Source of the DNA: Emiliania huxleyi CCMP1516
Taxonomy: Eukaryota
Length of the DNA stretch: 64,000 nt
Assembly: GCF_000372725.1 (NCBI RefSeq)
Contig: NW_005201912.1
Location: 124,001-188,000 of the forward strand
Reading direction: 5' to 3'
Below the pieces are notes generated by a model. That model saw only the letters and a list, made by a program, of their open reading frames with translations, was not told the origin of the DNA and made no database searches. How positions within the stretch are numbered: the first letter of the stretch is position 1; the number at the start of each line of letters is the position of its first letter. Positions 1 to 64,000 of the stretch are shown one piece after another. Both the position numbers and the translations under genes were made by a program.

Positions 1-212
1 CACACACTACCTCGCCTACTTTGACGGCCAATAGCAGCTTCGCTCTGAGACTCCTTCCACCACTCTCTTCTACACCCGCTCTGAGGAGCTCTGCCCGACA
101 GCTGTCGCCGTCGGGATGATTCGGAGAACAGACGCAGCTGAGCCCTGGTGTCGAGGTGTCGAGGCCCGGTGTCGAGGGTGTCGAGCTGCTGTCGAGGGAT
201 AGAGGTGTCGTG

Positions 213-298
213 TGTCGAGGCCTGTCGAGGCCTGTCGAGGCCTGTCGAGGCCTGTCGAGGCCTGTCGAGGCCTGTCGAGGCCTGTCGAGGCCTGTCGG
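213..298. repeat. 10-bp tandem repeat (TGTCGAGGCC) x~8-9
   Basis: Near-perfect array seen directly; degenerate GGTGTCGAG copies extend upstream to about 147. Confidence 0.95.
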
Positions 299-394
299 GG
301 GGCCAAAATATGCCGCGAGGAGGGCAGAGCTGCGCTGAGGGAGGGTGTAGAGGATGTAGAGTGTAGAGCGCTGTAGAGCTCGGCAACCTTCTCG

Positions 395-1353
395 GTGACG
401 GTCACGATCGTGCTGCGCATGAAGATGGCCTACTTCAACGCGGTGAGCAGCGCGGTGAGCCCGGGGTACTCGACCCACACGCCTTTGACGCTCTGTCCCT
501 TCTCTAGGTGGGGGAGCTGCAGGTGTGTGCGCCGCACCCGCAGCAGGGACCGATCCCAGCCTTCGAGGGCTATGGGGAGTCGGACCTGCTGACGCAGGAG
601 GAGCTCAAGGAGGAGATCAAGCAGTCGATCTCCTTGATGGTGTCGGCCAGGCCGGCGTGGGGCAAGTACTTGGACCCGCGGCTGCTCACGGCGGCGCGAC
701 GCACGCCGGAGCAGGAGGCGGCGGCGGCGAGGCAGGAGGCGGCGAGGGTGGAGAGGCTGGCGGGGGGGGCGGAGGCGGAGGCGGAGGCGGACGAGGACGC
801 GACCCAGGCGTCCGCATTGCCAGCCAGCGTGCTGGCGGAGTCGGGCACGCCGCATCGGCCGTCGCAGGCATCGACAATCGTGCCATCGGCGCCGCAGAGC
901 GACATGACGGACATCGCGGAGCCGCAGATGCGCGCGAGTCGCTGCAAGAGCAGAGCGAGATGCACACAGCCTGATGGTGGAGGCTGTCGCCTCGCTGGTC
1001 GGTGGCCTCGACGCCCTCCGCGTGCTCCACACCGCCACCGAGGCTCACGTCGAGGAGAACCGCTTCGCCAACCCTCCTTCAGAGCTCGTGTTTGGGCGCC
1101 CAGCACAGGCAGCGCTGGGGGTCGAGCACTGCATGCACATGCACATGTGCATATGCGTTCCCAGGGAGGCTGTGTTGCACGGGCTGCTCGAGGGCACCGC
1201 CGCCATCGTGCGGGAGGTGAACACCGCCGGCAGAGCCTCGAGTACGTCCTGCACGCCGAGGCGGGCTCGAGCGAGCGAGCGTACCAGGGCAGCGCGGGCT
1301 CAAGCGCGACTGCGACGAACGTGGCCGGGCGCTGGATTGCCGTGTGTGAGTGA
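395..1353 (+). pseudogene. Fragmented gene resembling the N-terminal part of a haptophyte ADP-ribosyltransferase-like repeat family
   Basis: Coherent peptide pieces lie in shifting frames: EENRFANPPSELVFGRPAQAALG, EAVLHGLLEGTAAIVREV, LEYVLHAEAGSSERAYQG and (G)LKRDCDER. The sequence stops before any catalytic motif. Family assignment is from memory only. Confidence 0.4.
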
Positions 1354-1832
1354 GTATTCTTGATACGAAACCACGACGACACACACCAGTCGACTCGCAT
1401 CGGTTGCCTCCCATGAACGGCGGAGCTATTCTCGCGTCCACACCACACCTGGCTCCAACGTGGACACGCCCATAGCTGGGGACACTACTAGGTCACGCAT
1501 GGCATCAGAAGTTTTATCTCTGGGCCCCGAAAGGCATCTCTAGCAGCGTCGTTACGCATGCGCCCTCCCCTCCTGGGCGCATGCGCCTCACGTCTCGCCA
1601 GAGCATAAGCCCTTGGTGTGCGACGAGACGAGTTTTTCGCCATCGCAGCGAGCAGCAAGCCGCCCGCCGCAATGGCCGCAGCGTGCCGCAATAGCCGGAG
1701 GACTGGAGTGCCGAACCGGATTTCGGGCGTGGGCTTTTGCTCGCCTTCCAGGATTAAACCCTAAGAATTCTTTCTGAAGGCGGCTGCGAACATTTTGCTC
1801 GGCACGCGAGAGAGGTGGTCGTTGGACACATA

Positions 1833-3100
<1,268 letters not shown>

Positions 3101-3427
3101 GGATGCCACAACCCACGCCGCCACGCGCCCGCCCCTTGATTGGGCCCCACCATCCACCTTGGCCGGGCGCGTAGAGCTAGCTAGTGTGTGGCCAGCAGCA
3201 CCCGTCCCCCGGGGTGAGACGAGCAGCAGCCACCACGGTTCTCGGTTGTGAGGTAGATTGTGTGAAGGGTAAGGTAAGGTAAGGTAAGGTAAACTTCTCC
3301 ACACAGACACACACGAGGTGGTGGGGCAAGGGGGGGCAACCCTCGCGTCTCCACGTCTATGGTCTAACGACAGGACTCAGGAGCCCCACGGCATTCAAAG
3401 TGCAAGGCCCGTTGCGCGTGGGTGAGC

Positions 3428-3660
<233 letters not shown>

Positions 3661-3995
3661 CGTCACGTCACTGCATCCTCTGCCGGTTCCTCCCGTCGCC
3701 TCTTCTTTGTTCGAATATGTTTTTCAATCCATCCTTCACGAAGCCCTCCCATGTAGCTAGCGTTCTTTGCGAATGTCTCGAAATGGCCAGCAGGCGCTGT
3801 CTGCTCGCGGCCTGTGCGGGCCGCTCGTCCTTCCTCCTCGCCCTTCTTTCGTCCTCCCGTCCCTCCCCTCCACCATGGCCTCCTCGGCACTTCTTTCTCC
3901 ATCCGCCTCGCCTGTGTGATCTGTGAAGGGTTTGTTGTACGGAGCTTTATCCCTGTGCCGTGTGTGCGGCGTAGCTTGTGTGCAAGCTGCAACTG

Positions 3996-4758
3996 CAGCT
4001 GGGTCGTTGTGCGAGTATATGGGACACGATGTCTCAAATATGAGAGGTTTTGACTCCTACCGGCTCCTGACGCTATCCCTGGCAGCTCTAATGACCAGTA
4101 TCAGTAGTGCTATGATAGAGGGTGCCCATACTAGCGCAGGAGCTGCCACACTCGCCCGGACCGGCTCCCTCTGGGGCCGGTTCCGCAGCCCGCGAGAGCC
4201 GACAGCGGGGCCGTGCCGCGGGTGCCTACTGCCGAGTGCCACAAACACTGCGCCGTCCCGCCATCACCTACAGGCTGTCTTGTGTGAAGGTTGGGATGTC
4301 CAAACGCCACCATCTTGGCTCTTGCGACCTCAAACCCGCGAGCTGTATGGGTGGTCCTGACGGCGACAGACGCCCGATGACCACGGTGAAGCTGAGCCGT
4401 AACGAGTCGACAAGTCTCGTCTGAGCCCGTGGCGGTCGCCGGCTGAGTCGCTGTGCACGGGCCGGTACCTCAGGCGTCACCTCCGCAGCCTCAGGTCTCA
4501 CACTCCATCACCGCCGCCGGGACGCCGTCGGTGGCACGCTCGGCGGCGTACTTTCTGCAGCTCCATCTCGAGTACGGCGTCGAGCCTACTCACTCCTGTT
4601 GGTTCGGCACACTCGGTGGGGTCCACTGAGTGTGCCGAACGCGCGAGCGGTGCGTCCCGGCAGCGCGCGCAGGCTGCGGAGCTGCAACAAACTCAGACAC
4701 GCTTTTTTGGGACATTTTCGACGCTTTTGTCCCATATACTCGCACAACAACCCAGCTG
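3996..4758. mobile_element. Putative non-autonomous TIR element (MITE-like)
   Basis: About 31-bp inverted repeat: GCAGCTGGGTCGTTGTGCGAGTATATGGGACA at ~3996-4026 vs TGTCCCATATACTCGCACAACAACCCAGCTGC at ~4728-4758, 1 mismatch. No convincing ORF inside. Confidence 0.6.
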
Positions 4759-5116
4759 CCAGCTGGCGAGAGTGGCGTGTAAGGTGTATAAAGAGCCGTA
4801 TGCCGCGCACACACGCGACAGTGCCGACACGGACCGCACGGACCGCACAGGACACGCGCACATCGCGCACGCACGCGAGCGAGGGAGGAGCGGGAAGTAT
4901 GGGACACGCGCGGCGCTCCACACCTGACAACGGATATCGACTTTCTTGCTATCTTCTCCTGAACTATCCTCCGCTTTCGCGCTCCCCAACACCACTGGAG
5001 GTGTGGCACTCCCAATCAGTGCCCCCCCTCCCCCTCCCCGCCTTCCGGCTCCGGCGGAGGGGACTCGGAGGGCCAAGCAACCATATCTTCAATGCGCGCC
5101 GCGGACCCGAGAGCCC

Positions 5117-5352
5117 TCACTGCGCCGGCGGCGGAAGGAAGGCCACGAGCGTCGCGCCGACGTCCAGCCCGACCGTCGCCAGCGTCTGGTTCGGGTCCGC
5201 AAGCACCTGCGGGGAGGCGAGCGAGTCAGAGGCCCTCTTCCACGCTCACTGGCGCGCGCGTGGGGGGAGGGGGGGGGGGGGGGATGCTCCCTCGCATGCG
5301 AAGGCAGGAGCCCCACGGCTTTCGATGCGCAAGGGCCCGTGTGTGTGTGTAA

Positions 5353-5395
<43 letters not shown>

Positions 5396-5414
5396 TGTGT
5401 CTGTGTCTGTGTGT

Positions 5415-5507
<93 letters not shown>

Positions 5508-8176
5508 TGTGTGTGTGTGTGTGGTGTGGCGAGCACCGTTCCGTGGCAGAGCAACTTGAGGCGCCGCCCGGCCCAGCCCTGCGAGGGTGTGGGACGCAAG
5601 TGGTGGGCTTGGGCGAGCTGCAGTGGAGCCGGGCGGACGGCGGGAAGTGACTCGGAGGCGTCCGCGCACCGGCCGCAGCGCGAGCAATGCCGAGGTGAGC
5701 GAGCCGACCGTCTCGACCGCAGGGGGTCTCCCAGCAACCTCCACCGTCTCTCCCTGCAGCGTGTTGACCGCATAGCGGTGTGCGCAAGCGGCCGGCGGCG
5801 CCGCCGTCGACCCCGCCCCCGCCCCCGCTGCGCTCCTCGCCGCCGCCGCCGCCTCTTCCTCCGCCCGCACCGCCGCCAGCACACCCGCCGGGGGGGTGTA
5901 GGGCGGCTGGGGCAGCGGGCTCGGCTGTGTCGGCGGGGCGGCTGCGGCGGCGTCGCCGTGGCCGAGCGACGCGTTGAGGGGGCGGCCCATCGCCTGCAGG
6001 GTGGTGGGAGGGGGGGGAGGGGAGGGGAGGGGGGTCGATCTCGCGCAGATCTCGCGCAGATCTCGCGCAGATCTCGCGCAGATCTCGCGTGATCTCGCGC
6101 AGATCTCGCGCAGATCTCGCGCGATCTCGCGCAAGTCTCGCGCAGGACTCGCCTCGAGGAGGGGGCGCAGCATCTGCCCCATCGGAGACGCGAGCACGGC
6201 TCTCGGCAAGTCGAGTATATGCTGCGGGATTCCTGCACACGAGGGCTCCGACGCAGGCTCAGGAGGCAAGGGCCCGCCCCTTGGCAGGTCGGCGGTGTGC
6301 CGCGCTGTGCCGACGCCCAGCAGGAACTGCGCACACTCGTTCGAGAAGTGGTTGCAGTTGTTCTCGAGCAGCGAGTACGCGTCGGCGGAGAAGCGCGCCG
6401 CGCCAACCTCGTCGCAATACTCGTCGAACACCTCGTGGGAGGAGACGCTCCAAAGTTCGCCGAGGCTCTCCGAGGCTCCCCGAGATTGTCCGAGATCGCC
6501 CGACGTCAGCGTCGCCGGGGCTCCCCGAGATTGTCCGAGATCGCAAGTCGCGCCAGCACAAACCTCGCGCGGCAAACTGGTGCGGCCCAGCTCGAGAGTC
6601 TGGTGGACAGGCAAGCCCGAATGCGCGGTAAAGGCGCCTAGCGACGTGTCTCGGACATGTCCTGGACATGTCCTGGGCATGGCCCGAGAGCGCGGCAAGG
6701 CGGCAAGGGTTGCCGAGCGGCTCCCGCTGCACGCCTCCCGAGAAGTAGTACTCGCGCCCAAACACGCCGACCCCTGCAGAGGCTGTCCTCGCTTCCTTAG
6801 TGGGGCGCAGGGGGTGAGGCCTGCTCCCCTCGCCCGAAGACGCCGCCCGTGTGCGGTATGATCTCCACGTCGATGCCGAGCAGTGCCTGCGGAAGCTTCC
6901 GAGAAGCTTCGGGGACGCTTGCGGCGAAGCTCGACGGACTCGCACAGCTGCTTCGCGAGCGCCTGCGCCATGCCGCGCGCCGCGCCGCCCGACAAGTCGT
7001 ACACGTAGAGCACCACCGGCTCGCCTGCGGGGGGGGAATAATAATAATAACATAATTATATTGTTAAGACTATAAGAGCAGCACCGGCATGCCTGCGGGG
7101 GAGAGGCCCCGCGGACAAAGGCTCGGAGGGAGAGGAGCCCCCAACCGCGCGCAGCGCAACGCTCGCCCTCTCGCCTGCCCCGTCACCGGCGGAAGCAGCC
7201 GACGGCACAGCCGACGGCACCGCCGAGGCGGCGGGAGCGACCACCGAGGCGGCGGGAGCGACCGCGGCGGGCGGTGCTGCGGCCGCCTACGAGGAGAAGT
7301 CCGAACGCCTCCGGGGAAGAGTCTTGTGCGGCCTTATGGGCTCGTGCCGGCCGGCCGCCGCAGCCAGAGCCGGAGCCGAGGCGAGGGCGAGGGCGAGAGC
7401 GCGTCGGGCGTCGCCGAGAGCGACCGCGTCCACTCCCGGCGGTAGGACCATGCTCTCGCCCTCTTCGCGGAAGCCGATCGCCGCGAGGAGCGGCATGCCG
7501 TGCGCGGCGACGATCCGCTGCTTGACCGCCTCGTTGGACGCCTTGACGCGCCTGAGGCGAGCCGGGCCCGGGGTGAGAGGCGGCGGCGGACCTCTCTTGA
7601 TGACCTCGACCTCCCTTGATTACGCGCCGGAACTTGGGGTCGGCGGGCGATGCGATGACGTTGTCCACCAGCTTGAGCACCGTGCTCAGCGCCGTCCGCG
7701 CGGCGGGCGGCGAGTTGCGCCGCAGCACGTCCGCGATCGCAGCGTCGCACGCGGCCTTGTCGATGCCGGCGGCGGCGGCGTGCTGCTGCACGAGCGCGCG
7801 CAGCGCGGCCGGGTTGGCGCCCTGGAGAGCGCCGACCTGCACGGGGTGCACACGTACATCGGCGCCGCGGAGAGGAGCGGGTACACAGGGCACATCCAGC
7901 ATTTCCGGGGGTGCAGTGGCGCACCTCGCGCGCGCCGCGGAACACCTTGAAGGTCGGCATCGCCCGGACACCGCACTCGGCCGCGGTCTCTTGGTTCGCG
8001 TCCACATCCACCTTGCAAAAGATGGCCGCCGGGAACTCGCCCGCGAGCTGCTCGAAGGTTGGAGCGATTGCCCGGCAAGGACCGCACCACGACGCAGTGA
8101 AGTCGACGATAACCGGCGTGTCGCCAGCCTCGGCGAGGAGAGAGCGGAACGCCTCGAGCGTGCTTGGCTGCCGCAT
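5117..8176 (-). CDS. Multi-exon thioredoxin-PUB-PPPDE(DeSI peptidase)-ubiquitin-like fusion protein
   Basis: ATG at 8176. Thioredoxin VIVDFTASWCGPC. PUB domain STVLKLVDNVIASPADPKFRRVKASNEAV...LLAAIGF. PPPDE motifs VVLYVYDLS, GVGVFGREYYF and YSLLENNCNHFS. C-terminal UBL LKLLCHGT|VLADPNQTLATVGLDVGATLVAF, last exon 5206-5117. The PUB-to-PPPDE splice is inferred. Confidence 0.8.
6036..6142. repeat. Intronic 11-bp tandem repeat (AGATCTCGCGC)
   Basis: Direct observation, inside an intron of the PPPDE gene. Confidence 0.9.
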
Positions 8177-8438
8177 ACAATACCCAAGCCGACCTGCCGC
8201 CGTCCGCACCGCCTCCACCGCTCGCTCGCGGGATGTTCAGCGCGATACAGAGAAAAAGAATTGGAGGGGGCCTCGAGAAAAAGAAAGACGGTGACCCCGG
8301 CCTCGGGGCGGGGTGCGCGCTGTTGTGCCTCTGGTGCTCGTGCATCGCCCACTCTATCTATTTACATATTGGGGGCCTCCAACACAACTCAAGCAAGTGC
8401 CGAACACTCGCCTCGCGAATCGGCATGAGGCGCACACT

Positions 8439-8489
8439 ATGTCCATGTCCATGTCCATGTCCATGTCCATGTCCATGTCCATGTCCATG
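8439..8489. repeat. (ATGTCC)n hexamer repeat
   Basis: Direct observation. Confidence 0.9.
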
Positions 8490-9145
8490 TTGTACAACAA
8501 TGAGAGCGAGCGCGCAACAGTCCAACACATGTGCATGCACATGATACATGATGTGCATGTGCATATGTCCACGTCCACGCCCATGTCCAGTCCAGTCCTG
8601 ACCTATCCTATCCTACTCGGCCTCCAGCAAGACCCACACGGCTCGGAACGACCCCCACGGCTAAGAACCTGAGGCTCGGCCCAGGACGGAGCACCAACTT
8701 AGCTAAGAACCTGAGGCTGGGCTAAGAACCCGTGCGTTCTTAATGCCCGTCCGGAACTGTATGGAGGTACGCTCGGCGGCCCAAAGGGGTGGGGGTAGTA
8801 TGGTCCTGACCGCCCAAGACTAGCCCTCCCATACCCCCAAGCAGGTCTGCCAGCAGGCGGGGGGGTATGGTCTTGAGCAGTTGAGCTGGGTTGGCCGACG
8901 TACCATACCATACACACCCCGATCCTGGGGAACTAGCCGGGGCAGTCGGAGAAGGGGCAACTCCGTGCACTGACGGTCGGCCGCCAGAAAACACGCCTGC
9001 GTGGATCGCGTCACACCAATCCTCGCTACCCAACGCGGCCAAAGGATAGGTAGGTAGGTAAAAAGGATATCCACCTCGCACGAGAACCATACCCCGCAAA
9101 AAGTTGGAACCCACAGCGATTTGGCTTCGTCGAGCGTGTCCACCG

Positions 9146-9513
9146 ATGAGCGCCTCCACCGATGATCCCTTCGACGTCTTCGAAGGTCCGGCGAGCGATC
9201 CTTTCGACGTCCTTGGGGTTCCAGCAGCTCCAGCAGCGCTGTCTTCCGGCGAGTTGCCGACCCGCCCAAAGCGGCCGCGGCCGTCGCCGGTCTTGCCTCT
9301 TGTGCAGCGCTTCGTCTCGCAGCATGCGCGCACGACGTGCGCCGACCTCGAGGCGGCCGGCGACTCGTCGCTGGCGTTGCTGCTCTCCGAGGCTGCCGGC
9401 CACCTCTCTGCCGATCCGCCTGCGACGGAGCGCTGCCGTGAGGTGGCGGAGCGGGCGTCGGCTTCCGCGTGGGTCGCTCTGAGTGAGGAGAGCGGCAGCA
9501 GCGGCGGCGGCAG

Positions 9514-9545
<32 letters not shown>

Positions 9546-11523
9546 CGCAGCGGGCGGCCTTGTCGCGGGAGGCGTATGTCATCGCGCAGGTTCTTCTCTG
9601 CGCGAGCCGGCACGCCGCGGGCGACGCCTCCGCCGCGCTGCGCAGCCTCGACCGCGCCTTCATCGTCGGCGGCGAGACGCAGCTCCATCGCGACTGCGTT
9701 GAGCTCCTCGAGGAAGAGGCGACGCCGCAGCGCGCAGAGCCCAAGCCGCCGCTGCCCTCACGAGGGCTACACTCGGTGGAAGCGGCGGCGGCGGCGGCGG
9801 CGGCGGCGGCTGCGGCGGCGGCGGCGGTTGGCTCCTCCGGGCCGCCAGCGCCTCCGTCCTGCTCACGGCTCGAGAGGGTGCCGCCTCCTCGAGGCGACGC
9901 CTTCCGCGCGCTGCGGCGGCGCGGGCTGCCGCTGCTCATCGACGGCGTCGCCTCGGAGTGGGCTGCGATGCGCCGGTGCCGACTGAGTCGATGCACAGAG
10001 AGCAGACGCCTCGGGGTAGAGGGGTGGGCAGCGGGGGGCGGGGGCCTCCTCGCCTTGCGGCGCACAGTGAAAGGTGCTGGTTCAGTGGCCGGCCGTCGGA
10101 GTGTCCCCTCGGCCCCCGTCTCTTCTCGCCTCTTCTCGTCTCTTCTCGTCTCGCCTCGTCTCGTCTCGCCTCACCTCGCCTTGTCTCATCTCGTCTCATC
10201 TCGTCTTCTCTGCCGCCCCTGGCCCCACTGCGCCGCCGTGAGCCCAGGTGGGCCGACTTTTCGTGGCTGCGCGACGAGTTTGGGGGCCGGCTGGTGCCTG
10301 TCGAGCTTGGCTCGCTCGCCGGGGGCGGAGCGGCCGGCGGGGGAGGGGCGGCGGCGTGGGGCGAGCGGGTGTTGAGCGTGCGCGACTTCTCAGCGCTGTG
10401 ACCGATGCCCCTCCACACCACCAGCTGCGAATAGGTCATGAGCTTGCGCGATTTTCTCGACGCGCACGTGGCGCGCTCGCCGCCGCCACCCCTCGCCGCC
10501 GCCACCCTTCGCCACCACCCGTACAACCACAACTGCCCTCCACCACCCGCGCCACTGACTCCCTCACCGCCACCGCCACCCCACCACCACCACCACCACC
10601 ACCACCACGGCCGCCCTCTCCGCCTCCACCCTCGCCACGGCCGCCACCATCACCGACCCGCGCCTCCGGGATAGACGGCGGGCGGCGGCGAGGCGCGGAC
10701 TGGCTACCTTGCGCAGCACCCGCTCTTTGAGCAGATCCCGCGGCTGCGGCGTGACTTTCGCGTGCCGGAGCTCTGCACGGCGGGCGGCGGCTCCGTCCGG
10801 CGCGCACACGCGAGGAGGGCTGCCACACAGGAGCTTGCCGTGACCCTTCTCTGACCCCCGCCGGGAGCTGTCGCAGGCACACCAACGCGTGGCTCGGGCC
10901 GGAGGGGACGGTGACGCCGCTCCACTTCGACTCGTACGACAACGTGCTCACCCAGGCTCTCCGCGCCAGCGCGCAAGCCCACCGCTTCGGACGCCCCCCC
11001 CCCTCCCCCAAACACACACACACACACCACCACCCCTGCCTCGCCGATCCGACCTCCCCCCGCATGACGTTTCTTGGAACCTTCCCGCCGCAGGTGGTCG
11101 GCTACAAGCGGGTCGTCCTCTTCCCCGCCGAGCAGACAAAGTGGCTCTACCCAAAGGAGGCGGGCGGCGGCGGCGTCGACGCGCAGGGCAACGTGAGCGC
11201 CGTCGACGTCGAGGCGCCCGCCACACCCGCCACACGCAACCACGCCAGCAGTCGCCCCCGCCGCGTGTGCATCGTGTGGGCCCTTGGGTGGGCCTTGCGC
11301 AACCCGCGGGGGCTCTTGCCCGATGCGGCGGAGAGGCCGCTTCGCGGGGGAGAGCCCCGACTCTTGCCTCTAGGCGCCCGACCTCGAGCGGTTCCCCGAC
11401 TATGCGCGCGCCGCGGGCCTCGAGGCCGTCCTCGGGCCGGGGGACGGGCTGTACATCCCGGCGGGCTGCTGGCACCACGTGAGGAGCCTCACCGCGGCCT
11501 TCTCGGTGAGCTTTTGGTTCTGA
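9146..11523 (+). CDS. JMJD5: JmjC-domain 2-oxoglutarate oxygenase, JMJD5/KDM8-like (multi-exon)
   Basis: Motifs GYLAQHPLFEQIPRLRRDF, NAWLGPEGTVTPLHFDSYDNVLTQ|VVGYKRV and VLGPGDGLYIPAGCWHHVRSL...FSVSFWF*. The HxD...H iron triad is intact. Confidence 0.9.
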
Positions 11524-11680
11524 GTCTTGATAACGTCAAGACAAAGAGCCGCAGTCCGATTTCTTTTGCTTGTACTTTTAGAGTTTTTCCGGCTGTGCCT
11601 GTCGGTGGGGGTCCTTGCTCGCGCGGCTTCTCTCGCCTCTCGGCTGAACTCCGAACTCCGTGTCCGCCGGCCGGGGGGGC

Positions 11681-11764
11681 AAGAAAGAAAGAAAGAAAAC
11701 AGACAACTCAAGGGAGGGATGGGAGGACGGCACGCCGCCACCACACAGGGATTTTAAGGAGAGG
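11681..11764 (-). mobile_element. Family M retroposon 3' end with (TTTC)n tail, copy 1
   Basis: Near-identical to copies at 12589, 23783, 26097 and 50193. Confidence 0.85.
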
Positions 11765-11949
11765 GTTTCGCAGTCTCTCAGCAACCAACCAAAAATGCTT
11801 CGAACGCCAGGTGTAATTCTTTTTTTTTGTTTGGGGCGGACAGCATGACGGGGTAGGTAGGGTAGGTCTGGGCCCTCCCGTCGGGTTTTTCCCTCTCTTC
11901 GCGCCGGAATCTTCACAGCAGAAAAAGAATTTTTTCCGCCGAAATCACG

Positions 11950-12418
11950 ATGTCAACCCTCCCCAAGTGGGTGATCTGAGAGAGATTTTTATTAACCAAC
12001 GAGCTCTCCAGAAAACTGGTGCCTCATATGCTGCCTCCCTGCGGATGCTGCCGGCGAGCCTGGCGGTCCGCTGTACTACAAGGATGTGCTGACTCGATTT
12101 CTACTCGAATTCTTCTACCCCCACGACTCGGAACGCGAATGTGACAGGACCATCGGGTCCTTCAGCCTCCAAAGCGGGATCACTCGAGAGCAGCTGAGCC
12201 TGCCTCGGGCCTCGCCTCCCTCTCCTTCAGGCATTCGTGGCATCCTATGGGTCGTCCAGAGTATCGACCTCTGGCTTGTCAGTCGCGGTCACTTGATGAC
12301 CCCCATGAAGTACAGCGATCGCCATCTCGCTGGCCTCTCCGCAGGCCCCCCCGACCGCGTCGAACTCATCGGCGCGGGCTCTCTCGGCTACGGGACCGGC
12401 CCCAGCAGCTTCGGCTGA
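11950..12418 (+). CDS. Possible small hypothetical gene between two M copies
   Basis: ATG at 11950 follows GAAAAAGAATT. An open frame reads ENWCLICCLPADAAGEPGGPLYYKDVLTRFLLEFFYP...SSFG*. No domain recognised and the splice is uncertain. Confidence 0.3.
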
Positions 12419-12588
12419 GGGCTAACAAGCTGCCGAGCCCAAATCACTGTGAGAGTCGTTCGTGATTTCTTGGTGATCTGTCACTCTAGTTGGTAGAGTA
12501 CTCAACCTTCACCGCATCCGGATTTCTTTTTGTTTCCCTTAACTAGGGTATTTGTTTGTATCATGCTGTCCGCCCCACAAGCACAAAA

Positions 12589-12758
12589 GAAAGAAAGAAA
12601 GAAAACAGACAACCCAAGGGAGGGATGGGAGGACGGCACGCCGCCACCACACAGGGATTTTAAGGAGAGGTGTGTGGTGCGCTATCCGTCGCCCACCCTA
12701 GGGAGTCTGCCTCTTCCTATCTCTCTTCGCAGTCTCTCGCTGATTCTCGCTGCAATCT
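12589..12758 (-). mobile_element. Family M 5'-truncated non-LTR retroposon, copy 2, with 12-bp TSD
   Basis: TSD ACAAGCACAAAA at 12577-12588 and 12759-12770. The minus strand carries an ORF end [23 protein letters not shown], then a 3'UTR and (TTTC)n. Confidence 0.85.
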
Positions 12759-12892
12759 ACAAGCACAAAAAGAATACACCTGCGAACGCCAACTATTTTT
12801 TCCACGCGCGAAAGTTCCTGGTGGGCTGGACCTGTGCTTCTCTCCTCGCTGCCAGCAGCTGTCCCTCGAGTAGCCTCGGGCTATACCAGACA

Positions 12893-15236
12893 ATGCTCTC
12901 CCTGCTCTCCCTGGCGCTCGGGCTCAGCCTCCTCACGACCAGCCGTCCGCCGGCACCGCGGGCCGCGGCGCGCCTCGCCGCCTCTTCTGCGCCGTCGTTC
13001 AGCCTGCCCTCGCCGATCGAGACGCTGAAGCGGCTCAGCTCCGCAGAGGCCCGCGAGCTGCAGCGGGAGCTGCTGGAGCTCGCCTTCGAGCAGGACCCGC
13101 AGGTCGTCGTCCGGCGCTCGCTCGACCTTGCGCGTGCGGTCCGCGTCGTCGGCTCCGAGACGGTGCAGGGCCTTTCCTCGGCCGCAGCTGCGCCAGAGCC
13201 GCCCGTGATCCTGCGGCGGATGTGCGAGGAGCTTGGTGCGACGTACGTCAAGCTCGGGCAGTTCATTGCGTCGTCGCCGACGCTCTTCCCGCCCGAGTAC
13301 GTGCAGGAGTTCCAAAAATGCCTCGACGCGACGCCGCCGATGCCGTGGTGCAGAGCAGAGCATACACACATGCAGAGGCGGAGGTCGGGTCTCTTCTAGG
13401 AAGGTTCGTCGGAGCCCTCCGCATAGGTCCGACGTCAAGGAGATCGTCGAGGCGGAGCTCGGCCGTCCCATCGGCCAGGTCTACGCGTCGGTCGACGAGA
13501 CGCCTCTGGCTGCCGCGTCGATAGCGCAGGTGCACCCCGCTGGCCACGGCCCGGAGCGCGGCACAGTGCCCTATCACACCGCTCATCCGACTGGCCGGGG
13601 CTAGCGGTCGAAGACCCGTGCGTGGCAAGGCGGGGATCCCGAGCACATTCCGTCGCCCCTCTCTTCTTCCTCGTCTTCAGGTGCACGCGGCCAGGCTGCT
13701 CAGCGGGGAGGACGTCGTTCTCAAGGTGCAGAAGAAGGGCGTGCAAGGGTCGCTCAAGGCGGACCTCGACCTGCTCTATGCGAACGCGCGCGTGCTGCAG
13801 CTCCTCGGCGCAGCGACCGCACTAGCGGTTCGGAGGAACGCCCCTCGCCTGCCCTCCAGGAACACCTCTCGGAGCCGCCCTGCAGGCGTCGTGACCGCCG
13901 AGCTCTCGGACGTGGTCGCGACCCTTCGCTCGGCGATCCTCGAGGAGAGACTAGACCTGCGCTCGCGGCAGCAGCGAGACGCGACGAGCACGGAAGGACC
14001 CGCCTCACGTGTGGATGAATAGGAGATCGACTTCGTGCTCGAGGCGCAGCGCACGCAGCTAGCTCGCCGAACTCCTCCCTCGTCTCTGAACCGTCTAGGA
14101 CCCTCCCGCAGGCGCAGCGGACGGAGCAGTTCGCCGAGTTCCTCGCTCGCTCGCCGGAGCTGGACGGCGTCGTCACCGTGCCCAAGGTGTACCGCGCCGC
14201 CTCCGCCTCGCGGCTGCTCACGCTCGAGCGCCTCTACGGAGTGCCGCTCATCGACCTCGAGTCGGTGCGCGAGTCTTTGGCCGGAGGTGGCGAGACACCG
14301 AGCCAGAGTGGCGGGTGCTGAACGCAACAGGTGCGCAAGTACCAGCCGCAGCCTGAGCTGGCGCTCATCGTCGCGCTAAACACGTGGGTGAGCAGCGTGC
14401 TGACCAACGAGTGGTTCCACGCAGACGTGCATGCCGGCAACCTGCTCGTCCTCACCGACGGCCGAGAGTAGCGGAGACTCGCCCCTAGCCGAGCATTGAG
14501 CCGACTCTTGGACGAGACCACTCCTTCTCGCCCTCCTTCTCGTCCCTCGAGCCGCGTCGGATTCACCGGCGGACTATGTGAAGCCTGTGTGTGTGGACCC
14601 TTCTCGGAGCTTCCCTGCAGGCCGGGTCGCCTTCATCGACTTTGGGATCGTCGGCGCCATCCCCGCCGCCACCGCGGAGGGGATGCTCGACTTCGTGCGC
14701 TCCTTCCCGGCGGGCGACATGGCTGGCGTCGGCCGCGCGCTCGAGAAGATGGGCTTCACCAAGGAGCTCTCGGAAGAGCAGTCCGCCGCCTTCGCAAAGG
14801 ACATCGGCGAGGTCATCGCCTCGATTGACAGCATGACCGCCGACATCGCGACCACCGCGAGCGCGGGCGCCGCCGCGAGCGCCATCGACGAGACGCAGCT
14901 GAACCGCGCGGTCGCTGCCGTCGCGCGCGTCGCCGAGGGGTGCCGGATCCTAGCTGCTTTGGCGATGCACTGCATTCTTGCAGCCTTTGGTCTGCGCCCC
15001 TCAGTCCACCGCGGTCTGCCCTCAGGTACGGGATCCGCTTCCCGCGCGAGTTTGCGCTCCTCATCAAGCAGGTCCTGTACTTCGACCGGTACACGTCTCT
15101 GCTCGCGCCCGGCCTCGACGTGCTCAACGACGAGCGGCTCTCGATGAACCGGCCGCCGGGCGACGGCGGCGTCTCTAGTGTCGAGGGCGGTAGTGTTGCC
15201 GTTGAGGTGCTGCCGCCGGAGGACGATGCGGAGTGA
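12893..15236 (+). CDS. ABC1/UbiB-family atypical kinase (ABC1K), likely plastid-targeted, multi-exon
   Basis: Signal-like N-terminus [14 protein letters not shown]. Motifs [43 protein letters not shown] and [10 protein letters not shown]. Confidence 0.92.
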
Positions 15237-15351
15237 GAATAGAGGCTGGAGAGAGCCAAGTACGGGGAAGAAAAACGCCAAGTTTGATTTCTTTCTTTTT
15301 TGGGCGCATTCGGAGGAAATATTTGTAAAGGGACCGCACTGGCGCTCCTTC

Positions 15352-15484
<133 letters not shown>

Positions 15485-15636
15485 TACTCGAAGTACGTCG
15501 GTACAACAGGCATCTCGAGAACCTCGAGAGCACCTCTGCCGTCGTGCCTGCCCCCCCCGCCGCCGTAGCCCTTCCCTGATCCTGCCTTTCGCGGTCGTCG
15601 GGGCGCATGGGCCTGCCGCCAACGTTATCGTGGCGC

Positions 15637-17484
15637 TCACCTTCGCGCGCGCTTTGTCAGCGGCAGATTGTCAGACTCGTCGCTACTCGAGTCGGCCTTC
15701 GAGTCGCCCGAAGCGGGAGCAAGAGCGGGACCGGTCGCTCTCGTGCCAGATGCTGTTGGGTGCGACGCCGCGGCGGCTGGCGCATCCGCCCCAAGCTGCT
15801 CCAAACGAGACCGCGATACGCCGTGAGTCCTCCACTGCTGCTTCTGCGCGTCGAACTCGTCCGTCCAAGATTCGCATTCGAGGCTGCCCGTGAGCAACTT
15901 CTTTTGCTCATCGCTCAGGTCGGCCCAAGGAACCAGGGTCACAGATTTCGGGGCGGCGGTAGGCTTCGGGACGCCGCCGCCACCAAAGCTGCGCAGGTAG
16001 GCGAACTCCGAGCACTTGCAGATGATGTTGGTGGTGGCTGCTGCATTAGGGCTGACGTATTCGGAGCCCCCTCCACTCCGCCGCGTCTTGCCGCTGATGA
16101 ACAAGTTGAAGTCGAGGTCCTCCATGGCATGCATCTGTCGCTTAAAGTTAAAGGACTCGAGCAAGTCGAGATTAATGATGAGCACCTTCATGACATGCTT
16201 GCGAAGAAAGGGCGAGCGGCGCTGCAGACTTGCCGGCGAGTCCCGCGTTGCTCCCTGCCAAGAGTGGAAGCCGAACATCGCAATGTCGCGCATGCCAGGC
16301 TGTGGGTCGTCGCCGAGTAGACCGAGGCCCGTCTCGAAATACCGCAGCACCGTGGACAGAGAAGCGCTCACCGAGGTACCGCCTCTGAGGTTAAAGCGTT
16401 TCCACCCAGCAACGTTGTCATCATGCATCACATAGAAGCGATGCCGCGTCCCCGAGCAAACCGCAGCGGCAAATCGGTGCGCAGAGTACCTCGAGTGGCC
16501 GACCGAGGAGAAGTAGTCGCCACCTGCCTCCGAGCTACTGGCCGCCGAGCGAGGTGCTCGCAGACGAAGCTGCTCGTCAAAGTCAACCTCAGGATGCAAG
16601 AAGAAGGAGATGTCGGCGAAGTCTGGGTGGGTTAGGTACTGGTCAAACGTCGCTTGGCCGATCACCGACGCCGGGTAGATGCAGACGACCTGCACGTACG
16701 AGCGGCCGACAAACTGCTTGTCGAGGCAGAGCTGAGCAGCTCTGCCCGCCTTGTAGCTCAGCATGAATATCGGCAGCTGGCAGAAATCATCGTCCGGAAT
16801 CTGAAGCCGCACCATGCCGTCAAGATGCTTCCAGCATGCGGCCTGAGCAGCCGAGATGTAGAGCCAGCCTGACTCGCCAGACTGGAAGCTGATTTGCACG
16901 GGCGCGGGCCGCTCAAGCGCGGGCGGACCCTTGCCTTTGCGCCCGTCGAGGTATGGGACAAGGCTCATGCGAGCGGTGGCAGGTTGCTGCGTGGCCTGCG
17001 CTGCGCCTGCAGACTGTTTGCCCGGATTTTCTTTGATGCCGCGATTGCCCTCACTTGGGACTTTAAGCGCCGGATCCAGCTCGTCCCCTCGCCCACCGTT
17101 CTGGTAGTGCTCCCACACTGCGTCGCACGCCGGGTCGCCGTAGTCGCCGTTGGCTGGGCTGGCCTTGTCGTGCTGGAAGTGAACTTTCTTGAGGGCGTCG
17201 ACGTCCGGATAGCCTCCACTGGTAGACGCTGCGCCGTCGCAGCCTTCATCGGAGTCATCGTTGTCGTCGTCCGAGAGCAGGATGTCCACGTCCCTTTGCC
17301 TCGCGCGTGCACCTAAGGCGGCGATGCAGTGGACGAGCGCCGCTGTCTTGCCGATCTGAGGCTCGCCAAAGAGAAGGAAGCGCCGCTTGTGCCAGCGCGG
17401 CTTCTGTCCCTCAGGGTCGTCGTTTTTCTTTTTTACTAGCCCTCGAGGTTGATCGAGGTCGTGAGAGGCCCGTGATTTGTTCAT
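15637..17484 (-). CDS. GREB1-like / TET-associated glycosyltransferase (TAGT, JGT-like) preceded by a Walker A motif; intronless, probably 5'-truncated
   Basis: Walker A FLLFGEPQIGKT (GEPQIGKT at 17367-17344). GT-A motifs LPIFMLSYKAGR (16776-16741), SVGHSR, FYVMHDDNV (16437-16411), VLIINL and MEDLDFN (from 16125), ending in GGGG. 615 codons from ATG 17484. Confidence 0.75.
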   Translation of the reverse strand: MNKSRASHDLDQPRGLVKKKNDDPEGQKPRWHKRRFLLFGEPQIGKTAALVHCIAALGARARQRDVDILLSDDDNDDSDEGCDGAASTSGGYPDVDALKKVHFQHDKASPANGDYGDPACDAVWEHYQNGGRGDELDPALKVPSEGNRGIKENPGKQSAGAAQATQQPATARMSLVPYLDGRKGKGPPALERPAPVQISFQSGESGWLYISAAQAACWKHLDGMVRLQIPDDDFCQLPIFMLSYKAGRAAQLCLDKQFVGRSYVQVVCIYPASVIGQATFDQYLTHPDFADISFFLHPEVDFDEQLRLRAPRSAASSSEAGGDYFSSVGHSRYSAHRFAAAVCSGTRHRFYVMHDDNVAGWKRFNLRGGTSVSASLSTVLRYFETGLGLLGDDPQPGMRDIAMFGFHSWQGATRDSPASLQRRSPFLRKHVMKVLIINLDLLESFNFKRQMHAMEDLDFNLFISGKTRRSGGGSEYVSPNAAATTNIICKCSEFAYLRSFGGGGVPKPTAAPKSVTLVPWADLSDEQKKLLTGSLECESWTDEFDAQKQQWRTHGVSRSRLEQLGADAPAAAASHPTASGTRATGPALAPASGDSKADSSSDESDNLPLTKRARR

Positions 17485-17503
17485 ATGCAAAGAACAAAAT
17501 GCG

Positions 17504-18612
17504 TCACGGCGGTCTGCCCTGCTGCTGATAGTACGCGGCCCACGCCGCCTGGTGCTGGTGGTACGCTGCCCACGCCGCCTGCTGCCGGTAGTACTCGGCC
17601 CACGCCTCCTGCCCGTGCGCCTGCGCTGCGCCCGCCGCGCCCGCCGCGCCCCCGCCCGCCTCGCCCGCGGGTGGCGGGCTGTGCTGCGGTCGCAGCACCT
17701 CGCCGCGCGTGAAGCAGCCGTGCCGGGCGCGGAACTCCTCGGCAGAGGACGGCACCGCATCCCGCCGCCACTCTGGCTCCGCGCCGGCGACGCGCGCAGC
17801 CTTGCCGCCCTCTGCCGTGCCGCCCTCTGCCGTGCCGCCCTCTCCCTGCGCAGCAGCACCGGCGACCGGCTCGACGGGCGGCGCCGCAGTCGCCTCCGCC
17901 TCCCGCCGCCTCTTCGCCGCCGCCGCCGCCACGCCGTCCGCGCCTCCCGCCGCGCTGTTTGCCGCGCCGCCCCCCGCACCATCTGCGCCGCCGCCGCCTC
18001 TGCTACCGCCTCCGCCGCCGCCTCCGCCGCCCCCTCCGCCTCCTCCGCCGCCTCCTCCGCCCCCTCCGCCGCCCCCTCCACCGAGGGTGAGGGTGTACAC
18101 TCGCTTGCCACGCTGCAGCACCCTACCGAGCGGCCGTCCGCGCAGCCTCTCCCCGTCCACCGCCAGGATGACCTCGCCCATTGCCCGCGCGGCGTGGGTC
18201 GTGGACGCGTCGTGGACGCGTCGCGGACGCCTCCGGCGCCGCCCGCCGCACCGACGCGCACCACGCCCTCCCGCTCCGCCTGCCCGCCCGCCGCCAGGCC
18301 GACGACACGGTTCTCTTCGTCGAGCAGCAGGCCGAGGCCGCCTGAGGAGTAGCGCATCCAGCTCCGTGTGAAGGCGTCGCTCGCCGACTCGCCTTGCCGA
18401 GGCGCGGGCCGAGGCCGCCGCTGCCGCTGCCCACGCAGACGCGCCGCGAGCCCGCCTCCTCCGCACCCTCCTCCGCCGCGCCGACGGCGTCGCACTGCGC
18501 CGGCCGCGGCTGGGGAGGTCGAGGAGGCGGGCGGGCGGCGGCGTGTCTGGCGAGGGGGCGGCGGTGGAGGCGGGGCGAGGCGGTGCGAGCGGCGGCGCTG
18601 CCGGGTGGACAT
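17504..18612 (-). CDS. PDZ-like domain protein with Gly/Ala/Gln-rich tail (spliced)
   Basis: GGLGLLLDEENRVVGLAAGGQAEREGVVRVG|EVILAVDGERL matches the PDZ pattern. Stop at 17504; the start is approximate. Confidence 0.6.
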
Positions 18613-18821
18613 CGCGAGCTCAGATGCGCACGAGCCGGATTTTTTTCCCGCATGCAGTGTTGCTAATATTTTTCCTTGTGCCAGGGCTGCGGGGCTCGAG
18701 CCCGAAGGACGGGCAGCTGCACTCGGCGCCGCCAACCATCATCGGTGGGCGGCACTGACTGGGCCCCGGACGACGGACGATGGGGCGATACATACATGAC
18801 AAGTCCCGCTCGCTCGCGGCG

Positions 18822-19932
18822 TTAGCGCAAGTACCCCAGCCCGGCCAGCCGGCGGAGCTGTTCGTAGAGCGGCAGCGTCATCAAAAAGATGGGCGCCAGC
18901 TTGGCGTACTGCGGGCCGAGCCCGCGCCAGAGCGACAGCACCCCCTCCCTCCTCACGAGCTGGGAGGCGCAGTCGCCGACGCTGCTGTAGTGCGCGCCGA
19001 CGGCGGGCGCGCCCTGGTACCTGTTGAGGACGATGTCCGGCGGCAGGGAGAGCACGGCGGCGCAGCCGGCGGCGAGGAGGGAGCAGAGCACGTGTGTGCC
19101 GGCGCCCTCGGCGAGTCCGTTGGCGCGGACGGCGCGCTGGGTAGGGGCGGAGGAGGAGTGAGGGTGGCGGGGAGGCGGCGAAGGCCGAGGCGAGGGCGGC
19201 CACGCCTTCGCTGCGTCGTAGCCTCCAAGCTGGCCCGCGGAGAGGGCGCCGCCACTGGAGGGGGTGGCAGGGAATACGGTCACGCGCGCGAATCCGGCGG
19301 GCGGCGGACGAGGCATGTGTGTATGGCCCCCATGGACAGCACTCACCGGACGAAGAGCGCGGACACGCCGCGGTAGTGGCCCGCCCATCCGGCGGAGCGG
19401 CTGACCAACGCCAGCGACGCGGCGAGGGAGGAGGAGGAGGAAGGGGCGGACTGCTGGAGCGCCTTGACGTTGAAGAAGGGGCAGGCGAGGCTGTTTGTGA
19501 GAGCACCCGTCGAGAGGCCCGCCGCAAAGGCGGTCGCCGGCGTAGAGACGCCTGAGGCGCCCTCGATGGCGTCGCGAAGTGGCTCGTACAGCACCATGCG
19601 GCAGCTATTTCAAGGGACGATTTGAGTGGTGAGACGGGGATGCGGTGGTCGGTGCGAGCGGTCGGCCTGAAGGCGACGCCCATCGACGCCATCCAAGCAG
19701 AGACGCCGGGCTGCATCAGCCCGCGCACCAAGCCTTCATCCCGGGCGAGGCGGAGAGCAAAGTCATAGACGGACGGCGGCCGTGTCGCAGCCGATTCAAG
19801 CTGAAAGCGAACTCGGATCACCTCCACAGGGTTGGTCGCGGCGGCGGCAATGGCAGCCGTGGTGCCGGCACACGCGAGGCGGCGAAGCGCGACGAATTGC
19901 GGCTGCTGATTGTCGGACTGGACACTCAGCAT
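18822..19932 (-). CDS. Mitochondrial carrier (SLC25) family protein, multi-exon
   Basis: Three Px[DE]xx[KR]xR-like repeats: NPVEVIRVRFQ, CPFFNVK and LPPDIVLNRYQ. Also EGVLSLWRGLGP. Confidence 0.9.
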
Positions 19933-20047
19933 CAGATCAGATCGGAGCCGATGTGATCGGGCGGGAGAGGCAGCTGACCACCCCCGGCCGTCAAGAGGGG
20001 TACAAGAAAAAGAAGAATTAGACAACCCAACTCTCTCTGAGTTGTGC

Positions 20048-20905
20048 ACTGGGGGGTTGTATCAGAGGGGGGGGGTCTGAGGCAAGGGGGCCCAGATCTG
20101 CTCGTCTCAGAGGGTACCCTCTGTGCCAAGAGAGGCCATCCACGAGCGGCTCAGAGGGTGCCTGGGCCGACCCTCTGAAGGCCTGTGCCGCCAAGCCAGC
20201 CTCTCTCGGCGCAGCCTCTGAGGCTACGGGGACCCTCTGAGACGCCAAGGCAAGCCCCGCGAGGCCGCTCCTCAGAGGGGTGGCATTTCAAGTCTCTCTC
20301 AACCACAGAAAAAGAATTTGTGCGCGGGAGTTGACGGAACTGTAGAATCTGTCTCTTCTCTACTCTGCGCGAGGCGCCCCAGCTGTGGCGAGGCACCCAA
20401 GATGCGCATCAGAGTCCGGGTCAACGGTGTGGAGGGCGGTGCCACGCTTTCGATCGGCGCCGAGGCGGGCGTCAAAACGGAGTCAGAGCTCGTTGCGGCG
20501 GCCGCGACCAAGCTGCTTGGCGTGGATCCGACGCAGTCGATCGACGTCAGCAAAGCAAAGCTGTTCCTTTCCGGAGGCGCTGTGAAAAGTCGTAATGTTT
20601 TACTACCCCGCCCCTCCCCGCCCTCACTGGTCAGCGCCGTTCGTGGAGGGCTAGGCAGCTCCGCCTCCGCCCGGGGCTCTCGCCTCTGCCGTGAGGGGGG
20701 GCCACCCCCCACCCTCTGAGGTCAAAGCCCTCTGTGCCGCGCCAAGACGGACCATCAGCCAGGGACCCTCTGAGGCCAAAAGCAGCCAAGAGAGGCCATA
20801 GAGGCGGCACAGAGTCAGAGTCAAACCCTCTGTGCCGCCAAGGCAGGGGTCCGACCCGTCCTCAGAGGGGGGTCTGAGGCCTCAGAGAGTGTACAGCCCC
20901 CCAGT
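20048..20905. mobile_element. Non-autonomous TIR DNA transposon (Pack-type) with 8-bp TSD
   Basis: TIRs ACTGGGGGGTTGTA (20048-20061) and TACAGCCCCCCAGT (20892-20905). TSD AGTTGTGC at 20040-20047 and 20906-20913. Many subterminal CCCTCTG(A/T)G motifs in both arms. Confidence 0.85.
20402..20590 (+). pseudogene. Captured 5' gene fragment, KHA/ubiquitin-like (KCTD9 N-terminal-like) domain
   Basis: MRIRVRVNGVEGGATLSIGAEAGVKTESELVAAAATKLLGVD...AKLFLSGGAV, truncated by the element's right arm. Confidence 0.5.
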
Positions 20906-20906
20906 A

Positions 20907-21157
20907 GTTGTGCCCTTGTTTGTGCCCTTGGCACCGTGGAGTGCTGGGGGGGGCGACAGGGAGGATGTGGCCCTGAGTTATGTGTACGCCGACTCAGGGT
21001 GTGTGGCAGCCAGCTGGCTGTGTGTCTTGTGAGCCTGTTTGTGTCTGTGTGTCGCTCGTGCGTGTCGTCATCATCTGTCCAGCGTCCACCCATACCGCGT
21101 TGGTGTCCAGTCCGAGCCTGGCTGTTCTTCACCTTTCTACCTACCTACCTCTCTCTG
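20907..21157 (+). repeat. ~250-bp dispersed repeat ending in (CTAC)n, copy 1 (retroposon-like 3' end)
   Basis: Near-identical to 22449-22699. Confidence 0.85.
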
Positions 21158-21367
21158 GTGCAGATGCTGCTGCTGGTGCGGCGCGGCTCTCCGACGCGAC
21201 TCGATGCGCGCGTCGTGGCAATCTGACGCGGCGGGCGGCGTCGCGGGCGGCAGCGGTGGCGGCTCGCGGGTGGAGGTGGAGGCTGGAGGCTGTGGTGGAC
21301 CTTTGAGTTTATTTCATGATGGACTACGAGGACTAGTGATGCTGCTCCTGATGCCCCCCCCCGCCCC

Positions 21368-21410
<43 letters not shown>

Positions 21411-21417
21411 CCTCCCT

Positions 21418-21525
21418 NNNNNNNNNNNNNNNNNNNNNNNNNNNNNNNNNNNNNNNNNNNNNNNNNNNNNNNNNNNNNNNNNNNNNNNNNNNNNNNNNNN
21501 NNNNNNNNNNNNNNNNNNNNNNNNN
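21418..21525. other. Assembly gap (108 N)
   Basis: Run of N. Confidence 1.
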
Positions 21526-22448
21526 GGGCTAGTAGATTGCCGGCCTTAAGTCATAGGTGACGCGAGGGCGCTCACTTAATTGATTAATTCACTCATTAAT
21601 TCCTTAATTGCGTACCGTATTCCGGGTAATCTTAATTATTAATCATCGGGCGGGGCGCGGCGCGGCGGCTGCGCGAGGCGGCGGCGCGGCGCATCGGCGG
21701 GCGGGCGGAGCGGGGCGGCGCGACCATCTGTCCTGACCGGGGCCTCTGGTCTTTGATGCGGAACAACGGTCGCGCCGCCCTCGACTCAAGGGGCTGCCTT
21801 CCACACGTCGCTGCTCAGGCCGGGGGAGGGGGGGAGACCTCCTGTTCCTCGCGGAACGGGAGCAGCCCCCTCCTTGCCCGGTCTGCGAAGCAGGGCGGTG
21901 GTCGTGCCATCTTCGCTTCAAAACGACCACGCCGCAATCGTCGCCGGCGCGCGACACGTTCCCGGAGGCCGGACTGTCCTGGTCGAGAGTGTGTGCCGCC
22001 AAGGCGGGGCTACTCGGGGACAGTGCCGACGGGGCGCGGCTCGTGAGACGACTCCCGCGAAGGCACGGCTGGCATCCGTGGCGTGGGGCTCGCCTTCGAA
22101 AAGTCGGGCATGGCTCTCCCCGCAACTCTATCGCTAACACGCGCGCACCACCGAGACTGTGGTGGGCGCGCTGCGGTCGCACGTCTACCTCCGTCATAGT
22201 GCCACGACGTGCGGCCTAGAATTAGCACACGCGCCTCTGCTTGCATACACTCATACATTGGATTGTCATCGCCTGTGAGTGCAAGATTAGGGCTAGCCGC
22301 AGGCAGCTAGCCTCTGAGGAGGGCGTCCATAGACACCTCACTAGACCCCACACACGGTCTCGTCCGTGCCTCGCCGGCCGGAGAGATTGCTGGAGGTAGA
22401 GCACGCCTGCTCTAGCCTCGCATGTCACTTCCTGTCGTCTGTTGTGTC

Positions 22449-22699
22449 GTTGTGCCCTTGTTTGTACTCTTGGCACCGTGGAGTGCTGGGGGGGGCGACA
22501 GGGAGGATATGGCCTTGAGTTATGTGTAAGCCGACTCAGGGTGTGTGGCAGCCCGCTGGCTGTGTGTCTTGTGAGCTTGTTTGTGTCTGTGTGTCGCTCG
22601 TGCGTGTCGTCATCATCTGTCCAGCGTCCACCCATACCGCGTTGGTGTCCAGTCCGAGCCTGGCTGTTCTTCACCTTTCTACCTACCTACCTCTCTCTG
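22449..22699 (+). repeat. ~250-bp dispersed repeat, copy 2
   Basis: Near-identical to 20907-21157. Confidence 0.85.
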
Positions 22700-22727
22700 T
22701 ACGTCGTGTGCGTGTCTGGTGTTTATT

Positions 22728-22965
22728 AGCTCCGAGTAGAGGGGGCGCTCCGCTGCTAGGGGAAACCTGGAGCGCGGACTAACCCTCGGAGACCCGTGTT
22801 TACTTTAAGGCCCTTTCCTTGCGAACGCGCACCCCCCCTAGCTAGGGGTCAGGGCTCTCTAGCCCGTAGCCCGATGCCGATCATCCGGCCCGCTGGGTGC
22901 GCTTCTCAGCTCCCCGGCCCTGGATGTGAGGTTACTGACTGCACTCCAAGTGCTCCAAGTGCTCT
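22728..22965 (+). repeat. Dispersed repeat A (inverted homolog at 48762-49191)
   Basis: Shares TAGCTCCGAGTAGAGGGGGCG, AACCCTCGGAGACCCGTGTT and CCGATGCC.ATCATCCGGCCCGCTGGGTGCGCTTCT...ACTGCACTCCAAGTGCTCCAAG with the second copy. Confidence 0.85.
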
Positions 22966-23039
22966 CTCACAGCAGACAGGCTCGACACAGGTGCGAACTG
23001 GCGCGTGCTAGAAAAAGAATTTCCCTCGGCCGACACTAG

Positions 23040-23180
23040 GGTCTAGGCACGGGACTGGCGCGCACTCACTGGCACTAACACAGGTACACCACGGGAGCCG
23101 CCTAAGCGACTCCAAGAAAAAGAATTTTACTCCTGAGCTCCCTCGCACAACACTGGGCACGGGACTGGCGCGCACTGGCG
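23040..23180 (+). repeat. Dispersed repeat B (GGGACTGGCGCG...GGAGCCGCCTAAG...GAAAAAGAATTTT)
   Basis: Inverted homolog at ~50070-50165 and a partial homolog at 26062-26096. Confidence 0.7.
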
Positions 23181-23201
23181 GTGAACCTTCTTTTCTAGAC
23201 G

Positions 23202-23505
23202 GCTAGGATTGAGAGCAGCCTCGCTCTCAATAACTCAATCCTAGAAGTCGAAGGATTGTGAGCAGCAGTCATCGCAATCGTAGCATCTCTGTGCGATTGT
23301 GAGCGCCTGACTACGAGCAGCTTCGCTCCCAAGGTGGCTGGTGACGCCTACGACTACTACCAGCGCGCTCGCAATCCGAGCAAAGTCTAGGATTGCGAGC
23401 AGCACTGCTCACAATCCTAGCAACATGCCTCCGATTGCGAGCAGTAGCGCTCGCAATCCTACATCTTGTATGTAGGACTATGAGCGGCTGCGCTCACAAT
23501 CGTAC
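23202..23505. repeat. Array of ~6-7 palindromic units AGGATTG(C/T)GAGC-N5-7-GCTC(A/G)CAATCCT
   Basis: Example CTAGGATTGCGAGCAGCACTGCTCACAATCCTAG at ~23388-23420. Units are separated by 6-10 nt linkers. Confidence 0.85.
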
Positions 23506-23782
23506 CCTGAGGGAGGGTGTAGTTCCTGTAGAGGATGTAGACTGTACGCTAGGAGCAGTGCGGTGCCCTCGTCGGCGGAGAGGACGCCAAGGCAGTCCAC
23601 GCGAGGCAGCCCGCCCCGGAGGCTGTGCGAGCGGGCGGCAGCCTTCTACCCTTCTTGTTGTCGCTCATCTCGAGCTCGCTCTCGGCCGCCGAGGGCGGGG
23701 CTAGGGCCTAGGGCGTAGGGGCGGAGAGTGCCAGCAGGGGAGCGAAAAAAGAAATTTGCGCTGCAGTGGGACTAACGAAATG

Positions 23783-23844
23783 TTAAAATCCCTGTGTGTT
23801 GGCGGCGTGCCGTCCTCCCATCCCTCCCTTGGGTTGTCTGTTTC
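23783..23844 (+). mobile_element. Family M retroposon 3' end, copy 3
   Basis: Matches the other M copies; lies 14 bp beyond the HET-LRR stop codon. Confidence 0.85.
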
Positions 23845-23858
23845 AAATAAGGTGTGCC

Positions 23859-26025
23859 TCATATGGTGACTCGGCCGCTCTCGGCCACACGGCGCCAGCC
23901 TCGCCCCCACGCGCGCACGAGCGGGTACGACCAGGGAAGCAAGTTCATCTGCGCCCCCGCTATCGCGTGCCCCGGCTGCGGCCCGTGCTTCGCCTCGAGC
24001 GCCTCCAGTAGTGCCGCCTGGCCCGCGAGGCCGATCCGATTGAACGTGGCGTTCACGCGACATCCCTGACCCGCGGCCGGGAGGGAAGCCGCGAGTGCCA
24101 TCGCGCCCTCGTCGCCCACGTCGCAGCACGACAAGGCCAGCCCATGCGACGGCTCGCCCGTCGCCAGTGCCTCAGCTAACACCGCGGCTCCCTCATCGCC
24201 AATAGGCGTGATACTGACGTCGAGCATCTGCAGCGTCGGCGCCACGCCGCGATGGAACACGCCGCAGAGCGCGCCGACGCCGCGCGCGCCGAAACGGTTT
24301 GCCGTAACGTCGAGGGACTCAAGCGCCGGGAGCGCGCCGTCCTCGAGCCCCGCCGCAAGCTCCGCCACGCCCTCGTCGTCGAGGCGATTCCCAACTAGGA
24401 AGAGGGTCCGGAGGCTCTCGCAATAGTTAAGCGCCTCCGCCAGCAGCGCCGGGCTAGTCCACGCGTCGCCACGCACGAGCGGCAGACCGATGTAGTAGAG
24501 CTTCTCGACCGTGCCCAGCACGGCCTTCGCCGTCTTCTCGTAGAGCGCCAGCACGGTCGCCGAGTCCGCGCCGTTGGTGAAGCGGCAAGCGGCGAGCAGC
24601 GTCGCCATGCGCTCTGGAGTCGCGGGGAGCCGCCGCTGAGCGCCGCCGTCGCCGCTGGCGACGTCGATGACGAGCTTCCACTTGGCAAAGCCCAGCGTAG
24701 AGGGCTTTGCGCCCAGCTCTGCGGAGCAGCGCTCGAATGTCGTCCAGCCGCGAGTGTCGTAGGTCCGGCTCCGGTCAAAGCCGGCGGGCAGCTCGTCTGG
24801 CAGCTGCGTGAGCAGCACGACCGTGACCGAGGCGTGCGCGTACCAGAGGTCCTAACGCGGAATGTAAAGCCAACGTGCCGTGAGAGCGGTGCATGTTGTG
24901 GCGCTATCGGGCTGGGAAAGGGGCTGGCGTGTGCTCACCATCGTGTTCTCCAGCATGCGACCGAAGGCGGCCTTCTGCTCGCCCGACCGGCTCGCCTCAT
25001 ACGCGCGCCGCTCGGCAAATAGCGCCGGGTCCTTCTGGTAGCCCGAGCTCCAGTCCAGAAACACGCCCTGCGCGAGCCAGGAGAGGAGTGGCGGTGAGGA
25101 AGGGAGTAATGGTGGGCATGAGGCGCGGGAGGCAGCTCACCATGTCCGAGAAGCCGTACTCGCGGCACGCGCCGAGCAGGCCGCGCCCGCCGTAGAGGCC
25201 CCGCAGCTTGCGGGAGAGCAGCTGGAGCTGGCGGCCCTCTCGGTCTGGATGCGCCGCCTCAAGCCAGCAGTAGGAGACGGAGATGACGGGAAGCAGCCGG
25301 TCTGGGTTGCGCTTGCGGCCGAAAAAGCTGGCGATAAAGCCGAGAAAGGATGAGGGGGAGGGCTCCTTGCCGAAGCGCTGCAAGGCTTCCGCAAAGCCGG
25401 CGAGGTCAAAGCCGCGCCTTGCGCCTTTCTCGATCCGCCTCAGCTGAGCAGAGCTTAAGAAGGCCTCCTCTGGCAGGTCCTGCCGCCGCGGGAGCACGTC
25501 GCCCCGCTCTGCCAGCGCCATGAGCCAGTTCAGACTGATCAGCCGCACATCGCCCGGCCGGACCTTGTCGCCGTCGCCCTCGAGGGCAGCCCAGATGGAG
25601 TCGTGCCATCTGTAGCGGGCGCCGTCATTGGTGTTTGCGCGCGACCGTTCGCGAGCTTGAAGACCGGACTCGGTGTCGGGGAGCGTCGGCACGTGGTAGG
25701 GGAGCTGTGAGGCGCGTCGGCAGAGGTTGTAGACGGCGAGGATGAGGGGGTTCCGGAGGAAGAGACCCTCGATCAGATGTGTCGGGAAGAATAAGATGGC
25801 GATTGGCAGGTCGACGAAGAGCACCATCAGAATCAGATATGGAAGGCAACGCCAGGCGAGGAGGGCGGGAGGCACGCCGACAGCAGCGTCGGAGCTGCAG
25901 AGGCCGAGCGCGATGAGTGGTGAGACAACGAGATGGAATGGAAACATAATCAAAAGGAGTGCTGGCAAGAGCACGATGCCCACGAGGGTCTCAACGCACG
26001 AGCGCAGCAGGCGGGTGGCCGTCAT
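23859..26025 (-). CDS. Membrane-anchored HET-like domain + LRR (NLRC3/RanGAP-type) protein, 3 exons
   Basis: ATG at 26025 followed by hydrophobic helices. HET-type motifs ISVSYCWLEAAHPD, VFLDWSSGYQKD, DLWYAH and YDTRGWTTFER. LRRs such as LRTLFLVGNRLDDEGVAELA and LDVTANRFGARGVGAL. Confidence 0.85.
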
Positions 26026-26096
26026 ACACACAGCAAACCAAAGGCGGCCGGAGCAATGCACGAAAAAGAATTTTCCGCACCCCCTCGCACAACACT

Positions 26097-26168
26097 TTAA
26101 AATCCCTGTGTGGTGGCGGCGTGCCGTCCTCCCATCCCTCCCTTGGGTTGTCTGTTTTCTTTCTTTCT
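26097..26168 (+). mobile_element. Family M retroposon 3' end, copy 4
   Basis: Matches the other M copies; lies 71 bp upstream of the HET-LRR ATG, at the break in the upstream retroelement ORF. Confidence 0.85.
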
Positions 26169-29100
26169 GGGCATGCACAAGGCGCTTGAGGCACTCGATC
26201 GAGACGCTGTCGCAGATGGAGAGATCGTAGTCTGCGGCGGGCGTAGTGTTGAGATTGATCGTGTCGGCCACCCCCGAGGGGGAGTTCCAAGCGAGCGAGA
26301 CGCCGGTGGCGTTGCGGAGGGCGGCAACAGCAGCAGCAGAGGATGCAGCGGCGCCCGGGACGGCGGGCGCCCACGCGAGCCGCCGGGTGCGAGTGGCAGC
26401 CGAGACGCCACGGTTGTCAGCGTGGGTCAGGTTGGCGCCCGGTGTGCCCGGCGCCGCGTGCTGCAGTGCCTTGGCGATGGCGTCGGTGCACTCGGCCTTC
26501 GGCGTGATCTTCTCCTTGTGGGCTTTGTGCAGCGGGTCGTTGCGAGACGAGAGGTGGTTGAAGAACATGCTCGTCCCGTTGCCACCCGAGCCATCCGGAA
26601 GTTTGTTGGGGATGAGGCAGCAAATCTGGGCGCAGCACTCGCACTTGGTGAGCCCACTGGAGGCGAGGTCCACGGGCGTGTAGTTGTGCGTCTTGAAGTG
26701 CGTGCAGAGCGACTTGGCTGTCTTGAAGTCTCGGGCGCAGATGGAGCAAGAGAAGGTTTGGCGAGGTGGGTTGGTGTTGGAGCTGCTGGCGGCTTGCGAT
26801 CCCTCCGCCTGCTCCGCCACGTTCCCCTCCTCGCTCTCTCCTCCGACGTCCTCGTCGGACGATTCTTCGTCGCCGTCGTGGCCACTGTAAGGCGGCGGGG
26901 GCTTGCTTCCACCTCGGCGCTTGAGGCGCTGGGAGATGGGCCCCTCGTCGATGTCGAAGTCGCCCTCCGAGGTGGACTCACCCGTCGTGGTGTCGACATG
27001 CTCTGGAGGCGCAGGAAGGGCGTCTAGGAAGGCCGCACCGGCGTCTGCCGGATCGGCGTCGGCGCCGTCGTCCGCCGGGGCGATGGCGGGTCCGTGGTCG
27101 TCGCCCGTGCCCTGCTCGCCGTCGTCGGACGCCTGTCCTTGCGGTGGCGGCGGTGGCGATGGCGGCGGCGAGATCGGGCCACCTGGATCCGGTCTGGACT
27201 CGGGCGGCGGCGGCGGTGGTGGCGAGTCTGCGGCGTTGAGCTCTAGTACTTCGCGCTCGGCGTCGGCGAGGCGTTGTCCGGCGGCGAGGGCTTCGTCGTC
27301 GGTCGTCGCCTCGTCGAGGGCAGACGATGCGTTGTGCTTCTTAGCGAGGGCTTCCTCCTCCGCCGCCTTGTCGAGGGCAGTCGATGCGGCGCGCTTCTTG
27401 TCACGCTTCTTGGCGGTGGCGTCGGCGTGGGACAAAGGGTCCGACGTGTCGTCGTGGTGTGTCTTCAGCACCTTGGACGAGCCCTTGGGATCGCCCGCAC
27501 CTCCGAAGGTCGTCCGCGCTTTGCCGCTGGGCGGGGAGGCGTCGCCCTTGGCAGCAGCGTCCGCGAGTGGTGAGCGAGGGCGGACGAGCGAGCCAGATTC
27601 TTGTGTCGGCGCCGGGCGGACGACGCCGAAGTAAGTCGGGGCGAAGAGGTTGGCCGGGAACGCGTCGCCGCCGGGGGGTGGCGGTGGGGAAGGCGGCGCT
27701 GGCGGCGGCGGCGAGGGAGGAGGAGGGGGCGGCGAGGGGGGCGGTGGTGGCGGCGGTGGCGGTGGCGACGACGGTGGCACCGGCGGCGGCGACGGCGGGG
27801 CCGATGCTGTCTGGCAGTCGAGAGGCGGTTCGAACCGGCGCTTGCGCCTCGGCGGCCGGTCGATGGGGGAGGATGTCGATGGATCGAGCTCTTCGATGCT
27901 GGCGCCGTCGCCGGGCGAGGTCGAGGGCGATGCAGCCGACGATGACGCAGTGGCACCGTTGCCGGTTGCCGTCGAGGACGACGCAGCAGATGACGACGCA
28001 GCGGCGCCGTTGCCGTTGCCTGGCTGGGCGTAGGTGGTGACCGTGCCGGGGCTCAGGACGACGGGTTGGAGAAGGACGCCGGGATGGGCTGGCGTTGCCT
28101 CCCCTTCAAACGGGTACCAGAAGTCGAGTAGGATCTGGGTCGAGGTCGGGATTGGGTAGTGCACGTTGATGTGGGCGAGCGCCTCTTGGATGTCGCGGTA
28201 CTTCTTGTGGCGCGCCCTCGAGCCCCCGACGGCGCCGTGCGCTGCGCAGAGGTCCCACGTGGAAAAGACGCCCCAACCAGACCCTGGAACGTAGAGCGCG
28301 TAGTACCAAGGCTTGGGCGCGGCGGAGACGCTGTGTAAAATGAACAGGGAAGCGAAAATGCCGTTTTTGGTGTAAGCCGCCATGAGGCCGGCGAGTAAGA
28401 GATCTCCCGGGAGCTTTGCCATCACCAGTCCCAGCGGGTCGGAGAGGTCACAGAGGCCGCCCGCCGACGAGGCGTCGCGCGAGAAGAGACTGGTGATGGT
28501 CTCGTTTGCGGGCGTGCCGCCAACGAAGATGTCCATGTCGGAGTTGTTGGGGACGGGCGACGCCAGAACGGCGCCTCCTCGTCCTGGTGCTCGACTGCCT
28601 TCGGTACCGGTCGGCCCGGGTCCCGGCAGGAGCGAGTCGTCGGACGGGTAGAAGATGCGCTCGGAGTCGACGGACTTGTACAATTTGTGGCTCCGAGAGG
28701 GCCGCCCCTCGCACAGCCCAACCAGGCCCCCGCCCAGCGGGGTAGTTTCCTGGCTACTGGTCGGGCTGTGGTTGGTGCGGTTGGCTCCGGCTCTGCCAGT
28801 CGTCGAGGGCAATGTGAAAGACGGTTGTGCCGCCCCCGCCCCCTCATCCGAGGGGACCCCACCGGCGTTGTGGACACTGTGAGGGACAGGCTGCCTTGTG
28901 GCTGCCTTTGGTCCGACACAGAGCCATTCTGCACGGTGCCAGGTGGGTGGGACGGTCGAGGTAGTCGGCGCCGGACCTGTGCAGCGGGTAGAAAACACGC
29001 TAGACACGCTAGGCACACTAGACTCGTCACGCGACACAGACACAAAAGACAGGACACGAGACGAGGTAGCCTTGGCAGCAGCCGTGGCAGCAGCCGTGGC

Positions 29101-29595
29101 GGCAGCCGTGGCGGAAGCCGTGGCGGAAGCCGTGGCGACAGCCGTGGCGACAGCCGTGGCGGAAGCCGTGGCGGAAGCCGTGGCGGGAGCCGTGGCGGGA
29201 GCCGTGGCGGAAGCCGTGGCGGAAGCCGTGGCGGAAGCCGTGGCGGAAGCCGTGGCGGAAGCCGTGGCGGAAGCCGTGGCGGAAGCCGTGGCGGAAGCCG
29301 TGGCGGAAGCCGAGGCGGCAGCCGAGGCTGGCTCGGGAGCCGCGTCGGCAGCCGTCGGGTGCTCGACGATAGCTTGGACCGGCTCGACCGCGCTGCAGAT
29401 GTTTGAAGCGGGTCGAGCTGGCAGCTCTTGGAGCGTCGAGCCGAGGAGTGGGTGTCGGACAGCGCCGACGTGGGACTCCGCTGTCGCGGCGTCCACGGGG
29501 CGCAGAGCACGCGTGCTCTGCGCGAGTGCGAGCGCAGGATCGCTCAGGATCAGCAGCACGGCGGCCGCGAGCCGAAGAGGCCCGACAGCCGACAT
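26169..29595 (-). mobile_element. Truncated retroelement-like ORF: RNase H1 N-terminal (Cauli_VI) domain, Pro-rich region, C2H2 zinc finger; no RT
   Basis: WYYALYVPGSGWGVFSTWDLC...RHKKYRDIQEALAHI (Cauli_VI pattern), CSICARDFKTAKSLCTHFKTH and CECCAQIC. 3.4 kb with no intron. Resembles the N-termini of CRE/R2-like non-LTR ORFs. Confidence 0.6.
29072..29325. repeat. 12-bp coding minisatellite (GCCGTGGCGGAA) encoding (ASAT)n
   Basis: Direct observation. Confidence 0.95.
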
Positions 29596-31264
29596 GCCAG
29601 CTGAAGTAAGGAGTCCCTATCATTGAAAGAAGCAGACGGGTCGGACCACACGCTCTCCGAATGGGATTTTCTGCCCTACCGCCTGTCGCGGCCCCGCCTG
29701 CCTCCCGGGGCCCGCCCGGCCGTGCCATCCGCCGCCGGACCGCCCGGCGGGTCCAACCCGAAGCGGGCGACCGGCCGTTCGCACCGCTCGGCCGGCGGGG
29801 CGAGCCCCGCGGCCCTCGATCGCTCGCCCCGGGACGTGGCCCGACCGGCCCACGCGCACGTCCTGGCCTCTACCGCCGCTTTCGGCGGCGCAATTTGCGC
29901 CTTCATCGCTCTCTGGATCCTCCTGGCACCCATCGGACTCTTCCCGACGGTCGGAGGCACCCACTCCGTGCACTTTGAGTCAGACTCGCTCTTCGGCAGG
30001 CACGCTCTTCGGCAAAAAGTCGCCGCCGGCCGTTCACGCCGAGCCAGCCAGTTGCCGGCTCGCACGGCAGCCTCTTCCTCTCGACCAGCCTCAACTTCGA
30101 CACGGTCATCATTTTGTCGCTGCGTGCTCGTGGCGAGCCGGGCGGCGGTCAAAGTTTGCCCAGACGAGCGCCAGGCGATAGCAAGGTCTCTGTTCGCCCT
30201 GTGCATGTCAGGCCAGGCTGCAGCGGGGCACTACCATCGTGCTACGCTGTTGCAGCCTGACCTTTCCCACTGTGCACAGCCGCCAGAGCACCACCACCGC
30301 CCGGCATCGTGTCACGGCGAGCTCCTTCTGCACCCGTTCGCGAGGCTCTCGCGCTGGCACACTTCGGCCTTCCGCTGCTCGCGTTCGGCGAGCTCTTCTC
30401 CGCACTCCTGCCACGGTGCCGTCGCCACACACCTTCTGGCCGGCCTGAGCCATGCGGACTCGACCTCTCTCCCTCTCTGGAGCACGCCACGGGCCGCGAC
30501 GGCTGCTGGCAGCCGGCCGGCGTGAGGAGGCAGTTTGCCGGCACAGTCGAGCTGGAGTATCCGCTTCTTGATGCTTCTGCGGTCAAGCTCGACCTTATGT
30601 GACATGATATGCCACAATAATGCATGCTCTCACCCCTCAAAGTGTCGAAGTTTACCGGTGACTCTCCGGTGGCCCGATAGTACCGTGTGCCTTTCTTCAA
30701 ACGAACGCGCTTCGAGGTTCGACAATCGCTAAGCTGCTTATGGGGCACCGCTGCGACTCCCTTGGGGATGCCTGAGGCCACCCCAAGCACTCCCTAAGCC
30801 TTACGTGGACGATTTCAACCCTACTCTGTGTTTGTTCGTCCACGCACATTAGCAACTTTGTGCTCATGTCAACGCCACGCCAGCGCTAGCCCATTCAACC
30901 CCGCCCCATTGGGGGCGGAAGCGGCGGATCCCTGGAGGACCGCGAGCATGGTGAGAAGTTCCGGATGCGCTTTTGCGGCGCCAACCGGCGGCGCAAGGGG
31001 GGGGGCGTCTGGCGCTTGATCCAGTCTACAGATGCACGGGACGGATCGCTTATTCAGTTCATTTGCGGGAATGAGTTCTTCGAAGAGCTACGTAAAGCGC
31101 GGGACGGATTGAGATGCGTCTCTATTTGAACCCCTGGGAGAGAGAGAGAGGGGGACCCATTTTTACTTTTTATGTGGCGTAAACTTGCAGGAGGCGCCGT
31201 GATGGAAGAAACACAATAACAGGCAAATTCTTTTCTTTTTCTAGATTGCAATCAGAAACGAAAC

Positions 31265-32325
31265 ATGGTGCACCACCGTCAGTCCTCGTGCACACCCTGA
31301 CACCGTGTGGCCTGCACACCCTGACACCGTGTGGCCTGCACACCCTGACACCGTGTGGCCTGCACATCCTGACACCGTGTGGCCTGCCTGACTCTAGGCG
31401 ACCACCGTCGTCACCGTCGAGGACGTGCTCTGGGCGGAGGATAGCTTCCACGCAACACCAAACCACATCCGAGTCCGCCTCAGCTGCCGCACGCCCGCCA
31501 TCTTGGTCGACCGGAAGACCAATGTGATCGTGGCAGCGAACGTCGCTTGGCAAGACCAGTGCGGCTACCGTGCCGAGGCGATCGGTGCTACTCCCAAGAT
31601 CCTCGCGGGCGAGCGCACCGACGCTGCCAAGGCCGCTCGCTTCACCCAGCGCGTGTACGGGCGCGAGGGCCGCGCCGGGACGACACTCGTCAACTACCGT
31701 TCCGATGGCACACCCTTCCTGCATACGATCACGGCCAGCCGGATCGGCGACTTCTTCCTGGCGAAATCGACGCGGTCGATCGACCTGCAGACCGCCTCCG
31801 CGCCCCACCTCGGCGCCATCGGAGTCGCGCTCCTCGCCGCGTGCGTGCTGATCCACCTCTTCTCCGCCGTCTCCAGCGTCGGCGACTCCGCCACGTCGAC
31901 CGGGCCGGCCTCGCCGCCGCTGCCGGCCGACCGCATCCCAGTGCACGGCGTCGCTTCCGCCTTTGTCGCCGCCGCCCTCGCGCACCAGCCATTCTTCCAG
32001 CCAAAGGCGGCCGCTTGACGCCTGCTCGTGCACTAAGCCCCTCTCCCAGCCCTTTTTCTTGCCATAGGCGGCCGACCCTCCCGCCCAGATCGACTCCTCG
32101 TCGGCCCTCGTAGCCGAGGGCGCCCCCGTCGTGGGCATCTGCCTCCTCGCCCTCCTCGTTGCGGCGATGTGGGAGGAGGAGTCCGCAGCGGCCAAAGTCA
32201 ACGACGAGGACGACGACGACGAGATCGACGTCGCCGGCTCACATTTCCTCGGCCCGGTGCCGCTGGTCGAGGTCGTGTTCACGGCCGCGATCTGCCTCTT
32301 TCTGGTCGCCCAAGGCCCGCAGTAG
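31265..32325 (+). CDS. PAS-domain membrane protein, 3 exons
   Basis: ATG|GT intron 31268-31397. PAS/PAC IVAANVAWQDQCGY...IGATPKILAGERTD...LVNYRSDGTPF, followed by several hydrophobic segments. Second intron ~32007-32067. Confidence 0.75.
31289..31384. repeat. 24-bp tandem repeat x4 (TGCACACCCTGACACCGTGTGGCC), intronic
   Basis: Direct observation. Confidence 0.95.
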
Positions 32326-32541
32326 ATGGTGCGTGAGCCCCAAGGTAGAGCATGTCCATGTGCGATGTGGGCCTTCTCTCTCTCCGTACCAGTAGTGGGA
32401 GGAGGAAGGAGGAGGATGAGTTATTATACGGGCGTGCGTAGAGGAGAAGGTTTGTCGTCGGGAAAGGGCCATGCTTGTGTCTGTGTGTGCACTGGGGTGG
32501 GGAGAGGCAATCCAAGCTAGGAAGCCATGCTTGTGTCTCTG

Positions 32542-32740
32542 TAAAAAAGAAAGAAAACACACAAAACCAAACGAGGGATGGGGGAGGAGGACAGGGTCCA
32601 CACCTGCACGAGCAGGATTTTCCATGTACGGCTATCTATGACCTATGTGGCTCTTACGTACACATCTACATTCCCGGAGGAGGACTGCTGACAGGGTTGT
32701 GATTTTGGAAGGACGATCAGGGGCACAGGGGGGGAACAGG
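32542..32740 (-). mobile_element. Family M2 retroposon-like 3' end, copy 1
   Basis: AAACCAAAC...GGACAGGGTCC.CACCTGCACGAGCAGG and AAGGACGATCAGG...CACAGGGG are shared, inverted, with 58350-58457. T-rich tail. Confidence 0.65.
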
Positions 32741-33767
32741 CTCGCCGTTAAAAATATTTACCACCCAAGACAGCTTGGAGAGCTCCCGGTAACGCTACAT
32801 TTCGTAACGATGGTCGCTAAACGACACGCTATTGGCCATCTGCCTCCTGCAGCCTCTGTTGGGGCGGAATGCGCGGGGTTTTCGGCGCGATGCCTCCGGC
32901 TAGTACACGGTACTGCTCTGCCGCAAACTCTCCTGCGCTCGCGTGACGTGTGGGGCACACGCACTGCGCTCGAAAGTCGCGATTTGGCAATAGGCGCTCG
33001 AGCCGGCGCACAGTGGAGGGGGCGCCGCGCAGGGGGATCGGGGGGGTGCGAGAGGGGGCGTGGGTCGGGCGCGCACCGGCCGGCTCCGGGAGCGGCCGTC
33101 ACGTCGAAGAGGGGACCTGGTGCTGCTCGAATGACGACGCATGCCGCTCTGCTGCGCCGCCGATAGCCCCTCTTCCGAGCCGGCGCGTGGCGGCGAGCCG
33201 CGGCCAGTATCGCTGGTGCGGTGGAGGCGGCAGCTTGCATCGGCCGGCAGCGGGTGCTGCCATCACGTCGATGAGGGGGGGTTGTCGGCGACTCGTGTGG
33301 CTCGAGGCCTACGCTGCGCCGCCCAAGCCCTACTGCCGATCCAGCGCCTGGCGTTTGGGGCGAGCCGCGGTCGTCGTCGCTGATGGTATATGGCGGCGGC
33401 GGCGGCGGCTCGCCCTTCCCTCCGACCGCAATTCCGACCCCGCCGCGCTCGCGGGAGGTGGCCGTGGCTGCGCATACACCTTACGCCCTTTCTCCTCAAC
33501 GGCTATCCGTGCTTGCTGTGCCCCTGCGTGGTGTGTTTCAAGTTCTTACAACCCAAGGTGATAGAGGGCAAAAGGATCGATTGCGCTCTTGCCGATCCGC
33601 ACCTACCTACCTACCTAGGTTCACCTGGTTTATTTACATCGCACCCATCCACGCGCCAACTTCTCTGTTCTCACGCGCAGCACCTGTGCTGTGGCGTAAC
33701 GCGTAACGCGCAGCACCTGCACCTGTACCTGTGGCCCTGCGCGCAGCACCTCTGTCACCCGTCAAAA

Positions 33768-35030
33768 ATGGGCGGACGTCCAAAGCTGTCCAAGGCGCAG
33801 AGGGCCGCGGCGAAAGCTGCCGAGGATGCCGAGGCCTGGCGCGCCGAGACCGAGGCGGCTCTCATTTTGCGAGATGATCCAGCACCGCCGCTTCCGAGCT
33901 GGCCAGAAGCGGTCGCCACGTTTGGCGCGTCGACCGTGGAGGCTTTGGCTGTGACGCACCCGAACGAGCTGGCCAACGCGTGCGCCTCGGCGACCGCCTT
34001 GCGGCTCTTCCTATCCGTGCCGGCTGCCGGCGTCTTGCCATGGCGTCACCGCGCTCAGGAGTCACTGGAGACGAGCCTGCAGCGGCTGGCGCTGGACGAT
34101 GATCTGCAGGCGGACGTCAAGAGCTATCGCGCTGCGACGCTGGCGGCCGGCAGGAGCGCCGCGCCGCCACAGCTGCAGCCGCTCGAGCCTCTCGCGGCGC
34201 TGGACGGGCTGCTCTTGGCGCTGTGGGGCGTGGGCCGGCGGCGGAGGGAGAAGCTTGCCCACCCGGTGGGGGTGATGGAGGTGGCTGCCGCGGTGGCATT
34301 CGGCCTTGCTAGCGTGAGTGAGCGCTGCCGCTCGCTGCTTCGCGCAGCGCCGGCTGAGGTGCGCCAGAGCTGGGGCGTCCGCGAGGAGTGGGTGCGGGGC
34401 GACGCGCCGGCGAAGACGCCGTGGCGCAAGGGCGGCTGCTCGCTGCTGCGCCTGCTTCGCGCGCGGTGGGTGGAGGCGGTCGCTGTCTCGGGAGGCTGCG
34501 ACTGCGCGCAGCCGCCCGTTCGGGTCGCGCTGCTCGCCTGGCAGTATGCTGGCCGCGACGCGGGCGCGCGCTGGCTCGCGTTTGCGGTTCCGAGCACCGC
34601 GGCGGTGGAGGCTGTCGTTGGAGGCGGAGGAGGCGGAGGCGGCGCGGTCGAGCTCGGAGCGTCGAACGGGTACTGGGCGCGGCTTCTCGCCACGGCGGGT
34701 CTCGAGCCCTTCACGGCGCGCTAGACCATCTCCCCGCCCGGTTGTTCCGCTGTCCCCTTTTTTGTGACACCTTTCTTCTTTCAGGCGCTCGACATCTCCC
34801 CGCCCGACGGGGCGGAGCGGCAACGCCCTCCGGTGGAGATTGGGTCTGCGGAGAGCCTCGCCGAGCCGCGGCTGGCGGGCGCTGCCACGCTTGTGCTGTG
34901 CATGCCTTCGCCCGGGGAGGCGCCGCCCCTCCCTCCGCCACCAACCTCCCACCACCACCTCCGCCATCCCACCACCACCACCACCACCACCACCACGACC
35001 ACCACCACCACCACCACCACCACCAACACC

Positions 35031-35086
<56 letters not shown>

Positions 35087-35803
35087 CCACCACACCACCA
35101 CCACCACCTCCACCGCCCCAATCCCCGCCGCCACCCTCGCCTCCGCATCCCCTCACCACCGCCTCCCTCACCGCCGCCCATCCCAACCAAGGCGGATCTC
35201 TCGGACGCCGCGCTCGAGTCCTTCCGCGGCAGCCGCGTCGCCTACATTGGCGAGTGGGGGAGTGGCATGACGGGCACCCGCCACCTGCACGACGCCCTCT
35301 CCGAGCCAGCCTCGTGGGCACTGGAGGCGCACGTGCCGCTCCCAAACTTCGCAAAGCTGCGCATCGCCCTCTACCTCTTCCGGAGGCGGGACCCCGACGC
35401 GCGATCGGCGCAGCAAGCAGCTCCCCACCAGGCGGGCGGCAAGCGCAAGCGGCGCGACGCCGCCGAGAGCATCGTCGGCTGCGACGTGTGCGGCAGTCGG
35501 CAGCGGCGCTTGTGGCGCTGCCCGTGGTCGCGCCAGCTGCTGGTGTGCGGCGAGGGCTGCTACGCCGCCGCAGAGCAGCGCCACACCGCCACGCTCGCCC
35601 TCTGCTTTTGCGGCGCCGCGCCAACGTTGCGGCCGCCGTTTGCTCTCTTCGAGGCAGCGGCGTGGTTGGAGCGGTCACAGGCGAGCGACGTAGAGTGGGA
35701 CTCCCTTCGCGATGCGACGCCGCAGGCCGAGCTCAAGCCGCCCGGCGCGCCGAGGCCGCGGGCGCACGGGTCGGTCGTCACGCGGAGGCAGTCCCGGTCG
35801 TGA
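33768..35803 (+). CDS. SAM-dependent methyltransferase-like protein with C-terminal Cys-rich (MYND-like) finger
   Basis: Motifs FAVPS, VELGASNGYWARLL, ALDISPP, LVLCMP, VAYIGEW and CDVC...C...CGEGC...H. One intron carries (ACC)n(AAC)n. Confidence 0.7.
34950..35110. repeat. (ACC)n/(AAC)n trinucleotide repeat, intronic
   Basis: Direct observation. Confidence 0.95.
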
Positions 35804-36680
35804 GGTGGTCTCTCTGGTGACCTCACCTGTGAGACTCGATTACACTCTCGAAAAGCCACACTGTTCAAAAGAGCACACAATATCAGAGGTGGGCGATTAT
35901 GGACGTGCAAACTACAGAGAGTCGTTTTCTGAGTCTCGAGTAGCGCCGCGAACACTCAATGAGAAAGACTCTTGAGCAAACTGGGGCGCATCTGGATCTT
36001 CCATCTCCCGCTCAGAAAATGCTAGTGGCCTGAACCTGCCGACTTAGTGTGGAAGTGTCGCCCGGTGTCGAGCTTTGCGGTCGAGATGATGTCGAGGTTG
36101 GGGCTCAGCCATTGGCGGACGACGGGCAACGCTCAACCGAGTGCACGAGGAGACGTGGTTGCGCAACCCCAGTCCCGATCACGGCGTGGCCTGCGGAAGT
36201 AGTCACAGGAGCAGAGAGCCGATCCCGAGCCTGCCTCTGTCGCGGCACTCGGAGGGCGCAGCGAGGAGCGTCGCGGCTGCGGGCGCCGCAACTCACGTTG
36301 CCTCGCCCTAGCCTGCCGCCATCACCATCGCCGCCGCCGCCGCTGCCATTGCCACCACCGCCCGATCGCTGCCATGTCTACCCAGCTGCGTCGTGGCGTC
36401 CGGCGGCACCCGCGCGGCCGACGCGCATGGGCAGCTGCGTGCGGGCCACGGCCGCGAGAAGCCTTGGCTGCAGCTGCCAAAGTCGCGCCGAGAGCAGGCC
36501 TGCGGGCGAAGCAGCGCACGGAGCAGGTACCTGCGAGGCCGTCGTCTGCTCCGCCTACGCGACGAGCTTCGACGAGCACCCCGCGCAACCGGCGCCTGCA
36601 CCAACACATCCGACACCAGCGTAGCCGGCGGCGGCGGCGATCCGCGCAGCCGGCACCCGTGCAACCCGGCACCCACGCGG

Positions 36681-38593
36681 TCATTGGTCGAAACTTTTGA
36701 GGCTGGTCCCGGCGGCGCCTCGCTTCTGCCTGTTCCACCAAGCCATGTACTCGAGAAAGTTGACGAGCCTACGAGGGACGTACGTACGATGGGGGGCTCC
36801 GAGGCGGCCCTGAGAAGGGCCATACCCAGCCGCGGCATGCTCGCGGGATGATGACCCGTCCCCGTTCGTGTCCGCATCGCGCAGCAGCTCGTCGCCGCAC
36901 GCCGCCGCGAGCTCCTCCGCCGCAACCTGCTCACAGCGTGTGGTGTGAATAGACGCTCCTCTCTCGGATGCCCGCGCAACCCAAGTAGCTGTCGGCCCAG
37001 GCAACCCCCGGGTGCGTGTGATCTAAGTGGGGCGGTGGTCGGCGGGGTGTGCTGGTGGTACCTGCCCGTCGCCGTCGCCGTCGATGCTGTCGAACGAGGC
37101 GCGGCAGACGTCGAGCAGCTCGTCTCTGCTGAGTGCGCCCGACCGGTCCTGGTCGAGGGCGTTGAAGACGAGGCACGCGTCGCCCAAGTAGTAGGCCTGC
37201 AACGGCGGCACGTAGCAGCGCCCCTCGCTCGGGTACCGCACGCTGCCTGTCCATACAAGTCTCGGACATGTCAAGGACGTGTCCTGGACATGTGCAGTGG
37301 CCACCGCACACGCCACCGTCGGGCTCGAGCTCGTATATCAGCGGCAAGCCGTTGGGGAGCCCGAGCGACGGAAGGCTCTCGTCGTCGACGTTCTGCTGCA
37401 CGCACGCCACCAGGGCGCGCAGCCCGTTGGCATGGCCGACGACGAGACAGTTGGAGCCTAATCCCGGGTAATCTTTGGGGTAATCTCGGGTAATCTCGAG
37501 CCGGCGTGGCCGACGAGGCATCTGGAGCCGTCCAGCAGCGCGGGCAGCAGCTCGTTCTCCCAAAACGGGCGCACGCGCGAGACGCAGTCGGCGATCGACT
37601 CGGTGAGGGGCACGTCTTCGTCGCGGAGCGGCTCGCCTGCGCGGCCGGGCTCCGACTAATCTCGGGTAATCTCGGGGACAATCTCGGTCTCGAGCAGCCG
37701 CCTGCACAGTCGGGCTCCGAGAAGGGGTCATGGAGAAGGGGCCATCGACCAAGAGGCGCCTCCTCTCTCAGCGACGAGGGTCGCCGTCGGCGTTGGCAGT
37801 GCGCAGCGCCGCCAGTCTCTCGGGCGAGCGGCTGTAGAAGGGGTGGTCTGCCGCCATCGGAGGCGGCCTGCCGCGCGAGGCAGAGGCGCCGGGTGAGCGG
37901 TGGGAAGCTGGTCAGCCGGGGACCACAGAGGCGGCCTGGGCGGGCTTGCCACATCTAAATCTCACCTCCCGGCAAAGGAGAGGCGCCACTCGCGGAGCGC
38001 GGCTGGGTCGGGCCACTTCTCGAGCGTGTCGCGCTTGTCGAGCCCCTGCAGGGGCAGGGGGGCGGCGAGGACTCGCGGCAGCGCAGAAGGGAGGGTTGCG
38101 TCAGGGATGCGGCTACGCCTGCAGCATCCCATAATGCCGCTCGTTTAGGCGCCACGTCGGCAGGATCGGCGGCGGCGGGCGCCCGTTCCGGCGGAGTGCC
38201 TCGACGCAGAGACCTGCGGTGCGTAGGGCGCGGCCAAGCACGCTGGTGTACACGGTGTCGATGCGAACATCGCCCGCCTCGGTGAGGAGCAGCTCGGCAG
38301 CGGTGCGCGCCTCCTCCTCGCCTCGGGGCGTGAGCGGGACGTCCTCCCTGCGGAACGGCGCCGTGGTAAGCCAATAAGGTTACTTCCCCCTGGATTGGCA
38401 GGTGGCGGATTGGCGGTGTAGGCAGAGTGTCTCGGAGACAGTGCTCTCACCAACCAGTGAAGCGTCCAGCAGCGTTCCACGCGGACTCGCCGTGACGGAG
38501 AAGGACGAGGCGGCCGGGCGTGGTCAGAGCTGCTGCTGTGGATGCCGCGAGCTGAGCCAGGATGAGGAGCGATCGGCTCCGCACTGCGCCCAT
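36681..38593 (-). CDS. Cofactor-dependent phosphoglycerate mutase-like histidine phosphatase with signal peptide and C-terminal EF-hands
   Basis: LVLLRHGESAWNAAGRFTGW|DVPLT, VYTSVL, RLNERHYG, ESIADC..RV.PFW and LVVGHANGLRAL. EF-hand loops DQDRSGALSRDE, DGDGDGQV and DTNGDG. Confidence 0.88.
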
Positions 38594-39223
38594 GAGGATG
38601 AAGCGCTGGCGGTGGCGCACGGGTTGTCTGGCCGCGGGGGCAGAGGCCGGAGGGCTTTCGCCTCGAACGGCAAGGCGGCGACGGCTTCCTCTCGAAGAGA
38701 ATTTCACGCTCCCACTCCGCCGCCATCTCCGCCGCCATCGTCACCGCCGACGCCCTCACCATTCAGAACTCGGCCGCCGCCCTCGGCTTCGAGCTCACCC
38801 TCGACCCTCGCGATCTCGCCCGGCGCTCGTCGGGTCGGCCGCCATTGCGGTCGGCGCCACCGCCTCCTCCCGCCCCCCCGGCCCGCGGCCACCGCCGCGC
38901 GGCTGCCGACGCGACCGACCCCACCCCCCTTCCCCGACCCCGCCCTTGATGGCCCCGCCAGCGAGGCCCGCGCCGCGCGCGGCACCACCACCGACTCTAC
39001 CTCCGACCCCAGGGCCTAGGCGGCCCGCCATGAAATCTAGCCGTGTGTGCTGGCGTCCGGGTCCCAGCGGGTTTTCACGTAACAAGTACACACGGGACTG
39101 GCACTACAAAGGAACAGAGGGATTAGATCTATCAACAAGGCTTCTCGCTTTTTTTAATTAAGCGCAACAAACTCGATGGCGCACTTGGCAATTTCGGAAG
39201 TTGGGCTTTGATCCGACTTCGCC

Positions 39224-40767
39224 ATGCGCCGGCAGCAAGCGCCAAGCGCATCCGAGCCGATCTATTTTATGCTAGCCTTTGACAAGACAGGCCCGCAATC
39301 CCTTCCCCGCCAAGAGCGCTCGACACCCTCGCATCACAATGCTGAGCGTTGCCTCAGGGTCGACGACGCTCCGGCACATCTTTGCAGCCCGTGAGCGCAC
39401 CTTTGGCTGGCCCTCCTATGGCGATTACGGTGAGAAGATTGCACGCCATGCAACCAGATAGCACGAGACGTTCCGTAGAAAGGAGGGCACCCGCATAGTC
39501 AAAAAGGAGCGTGGCGTATTGTTGCAGGCGACATGCCGTGCGAGTACATGCCCAAGGACTGGCGGCCGGGACCGCCGTACGACTGCGCTATGCTCGAGGA
39601 CCCGGCGCTGCTGCAGCGTCGATTCTCGGATGGGCGCGCGCCCGGGCACCCACAACCTCGCACCATCCCAGTCTCAGCTCGCACCGCACTGCGCGCAGGC
39701 ATTGCTGCACGACAGTGCCGGGGCGGGATGTTGTGATGGGCTACTGCTCGCACGCCTCGTGCGTGCGGCCGCGCTTCTGCGAGCGCAACTGGTTTCGCCC
39801 GTGCCGTCAGTTTACGCTGCTGCGCCACCCGATCTCGCGCCTCCTCTCCGCCTACTCGTACTTTTGCCGCAGCTGTGAGGAGGGTGGCCGGCAATGCGGC
39901 AAGGCAAGCCCATCCTCGCACCAAAGCAGATCGCGCCCATCGCAACACCCCTCTCCGCTCGGCCATCAAAGGTGGACCCGGAGCGGCTGACGTGCCCAAA
40001 TATGTCCATGGTCGAATACGCGCGGTATTTCGGTCGCCAAGCGCCAACGGGGACGCGCGGCTCTGCCTCTCGCCGCAAAGGCGGACCGCTCTCTTGAGAT
40101 AGGCAACTACTACCTGCGGGCCCTCGCTTCGCCCGAGGGTTGGAACGGACGAGGGTGGCTCCAGAGCTGCGCGGCGTGGCGTGAGGCCTCCGCCTGTTCC
40201 CGCGAGTGACAGACGCCGCACGCAACGCAACCCACACAGCAGCGGCCCGCTCGAGACAGGCGGACGCTTGGCTTGCGGACGAGCAGACTCTCGTGCTGCT
40301 GACCGAGGTTGACCTGCACGATACTTACCCTTTGGCGCGGCTCGGCGAGCAGGAGACGGTGGTTACGCAAGGCGTGCCCACGCACCCTGACAGCTCGTGC
40401 CTCATTATGCCAGGCGAGTGGATGGGCGACCCGTGGCTGCGGCTGCAAAAGCACGTGGTTGCAAACGCGCACAGGCCGCGCCTCAGCTCCCAGACGCTGT
40501 CTGCTCGCACCAGATCAACGGTTTCCCTTGTGCGGCAGGCATGAGGACGCACGCGTCTCGCCAGAGGTCGTCGCCCGCCTGCGGCCAATCGCCTCACCTC
40601 GCCCCCCACCCCCCCTTCCACACGCTCCACTGCATTCCCCCTTCCCCGAGCAGATCTTCGACATCGTCGCGGCTGACCTCTGGCTGTACCATCGCGCCCT
40701 GAAGCGCCGGTTCGGTGTCTTCTTCAAGGAGGAGGAGCCCGGCGATCCACATGGATGCGTGCCCTAA
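39224..40767 (+). CDS. Sulfotransferase-like protein (multi-exon)
   Basis: Splicing a GC-AG intron (39291-39357) gives the 5'-PSB-like DKTGSTTLRHIF. 3'-PB motif FTLLRHPISRLLSAYSY; C-terminal DLWLY. Confidence 0.75.
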
Positions 40768-41603
40768 CATACTGCTGGCCCACACGCCCTCCCCGCCCAT
40801 TCCTCTTTTCGACTTCACACAGTTCTCTCTCTACAGGTTCAGCTCTCCCGAATCGTAGCGAGTCGTACATGTTAGCGTCTCTAGCGAGGGAGCAACGGTG
40901 AAATCTGAAAACAGAATCTCTCCGGACTCCGCGCTCCACACACAAGAGTCCGCTAAGAACTGCGAAATCTGGCATCGCTCTCACTCAGACTCTCTCTCTC
41001 ACTTGCACACAGCACACCTGTTGCAGTTTAACCAGCTTCTTTCTCTTTTCACGTTGCCTCGCGTTTTGACAAATTGAATTATTCAATAAAACCTTATTTT
41101 TCGCTGCGGCGATGGATACTCAACGAAAATGGACTCTGCGAGAGTGCTCCCCGCCTCGCTGGGGAGCACACCACTCTCTACCTCTCTGTTAGGACAGGCG
41201 GCAGACGCACACAATGAGTGAAGAATCACAGACACAGTCAAGTGGGAGAGGCACGTAAGACGGCAGCGTCAGTCGACAGTGCAGCGACGCCCGCGGGAGC
41301 CGGTCATTGGTCGGGCGCGTCGCTAGTAGACACAGCAGTGCTCTCCCCCCCCCCCCCCTTCCTCCCCCATCCGTTTCATCCATTTCCCTGCGCAGGCCCG
41401 GCTCCCAGCGAGCCGCGAGCCCACGCTCCACATTCCGCATGCTCAGCGGCCGGCGAGGTCGGCGCGTCGAGTGCGCACTATGCTAGTGCCCGGTGCACCC
41501 ATTCCGACCGCCCATCGCACCCACAGCGCAGCCAGGGTGGCGACGGCGCCCTCGGGCCCACCACGGGCGGCGCGCCTCGGCGCCCTCCTCTCCTCTCCGC
41601 ATC

Positions 41604-43351
41604 TCACCGCGAGTCAAACTCGGACAGGATGTCGTTGAGCTCGTCCTTCCCGCCTGCGGGAAGGGTTCGGGCGGGCAGGGCTTCGGACGACGAGGGTTGA
41701 CAAGTGCGAGGGCAGAGGCAGGGTCGGCTGCGGGGGAGGGGAGGCGGGGCGGAGCGGCGCGCCCTGGTCGAGGATCGAGCCGAGGGAGAGCTCGGAGACG
41801 TTCTTGTCGCGGAGCTGGGAGGCGGAGCGGCGGAAGTTGAGGCCGAGGTCGGTCATCGAGGTGGCCTTGAGCACCGACTCGAGGTTGAAGTTCGAGCTGA
41901 GCGAGCTCGCCAACGGCAGCCCCGACATCCGGAAGGAGGCGCTGTCACCGAGCGGCAACCCCGCGCCGAGCCTCCCCTCGTGCGCATCCGCCAGCTGCTG
42001 CTCGAGCGCCGAGAGAGAGCCCATCGCACCGAGCTCCGCGAGCGGCGGGATACCGCTCTCGTCCTGAGCACCACCGACCCTCGCCGCAGCAGGCATGTCC
42101 CACGCCGCCGCAAGGTCGGGGTCCACGCTCTCCTCCGCGCCGCCGTCGAGCTTGCGCCGCTTCTGCCGCGACGCGGCCCCACCCCCGCCCTCCTCTCTCG
42201 GCGGAGCGCCTGGCAGCCTCGTCACCTGAGAGCGGGGACCGAAAAGCGCTTAGGGGGGGGGGGGGGGAGAGCTGACTACGTGTGTCTCGGAGGTGTCGGA
42301 GGTGTCTCGGGGGTGTCTCGGAGGTGTCTCGTGCCTCAGCGAGCTGCTGCAGCGCCTCGCGCGGCGACACCCACTCGACCCGCCCGTCCTTCCACCTGAG
42401 GAATGGTACGGCGAGGTGAGGCGTCTCCACACGCGAGTGCGGGCAAGGGCCGGCCCTCCCCCCCGCGTCTCTGCGTCCCAAAGAGGCGGCAGTGAGAGTG
42501 CGAGAGGGCCCTGTGCACCTCGGCAGCAGCTGCGAGCTCTTGAGGAGGGGCTCGACGTAGAGGGCCTGGCACAGCCCCGGAGCCTGCGCACGCGCGGCGG
42601 CGGGCTGCGCTCAGCTCGAGCCAAACAGGAGAGGGCGTTCGTGGCCGCGGGCAGGGGTGGGGAGGCGGTGCAGCGGTGGTGTCGCAGGCTCGAGGCGCGT
42701 TTGGCAGGCGCCGCCGCGCCGCGGGCGCCCTCTCTCGGGGAGGTGGCGAGCCTGCGTGTTGGCCTGCTGCGAGGCGCCGGCCGCCGAGTTGTGGTCCACC
42801 GCGTCGCGGTAGTCCTTGAGGTACGCCCACATCCGGCACAGCGCGCAGCCCTGCGCTTGCGCGGCAGTGCAGCTGCTGACGTGCGCGTGCAGGCGCTCGA
42901 GCTTGGCGGTGAGCGGGACGCAGCCGGGGACGGGGCAGGAGGGCGTGCGGCAGTGGAAGCAGTGGATCAGCGACGCGCGGAAGTCCTCCTTGTCCAGGCT
43001 GTCGATCAGCGGCAGCAGCTCCGCAGGGAGGGAGCCGCTCCCCCCCGCCTCGCTTCCGGAGGCTGAGGGGGAGGAGGAGTCGGCGCCGGAGGAGAGGGCG
43101 GGCGCGGGGACGGGCGCCGTGGCGGAGCGCTCGATGAGCGCGTTGACCGCCGCGGTCAGCTGCTGCCTCGTGGCCAACTCGCCCATCCGCCGCTTGACGG
43201 CGGCCTGCTCCTTTGGGTTGTCGCGCGCCTGCGCAACGAGCCGATCGAGCTCGGGCGCCTTGTCGGCGGACACGTGGTTCTTGAGCTCGTCGATCAGCGC
43301 AGGCAGCGTCACGGTGACCGTTGTCGCCCCAGAGGGGCCGGGAGCAGGCAT
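41604..43351 (-). CDS. TAZ zinc-finger protein with RST-like N-terminal helical domain
   Basis: LIHCFHC...CPVPGC...LHAHVSSC...CALC. The 3' exons are inferred and end ...DELNDILSEFDSR*. Confidence 0.75.
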
Positions 43352-44128
43352 GAGGACGGAGCGAGAAGCTTGTCGCGGACTCCGGATGCAGCGAAAAGTT
43401 GTTTCTTTTTTGTTTCTCCATGGACGGCCCACACGCACACACACGCTGCACACGAGTGGCTCGGGAGCCGACACGAGGCACACTGTCACCGGCCGTAGCA
43501 CCGGGTCCGGACTGCTGGACAGGTGCGGCGGGAGGGCCTAAAAGGAATCTCCGACGGCAGCGCCGAGCCGTTCGACGGCGAGCCGTCTGACAAACGGCCG
43601 CCGAGGCGAGGGCGAAGGTGATTGTGATCCTCCCCCGCCCGACCGCCCTAGGCATCGTGCTCGCGACGGGCTACCAACTCTTCTCGGGCCACCGCCACTT
43701 TCTGGACGCCGCGTCGCTGCGACGGCTCGGCACCGGCAAGGAGGCGATCAAGACGGGCTCCGTGGTGCCGGGATGCGAGCTGCGCCTGCCCAACGTGTGG
43801 GCCCTCTTCGGCCGGCTGCAGATGATCCGCGACGCCGCGCCCGCGCGCTCGGCCGCAGCCATCGCGCGGCGCGTCCACGGGGGATCGCGGTGGCGCGGGG
43901 CTGCGAGCTGGGTCTGGTGGGTTGTCGAGCACGTGCTGATTGCTTGGGCGGTTCTTGCCGCCAGGCGGAGCCTGAAAGTAATAGGCGCGACAGCTGCGTT
44001 GAAATACGTCAGTACACGGTGTCGATATCTAACTTACGATATCTAGCGTTTTCTAGCTGTGTCGAGAGATCGAGGGTTTGTAGTCGAAGTTTCATTAATA
44101 ATGATGGCTAACAAAAACATTTCCACAT

Positions 44129-44650
44129 TCATTGACAGCGCCCCGGCCCGCGGCCCGGCACCTCGACAGGGGGCCGGGTCGGAATGGGCGCGGCCGCCTT
44201 GTGCGCTGGGGCGGGCGGGCGCTCTGCCTCTGGCGCGGCTGCTCGCTCGGCTCTCAGTTGCTCACGCGCACGCTGCTTTTGGACTGCTTCGCGGCCGAAG
44301 TTAAGAATTGAATCGTGGCAGCCGCCGCTCGCCACAGCTTCGAAGATTTTGCTCATCGTGGCCCTCAGCTCTGGAGTGTTGAAGTCGTCGTCAAGGCCGA
44401 ACGCCGCCATGCCAGCCTTGAGCACTGCGATGCGCTCGTCCGAGGTCATGTCTTTCTGGTCCTTGTCCAAATCTTTGGGAAGTGCTTCATTGTCAGTCGC
44501 ATTTGGCGGCAACACACCTAACCTGCGGTCATTATCTGGGTTTGCCGACACGCACTGCTTGCATCGCGCCGCGCCACTCTTGCGCTTCAGCTGCGACCCA
44601 CTGAAGCAGTCGCGCGGCAGGTTCTCGTCGCATTCGGCGCACAGCGGCAT
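44129..44650 (-). CDS. Small protein with Stc1-like zinc-binding motif
   Basis: MPLCAECDENLPRDCFSGSQLKRKSGAARCKQCV; the 3' end is uncertain. Confidence 0.6.
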   Translation of the reverse strand: MPLCAECDENLPRDCFSGSQLKRKSGAARCKQCVSANPDNDRRLGVLPPNATDNEALPKDLDKDQKDMTSDERIAVLKAGMAAFGLDDDFNTPELRATMSKIFEAVASGGCHDSILNFGREAVQKQRAREQLRAERAAAPEAERPPAPAHKAAAPIPTRPPVEVPGRGPGRCQ

Positions 44651-47042
44651 GTATGTTTTTTGCGCGCGGTGTTCGGCGGCGCGCGGTGTTCGCGCGCGTG
44701 GCCGGGGAGGGAAGAGGTGAACAAAGGTTGAAGAATTCATACGGGGGTGGTTGAGGGGTTGAGGGTTGAGGCCCCCCCTCAACCATCTGGTTGAAGGTTG
44801 AGACCCCCCGTCAACCCTTTAGTTGGGGGTTGAGGCCTCCAGGGCCTATTCACAGGCTCGCGCGTGATCACAAGATAAACTGGAACAGCCCCTGCCCGCT
44901 GCCGCCAAAAAATCGCTTCGCCTGCGGCGCGCTCCTGCGCTCCTCTTTCCTCGAGCGCAATCCATAAGTAGGAGACGCTCACTGTCGCCATTCAGGCGCC
45001 TGATCTTTCAGCAAAGCGATGGCCTACCTGGTACGAGTTCAGATGCGCGCCCGGCAGAAGACGCGTGTGATGCCGCATGCAGTGGAATGCGCACAGAGAA
45101 CGGACGGCAAGAGAAGGCAAGGGAAGGAAGAGAAACGGCTGGTGAAGCTCAGTTCACGGCGTAGTATTGCGGTCACTAACCATCCACGGCAAGAGTCACG
45201 GGTGAATGCTGCCGCATAAAGCAACAGAGTGTCGCGCGGTTTTGGCGCGATGGTCTTGTCGCGGTTCACGACTTGACGCTGCACACGGTCATAGACGCAG
45301 GATCTATTTGGCGAGTCTCAAGCAGCAAAAGTAGGCGCGGGAAATTAATGTCGATCCTGAGATCTCAATTTTGGCGCTAGTTTTCGTTTTCTGGTACATC
45401 ACGACGACTTGCTTGGGTCTCATGTAGCTCGACGGCTCTTCGACGGCTCTTTCTGGTTGGATCAGACAGTGCTAATCAGTCAACAACGCAATGCCGAGAG
45501 CAGGGCGGCCCTAGTGCTTAGAGCAGGGCGGCCTTCGAGGAGGGTCAACTAAGCTCCTGCTGCATATATATCGAGCATGGAAGGCGGCCATTGCTCAAAC
45601 CTGTTCGAGTTGGCCTCCGGGAACAAGGGTGCGTGGCCGGCGCGGTCTGTTTCACGTGCAATAAGGGCAACGCCATCAAAATCGCGAACATGGGCCACGA
45701 CATGCCTCCGACATTTCTCAGGGCTCGGACGGAAGCTCTGCAGACAGCCAGACCGCTCTGGGCCTCTGCGCGGTCGGACCGACTTTTTCAGACTTCACTA
45801 TTCTGGATACTGAGGGTATGTGCTGCTAGATCTCACTGAGCTGAGCTCCGTATCTGCCTTTTGGTAAGCAGTTTTGAGTTCGGTAATGTCTCTGGAGACG
45901 GAGGGCCGCGTCCGCGGACGGCCATGACTCGGCCGGGACCGCCCCGTGGGGGCCTTCGATGGCTGTCAGCGCTCCTCCGGGCTTTGCATCACACCTCCCA
46001 TTCACGCACGTAGGTCGTAGCTGAAGCAAGTACTCGTAAAACCCATACTACCTCCAGTATCGTAGTCTTTGTTAGTATCGAGGTCTCGCGAGTTTTGGGG
46101 GTTCTCGGCGCCGCGACAGCGCTGCGAGCCGCGCGATGCCACGGCGCTCGGCCTGCTGAGAGAAGAGCTTCCCGGACGGCAGTGACAAGTTACCCGACAT
46201 CAATCGTCGACGGCAACCTCGAGAACTGCGCCTCCAAAGTCGCCCAGATTCGCCTCTCGCGGCGCGCTGAGTTAGTATCGCCGGTGCGCCAGCAGGCTCT
46301 GCTCCACAGCAGGGCATGCCCGACTGGCTCCTGCTAGCCGTGCGTCCTGGTGGCATCCATTGCCAGCTCAGGTAGCCTCAGGAGGTCGCCTCGCGCACGA
46401 CGCGGCGTCGCACAGCACCGCTCAGCGTTACTACCGAGTTAGTATCGTCGACCCACAGAGACTGCTCTTCTGTAGGTGGAGCCGACAAACGCCGGCCGGG
46501 TCGGCGCCGCCGCCCCCATCGCCGCCGCCGGGGCGGCGGCGGCCTCGGCGGACCATCCGGCGCGCCGCGCGCCCGTCGGGGAGGTGTTCACCACCCCTGG
46601 CTCCTCACCCCGCCACGCCTTCGTGCGGACGCCGTGGCACCCACCTCAGGCGCCGCTCGGACTCGGTTGACGGCCACCCAAGTGCTTGGCTCATGCCAAG
46701 CCGACCGGCAGGCGATTCCCACTCACTGCTAGGCTAATCTCGGGCTGTCCGGCGTCAGTGTGGTGCCGTGAGGGGCGCCGCCCCCAAAACTACGATCGTT
46801 AGTACCGTGCGGGGGCAGTGCATTTAATTCTGTCAAAAATCCAAATCTGCTCCGTGGCGCTTATTGGGCTAGGATCATACGTCCGGGAGGCCCCCCATGC
46901 GTGCCGTAACGATCGACAGCGATCTGGCTACTCTGTTCACGTTCACACCTCGTAAACCCCCCATAACCCCGATACAGGAGGTAGTCTAGTGCGCAGAGTA
47001 GGAATAGGCTGAGAGGCGGCCACCCATACCCGGGTACCAAAA

Positions 47043-48202
47043 ATGGCGGCCCAACTATCTCACTACGACCTCTTCGAACAGCTCGAGTGCGCGCGCCGCC
47101 CTGCCGCCCACTCTTCGAGCAGCTCGAGTGCGCGCGCCGCCCTGCCGCCCACTCTTCGAGCAGCTCGAGTGCGCGCGCCGCCCTGCCGCCCACCGTGCTG
47201 ACACTCTGACCCTCCTCTGCTGGCGCCAGGCTGCCTCAGTGCGAGTGCCTAAACGCCGCAAAGGATCACACGCTTCGGTCTGCTCTCACACCTTCCGACG
47301 AGGGATTCCTGCAGAGCGACGCGGACGAGGAGCTGCTAATCTCGCTCAGATTCATGCAGGCGTGCGCCGAGGCGGCCTCCTCGTCGCTTCACCCTACATA
47401 TGCTGACCCGCTCTCCCGCACCTCAGGCGGTGCGGCTCTCGGCCATCGTCGTCGCCGGACCCGCCGCGAGCGCGCCCTCCGAGCTGCGCATCTTTGCCAA
47501 CCCGCCTGTGAGCGACTCCCCTCCTATCACGACACCGTACCGAAGCCCGAGTGCTGCGGGCCGGTCTGCCGCTGCGTGCCACCCTCATGCCAGCGGCTGC
47601 CCACGCCGTGCCGGCAGGCGCCGCTCGACTTTGACAGCGGCAGGTCAAACGCGCCGACCCAGACGCTGCCCCTCACGCCGGCGGACGTCGCGCGCGAAGG
47701 GCGGCCCGTCGAGCTCCGCTTTGTCCACTTTCAGGTTGGATCACCCGCCTTCCACTGACCGCCGCTCGCGACGCACGGAGCGACGGACCGCAATATACCA
47801 GGGCGCCGCAGCGAGCATTGCGGCGCCCTATCGTACGGTCCCACAGCACGAGAGCTGCGATCTCAGAGCGGCGCCCTGTCAGCTCCGCGGGCGTCGCCCA
47901 CACTCGCAGCGACAGGAGGCTCTCCCCACACCCCACGCCCCTGGCCCAGACTGCCTCTCGCCGCTGGTCCACTCCCGAGTGTCGTGTGGAGGCTCGCAAC
48001 CCTCCCTGGACTTGCCGCTCAGACGGTGCGCGAGCTCACCATTTTCGTGCCCGGCAACATGGGCAACGAGGAGGAGACGGTCATCGCGCGGCTGCGTCTG
48101 ATCGGGCTGCCGGTCGAGCAGACCGGCGCGAAGCGCTCCGAGGCGGAGCAGGCGGCCGCGAGCAAGGCGGACTGGCTGGGCAGCGGCATCCGCGGCGCGT
48201 GA
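47043..48202 (+). CDS. PITH-domain protein (PITHD1/TXNL1 C-terminal-like), multi-exon
   Basis: CECLN, FLQSDADEELLISLRF, APSELRIFAN, LRFVHFQ|TVRELTIFVPGNMGNEEETVI. Confidence 0.88.
47070..47192. repeat. 41-bp tandem repeat x3 spanning the first exon-intron junction
   Basis: CTCTTCGAGCAGCTCGAGTGCGCGCGCCGCCCTGCCGCCCA x3. Confidence 0.95.
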
Positions 48203-48308
48203 GCGGGGCAGGCTCGGCCTCCTTCTGGTGGCGCTCTCCAGGAAGCGGACAGCTTCCTGAGCGCAAAGGAAGGGACAGCTTCGGTATGGCGCTTAGCGTC
48301 GATTGGAG

Positions 48309-48750
48309 AAATAAATAAATAAAACGGACACCTCTACTGTGAGATGGGTAAAAAGGAACAGGTCCCCGCCCTGCGGTCTTTGTGCAGGGTTCTTTGTGGG
48401 TGTGGTCGGCGACTAGCCGGGGTCGTCCTCCCGCGATGGGGGACTAGCACTAGCCGTCTTCCACATGGTCCCTCGGGTTCCTGCTGCTCCTAATCTCTTC
48501 GTACATCCTCCTGCTGATCTCCGCAACGTCCTGCTCCCTCCCTCGTCTCGCCCTGCGCGACTGCTCCGCCTCACCGTCGTCTGCCCAGGGCGTCGTCTGG
48601 TGACGGGTCCTCCATATACGTAGTCGGTTGAGGTCGCCGCCCTCCTCGTGCCTCTTCCCAACGTTCCCTCGGCGGTCGATGCCGTCTGCTCCGGCTCCCC
48701 AGTCCCCGGCTCTGCCCTGCTCTCGTCTGCGCTAGTTTCTGCTTCGTCCT
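48309..48750 (-). mobile_element. Family M3 5'-truncated retroposon, copy 1, (TTTA)n tail
   Basis: 48311-48399 matches 49845-49935 inverted. The minus strand carries an ORF-end-like VAEISRRMYEEIRSSR...DDPG* resembling the family M ORF end. Confidence 0.7.
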
Positions 48751-48761
48751 CACCGGCGCCC

Positions 48762-49191
48762 TTGGAGCACTTGGAGTGCAGTCATCAACCGCACATCCAG
48801 GGCCGGGGAGCTCAGAAGCGCACCCAGCGGGCCGGATGATTGGCATCGGGTTGCGGGCAAGAGAGCCCTAGCCCCGGGGGTGCGCGGTCGCAGGGCCATA
48901 ACACGTCTCCGAGGGATGGTTCCGTGTACCGGGTTACCCCTTAACTGCAGAACGCACCCTCTTCCTCGACCGTGGGGGGGGGTGCGCGTTCGCAGGGCCA
49001 TAACACGGGTCTCCGAGGGTTGGTTCTGCGCTCCGGGGTTCCCCCAGCGGCGGAATTTTTCCCTCGCGCTGTGGGTCCCCCTAGCTGCGGAACGCCCCCT
49101 CTACTCGGAGCTAAAGAATACTCTCCGAGGGTTAGCCCCGCGTACCAGGTTTCCCCTTAACTGCAAGGACGCCCCCTCTACTCGGAGCTAG
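48762..49191 (-). repeat. Dispersed repeat A, copy 2, with internal monomer duplications
   Basis: Inverted homolog of 22728-22965; TAGCTCCGAGTAGAGGGGGCG and CCCTCGGAGAC...GTTATGGCCCTGCGA each occur twice. Confidence 0.85.
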
Positions 49192-49364
49192 TGATACGTG
49201 ATACGGGAATACGTACCGCCCCCACGCAGTACCTACACTAATCGACGAGAATACAAGAATACGCAGCTGCGAGACGCCTTACTCGAAGATAATACGAGAA
49301 TACGTAGCTGCAAGGCACCTGTCGAGCAGCTTCCGCGGCGAGCAGCTTACTTGAGGCGGCGAGG

Positions 49365-49815
49365 GTGGAGGCGAAGGCGAGGGAGGAGGCGGCGAGGGAG
49401 GAGACGGCAAGGGAGGAGGCGGCGAGCGAGGAGGAAGCGAGGGAGGAGGCGGCGAGGGGGGGGGGCGGCGAGGGAGGAGGTGGCAAGGGAGGAGGCGGCA
49501 AGGGGAAAGGCGGCGAGGGAGGTGGCGGCGAGGGAGGAGGCGGCGAGGGAGGAGGAGGTAGAGGAGGCGGCGAGGGGGGAGGAGACGAGAGAGGAGGAAG
49601 CGAGGGAGGAGGCGGCGGGGAAGGAGGCGAGAGGGGAGGCGGTGAGGGAGGAGGCGGCAAGGGATGAGGCGGCAAGGGAGGAAGCGGCGAGGGAGGAGAT
49701 GGCGAGGGAGGGGGCGGCGAGGACGGCAAGGGATGAGGCGGCGAAGGAGGAGGCGGCGAGGGAGGAGGCGGCAAGGGGAGAAACGGCGAGGGAGGAGGTG
49801 GCGAGGGAGGGGGTG
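49365..49815. repeat. 15-bp purine-rich minisatellite (GGCGAGGGAGGAGGC)n
   Basis: Degenerate array of about 30 units. Confidence 0.9.
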
Positions 49816-49844
49816 GCGACGTCGCCCGCGCCTTGCCTGTACGC

Positions 49845-49933
49845 CACAAAGAACCCTGCACAAAGACCGCAGGGCGGGGACCTGTCTTTTTTACCCATCT
49901 CCTAGTAGAGGTGTCCGTTTTATTTATTTATTT
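49845..49933 (+). mobile_element. Family M3 retroposon, copy 2, with 12-bp TSD
   Basis: TSD TTGCCTGTACGC at 49833-49844 and 49934-49945; (TTTA)n tail. Confidence 0.85.
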
Positions 49934-50192
49934 TTGCCTGTACGCGCCTTGTCTGTCGCGTGAATCGTGCTAATAAATAGAGCAGGCATATCCAGGAGAG
50001 ATGGGCGACGCAGGAACACAGAGGCACAGTGCGCGCCCCGCCCCGCTCGCAGAGCGTGCTGTGTGACAAGCCCGAGGGGAAAAATCTTTTTCTCTTAGGC
50101 GGCTCCGACGGTGTGCCGGTGTGTGTGCCAGTCCGCGCCAGTCCGCGCCCTTGTTGTGCCAGTGTGCTGTGAGAGACCTTGAGTTCCGATGA

Positions 50193-50271
50193 AAAAGAAA
50201 GAAAGAAGGCACACACGCAAGGGAGGGATGGGAGGACGGCACGCCGCCACCACAGAGAGATTTTAAGGAGG
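50193..50271 (-). mobile_element. Family M retroposon, copy 5 (diverged), with 10-bp TSD
   Basis: TSD GTTCCGATGA at 50183-50192 and 50272-50281. Confidence 0.88.
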
Positions 50272-50376
50272 GTTCCGATGATTCTTTTCTGCCGGCCTGA
50301 AATTCTTTTTCTCACTGCTGAGCCTGCCAGCCCGACCGCGCCGCCGCAAACGCACTCCCGCCAGCGCCCCTGCTTC

Positions 50377-50670
50377 ATGCTCAGAGGCAGCGCGACTGCG
50401 TCGCCTGTCGACGTGGTTGTGGAGCCGATAGAAGTTGCCGTTGCGCGCCTCGAAGGGCGTCATAAAAGAGAAGCGCCGCCAACTCGCTTTTGGACGCGGC
50501 GCAATGCTTTGCTCGCCATGATCTTTGCCGCTTGCCTGCTGCTGCTTATGACGGGCGCGGCGCATGCCTCCGTCGAGGACGACACGCTCCACCAGGTGTC
50601 ACGGCGGCGCGAGACTTTGCGTGTGGTGGACGAGTCGAACGGTAAAGGCGGAGAGTTGAGAGGAGTGTAG
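50377..50670 (+). pseudogene. 5' fragment of a type-II membrane protein gene
   Basis: ATG follows AATTCTTTTT (50301). Single TM segment ALLAMIFAACLLLLMTGAA. No continuation found. Confidence 0.4.
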
Positions 50671-51522
50671 ACTAGTGTGAATGTGACGGGTTTAGGCTAC
50701 TAAGCATGTACCTCCGCGAGCGGGTGAAATAAGATACGTATCCGCGCACACCATGTGTTTCACCCACATGCCCGACTCGGCGAGACCCTCTCGCTGCCTC
50801 TATATCACGCGTTTCTCTGGTAGAACCACGGGGGTGTATATACGAGACCTGTGTATGTGTAGGGCGAGTATTCGGAAAGAGGAGCCCCGCGCACGCACGA
50901 CTCCGCAGGAGAAACCCCTCCCGCCCGTGCTTGCGCAGCGCAGCCTCACGCGTCTATCGAGCGCGCGCGGGCACCGGGCTCCGAGCGCTTTGCCCCACAG
51001 CCACACCACATGGCACCCACTTCCAGCACTGCCCCCACCTATGAACTTACGGTCTCGTGGACGGTCGACGCGCTCACCTCTCTCCGAGAGCCAAGCAGCC
51101 TTCGAAAACGGGCCGGACTGGTCACTCGCTCCTCTGCGACTGTTGGCGCTCCGAGAACTTTCCTGGTTTTCCAACCTGCCGCCTGTTTGGCGAGCCCTTA
51201 TTAGGGCTTTTTGCGGAACCCGCGACGGAGCTGCGCGACTCGGCGATGATTTTTGCGAGGGTGCGTACGCCGGAGGTCGGCATCCCGCCGTCTTTGGTGG
51301 GCTGGTCGACCTTTTGTTCTGACGGCGCGGCGGCAGCAGTCTCGCGCCGCCGTCTGTGGCGATGCGCAAAACATCAACAACGCTGCTCGCAACATGCGTG
51401 TCGCGCACTCATTCATGACCGGTCTCAATGTCCCACCCCCCTGCGCGTGGGCCCGCAGCCTTCTATAGGCCCGCCCGCGGGTAGTCTCCCCCCATCCCCA
51501 GGGCCTCCAGGGCTCGCACCTC

Positions 51523-51673
51523 AACCTCTCACAGACCAGCGCACAGCGCCATGGGGCGTATTTTCTTCTCAATAACATGGCTGTGCACGATTCCCAGCCA
51601 CTCCGCTGTGAACCTCTCACAGGCCAGCGCACAGCGCCATAGGAGGTATTTTCTTCTCAATAACAAGGCTGTG
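51523..51673. repeat. 88-bp-period tandem duplication at the 5' end of the oxoprolinase gene
   Basis: AACCTCTCACAG.CCAGCGCACAGCGCCAT...GTATTTTCTTCTCAATAACA(T/A)GGCTGTG occurs twice. Confidence 0.9.
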
Positions 51674-51791
51674 AACACCGAGGAGCCTCTCGAGTCTGCT
51701 GCTCGGTTCCTGCTCCTCGGCTCCCTGCTGCTCGGTGTACGAACTCTGTTCACACCGAGTAGCTGGGAGTGGCTGCGGCTATAGCAGACAG

Positions 51792-53135
51792 ATGTTGACC
51801 CTTCAGGCGCCAGAGGACATCGACCGCCACATCACGCTCGATGTGGCGACGGGCCAACCCGTTGTGATAGACGCCCTCGGCCCTGTCGTCGTCAACAGCG
51901 ACGGCACCCTCTCGCGGATAACGAACTGGGAGCGGATGGAGGAGAGCGAGAGGGATGTGGCGAAACGGCGCATCTCCAAGCGCAACGTCGAACGGCTGCG
52001 GGCCTTTCGCGACAAGGGCGAACTCAAACAGTCTCTCGTCTCTGCTCTTGCTGCCGCCAGCTCAGACGGTGCCGCCAGTGGCGATGCCGGCGGCGGTGGC
52101 GCCGAGGGTCGCAACGCCTCGGGCTTCCGCTTCTCGATCGACCGCGGCGGCACCTTCACCGACGTATACGCGCTCTGCCCGGGCGAGGCGGTGCCGCGCT
52201 GCGTCAAGCTGCTGTCGGTCGACCCGGCCAACTACCCGGACGCGCCGCGCGAGGGGATCCGGAGAGTGCTCGAGGCGGCGACCGGCGTGCCGCACCCGCG
52301 CGGCGAGCGGCTGAACTCCTCGCGGATCGAGTGGATCCGGATGGGGACGACGGTGGCGACCAACGCGCTGCTCGAGCGTGACGGCGCGCGCACGGCGCTC
52401 CTCGTCAGCAAGGGCTTCGCCGACGTGCTGCACATCGGGTCGCAGGCGAGGCCCGACATCTTTGACCTCCGGGTCCGCTGCCCGGGCGTGTTGTACGAGG
52501 CGGTGGTGGAGGTGGACGAGCGAGTGGTGCTCGCGAAGAGCGAGCCTCCCGGCGAAGAGTCGGCGGCGCGGCGGGGCTTGCGGCGCGTGCGGGGCGAGAC
52601 GGGGGAGCAGGTGCGCCTCGGGAGGGAGCCGAGCTGCAGGAGGGCCATATCTCCCCATATCTCCCCAGATCTCCCCACATCTCCCCAGGTGCTCATCGAG
52701 AGGGAGCCGGACTTGGACGCGCTGCGGGGCAAGCTTGCTGCGCTGCGGGCGTCCGGAGTCGAGGCGGTGGCGGTGGTGCTGATGCACGCGTACACATACC
52801 GCCAGCACGAGGAGGCCGTGGCGGCACTGGCGCGCGAGGTCGGCTTTGCCCAAGTCACCACCTCCTCCTCGACGCTGCCGATGGTGAAGCTGGTGCCGCG
52901 CGGATACACCGCCACCGCCGACGCGTACCTGACGCCGCACATCAAGGCCTACCTCGCGTCCTTCGTCGCGGGCTTCGACGACGACATCAGCAAGGTCGAG
53001 ATTTCGTTCATGCAGTCCGACGGAGGCCTCGCGCCCGCCGACTCGTTTTGCGGCTTCCGCGCCGTCCTCTCGGGCCCCGCGGGAGGGTACATCGGGTACG
53101 CGAAGACAGCGCACACGCCAGGCGGCCCGCCTGTG

Positions 53136-53174
<39 letters not shown>

Positions 53175-56100
53175 AGGTACGCGGGCAGCGTCGAGCAGGT
53201 GTTCGAGGCGCGGCTGGCGGGCGTCACGATCCAGGCACCGCAGCTCGACATCAAGACCGTCGCGGCGGGCGGCGGCTCGCGCTTCTTCTTCCGCGAGGGG
53301 CGGCTCGCCGTCGGGCCGCAGTCTGTGCGCGCGCACCCCGGGCCGGTACTCCGCCGCGCGGGGCGGGCTCGGGCCTCGGCTTTCTTCCTCTCCACCCCCG
53401 ACGCCATCTCGCTGCTAGGTTTGCTACCGCAAGGGCGGCCAGCTGGCGACCACCGACGCCAACCTCCTCCTCGGCCGCATCCGGCCGGAGCACTTCCCGC
53501 GCATCTTCGGCCCGGACGAGGACCAGCCGCTCGACGTCGAGGGCACGCATGCAGCCGAGATCTGGCCGAGATCTGGCCGAGCTCTGGCCGAGCTCTGGCC
53601 AGCTCTGGCCGAGATCTGGCCGAGATCTGGCGAACGAGGGCGAGCCGCTCTAGCTCGAGGGCCTCGAGGCCGCGCGCCCGTCGCGGCTCTCTGTTGATCG
53701 CCAGGCTGGCGCCCCTTCTTTTTCAGGCACGCGCGCCGCCTTCGAGGCGATGCTGAGCGGCGAGGTGCACCCCTTCTACGAGGCGACATCGCCCGCCGGC
53801 GCGCCCCCTCGGAGGATGAGTGTCGAGCAGCTCGCGCACGGCTTCCTCGAGGTTGCCAACGAGGCGGTCGCGCCGCTCCGCGAGAGGACGAGTCCGGGAC
53901 ACGTCCGCGACATGTCCGAGACACGTCCCACAGGCGATGTGCCGCCCGATCCGCGAGATGACGCAGATGAGAGGCCACGACGCGGCGGCGCACGTGCTCG
54001 CCTCCTTCGGCGGCGCGGGAGGCCAGCACGCGTGCGCCGTCGCGCGCTCGCTCGGCATGACGCGCGTGTACGTGCACCGGCACGCCTCCATCCTGTCCGC
54101 GGTGGGGATCGCCCTCGCCGACGTGGTCGTCGAGAAGCAGGAGGCGGCCGCGCTGACGCTCGGTGAGCCGGGTGCCGCCGAGCGCGTCTCCGTGCGCCAC
54201 GCTGCGCTGGCGGCTGCCGTCGAGGAGCAGCTGGCCGCGCAGGGCTTCGCGCCGCCGCTGCTGCGGACGGATCGCTTCCTCAACTTGCGCTACGCGGGCA
54301 CCGACACCGCCATCATGGTTTCGGAGCCGGCGGCAGGCGGCGGCGCGTACGCCGCCGCCTTCGAGGCGCAGCACCGGCGCGAGTTTGGCTTCACCTTTGC
54401 GGAGCGGCCCGTCCTGATCGACGACATCCGCGTGCGCGGCACCGGCCTCTCCCCGCCCGCGCCCGCGGCGCCGACTGCGGCGGCGAGCGGCGCGCTGCCG
54501 CCGCCGACGAGCGTGGGCCGGACCTACTTTGAGAGCGGGTGGGAGGAGACGCCCTCGTACTCGCTGCAGTCGCTCGCGCCGGGCAACGTCCTCGAGGGGC
54601 CGGCGCTGCTGCTGGACGACATCTCGACGGTGGTGGTCGAGCCGAACTGCACCGCCACAGTCACGGCGACGGGCCACCTCGAGATCCTGGTGCGGCCGAG
54701 GAAGGGCGCACGAGGCGAGACGCGGACCGGCCCTGAGGCGCAGCGGGGGGCGGAGGCGGCGCCGGCGGAGGGCGCCCCCTCGCCGAGCGGCGATGCGGAC
54801 CCGGTCCAGCTGTCGCTCTACTCGCACCGCTTCATGGGCATCGCTGAGCAGATGGGGCGGACGCTGCAGCGCACGTCGGTCTCCACAAACATCAAAGAGC
54901 GGCTCGACTTCTCGTGCGCGCTCTTCGACGCCTCCGGCGGGCTCGTCGCCAACGCGCCCCACATCCCCGTCCACCTGGGCGCGATGCAGGACGCCGTGCA
55001 GCTGCAGCAGCGGCGGTGGGAGGGCGACATCAACGCGGGCGACGTCTTCCTCTCCAACTGCCCGCACACCGCCGGCGGCTCGCACCTGCCCGACCTCACC
55101 GTCATCACGCCTGCCTTTCTGCCCGGCGACGGCGACGCGCCCGCCTTTTGGGTCGCCTCGCGGGGGCACCACGCGGACATCGGGGGCGCGACGCCCGGCT
55201 CGATGCCGCCCTTCTCCCACTCGCTCTCCGAGGAGGGCGCGCGGATCGTCGGGTTCCGGCTCGTCTCGCGTGGTGCGCGGCGGGACGGATCGGCCGCTGC
55301 GCCCCGTCCTCGCCGCGACCGTCACCGACACCTTTTGGTAGGAGTGCTGCAGGAGGAGGGCGTGCGCTCCATCCTCGCCAAGAGCCGCAACCTCACCGAC
55401 AACCTCTCCGACCTCAAGGCTCAGGTGGCCGCCAACGAGATGGGGCCTGCAGCCGCTTGCCCCCTCCCTGCCGCCGCAGCTGCGAAGGGCGCCTCATTCA
55501 CGGCCCGCGCTGTGACCAGGCTGCGCCTCCTCGCCTCCCTCGCCGCCGAGTCGTCGCTCGCCGCCGTCCGCAGCTACATGCACCACATCCAGGCGAACGC
55601 AGAGGCGACGGTCCGCGCAATGCTTCGCGCCTTCGCCGCCCGAGCCGGCCTTGGCGCAAACGGCGCCTGCGCGCCGGCCGGCTGCTGGACAGACGCGAAG
55701 TCACGGGAGAGGACTGGAGATCGCCGGAGATTAGGCGTCTGCACCGCGGCCGACCAGCTCGACGACGGCTCGGAGATCCGGCTCGCGGTCACCATTGACG
55801 CGGCGGCGGGATCCGCCACCTTTGACTTTTCCGGCACCTCGCCACAGAGCTATTCGAACCTGAACGCGCGCCGTGCGCCGTCGCGTGCTCGTTGCACCGT
55901 GGACAGCGTCTGTGTCCACACTCTGTCCGTGAACAGGCGCCGCGCGCCGTCACGTACTCGGCCGTCATCTACTCGCTCCGCGCGCTCTGCGACACCGACA
56001 TGCCCCTCAACCAGGGCTGCCTCGCGCCAGTCACCTTCGTCCTCCCTGAGGGCAGCCCCTCGCCGCCGCCAGGGCCCGTCCTTCCCCGGACACGTCCCGG

Positions 56101-56886
56101 ACACGTCCCGGACGCGTGTCCTCGTAGGCTGCCTCCTCAACCCCGGGGAGACCGCCGCTGTCGTCGGCGGGAACGTCCTCACCTCGCAGCGCGTCGTGGA
56201 CGTCGTCCTCAAGGCGTCCTGACGCGTGCAATCTCGGGCAATCTCGGACAACCTCGGGTCATCTCGCGTCATCTCGCCGCAGGCGTTTGGCGCGTGCGCG
56301 GCCTCTCAGGGCTGCATGAACAACCTCACCTTTGGCGACGAGACTTACGGCTACTACGAGACCATCGCCGGCGGCGCGGGCGCCGGGCCCGACTGGGACG
56401 GCCGCTCGGGCGTGCACACGCACATGACCAACACGCGCATCACCGACCCCGAGGTCCTCGAGCGGAGGCACCGACGGCCGAAACGCCCCGCCGTAGAGAA
56501 GGGAGACACGTGAGCGGAGTCGTGTGTCGAGTAGGTACCCGGTCGTGCTGCGCACCTTCTCCCTCCGCGCCCACTCGGGCGGAGGCGGCGCGCACCGCGG
56601 CGGCGACGGCGTCGTGCGCGAGATCGAGTTTCTGCGCCCGACGGACGTGTCCATCCTCTCCGAGCGCCGCGCCGTGCCCCCATACGGCCTCGCCGGTGGC
56701 GAGCCGGGCGTGCGCGGGCAGAACCTGCTGCTGCCCGCGGGAGGAGGCGCCGGCCCCACCGTCTCGCTCGGTGGCAAGGCCTTTGTCCGCGTCGAGGCGG
56801 GCGCGCGGCTGCGGGTGCTCTCCCCTGGAGGGGGCGGGTACGGCGCCCCAGCCGAAGCATACTCGGGCGGCAGCCGTGCTAAGTAG
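51792..56886 (+). CDS. OPLAH: 5-oxoprolinase (ATP-hydrolysing; hydantoinase A+B) with an extra N-terminal domain, multi-exon
   Basis: [95 protein letters not shown] and SPGGGGYG. The true start may be further upstream (~51577). Confidence 0.95.
53557..53632. repeat. Intronic 11-bp tandem repeat (AG[A/C]TCTGGCCG)
   Basis: Direct observation. Confidence 0.9.
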
Positions 56887-57191
56887 TAGCACTTGCTTTG
56901 CCTTACGCGTTTACGTCCCGGCCCGCGGTGCGAGCGGTGTGAGGTTTCTGTGGTTACTCTATGCAGTACCGTACTGCGCTTTTGACGGAGGTGAGCCGAG
57001 GGCAGTGGGTCTCTTGCGCCTCTCCGGCGCCCAAAGCTGTATTAAAATTGTGATGAGCATGAGGGAACGTGAGGGACATGCACATGCGCATACTCAAAGA
57101 GAGAGAGAGACCCACAGACTCGAGACTGTGTCAGTCTCAGAAGAGACATGCGATGCCACTCGCCCCACGGACACACACATGCAAAGTGCGA

Positions 57192-57956
57192 TCAGATGTC
57201 CGGGCCCGCCTCTGCCAGCCGCGCGTAGTAGACAGAGTGCGCCGTCGTGAGCGGGTGTAGGACCGGCTCCGTCGGCAGCCGTACGAGCGGCGGAGGGGCA
57301 GTGGGCGGAGGGGCGGGGGCCGCCCTCGCCGAGGTCATGCTCGGTTGGATCGGCAGCCAGCCGATGGGAATGGCATACGCGAAGGCTCGCAAAACGGGCG
57401 GCGGGTGGGCGGGCGGCAGCGAAGTGGGGGGCGAGAGCGGCGACGAGGGCGAGAGCGGCGACGCCGGGTCCGGCACGCTGAGGACCAGCGGCTTCACGTG
57501 CGGCAGCGTCTGCGTGGTTTGCATCGGCGGCGCAGCAGCCGAGCGGCGAAAATTCGGGCCCGACGGGCGGACGGCGGTGAGAAGAGAGGCGGCGCGCGAG
57601 AAGCCGGAGGTCTTCACCGAGCACACGTGGCCCAGCTTGGGTTGCCCACATGCGGCGCAGCGGTTCTTGGCGAGGCCGAGGCGTCGCGCTTGCTGCCCGA
57701 GCTCGATTCTGAGGTAGCGGTTGCGAACGGACGCCGGGCTGCGGTTGGTGAGGCCGTCGGCGATGCGGCCCCATTTACGACCCTGCGGAATGGGGAGATG
57801 CAGGGGGTGAGAGACGGGGCAGAATCTTCAAATACTTGGGCGAGAGTGATGGCGTTTCGACGGCGGCCGCGCCTCAAGTGCAAACAGCTGGAGGATTTTG
57901 CGGTCCTCCTCCGGAGTCCAGGACGTCATGTTGTCGGTGCTCCTTTTGCCGACCAT
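57192..57956 (-). CDS. Myb/SANT transcription factor with CxxC-H-C knuckle
   Basis: [11 protein letters not shown]...|[26 protein letters not shown] and [15 protein letters not shown]. Confidence 0.85.
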
Positions 57957-58349
57957 GCTGGAAGCAACTGGCGAGGGGGGGTTGTGATGACCGATTCGCG
58001 GCATCCCCGACCGAGGCGAGCAGCCCGCCGACAAGGGACTCACAAGGCGGTGGGTGTTTTCGGCGAAAGATTGCTGGGGCGAGGGAGATTTGCAAGGGTG
58101 TCGCTCGCCTGTTGGAGAGAGCTTGTTCTTCTTGCTCTTGTTGGCGCTGCTATTGGCGAGCAGTGAGTCTTTGGACCGGCTCTCACTCTCGGAACTCAGA
58201 CCGACAGCGACTCAAGGCGACAACAGCGACTCAACGAATAGGTTTGGACACGGGACTGGCGGATGAAAGAACGTAGTTCTCCGAGTTCTAGGGGAATTGG
58301 GTGAGCCCTGCCCAGCCCCCCTCCGTGTCGCGATGCGCTCCCCGCTCCC

Positions 58350-58457
58350 GTTCCCCTGTGTCCCTGCCTGATCGTCCTTACTCGAGTACAAGATCCTGCC
58401 TGCTCGTGCAGGTGGGGACCCTGTCCTTCTCCCACCCCTTGTTTGGTTTTATTTATT
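58350..58457 (+). mobile_element. Family M2 retroposon-like 3' end, copy 2
   Basis: Inverted homolog of 32542-32740; TTTTATTTATT tail. Confidence 0.65.
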
Positions 58458-59169
58458 GAATCATCATCGTCATCGCTCTGTCTGTGGTGCTGCTTCTCGC
58501 GTGCGTCCTTGGGCTCGGCACGTGTGCCCGCCTCCTTCACCACGAGCTCGTATGCCACGTCGCCGCCTGTGTTTGGGTTTCTAGGTAGGCGGATCACCGC
58601 ACTTCTCCCCGGCGAGATGAGGCCCTCCGCGCTAGAGGAGAGGCGGATCAGACTAGGAGGAGCGGCGGAGGCCATCAAGCTTGTCTCGAGTAGCCCTCGC
58701 GCGCGCGCAATCGCGTGGCGGCGGTAGACCGATTTTCGCCACCGAGACGAACACCGACTCAAAGGGTAGCCGTGACAACTTCGTGTGTATAGCGGCTGAT
58801 ACGCTTATTCATACCAATTCTTTGCACCTGCCGCTGCGGCGTGCCTCCGCCTCATCGCCCTCTCTGCGCTAGATCTGCTGACTAGCCCGAGAACGGGCAG
58901 AACGGGCCGTCCTCGCATACTCCGACACATCGAAAGTGGGAGCGAAAACTCAGCCTTGAGTTCTCAGCGCCCTCACGGCCCGCCGATGGCAAACCCGACT
59001 CCCTCCATCCGTGTGGCGCCGCCCGATGGTGCCGGGAACCCTATTCCGGAGCGATTTCCCCTAGGGTTAGCGCCGAGAAAGCCGGCAGTCTCGCGCCTCT
59101 ATTTTCGCCCTCTCTCGGCTACCCGGTATAAAACGAGGGCGCGACAGGAGGAGAGGACGCGTCAGAGCG

Positions 59170-60639
59170 ATGGCATCTCCCGAGTTCAGCACCGCCGAAT
59201 GGCGCACCCTCGACGACGTCCTCTCCCTCCTCCGCTCGCCGCAGCCATGGTTCGCCTCCGTGCCGGCTGGTCGCCTCTGTGCCGCCTGTCCAAAGCGCTC
59301 TCCGCACCTCAGTCCGCCCGATTTGCTGGCGGTGAGCGGCAACTGGTACGACGTGCTGCACAAGGCGCCCGTACTCGCCCGCCTGGCGGCGGCGGCTCCG
59401 TCGGCCGACCTCTTCCTGGCCGGCGGGCGGCGCGAGCGGCTCACCTCTGCCGAGGCCGCCGCCGAGGGTGGTGAGCCGCTGCTGCTCGGCCGCACGCTTG
59501 CTGTTCTCGGCGTGGCGCGGAGCCGGCTGGTCGTGTGGAGCGGGTCGCGCGTCACCAACCACAACCTGCGCGCGCTGCTGCACTACGCCAAGCAGAGGCG
59601 CGAGTTTGAGCCGGCGGCGCCGCCGCTGCGCGTGGCGCTGGTGGAGGAGGGCTTCCTGGTGCGGCGGGAGGCAGGCGAGGGGCACACTTCCGAGACACGA
59701 GACACCGGGCAGGGCCACCGCAGCGCCCATCCTGGACGCTCCCGCAGAGCACCAGAGAGGGCTCCTTTTCGCGTCTCCATTTCACCGCTCCTCCTCTCAC
59801 AGCTCCTATCCTTCCTCGTGCAGCGTCGCTCGCGCGGCTGCTGGCGGAGGACGACGCGGCGCAGCGCGCTCTCGGTGCGGCGGAGCTCGGAGCGGGCGGA
59901 GCCGAGGCGTGGAGCTCTTCCCTCCAGCCGCGCGGCCTCGCCGTGCCCCTTGCCGTGTAGGCACGGTCGAGTTCCGCCCCGTCGGCGCGCGCACCTTTTC
60001 GCAGCTCTGCCAGGCGCACAACGGCCGGCGGGACGTCGCGATGGCGCGCGCCTGCATACACTCACCCCGGCAACGCCACGCCGCACCGGCCCTTCGGCTC
60101 ATCCACGACGCGAGCTCTGCCCGAGTAGGCGCTGGTGCTCGGCGAGCTCGACAGGCCAGCGGTGTGGGGTGGTTGAGGCGGCCGCAGCGCGCGCCACCGC
60201 AATCGTGTCACGCTCGTAGGCTCGAGCGGTACCGGCACGAGGGCAACGCGACGACCGCTACGCATGGGCAGGCGCCGCTCCAGACAGCACTCACGGGGGT
60301 CACTATGTGGGTGGGTGGGTGGGTGGGTGGGTGGGTGTGTGGGGGGGGTAATGATCGAAGCCACGCCACACCGCCACACCCACCACAAGCAGGTGGTGTC
60401 TCTGCTCGGCCGTCCGCTTACTGTCGGGTCCACCGCTGCGGCAGGTGCGGCACGGCGCGCTGCTGCCGGCCGAGGCGCTCGACGCGCTGGGGGCGCCGCT
60501 GCGGCAGGCGACAAGGGCGCTGCGCGAGAGGCACGCGGCCTCACTCGGCGAGGGGAGGCGGATCCTGGAGAGGGCGCCGCGGGGCGAGATGCTCGCGCTG
60601 GCGACGCCACGAGGGGGAGAGCGCAGCCGAGACACATGA
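59170..60639 (+). CDS. DUF218/YdcF-like hypothetical protein (multi-exon)
   Basis: LFLAGGR...GEPLLL...LGV...SRVTNHN...VALVEEGFLVRR resembles the DUF218 motif order. Confidence 0.5.
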
Positions 60640-61777
60640 TTTAAAATCATTTTGTTACAAACGGTTGAGTGCAAAATCGGAGAGAATTCGCGCCCCCGGC
60701 AGTCAACACAATTCGTTTAGTTTTTCAGAAACTCGGGCCTCTCGGGTACTCTACCTCTTAAAAAACACGATGGGCAGCGAAAAACAGCAAAAGTAGCAAA
60801 ATCGGGCCCTTCGCCATGCGCGGTCCTTGCTGACCCTGCCAAACTCTCTCGCCGCCGTTCGCTGCTCGGCTTGCGTATGCGGATGGGAGCTTCGAGGACA
60901 TGCAGGCGTCCCGCCCCCTCCGGCCATCCCCTCGGCTCCCAAGTGCGCGGCCGCGACGCGCTGCGCACCCTCTTCCGCGCTGCGCGCGCTCTCGGCACGG
61001 CCTTCGTCCGACGAGATCACCTCCTCTTCGCGCCGCAGGTGCACAACCAAGGGCTGGCCACCTCCGTATCCATCATGGTGAAGCCAATGGGCCAAAATTG
61101 GAGTGAGCTCCCCTCCCAGGTGGCCGGAGGGTACACCTCGGGTCGGCGTGCTGGGGGGGGCGCCGGTGCGCAAGCCCACTTTCCGGGCGACCCCGAGGGG
61201 GAGGAGGCCGGGCGAGTGGCAGCAATTCACTGTTAGTGTCCCGGGCCGCTGCGGCACCGTTTATACGGCCCCTCGTGATGTCTTTCCGATTTTGCATTGT
61301 GAGTCGTCCTCTGGCCAGCCGAGGGGCGCCAGAACGGCATGTGTACTGCTGCTGGCTGCGGGTGCGGAACGGTTTTTTTTTAACTCGCAACCAAGCATAC
61401 TATACAAGGACACCCTCGGGGGGGACACTCGGCGCATGTGCGACGCGTCAGGGTGGAGTTGGCGGTGGCCGAGCGTCGTCTCCAGATCGACTCGCAGCGC
61501 GGAGTCGAAGGGTAAAGGCTAAAGCGCGTCGCGCTGCGACACTCGAGAGCCGGCGGGATGGCCGTAGGGCGCAGCCGACTTTGATGTCCTCGAAGGCCCG
61601 GTGCGCATTCGTCCTCTGAGACCCACGCGTACAGGAAAGGGGGCGAGAACGCCATTCTGCTGGACCGATTTTGCCACTTTCTGCTGGCTCGTTCGCCACC
61701 GTGAAAAGTCTGCGATGGGCTGCCCGCGCATCAATTTCTGTTCTTTCTTTCTCTCTTTCTGTTGGAGGTTATAATTG

Positions 61778-62452
61778 CTATATACGCCACCCTGCATTCT
61801 GAATCGTCACCTTGTTGTCGGCGTTGAAAGCGAGGCGCCTCAGCGCCCCCGCGGCCTGATACTTCTGCCTGGCCGTGCCGCCGCGAGCCAACGCGACCAG
61901 CGGCGCGATGCCACCCGCCTTCGCAATCGCCACCTTGTTGTCGGCGTTGTCAAACGCGAGCACCCACAACTCCCGCGCGGCCGCCTCCTTCTGCCCGTCC
62001 GAGCCGCCGCGCAGCTGCGCCACCCACGTTCGCACCTCTGAAGGAATGGAGGCGTCCACAGCCATCCCCATCGCCTCCGACACCGCTGCCTGCGCTCCGC
62101 CCTCCTTGCCGCCGCCCTCTCCCTCCTCCTGCGAGGAAGACACCGCTTCCGCCGGCGGCGGCGGCGAGGCCAGCGGCGGCGGCGGCGAGCCCAGCGGCGG
62201 CGGCGGCGGCGGAGGCGGCGAGCTATCCTGCTCGTGACGTCGGCTCCACAGACGCCAGCCAAGTTGGCGACGTGCGGCGGGGACCGTGGCCGCCGTTGCG
62301 ACCGCCGCGGCGGGCAGCAGCGACGAGGAGGGCGACGACGAGGAGGGCGAGGGCGGCGGCGGCCCGCTCGTCGCTGCCTGCTGCAGCGGCGGTGGCGGCA
62401 GCAGCGACGAGGAGGGCGACGACGAGGAGGGCGAGGGCGGCGGCGGCCACAT
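61778..62452 (-). CDS. Short armadillo-repeat protein (possibly truncated)
   Basis: KEAAARELWVLAFDNADNKVAIAKAGGIAPLVALARGG...AAGALRRLA, after a Pro/Ser-rich duplicated N-terminus. Confidence 0.75.
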   Translation of the reverse strand: MWPPPPSPSSSSPSSSLLPPPPLQQAATSGPPPPSPSSSSPSSSLLPAAAVATAATVPAARRQLGWRLWSRRHEQDSSPPPPPPPPLGSPPPPLASPPPPAEAVSSSQEEGEGGGKEGGAQAAVSEAMGMAVDASIPSEVRTWVAQLRGGSDGQKEAAARELWVLAFDNADNKVAIAKAGGIAPLVALARGGTARQKYQAAGALRRLAFNADNKVTIQNAGWRI

Positions 62453-62970
62453 TGTCAAAACGCCGTTCACAGACCCGCCGTTCACGTAAACGCACAACCC
62501 GGACCCATTACGCACAACCACAGACAGTCGAAAAGGGAGAGACAGCAATGACAGTCAGAAGTCAGCGCCGTGTACAGGCCTTGTTATTGAGAAGAAATAC
62601 GTGCTGGCAGACTGTTTATCGAGAAAAGAAGAAATACTGCGTTGGCGCTGGCTAGTGCCATTTCACTGTGGCACAGCTCGCGTTACAAAACCTTGATCTT
62701 GACCATTTGCGCCATTTCGTACCTCTCGGTGCCTTCCAGAGGCAGCTGTCACCCCGCCGAGTAGACGGTTGCACACAGCAGGTAGCGCGGTGTGCAACCG
62801 TCCACTCGGCGGGGTCGCAGCTGCCTCTGCGCGTCCTGGGGAGGTACAAAAGTGTCGCCGCCGGAGACGACTCGACGCCGCTGAGATCGGAGATCAAGCT
62901 CTGACAGGTCGCACGTCGCTCCTTTGACGCCGACGTGACTCACCCGTGCAGATCAGTTTTCTTCTCTCAG

Positions 62971-64000
62971 TTTGAGAAGGAGACAACCGAGAAGAGAACG
63001 GGACGCGTCGCGCCGAGACGCGCCCGTCCACATGATCTTCGATGTTGCTGGCAACCCGATCGCTGCGATCGCCAATGGGACGGCGCAGGTCGTTAGCAGC
63101 CAACCTTTGACAAGCTGCGAGAGCGACGATGAGGAGGCAAAGGAGGCGATGCAGTGTGAGGAGCAAGGTGGCTGGGGATCGGACGATGGCGGTGTACTGC
63201 CGCTCATTCCGTCCCTTCCACCGCCAAAGAAGTCGTTGAGCAATGCGGCCAATGCGCCGCCTGCCGACGAGTACCGGACGTGGGTCGAGGCGGTTTCTTA
63301 CCAGGTGGGCAACGCGGCACACGAGATTCGCAACGCGCTGCGCTACTGGGCAAGTCTTGTCACAACCGACAGCTCGTCTGAGGCTTCGCAGCGGCTCCTC
63401 GAGCGCTTTCGGAAAGCCGACAATACATCGGGGAAAATCGAGGCAACGATGAGGGCTCTAGTAGGCCGGGTGCGGAATGCCCGCAACGTGAGCAAGCCGC
63501 TAGAGAGGCTGCTGCCGCAAGCAAGCCGACTCCTCGCTCAGATCCGGACCGATCTTGACAGCCTCGGCGGGGACACGGAGGGTGTGGCTGAGCAGAGGGG
63601 CGTCATCAAAAGCCTGCTCGCGCGGAAAGACAGATACCTCGCGGCAATCACGGCCGCGCACTCTGGAGGGGACCGACCACCGACGCGACCGAGCGGACTC
63701 GCGGACGGTGCGCCCCTGCCACTTCCGCCGCCCGGGGTACGGGTGGACTTCTTCTCCTGGGGGCAGGCCGAGGAGGCTCTGCTCTCCAAGGCCGGGGCGG
63801 TGGTTGCTTCAGCAGAGGTCATCATCGGGGTGGCGCGGCTGGCCTGCAACGCAGCACACGAATGCCAAAACCTTTGCGTGGCGCCACGCGGCGCGGCTGG
63901 CACCAAAGCGCACGCCACGCTCAAGCAACTGGACAACCTCGCGGGGCAGTGCGAGAATCGCGCGAGGGCGATCATGGTGCTCGCTCACCGCTGGCACACG
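62971..64000 (+). CDS. Hypothetical protein exon running off the window end
   Basis: Acceptor TTCTCTCAG ends at 62970. Stop-free frame (ATG at 63032, MIFDVAGNPIAAIANG...IMVLAHRWHT) continues to 64000. Not in the supplied ORF track. Confidence 0.55.

What the first reader, a model, noticed from the sequence alone, without database searches (positions are those of the whole stretch)
11681..50281. Retroposon family with a (TTTC)n tail that repeatedly sits just upstream of an AATTCTTTTT motif in one orientation
Seen: five copies of a 62-170 bp element (11681, 12589, 23783, 26097, 50193). Two have clean TSDs (12 bp ACAAGCACAAAA; 10 bp GTTCCGATGA), and one retains an ORF end (...[20 protein letters not shown]). 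In four copies the truncated end points at an AATTCTTTT-like motif 15-60 bp away (11815, ~23750, 26062-26074, 50281/50301). The fifth inserted into AAAAAGAAT itself, upstream of ABC1K. Inference: these are TPRT insertions whose U-rich tail pairs with A-rich promoter DNA, giving orientation-biased promoter targeting in a GC-rich genome. A pyrimidine tail instead of poly(A) is unusual.
Basis: partly seen in the sequence, partly recalled or inferred. Interest (0 to 1): 0.75.

Follow-up and report, generated by a model that had tools for sequence, protein, structure and literature searches.

The report
Promoter-targeting LINE with a chromodomain
These short repeats are the broken-off tail ends of a jumping gene (a LINE) from a marine eukaryote, likely an alga; in all 22 related copies whose neighbouring gene could be identified they sit just in front of that gene on the opposite strand, often 20-30 bases from a short A-rich motif, which likely reflects active promoter targeting by a protein predicted to carry a chromodomain.

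Summary
All five copies, both TSDs and the ORF end are real. They are 5'-truncated 3' ends of a high-copy LINE with a (TTTC)n tail. Overlapping database proteins extend the ORF about 1,240 aa upstream: RT thumb, chromodomain-like module, RNase H, CCHC finger. A collinear relative (30% identity, 899 aa) adds APE and RT; this family's own RT and endonuclease were not recovered.

In 120 independent metagenome loci the bias holds. The motif lies within 100 bp of the 5' junction in 26/87 copies, against 2/87 on the other strand. Neighbouring genes on the 5' side run away from the element in 22/22 Pfam-identified cases (3' side: 5 away, 6 toward), ATG a median 135 bp off. An A-tract lies 15-45 bp from the first nick in 22/26 TSD-defined sites.

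The tail-pairing mechanism fails: no consensus at the nick, and at most 2 nt of tail overlap in 27/30. Best reading: the LINE complex docks at the motif, probably through a bound host factor, and nicks at a measured distance, as TRE5 does at tRNA genes but here at protein genes. TSSs, empty sites and new insertions were not seen; selection is not excluded.

The parts
11682..11779 (-). Copy 1: 3' end of the LINE (83 nt with (TTTC)n tail) plus a 13-nt upstream piece after an internal deletion; no TSD
11815..11824 (+). AATTCTTTTT motif on the 5' side of copy 1, inside a ~60-bp segment that resembles the target site of copy 2 inverted
12577..12588 (+). Copy 2 TSD, tail side (12 bp)
12589..12758 (-). 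Copy 2: longest window copy; last 24 codons of the ORF (12756-12685), TAG (12684-12682), 3' UTR with predicted hairpins, (TTTC)n tail
12759..12770 (+). Copy 2 TSD, 5' side (12 bp)
12791..12801 (+). Degenerate T-rich motif at the usual distance (26 bp) from the first nick of copy 2
12893..15200 (+). Spliced host gene (ABC1-type kinase by recalled motifs; continues past 15200), transcribed away from copies 1 and 2
23745..23756 (-). Motif variant on the 5' side of copy 3
23783..23843 (+). Copy 3: 61 nt, starts at the TTAAAA truncation hotspot, tail reduced to TTT, no TSD
26063..26072 (-). AATTCTTTTT motif on the 5' side of copy 4, 47 bp before the ATG of a minus-strand ORF
26097..26168 (+). Copy 4: 72 nt, apparently inserted into the end of a second retroposon (family X); no clear TSD
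50183..50192 (+). Copy 5 TSD, tail side (10 bp)
50193..50271 (-). Copy 5: diverged subfamily copy; the same insertion is present in locus L069
50272..50281 (+). Copy 5 TSD, 5' side (10 bp)
50301..50310 (+). AATTCTTTTT motif on the 5' side of copy 5
32543..32616 (-). Sister family 2 copy (hairpin, CCCATC box, TTTC tail)
58399..58460 (+). Sister family 2 copy (TTTA-type tail)
48309..48399 (-). Sister family 3 copy ((TTTA)n tail)
49845..49933 (+). Sister family 3 copy ((TTTA)n tail) with 12-bp TSD at 49833 and 49934

Best explanation
The repeats are 5'-truncated 3' ends of a high-copy LINE whose protein carries RNase H, a CCHC finger and a predicted chromodomain, and which likely docks at an AATTCTTTT promoter-like motif through a host factor bound there and then nicks at a measured distance, so that copies land just upstream of protein-coding genes on the opposite strand. 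Steps. (1) ORF2p binds its RNA at the hairpin-containing 3' UTR (inferred). (2) The complex is positioned by the asymmetric motif that lies roughly 40-200 bp before ATGs (position shown; promoter function and host factor inferred). (3) A relaxed APE endonuclease (seen in relatives, inferred here) nicks the primer strand 16-29 bp promoter-distal to the motif with no sequence consensus (position shown from TSDs). (4) Reverse transcription starts on the (UUUC)n tail with 0-2 nt of pairing (shown), often stops early, with a hotspot in the UTR hairpin loop (shown), and a second nick 7-15 nt away makes the TSD (shown). The result leaves the motif and the gene intact.
For: Parent: P0328 ends in the window ORF end. 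P0347 overlaps P0328 at 94% over 593 aa and P0356 at 98% over 365 aa. L033 joins the last ~110 codons to the core on one contig. P0519 is collinear with P0347 (30%, 899 aa, E 4e-95) and has APE (E 8e-6) and RT (E 8e-5, YADD). Chromodomain: relative P0360 passes the Pfam cut-off (26.3 vs 25.1), and the clade profile hits chromodomain structures (best E 3e-4). RNase H passes the cut-off in P0378; in this family it is weak by Pfam (E 0.03-0.06) but the D-E-D and WVPAH motifs are present. Targeting: motif 26/87 vs 2/87, AT-matched 4.0; 22/71 vs 1/71 after removing copies nested in family X; 20 of 27 distances fall at 8-33 bp. Genes on the 5' side run away in 22/22 loci with a Pfam hit (41 loci scanned) against 5 away and 6 toward on the 3' side (11 of 49 loci with hits; Fisher p 4e-4). 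An independent codon model gives 27 vs 1 and 10 vs 10. A-tract at -45..-15 from the first nick in 22/26 sites; T-tract 4/26; A-tract downstream 8/25. The ~14-bp window without a nick consensus resembles TRE5 (44-54 bp upstream of tRNA genes, opposite orientation, TFIIIB contact; passages of PMC5911963).
Against: No host factor, TSS or new insertion was observed; these are standing copies filtered by selection. The strict motif is missing within 100 bp in 61/87 copies, and 4/26 TSD sites lack an A-tract. This family's own RT and APE were not recovered. Its chromodomain lacks the first and third aromatic cage positions that several relatives keep (cage positions recalled), and a single-sequence fold failed (pLDDT 44). 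No empty allele was found in 4+4 runs (tables were cut). That the motif is a promoter element rests on ATG distance only; motif sites without a nearby copy gave 3 away, 1 toward and 8 uncalled.
Confidence: 0.55

Rival explanations
1. Direct readout: ORF2p itself recognises the A-tract/AATT motif or its bend on naked DNA and nicks two to three helical turns away, as R2Bm does with its upstream motif. Promoter location is a by-product of where the motif occurs in a GC-rich genome.
For: The A peak at -30 to -21 from the first nick matches the position of the R2Bm upstream motif, -34 to -22 (passages of PMC10499050). The motif is on the same side of the nick. The ORF has ~330 unassigned residues between thumb and RNase H that are conserved in the clade.
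Against: R2Bm tolerates only +1 bp of spacing change and needs a nick-site motif; here spacing spans 16-29 bp with no nick consensus. Several copies lie antisense in front of ATGs with no clear motif (L018, L028, L066).
Confidence: 0.2
2. Selection, not targeting: insertion is broadly AT-biased, and only copies upstream of the core promoter and antisense survive (a sense (TTTC)n tail could mimic the T-rich motif).
For: All data are standing copies. Copy 5 is shared with a wild population (L069), so at least some are old. No empty sites were seen.
Against: Selection should tolerate 70-bp inserts at gene 3' ends in either orientation, yet 0 of 22 copies point their 5' end at a gene end. It does not predict a tight distance to the nick. 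TSDs are not AT-rich (52% GC). Family X survives in the sense orientation at the same promoters.
Confidence: 0.12
3. Chromatin-guided targeting: the chromodomain binds the +1 nucleosome or a promoter histone mark, and the motif merely marks the edge of the nucleosome-free region.
For: The chromodomain-like module is conserved across the clade. It would explain motif-less, correctly oriented sites. Chromodomains are implicated in targeting of LTR elements (passages of PMC11288735 and PMC5911963).
Against: The methyl-lysine cage looks degenerate in this family. Distance to the ATG is broad (48-438 bp) while distance to the motif is narrow.
Confidence: 0.1
4. One reading: the U-rich tail pairs with nicked A-rich promoter DNA and so picks the site and orientation.
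For: Window copy 2 has 4 nt of tail overlap inside an A-rich site; T is the first TSD base in 17/30.
Against: Overlap is 0-2 nt in 27/30 and TSDs are 52% GC. The motif is 16-29 bp from the nick, and priming on it would give the opposite orientation with the tail next to the motif. The A-strand motif is not enriched directly after tails (1/104 at 0-20 bp).
Confidence: 0.03

Closest known systems
TRE5-A of Dictyostelium discoideum (L1-clade LINE; passages of review PMC5911963 read)
   Same: APE-type LINE; inserts a set distance upstream of genes (about 44-54 bp) in the opposite transcriptional orientation; window about 10-14 bp wide; safe-haven logic.
   Different: TRE5-A targets Pol III genes through TFIIIB and has an oligo(A) tail and no RNase H or chromodomain. 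Here the neighbours are protein-coding genes, no adjacent tRNA gene was found, the tail is (TTTC)n, and the host partner is unknown.
Tf1 of Schizosaccharomyces pombe (passages of review PMC7175516 read)
   Same: Targets promoters of Pol II genes through a host DNA-binding protein (Sap1, Atf1).
   Different: Tf1 is an LTR element with an integrase; this is a TPRT element with 7-15 nt TSDs and 5' truncation.
R2Bm upstream-motif recognition (passages of PMC10499050 read)
   Same: A motif about 22-34 bp upstream of the primer-strand nick sets site and orientation.
   Different: R2 has an RLE nuclease, one rDNA site, rigid spacing and a nick-site consensus; here APE (in relatives), dispersed sites, 16-29 bp spacing and no nick consensus.
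Dualen/RandI and Ambal algal LINEs (Dualen: passages of PMC5029228 read; Ambal recalled, seen only as a term in search listings)
   Same: Very long ORF with APE, RT, RNase H and CCHC in marine algae; chromatin-related accessory domains (SET in a cryptophyte Dualen; SET also in relative P0445). The nearest RT clusters by language-model features are mostly from diatoms.
   Different: No RLE motif was recognised after the CCHC finger. A chromodomain lies between RT thumb and RNase H, which the passages read do not list for Dualen. The clade was not placed on a tree.

Membership tests
LINE (non-LTR retrotransposon, TPRT) | Fixed 3' end with simple-repeat tail and variable 5' truncation | tested here: met
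   Tail in 115/125 unique copies; lengths 52-293 nt, median 91, in 80 copies with both ends; 35/129 run off the contig at the 5' side
LINE (non-LTR retrotransposon, TPRT) | Target-site duplications of variable length | tested here: met
   7-15 nt in 30/82 versus 0.9% in mismatched-flank controls
LINE (non-LTR retrotransposon, TPRT) | RT domain in the ORF that carries this 3' end | tested here: inconclusive
   Own fragments reach only the thumb region (P0356); RT with YADD is in collinear relatives P0519, P0382 and P0507 at about 27-30% identity
LINE (non-LTR retrotransposon, TPRT) | Endonuclease (APE or RLE) | tested here: inconclusive
   APE in relative P0519 (E 7.7e-6, just under the Pfam cut-off); not recovered for this family
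Dualen/RandI | RLE after the CCHC finger in addition to APE | tested here: inconclusive
   No nuclease family hit and no PD-(D/E)xK motif recognised by eye in the ~310 aa after the CCHC; this region was not folded
Dualen/RandI or Ambal | RT phylogeny with reference elements | not testable with these tools
   No Repbase references are held; PDB search of P0519 gave no RT hit; Atlas neighbours are mostly diatom RTs (a lead only)
TRE5-type Pol III-targeting LINE | tRNA or 5S gene about 40-55 bp from the 5' end | tested here: not met
   3 tRNA calls in 60 of 120 loci scanned, none closer than about 400 bp to the core; no Rfam hit in the window
TRE5-type Pol III-targeting LINE | Upstream, opposite-strand insertion in a narrow window | tested here: met
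   22/22 opposite strand; 10 of 12 motif-to-nick distances at 16-29 bp
R2-type sequence-specific LINE | Consensus at the nick and rigid spacing | tested here: not met
   No consensus around either nick in 30 sites; spacing spans 14 bp
SINE | Pol III-derived head and defined 5' end | tested here: not met
   5' ends are spread over 0-236 nt upstream of the core and longer copies continue into coding sequence
Canonical methyl-lysine-binding chromodomain | Chromodomain sequence profile | tested here: met
   P0360 passes the Pfam cut-off; the clade profile, which includes this family, hits CDYL2, CDY1, Swi6 and cpSRP43 chromodomains
Canonical methyl-lysine-binding chromodomain | Three-residue aromatic cage | tested here: not met
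   This family has R and Q at cage positions 1 and 3; P0430, P0379 and P0378 keep W, W and Y (cage positions recalled)

The most novel reading that the evidence does not exclude
An undescribed marine-algal LINE clade (APE-RT-chromodomain-RNase H-CCHC) includes the first LINE that targets Pol II promoters with position and strand specificity, measuring from a lineage-specific core-promoter motif. Several retroposon families share this niche: one class inserts antisense 16-29 bp from the motif, another inserts in sense at the motif and duplicates it, so promoters turn over by stacked retroposition.
Probability: 0.5. Interest if true: 0.82.

Novelty: new variant of a known kind. Interest (0 to 1): 0.68.

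Why it matters
Position- and strand-specific LINE targeting is documented for repeated genes (rDNA, tRNA genes). Pol II promoter targeting is documented for LTR elements such as Tf1. A LINE that does it at ordinary gene promoters would be a new safe-haven strategy and a testable model of how TPRT sites are chosen without a nick consensus. The insertions also expose a candidate core-promoter motif in a poorly studied algal lineage and suggest rapid promoter turnover between strains. In nine literature searches I saw no listing or passage describing a chromodomain-bearing LINE or a Pol II-promoter-targeted LINE.

Tried and rejected
No genome is held for the window, so no genome-wide mapping was possible. 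The core pattern found nothing in viral contigs, and P0347 found no locus in viral or prokaryotic collections. The record behind L109, a possible long copy, is not held. A homology search with the oxoprolinase did not identify the organism (best hits 53-58%); 'haptophyte' remains an inference from 65.9% GC, short introns and marine runs. The single-sequence fold of the chromodomain region was uninformative (pLDDT 44); no fold search and no fold of the C-terminus were run. Laying contigs of seven runs showed no listed joint that skips a copy (joint tables were cut, and contigs break at repeats), so polymorphism is untested. The 3' UTR hairpin folds well (z -3.7), but on 16 hand-picked copies it shows only one-sided wobble changes and no covariation. 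Rejected readings: SINE, Pol III targeting, R2-like site specificity and tail pairing (see membership tests). Papers not held: PMC2829327 and a recalled PubMed id for the Dualen paper. The main supplementary PDF of PMC12480563, which holds its repeat note, was too large to read and may describe these LINEs. The earlier-findings index had nothing on this sequence or genome.
Full report
OBSERVATION. The five copies are in the window at the stated places. Copies 2 and 5 have the stated TSDs; copies 1, 3 and 4 have none that I could define. Copy 1 has an internal deletion and copy 3 has lost its tail. The motif lies on the 5' side of copies 1, 3, 4 and 5. Copy 2 overlaps a motif on the other strand but also has a degenerate one at the usual distance. 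The window is 65.9% GC, has spliced genes and is held by marine runs. Two haptophytes have 64.6% and 65.7% GC (passages of PMC11347835), so a haptophyte is likely but not shown (one search did not identify it). No genome is held.

INDEPENDENT COPIES. With the window this gave 129 matches and 125 unique copies. L069 carries the same insertion as copy 5 at 96% flank identity, so the loci come from the same or a very close species. In each of four DNA runs more than 130 contigs leave the tail into different flanks, so the family is high-copy. A tail was found in 115/125 copies. TSDs of 7-15 nt were found in 30/82 copies with both flanks, against 0.9% for mismatched flanks. 5' ends are spread, with a hotspot at CC|TTAAAA (17/89, 4.7 expected) in the loop of a predicted UTR hairpin (z -3.7; no covariation). 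Assembly breaks hide long copies: 35/129 run off their contig.

PARENT. An 88-aa frame from L033 found 123 database proteins. Overlapping members (P0328-P0347 94% over 593 aa; P0347-P0356 98% over 365 aa) give about 1,240 aa: thumb region, chromodomain-like module, RNase H, CxxC...H...C finger and a C-terminal region in which I recognised no RLE motif. A profile search of 1.84 billion representatives gave 488 hits, of which 150 were listed. Cluster members include P0519, with APE and RT and collinear with P0347 at 30% over 899 aa, and P0382 and P0507 with RT. The chromodomain passes the Pfam cut-off in P0360, and the clade profile hits chromodomain structures at E 3e-4 to 4e-3. In this family cage positions 1 and 3 are not aromatic, whereas P0430, P0379 and P0378 keep them (cage positions recalled). 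The family's own RT and APE were not recovered, and the fold attempt failed.

TARGETING. Within 100 bp of the 5' junction the A-strand motif occurs in 26/87 copies, the opposite strand in 2/87, and 11/104 and 9/104 after tails; 4.0 are expected at matched AT content (L033 left out). Without copies nested in family X it is 22/71 versus 1/71. For gene orientation I scanned the longest ORFs of both strands within 1.3 kb. 5' side: 142 of 184 ORFs, 41 loci (shortest ORFs, window ORFs and one duplicate dropped); 22 loci had a Pfam hit and all 22 genes run away from the element on the opposite strand, mostly with the domain start nearest. 3' side: 134 of 222 ORFs, 49 loci; 11 hits, 5 away and 6 toward (the dropped L070 rows would add one toward). 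Fisher p 4e-4. A codon model (24/26 correct in cross-validation) gave 27 away, 1 toward, 16 uncalled on the 5' side and 10, 10, 25 on the 3' side; its one 'toward' (L018) is 'away' by Pfam. Junction to first in-frame ATG: median 135 bp, range 48-438, n 21 of 22. Aligned on the first nick, 22/26 TSD sites (4 stacked sites dropped) have an A-tract at -45 to -15, peaking at -30 to -21; T-tracts 4/26; downstream A-tracts 8/25. Motif G to nick was 16-29 bp in 10 of 12 sites with a regular motif.

MECHANISM. Something holds the nuclease two to three helical turns from an asymmetric motif. A host factor on the motif fits the loose 14-bp window best, by analogy with TRE5-A (PMC5911963, passages) and Tf1/Sap1 (PMC7175516, passages). 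Direct readout fits the -30 to -21 position, which matches the R2Bm upstream motif, but R2Bm spacing is rigid (PMC10499050, passages). Chromodomain guidance would explain motif-less sites, but the cage is degenerate. Selection alone does not predict the nick spacing or the absence of copies pointing at gene ends, but no empty or new sites were seen, and motif sites without a copy gave only 3 away, 1 toward and 8 uncalled.

A SHARED NICHE. A second 5'-truncated family (X) lies on the opposite strand; its fixed end abuts the motif and the motif is duplicated around it in L036, L062 and L102. Many (TTTC)n copies then land in X's end: 16 X matches lie on the 3' side in that arrangement. Families 2 and 3 share the hairpin, CCCATC box and T-rich tail, and family 2-like copies lie co-oriented between the element and the ATG in L063 and L070.

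KNOWN OR NEW. It is a LINE by every DNA feature tested. It works like TRE5 but is not a TRE5 (no adjacent tRNA gene in 60 of 120 loci scanned). It is not R2-like in specificity. Its clade is unplaced; Atlas neighbours of a relative's RT are mostly diatom proteins, and algal Dualen elements carry other chromatin domains (PMC5029228, passages). Phaeocystis genome papers report abundant young LINEs without, in the passages seen, any insertion pattern (PMC12480563 passages and hits in 12 of 14 supplementary files; PMC11347835 passages); the main supplementary PDF could not be read. Passages of PMC11288735, PMC4112212, PMC6338049 and PMC5890265 mention chromodomains only for LTR elements or not at all. 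Nine searches (listings only unless named above) showed no chromodomain LINE or Pol II-promoter-targeted LINE; Repbase was not available.

VERDICT. New variant of a known kind; interest 0.68.

Noticed in passing
window 23030-23180; L036, L062, L097, L102: Retroposon family X: opposite strand to the (TTTC)n element, fixed end abutting the AATTCTTTT motif, with the motif duplicated as part of its TSD. Similar families (Y; one in L004 with a 21-bp TSD) seem to do the same. Parent unknown.
   Followed up: partly
window 32543-32616, 58399-58460, 48309-48399, 49845-49933: Sister families 2 and 3 with a shared hairpin, CCCATC box and (TTTC)n or (TTTA)n tails; one has a 12-bp TSD. Family 3 at 49845 and copy 5 point their 5' ends in opposite directions across one intergenic gap.
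   Followed up: partly
window 11856-12578: Another very high-copy repeat between copies 1 and 2, strongly represented in an RNA run; not identified.
   Followed up: no
window 11800-11850 versus 12560-12800: A ~60-bp segment beside copy 1 resembles the target site of copy 2 in inverted orientation, with a small internal inversion; the two flank the high-copy repeat above.
   Followed up: no
window 20904-21157 and 22446-22699: 254-nt repeat pair, 97% identical, ending in (CTAC)n; also in L014 and L076.
   Followed up: no
window 22738-22962 and 48758-49190: Repeat family ending in short CCAAGTG-type repeats, present in L009, L014, L022, L093 and L102, with internal duplications at 48758-49190.
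   Followed up: no
L020, L029, L051, L096, L098, L104: Short internal fragments of the LINE ORF lie next to 3'-end copies, suggesting internal priming or template jumps at the same sites.
   Followed up: no
protein P0445: A relative in the clade carries a C-terminal SET domain above the Pfam cut-off.
   Followed up: no
window 15637-18612 (-): 991-aa ORF with GREB1-like circularly permuted SF2 helicase and TET-associated glycosyltransferase hits, a base-J-type modification gene pairing (recalled).
   Followed up: no
window 8723-9204 and 23850-26000: A further high-copy repeat upstream of the KDM8-like gene, and a multi-copy LRR-containing region between copies 3 and 4.
   Followed up: no

Follow-up and report, generated by a model that had tools for sequence, protein, structure and literature searches.

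The window, that is, the whole stretch of 64,000 nt that was analysed, is GC-rich eukaryotic DNA. Its introns were defined in two ways: (i) from RNA joints (set 1); and (ii) from the continuity of open reading frames (ORFs) (set 2). Set 1 comes from the regions 5560-15340 (RNA contigs of four runs, X1, X3, X4 and X7, from four studies) and 51700-60280 (two runs); run X4 is RNA on record, and X1, X3 and X7 are presumed to be RNA. The joints used were the best 15 of 30 for the first region and the best 15 of 19 for the second, with the exclusion of one skip of 5190 nt, one back-joint and the joint 57961/58106, and one joint was split into two introns flanking a micro-exon of 21 nt. Among the joints listed, 28 RNA-defined introns were thus obtained, eight of them in the ABC1K gene. 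Each of the 28 has a single possible G..AG placement, with the U2-type ends G(T/C/A)...AG removed from RNA, and their donors are GC in 17 cases, GT in 10 and GA in one.

An automatic gene model found just 15 of the 28 RNA-defined introns and, in consequence, set 2 was read by hand: it consists of 36 ORF-inferred introns with donors chosen by eye, in which five genes were checked and have open frames, and from which five probable introns with uncertain ends were excluded. Transcript-derived homologues were sought to fix the junctions of set 2, and none was useful.

In the ABC1K gene, six of the seven joints occur in all four runs and the remaining one (13806|13885) in three, while one joint contains the micro-exon. 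After splicing, the gene is a single ORF of 525 codons, with PF03109 (ABC1) matches on two exons. Its features are as follows:

12893..15237, + strand: ABC1K (atypical kinase) gene, 525 codons, 8 introns (RNA joints, ORF, PF03109)
13348..13426, + strand: intron 1, GT-AG, 79 nt, 3-nt exact end repeat, weak anchored match (p 0.19); local match of intron bases 28-65 to exon +23..+65 (RNA)
13530..13680, + strand: intron 2, GT-AG, 151 nt, 9-nt exact end repeat, decayed copy of ~30 nt (p 0.017) (RNA)
13808..13885, + strand: intron 3, GC-AG, 78 nt, 4-nt exact end repeat, decayed copy of ~40 nt (p 0.017) (RNA)
13945..14022, + strand: intron 4, GA-AG, 78 nt, 6-nt exact end repeat; intron bases 3-46 hold the copy, with 33 identities in 37 aligned positions (RNA)
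14023..14043, + strand: micro-exon, 21 nt (RNA)
14044..14111, + strand: intron 5, GC-AG, 68 nt, 10-nt exact end repeat, the strongest case; bases 1-43 copy 14112-14152, 35 of 41 identical (RNA-defined)
14265..14330, + strand: intron 6, GT-AG, 66 nt, 7-nt exact repeat, decayed copy (p 0.017) (RNA)
14461..14620, + strand: intron 7, GC-AG, 160 nt, 5-nt repeat, no longer copy detected (RNA)
14940..15025, + strand: intron 8, GT-AG, 86 nt, 3-nt exact end repeat; exon match at 9 of the first 11 bases (p 0.054) (RNA)

Other genes of the window carry introns with copies as well:

51795..56887, + strand: 5-oxoprolinase gene, 11 RNA-defined introns (RNA joints, ORF, Pfam)
55273..55341, + strand: 5-oxoprolinase intron, 69 nt, whose bases 5-61 copy exon +5..+64 (46 of 52 identical) (RNA)
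6233..6846, - strand: four RNA-defined introns of a gene labelled PPPDE-like, significant copies in 2 of 4 (RNA)
32007..32067, + strand: ORF-inferred GC-AG intron with a 9-nt repeat, cited in the initial annotation (ORF continuity)

Individually significant copies are present in 8 of the 11 introns of the 5-oxoprolinase gene (those at 52611, 53543, 53864, 55273, 55445, 55663, 55866 and 56214), whose protein after splicing is 99.8% identical to P0001, clustered with proteins named Emiliania huxleyi. The gene of the introns at 6233..6846, with no Pfam match, is taken by us to be PPPDE-like from its motifs. In general, the working labels of the window genes are motif-based assumptions of ours (PUB/PPPDE, JmjC, PGM, DUF218, TAZ, PITH, MCF, LRR, SULT and Myb), and three exons of genes labelled in this manner gave no match when searched against Pfam. 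As for repeats of other kinds, (i) an array of three 41-bp units lies at 47070-47193; (ii) the intron at 53543 contains a copy of the end of the upstream exon; and (iii) arrays of 10-11 bp repeats occur in both orientations (56214 vs 37458). In-frame read-through is possible for 4 of 19 phased introns (13808, 52611, 55273 and the 55445/55663 type).

Similarity between intron starts and next exons

The initial annotation had claimed that introns begin with a copy of the first bases of the next exon, and the nine repeats which it cited were all found at both intron ends, exactly or within a few bases of their approximate positions; its examples at 32005/32066 and in the PUB region are ORF-inferred rather than RNA-defined. 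The check that it had proposed, a comparison of repeat length with that of shuffled pairs on RNA-defined junctions, gave an exact match, counted from the starts of intron and next exon, of 2.89 nt on average versus 1.70 nt in permuted pairs (0/20000; 28 introns). Between intron end and previous-exon end, the corresponding means were 1.54 and 1.49 (6830/20000; 28 introns). With a gapped alignment anchored at base 1, the score was 19.1 versus 8.7 permuted (0/20000; 28 introns), which bears out the claim. The anchored score remained at 19.2 versus 9.8 when the permutation was kept within genes (0/20000; set 1), and at 10.3 versus 5.2 when it was counted from base 11 onward (0/20000; set 1). Furthermore, in 18 of the 28 introns the own exon start outscores all other G|GY sites located 25-150 nt downstream.

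The similarity is in register and confined to one side. By intron bases, it amounts to z 6.2 at 3-22, z 2.8 at 21-40 and z 3.0 at 41-60; the last 20 nt of set 1 introns have no similarity to the exon (z 0.1), and the off-register control gives z -1.0. Likewise, set 1 yielded no similarity between upstream exon and intron (19.82 vs 19.83 permuted) nor in the reverse-complement comparison, and no significant hairpin or complementary partner of the copies was found. Copies that are individually significant (p<=0.05) occur in 15 of the 28 set 1 introns and in none of the other 13; the strength of the signal varies among the genes of this 64-kb window, from strong to weak. The copies are decayed and span from ~15 to ~60 nt of the intron start, and their register is set at one of the first three intron bases. 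The 12 strongest ones are 65-89% identical to their own exon over aligned lengths of 21-56 nt, with an overrepresentation of A/T-to-G/C changes (39 vs 24, though A/T makes up 28% of the bases). Mismatches between copy and exon amount to 26/122, 27/128 and 16/123 at the three codon positions, i.e., there is no third-codon excess, as expected of an untranslated copy. In short, the exact end repeats represent the part still intact, at the tip, of next-exon copies that are longer and decayed.

It must be borne in mind that GC-rich, low-complexity sequence aligns easily and that, in Drosophila, direct repeats flank a quarter of the introns, new and old alike (PMC3443670). The repeats could then be a product of chance, resulting from the G|G consensus and a GC content of 65-70%, or of template switching by reverse transcriptase at repeats. 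Nevertheless, chance is rejected for the RNA set by the across-gene and within-gene permutations and by the upstream, off-register, reverse-complement and local G|GY controls. In addition, each joint admits one G..AG placement, and the joints recur in different studies and restore long ORFs. The probability of either of these two explanations is negligible.

That the similarity peaks nearest the splice site would agree with its maintenance by selection for splicing, for instance if the same factor or guide read the starts of both intron and exon. The copies are, however, intron-specific and full of substitutions and indels, and strains differ by an indel in the first bases of one of them; a search for a complementary partner found none, and many introns splice with no copy. 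Such selection is, hence, very improbable.

In set 2, the anchored test gave z 4.5 (20/20000 within genes) but, since the donors were picked by eye, this test is partly circular when applied to set 2; a donor-independent test gave z 2.8. Individually significant copies were detected in 7 of the 36 introns and none in the other 29. Beyond base 10, the similarity in set 2 was not significant (1559/20000), with z -1.6 at bases 21-40, and the side of the upstream exon gave a weak signal (z 2.1). A canonical GTGAG donor, with no 5' copy, is present in 7 of the 36 set 2 introns.

Donor dinucleotides

It had also been proposed that the donor dinucleotide mirrors the start of the next exon. When donor type was compared with the first exon bases, the second base of the donor was found to equal that of the exon in 22 of the 28 set 1 introns (0.44 permuted, 1/20000). 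Within set 2, the donor match by itself is borderline (19/32; 1125/20000). Over both sets, the next exon starts with G in 60 of 64 cases, and 51 of these 60 start with GC or GT (0.60 expected, p 1.7e-5); in 40 of the 51, the donor equals the exon start (Fisher p=3.6e-4). The proposal holds, then, for GC and GT but only in part for GA and not for GG: GA is mirrored by the donor in just one of four GA-starting exons (the sole GA donor, that of 13945..14022, which had been noticed as an apparent GA-AG intron at ~13946-14022 and is confirmed by RNA), and GG in none of five GG-starting exons. The 5-oxoprolinase intron at 55273..55341, for instance, has a GT donor although the next exon starts with GA. 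Owing to these low proportions, it is likely that poor borrowed donors were corrected or never fixed.

The donors of both sets taken together are GC in 38 cases, GT in 25 and GA in one, out of 64, which is close to the published donor mix of E. huxleyi, 56/40/4% GC/GT/GA (PMC4028052 Table 3). In that paper, the GC-AG majority is ascribed to the GC content of the genome; its donor spectrum is the same as that of the window, whereas the link with the next exon is absent from its covered parts. In the coding DNA of the window, GG is followed by C in 46% of cases and by T in 14%. As C is 3.3 times as frequent as T after GG, a GC majority would follow if donors are borrowed from exons.

Composite introns and the age of the copies

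In introns of at least 95 nt, internal YAG|G sites were sought, and at 3 of the 6 sites a second copy of the same next exon starts, each time with rank 1/64. The second units measure 68, 68 and 65 nt, the same size as the shortest introns. The three composite introns, all of them ORF-inferred, are the following:

7025..7174, - strand: unit 7093-7174, then a 68-nt unit, 7025-7092, beginning with a next-exon copy at an internal YAG|G, rank 1/64 (ORF continuity)
37637..37784, - strand: units 37702-37784 and 37637-37701 (65 nt), each with a next-exon copy at its start, in a gene presumed by us to be phosphoglycerate-mutase-like from a motif (ORF continuity)
37868..37965, - strand: 30-nt stub with a canonical GTGAG donor, then a 68-nt unit which copies the next exon, rank 1/64 (ORF continuity)

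Excision of a single composite unit interrupts the frame in all six cases, by a stop in five and by a frameshift in the remaining one. Read in this way from the ORFs, the composites would show that copying also occurs exactly at an existing acceptor.

In two of the three composites, the tail of the second unit resembles that of the first (ranks 3/64 and 5/64; 33/64 in the third), and this favours the renewal of old introns: a tandem duplication across an existing acceptor would generate a second, abutting unit, spliceable from a lax G|GY donor, and the older unit would subsequently be deleted, a deletion which would be easy if that unit already started with an older copy. Positions would thus be old and sequences young. 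The size of the second units, at the minimum for an intron, the 30-nt GTGAG stub retained by one composite and the lack of exon similarity in the last 20 nt of the introns all agree with this possibility, as do other local tandem duplications, some of them across splice sites (the upstream-exon copy at 53543 and the 41-bp array mentioned above). Against it, the start of most copies lies no more than 3 nt from the donor, so that a precise loss of the older unit would be needed every time; the motifs of the shared tails are also found in unrelated introns; and a share of composites of some 5% (3/64 introns) would, as an estimate, also be expected of birth at random G|GY sites, exon starts being such sites. 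All things considered, renewal as the general origin of the copies appears possible but rather unlikely.

Regarding age, a metagenome scan retrieved three contigs of the same species and 77 distant loci. The same-species contigs carry all the introns that they span (11/11, 4/4 and 7/7), and one of them, the wild-strain contig L001, has all 11 introns of the 5-oxoprolinase gene. Between L001 and the window, 7 of 901 intron nt differ, with one copy having a strain indel in its first bases, whereas copies differ from their exons by 11-35%; the copying events must, in consequence, be old. The copies are old, fixed in wild strains and decaying. The distant loci are best matches, intron-poor and not haptophyte-like by GC and intron style; 19 of them have candidate introns, some artefactual and roughly mapped, none of which falls at the 11 oxoprolinase positions. 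A genomic locus from another haptophyte was sought among metagenome contigs and viral contigs, and none was found there.

Origin of the copies

The reading to which we give most weight, with a probability of around 55%, is that many introns were born by in-place duplication of the downstream coding stretch together with a filler ending in AG, probably during the repair of a staggered DNA break. According to it, the coding stretch located just downstream would be duplicated locally, and the AG-ending filler would be placed behind the copy. The duplicated unit would presumably be kept only if splicing removes it exactly, for which it would need (i) a start at G|G(C/T); (ii) an AG end; and (iii) a length of at least ~65 nt. 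As donor recognition is lax in E. huxleyi, the first two bases of the copy would be able to serve as donor and, with GC 3.3 times as frequent as GT after GG in coding DNA, GC donors would become the majority, while GA and GG starts would mostly have changed later to GC or GT. The copy would then decay neutrally, often padded by 10-11 bp repeats. Staggered-break repair is plausible as the source of the duplications, and the presence above background of a copy plus non-homologous filler, the last 20 nt being on average unrelated to the exon, fits double-strand-break repair. The weakest step of the proposal is the acceptor-bearing tail, as a functional acceptor would seldom arise at the end of random filler.

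Two other forms of duplication were tried and rejected. In the first one, the copied unit would extend to a downstream AG|G and make up the whole intron. An AG|G lies 72-88 nt downstream in 14 of the 28 set 1 introns, versus 4-9 for other distance ranges (the range being chosen post hoc), but the result did not replicate in set 2 (9 of 36), and the 3'-anchored test gave 2008/20000. The second one is the Rogers-type tandem genomic duplication, in which, as here, the intron derives from adjacent coding sequence and the protein is unchanged. In that model, the duplicated segment surrounds an internal AGGT, and the intron is therefore expected to copy the end of the upstream exon, which should itself end in AG; the RNA set has no upstream copy and just 12 of its 28 upstream exons end in AG, with z 2.1 for the upstream side in set 2. 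Moreover, the Rogers-type events are scattered (188 over seven taxa; PMC3443670 Table 1), in contrast to about half of the RNA-defined introns here.

The initial annotation had attributed the repeats to the duplication of a G|G site upon insertion, and had named introner transposons, together with staggered-break repair, as established sources of introns flanked by target duplications. In the introner-like elements of Symbiodinium and Polarella (10.1101/2020.10.14.339549) and in introners (PMC9860276, including the legend of its Fig. 2B), the donor comes from the duplicated exon start and the acceptor from the insert, the next exon starts with G followed by C, T or A, GC donors are frequent and some are GA, and GA appears to be replaced over time, by GC; the geometry is the same as in the window. 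Introners with 4-bp duplications are known from a Chrysochromulina MAG (PMC9860276), and some intron tails of the window share motifs of 13-25 nt at a similar distance from the AG. The copies might then descend from old mobile elements, either introners or truncated non-LTR elements, with a 3' splice site of their own and unusually long target duplications, which are now too decayed to form families. Introner systems, however, have fixed duplications of 3-9 bp, terminal inverted repeats (in 72 of 177 introner families; PMC9860276) and families of hundreds, whereas the copies here are one-sided, variable and form most of some introns, leaving as little as 8-25 nt for an element. The inverted-repeat test gave 9.57 versus 9.96 permuted (16664/20000; 28 introns); an all-versus-all comparison of the 28 introns, in line with the clustering that had been suggested, yielded just motif matches of 12-27 nt and no whole-intron families within this one window. 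The shared 10-11 bp arrays, for their part, occur in both orientations. Given that there are no inverted repeats and no families, and that copy lengths far exceed 3-9 bp, introners are unlikely as the source, and short target-site duplications made by them are not supported; an origin from old mobile elements of either kind is, likewise, unlikely.

A link with RNA would account, as far as can be judged, for the exact G|G anchoring, the one-sidedness and the unrelated tail of 20-30 nt. Repair templated by mRNA or cDNA could have overwritten the 5' parts of introns; or else the tail of a lariat could have been partially reverse-spliced onto DNA at G|G, followed by a fill-in that duplicated the exon start. 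Eight cases with a short next exon bear on this: the two clearest fit unspliced DNA (27 vs 13; 25 vs 14), two fit spliced sequence and four fit both about equally, none of them significantly. We regard an RNA-linked origin as decidedly improbable.

In-place duplication with break repair has, on the other hand, several partial precedents. In Daphnia, intron gain by the repair of staggered double-strand breaks involves, as here, a direct repeat from gap filling plus filler, with no transposon features (PMC3443670); there the repeats are short and the insert is the intron, while here the duplication is often most of the intron. The potato RdRp intron, a duplication across an intron-exon boundary, combines an exon-derived start and a copied acceptor, like the composites (PMC4974935), but it is a single case which adds a piece of exon, whereas here the unit starts at the first base of the exon and adds no protein. 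In the dinoflagellate IRIB (PMC5032977), there are, as here, intron-specific repeats around GG at both ends and ambiguous junctions; these repeats are exact, of 2-11 bp and mainly on the side of the upstream exon, in contrast to the downstream, long and decayed copies of the window. Dinoflagellates are, therefore, already known to recruit donors from target duplications, and scattered cases are known of introns gained through duplication or break repair.

Regarding E. huxleyi itself, no report of exon-derived intron starts was found in the literature searched (main texts other than the genome paper, with few subscription journals). The genome paper reportedly mentions GC donors and 10-11 bp intronic repeats. 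The word 'Emiliania' is absent from the main text of PMC9860276, PMC12130899 and 10.1101/2020.10.14.339549.

More broadly, and only as a tentative generalisation, somewhat less probable than not, E. huxleyi may form or renew a considerable part of its introns through a self-copying of next-exon starts that is anchored at splice sites and involves no transposon; such self-copying would cause the GC-donor majority and would stack minimal units of 65-68 nt on existing acceptors, to be spliced recursively. For most gained introns, the source sequence has not been found (PMC4974935, 10.1101/051292). Transposons are the known bulk source of introns. In the window, the neighbouring exon can be recognised as the source in about half of the RNA-defined introns, with no transposon marks. 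The copying offers an explanation, at the level of sequence, of the GC-donor majority of E. huxleyi, hitherto ascribed to GC content (PMC4028052), and it accounts for the sliding junctions and failing gene models in this organism, as intron starts resemble coding sequence. If self-copying is true, E. huxleyi would have a genome where the source of many introns can still be read next door.

Tandem arrays within introns

Among 64 introns of the window (28 defined by RNA and 36 read from the continuity of open reading frames), a simple motif test found 10-11 bp tandem arrays in eight. These arrays occur in both orientations, and their start frequently coincides with the end of the exon copy, that is, the decayed 15-60 nt copy of the next exon's first bases with which many introns begin.

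Tandem arrays (10-11 bp) inside introns, window positions
6037-6152
6653-6681
42282-42331
52645-52687
53554-53631
53892-53928
56085-56117
56228-56266

RNA contigs pile up very deeply on the array at 52645-52687 and, in consequence, its motif must be common elsewhere.

Exon copies, donors and intron positions

In the 5-oxoprolinase gene (51795-56887, + strand), intron 53543-53726 (+) carries, in addition to its 5' copy, an internal copy of the end of the upstream exon and, after it, the next exon's first ~50 nt copied a second time. These extra copies have the appearance of a duplication that spanned the donor and took place later. Intron 19137-19205 (- strand) seems to open with a single G and then a copy, identical at 40 of 53 aligned positions, of an exon whose first base is C; hence, exons that start with G are not the only sources of copies. 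Seven introns read from open reading frames (named by position: 38450, 37965, 39430, 47508, 19346, 25140 and 24938) lack a 5' exon copy and use the canonical GTGAG as donor; they are candidates for an older intron class. The motif TCGGAGC, located 12-20 nt ahead of the acceptor in the unrelated introns 13348, 6233, 13808, 14461 and 37637, could be a splicing signal.

The oxoprolinase introns are clustered, with none in codons 578-1024 and seven in codons 1024-1278, and the protein has about 110 additional N-terminal residues ahead of its first Pfam domain. According to a rough mapping, four distant metagenomic oxoprolinase loci (L017, L028, L054 and L055) have in common intron positions at query codons 454, 1269 and 1327, at which the window gene has no introns.

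Other repeats, gaps and intron read-through

Further repeats and assembly gaps, window positions
47070-47193, + strand: 41-bp unit, three times, spanning the apparent first exon end and donor
about 11685-11760, 12590-12665, 23790-23845, 26095-26150 and 50195-50270: ~70-bp intergenic sequence
2442-2541 and 21419-21525: assembly gaps (runs of N)

By eye, the ~70-bp intergenic sequence was found at least five times in the window, in both orientations. Just upstream of the ABC1K gene, 11773-12426 is a highly repeated element, possibly transcribed, with very high summed contig depth and many variants.

Finally, RNA contigs read through introns at 10019-10276, 14435-14649 and 59146-59873, in agreement with the intron retention that PMC4028052 describes as frequent in E. 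huxleyi.

What the first reader, a model, noticed from the sequence alone, without database searches (positions are those of the whole stretch)
15637..17484. GREB1/base-J-type glycosyltransferase with a lone Walker A motif: candidate DNA base-glycosylation system in an alga
Seen: an intronless 615-codon ORF, less GC-rich than its intron-rich neighbours. GEPQIGKT is followed about 200 aa later by PIFMLSYKAGR / VGHSR / VMHDDNV / MEDLDF. Established: this motif series typifies the TET/JBP-associated glycosyltransferase (TAGT) family, which includes the kinetoplastid base-J glucosyltransferase. GREB1 proteins join this domain to a circularly permuted SF2 helicase whose Walker A lies last, just before the GT. 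Inference: this is the 3' part of a GREB1-like helicase-GT gene that may sugar-modify oxidised pyrimidines (5hmU/5hmC) in DNA, possibly carried on mobile or viral DNA. The ATG is only ~20 bp from the PDZ gene stop, so this copy may be truncated. No TET/JBP partner is visible in the window.
Basis: partly seen in the sequence, partly recalled or inferred. Interest (0 to 1): 0.85.

Follow-up and report, generated by a model that had tools for sequence, protein, structure and literature searches.

The report
Broken GREB1-like glycosyltransferase gene in alga
This is the back end of a known kind of gene (GREB1-like: a helicase-type motor joined to a sugar-transferring enzyme) whose front part, present in close relatives, is missing here, likely through a recent deletion, so this copy is probably inactive and the DNA-sugaring role of its intact relatives remains an untested prediction.

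Summary
The ORF is real (minus strand, 615 aa) and the family call holds: Pfam TAGT above cut-off, the last 50 positions of cpSF2-GREB1, and a GT-A model whose best viral matches include phage TAGTs. It is not a whole gene. Two metagenome contigs hold the longer form: ankyrin repeats, two introns, helicase motifs Ia, II, III, V, VI, then Walker A and the transferase. One starts just behind the same upstream flank as the window, and near-identical copies in runs X1 and X5 read on in frame into the helicase exactly where the window diverges. About 3.7 kb are missing. The ATG lies in the neighbour's 3' flank, so the 'lone Walker A' is a deletion scar. The host is probably a coccolithophore (Emiliania-like, from a named relative). 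GREB1-like proteins in Haptophyta are in print (PMC7968844), and this scan met the family before on other DNA. No TET/JBP, viral or mobile link was found. DNA versus protein target of the intact gene stays open. Ordinary; low interest.

The parts
15637..17484 (-). 615-codon ORF: a 24-codon stub from non-coding flank fused in frame to the 3' part of a GREB1-like gene
17421..17503 (-). 3' flank of the upstream gene; holds the ORF's ATG (17484). In L002 the same ATG opens 17 codons and meets TGA
   Evidence: L002 194-334 = window 17558-17421 at 95%
17413..17420 (-). Junction where about 3.7 kb (upstream region, start codon, N-terminal domain, ankyrin repeats, two introns, helicase motifs Ia-VI) are missing; a few filler bases, including a 3-nt repeat of the flank end
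   Evidence: size estimated from L002 (3720 nt) and from L001 plus L002 (about 3.7 kb)
17344..17367 (-). Walker A (GEPQIGKT), last motif of the circularly permuted SF2 helicase, orphaned here
   Evidence: Pfam PF20692 positions 663-713; PQ.GKT in 111 of 113 relatives
16780..17343 (-). End of the helicase module and acidic, variable linker
   Evidence: dN/dS 1.15 against L001, 0.44 against L002
15982..16779 (-). Complete TAGT (GT-A fold) domain with GxxR (16503-16489), DDN (16431-16411) and ED..N (16125-16108) motifs
15637..15981 (-). Low-complexity tail and stop; 48 nt shorter in frame at 15734-15742 than the copies in X1, X5 and X9; X2 matches the window there
   Evidence: tables 5 and 8
17504..18619 (-). 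Upstream GC-rich gene (PDZ-like by recalled motif, no Pfam hit), stop at 17504-17506; a neighbour, not part of the GREB1-like gene
12497..15236 (+). Convergent downstream neighbour: intron-rich ABC1 kinase gene, followed by a CA microsatellite at 15361-15476

Best explanation
The ORF is the 3' part of a GREB1-like helicase-glycosyltransferase gene joined directly to the flank of its upstream neighbour, likely by a recent deletion of about 3.7 kb, and it is probably a non-functional remnant. Shown: what is missing and where the join lies. Inferred: the deletion took the promoter and start codon, the ATG now in frame is accidental, and a lone P-loop without motifs II-VI cannot make an ATPase. 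The intact gene, seen in related contigs, encodes a protein of roughly 1,770 aa (estimate): unknown N-terminal domain, ankyrin repeats, a permuted SF2 ATPase with all motifs kept, and a GT-A transferase. Its likely working (inferred, untested): the ATPase binds and moves on or opens nucleic acid and presents a hydroxyl acceptor to the transferase, which moves a sugar from a metal-bound nucleotide-sugar. My odds for the acceptor: hydroxymethyl-pyrimidine in DNA about 0.45, protein Ser/Thr as reported for human GREB1 about 0.35, other (such as RNA) about 0.2.
For: tblastn of 5 longer relatives finds no helicase body anywhere in the 64 kb; homology starts at 17415-17400. L001 encodes DECH, SAT, KGRLGDT, QELGR, then the same Walker A and transferase (88% identity over 543 aa). 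L002 carries the same upstream flank and runs from it into an ATG at L002 424, ankyrin repeats and the helicase. Loose ends at exactly 17412 in X1 (contig with 1 difference in 281 nt) and X5 translate into the helicase-side residues of P0006; X5's loose end before 17420 matches L002 behind position 334. An X9 contig of 5336 nt is collinear to 17412 and goes on for 3503 nt (letters not shown). In L002 the window's ATG is closed by TGA after 17 codons; 62 of 249 simulated cut points and frames in the flank would leave an ATG open, so the open frame needs no selection. 110 of 111 relatives with Walker A have motif VI before it (biased, since the query held that region). Filler bases at the join look like repair rather than an assembly seam (inference). 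Large gene-breaking and hemizygous deletions are reported in some Emiliania strains (PMC4438323, passages).
Against: The join rests on the window's assembly alone; I have no independent sequence across it. The pre-deletion form is pieced together from two different copies (L002 for the flank, L001/X1/X5 for the gene side), and L002 is probably a paralog with two frameshifts of its own. The transferase domain is whole with all invariant residues, and an internal Met at residue 173 could start a transferase-only protein, so activity is not excluded. No RNA of the window's own strain was examined. The acceptor of the intact gene was not tested at all.
Confidence: 0.8

Rival explanations
1. The join is an assembly error; the organism has the whole gene here.
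For: Every related copy that I could follow past the join goes on into the helicase: X1, X5, X9 and L001. The region has look-alike copies that can mislead assembly.
Against: The join is clean, without N, with filler bases. Another private feature of the window, the 48-nt shorter tail, is matched letter for letter by an X2 contig (439 nt, 0 differences). Flank and gene are in their native order and strand, as a deletion gives.
Confidence: 0.1
2. The deletion made a working, helicase-free glycosyltransferase, like phage TAGTs, read from the flank ATG or from Met173 on a read-through or cryptic transcript.
For: Whole GT-A domain, model pLDDT 78.6, pTM 0.81; G, R, D, D invariant in 44 of 44 rows and present here; stand-alone viral TAGTs of 208-333 aa are the nearest Atlas clusters; the frame is open end to end.
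Against: No upstream region of its own; the ATG sits 19 nt behind another gene's stop. X1's near-identical copy is not truncated, so the deletion is too recent for an open frame to show selection. Low dN/dS in the transferase (0.31 and 0.22) was probably earned while the gene was whole.
Confidence: 0.07
3. The fragment came in on viral or mobile DNA.
For: Lower GC3 than most neighbours; closest folds are phage TAGTs; the family makes segmental copies (L002 carries the tip of the neighbour gene into other DNA).
Against: No match in viral contigs (exact peptide patterns only), 50,697 phages or 72,556 plasmids. The longer gene has GT-AG and GC-AG introns at the same places in both copies and the same GC3 of 0.72. 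It groups with a Prymnesium protein (SH-aLRT 100, quick tree, long-branch warning). No terminal repeats around the ORF; no transposase or viral Pfam among the frames scanned.
Confidence: 0.03

Closest known systems
GREB1-like proteins of protists and invertebrates (Pfam PF20692 cpSF2-GREB1 + PF20691 TAGT); reported in Haptophyta, Heterokonta, Cryptomonada and others (PMC7968844, passage)
   Same: Motif order II, V, VI, then Walker A (93 of 94 relatives with all of II, VI and A), followed by TAGT with the same invariant residues.
   Different: The window copy lacks everything before Walker A. The longer coccolithophore-type form has ankyrin repeats at the N-terminus; the one coral relative I mapped has them at the C-terminus (P0129), and the Chrysotila-cluster protein P0125 has a weak ARM-like N-terminus instead.
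Human GREB1 / GREB1L
   Same: Permuted SF2 module fused to a C-terminal TAGT (PMC7968844, PMC6163654; passages).
   Different: The human helicase module is described as catalytically inactive and the reported activity is O-GlcNAcylation of ER-alpha; the intact algal form keeps DECH, QELGR and GKT. Algae lack ER-alpha (PMC7968844).
Kinetoplastid base-J glucosyltransferase JGT
   Same: Same TAGT family per the legend of Fig. S3A of PMC7968844 (figure itself not seen).
   Different: JGT works after a JBP1/JBP2 thymidine hydroxylase (PMC7055916, passages). No such partner was seen in the window, the genome could not be searched, and I did not align JGT itself.
Phage TAGT DNA glycosyltransferases in TET clusters
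   Same: Best fold matches among viral models (E 4e-8 to 1e-6, TM about 0.5, 10-15% identity); 29 of 30 Atlas hits are TAGT clusters.
   Different: Stand-alone proteins in clusters with TET and C5-methyltransferase (PMC8256090, passages); none of that context here, and no sequence-level match to phages.

Membership tests
TAGT (PF20691) | Profile score above the curated cut-off | tested here: met
   32.1 bits against 27.5
TAGT (PF20691) | GT-A fold | tested here: met
   Model from 44 rows, pLDDT 78.6; the 4 PDB matches at E<=0.001 are all glycosyltransferases (GnT-I, B3GalT5, MGAT2, LH3/ColGalT1), TM 0.35-0.47; their GT-A class is recalled
TAGT (PF20691) | Conserved GxxR, DD(N) and ED..N residues | tested here: met
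   their catalytic roles are inferred from GT-A enzymes (recalled)
GREB1-like (window copy) | Complete permuted SF2 module before the transferase | tested here: not met
   Only Walker A; no motif II, III, V or VI in the ORF or in the window. Filed as a remnant, not as a working member
GREB1-like (longer form, L001/P0006) | Complete permuted SF2 module, Walker A last, fused to TAGT | tested here: met
   PF20692 140 bits and PF20691 29 bits in one frame; exon with motif Ia joins in frame
Base-J-type system (JBP + JGT) | TET/JBP hydroxylase partner in the genome | tested here: inconclusive
   None in 180 of 564 window frames scanned; no whole genome is held
Base-J-type system (JBP + JGT) | Glycosylated pyrimidine in genomic DNA; sugar transfer to 5hmU/5hmC | not testable with these tools
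   Needs LC-MS and enzyme assay
GREB1-type protein O-GlcNAc transferase | Sugar transfer to protein Ser/Thr | not testable with these tools
   Reported for human GREB1 only (PMC7968844)
Endogenous viral or mobile element | Viral/element hallmark genes, ends, or close viral homologs | tested here: not met

The most novel reading that the evidence does not exclude
The intact coccolithophore-type gene, present in several fast-diverging, recombining copies, is an ATP-driven DNA glycosyltransferase that puts a base-J-like sugar on oxidised pyrimidines of its own or of invading viral DNA, which would be a glycosylated DNA base in a haptophyte alga; the window copy is a natural loss-of-helicase allele that could serve as a comparison strain.
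Probability: 0.2. Interest if true: 0.75.

Novelty: new member of a known kind. Interest (0 to 1): 0.2.

Why it matters
For this copy, little: it corrects a database gene model (the exact 615-aa sequence is already in NCBI, UniRef and EukProt) that looks like a novel 'Walker A plus transferase' protein but is a deletion remnant. The open question belongs to the family: whether non-animal GREB1-like proteins, which keep their ATPase motifs, glycosylate DNA or protein. A culturable alga with natural intact and broken copies would be a handy place to ask, and a glycosylated base outside Euglenozoa and phages would be a real find, but nothing here shows it.

Tried and rejected
No whole genome is held, so paralogs and TET/JBP genes could not be searched genome-wide. 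The 1033-aa stop-to-stop frame (to 18738) is not a longer version of the gene: no helicase match upstream. Splicing from upstream exons was rejected for the same reason. Sequence search of solved structures gave nothing (best E 0.86 and 0.59). The single-sequence fold was useless (pLDDT 35). Viral contigs, phages, plasmids: no match. Read cover of the join: no listed contig of 5 runs laid (of 14 listed) bridges 17412-17421, and X1 and X2 show no depth over about 17430-17570; contigs are filtered and the tables were cut, so these holes prove nothing either way. X2's paralog contig runs 1470 nt past the join unbroken, unlike X1's, a weak hint at most. X11 (RNA library of another organism) has one 173-nt contig, 116 nt laid with 6 differences; not shown transcribed, no silent control laid. 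X9's 3503-nt continuation fits a spliced transcript (3474 nt estimated to the ATG) but its RNA status is a guess. The 'DESD' at residue 602 is low-complexity tail, not Walker B. The N-terminal domain of L002 gave only unnamed Atlas clusters at 0.90. The search of 1.84 billion representatives and the VIA-align search never ran, so distant prokaryotic relatives are not surveyed. Iyer et al. 2013 (PMC3763556), which defined TAGT, is not held; it may already name the Emiliania gene. Literature listings showed no paper on activity of a haptophyte GREB1-like protein or on glycosylated bases in haptophytes; PMC4738411 passages had nothing on an Emiliania TET/JBP. No complex prediction was sent.

Full report
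Observation. The ORF lies on the minus strand, 17484-15637, 615 codons, without introns. Pfam gives TAGT (E 1.4e-7, above cut-off) and the last 50 positions of cpSF2-GREB1 (below cut-off). GC is 0.61 against 0.66 for the window, GC3 0.73 against about 0.9 for neighbour stretches that had been picked for high GC3. The exact protein is already in NCBI, UniRef and EukProt.

Transferase domain. In an alignment of 44 sequences, G, R, D and D of the GxxR and DD motifs are invariant, and the following N and the ED..N residues nearly so; the window has them all. A model built on that alignment (pLDDT 78.6, pTM 0.81) matches glycosyltransferases in the PDB (4 matches at E<=0.001, TM 0.35-0.47) and, more strongly, viral proteins, among them several named phage TAGTs (29 matches at E<=0.001). 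The Atlas gave TAGT clusters for 29 of 30 hits. The domain is a genuine and complete TAGT.

The gene is cut. The search for longer relatives returned one, P0006 (1289 aa, 85% identity), with cluster mates P0008 and P0009 and an Emiliania huxleyi UniRef fragment, P0007. They carry DECH, SAT, KGRLGDT and QELGR before the same Walker A. None of this upstream part is found in the 64 kb; homology starts at about 17415. A metagenome scan gave 2 loci from 15 pattern matches. L001 encodes P0006 and shares the window's downstream flank to 15299. L002 begins with the tip of the window's upstream gene and its flank (L002 194-334 = window 17558-17421, 95%), then runs on into an ATG at 424, an unknown domain, ankyrin repeats, two introns and the helicase, and rejoins the window at L002 4055 = 17406. 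Both loci have a GT-AG and a GC-AG intron at the same places, and the predicted exons join in frame, adding a motif Ia-like exon. The missing piece is about 3.7 kb.

Reads place the break. Of 14 runs listed I laid 5. In X1 a contig with 1 difference in 281 nt, and one in X5, leave the window at exactly 17412 with letters that encode the helicase-side residues of P0006; X5 also leaves the flank before 17420 with letters matching L002 behind 334. An X9 contig is collinear to 17412 and goes on 3503 nt. X1, X2 and X5 also hold a second, about 90% alike, L002-type copy that goes on at 17403. The ORF's ATG lies in the neighbour's flank; in L002 it is closed by TGA after 17 codons, and a quarter of simulated cut points would leave it open (62 of 249). 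The join itself rests on the window's assembly alone, so an assembly error is not excluded. Gene-breaking and hemizygous deletions are reported in some Emiliania strains (PMC4438323, passages); I did not determine the strain.

The family. The helicase region finds 113 proteins of 708-2256 aa: named ones from corals, an annelid, a shrimp, a Prymnesium MAG, Gefionella and a Chrysotila cluster. Walker B pattern in 96, motif V in 105, motif VI in 112 and Walker A in 111 of 113; order II, VI, A in 93 of 94 with all three. About 48 of 113 carry ankyrin repeats (hand count). A quick tree of 28 of 30 rows (2 dropped for lack of the Walker A pattern) groups window, L001 and the Prymnesium protein (100) and these with the Chrysotila-cluster protein (99), with a long-branch warning. 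Nothing was found in viral contigs, phages or plasmids. Window, L001 and L002 are mosaics of each other; L001 and L002 are only 81% alike over 3.8 kb; dN/dS is 0.31 and 0.22 in the transferase core and 1.15 and 0.44 in the linker.

Mechanism. Window copy: no upstream region of its own, no native start, and a P-loop without the rest of the ATPase; probably dead (0.8). Intact gene (inference): ankyrin and N-terminal parts for targeting, a permuted SF2 ATPase with all motifs for binding and moving on nucleic acid, and a metal-dependent GT-A domain for sugar transfer. For DNA as acceptor: intact motor, likeness to phage TAGTs, kinship with JGT. Against: no TET/JBP partner seen in 180 of 564 window frames, genome not searchable, and the only GREB1 activity I found reported is on protein. 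Odds 0.45 DNA, 0.35 protein, 0.2 other.

What is known. PMC7968844 (passages, and supplement legends; the alignment in Fig. S3A is an image and was not seen) describes the GREB1 layout, reports O-GlcNAcylation of ER-alpha, and lists Haptophyta among lineages with GREB1-like proteins. PMC6163654 (passages) repeats the layout and calls DNA modification by GREB1 unknown. PMC7055916 (passages) gives the JBP-then-JGT pathway; PMC8256090 (passages) the phage TET-GT clusters. Iyer et al. 2013 was not available. Earlier notes of this scan describe the same family on other DNA; none for this sequence or genome.

Verdict. Observation confirmed, interpretation partly supported. A deletion remnant of a known, widespread, functionally open family. 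Interest 0.2; the bolder reading, a glycosylated DNA base in haptophytes made by the intact gene, has probability about 0.2 and would merit 0.75.

Noticed in passing
L002 1-334; X5 loose end at 17558: The L002-type copy carries only the last ~54 nt of the upstream gene plus its flank and is joined to other DNA, and L001's downstream flank leaves the window at 15299: the gene seems to exist as segmental copies at more than one place.
   Followed up: partly
window 15800-17403 against L001 and L002: Informative sites switch partner along the gene (window with L001, L001 with L002, window with L002), suggesting gene conversion or recombination among copies; divergence is high for one species group.
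   Followed up: partly
L002 about 2490 and 4240: Two +1 frameshifts split the L002 copy; database proteins P0005 and P0002 end and start at the same breaks. A second broken copy in the family, or shared sequencing errors.
   Followed up: partly
L002 5700-6605: The L002-type copy has a long Ser/Ala-rich and RGG-rich tail; L001 and the window keep only a non-coding remnant of it behind their stop.
   Followed up: no
L002 694-1068: N-terminal domain of about 125 aa before the ankyrin repeats, no Pfam family, only unnamed Atlas clusters at 0.90.
   Followed up: partly
window 25000-29616 (-): 1539-codon open frame without Pfam hit, with a stretch like the N-terminal domain of RNase H1 and a C2H2-like motif (both recalled), running towards the LRR gene at 23862-24851; possibly a retroelement piece.
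   Followed up: no
window 9062-11813 (+): JmjC/Cupin_8 gene with a weak KDM8-like N-terminal hit: a 2-oxoglutarate oxygenase nearby, but not of the TET/JBP family.
   Followed up: no
window 20904-21157 and 22446-22699: 254-nt direct repeat (97%) on both sides of the N gap at 21418-21525.
   Followed up: no
window 18822-19950 (-); 51675-56883 (+): Ordinary host genes: mitochondrial carrier, 5-oxoprolinase/hydantoinase, thioredoxin-PUB-PPPDE, PITH, histidine phosphatase, EF-hand.
   Followed up: no
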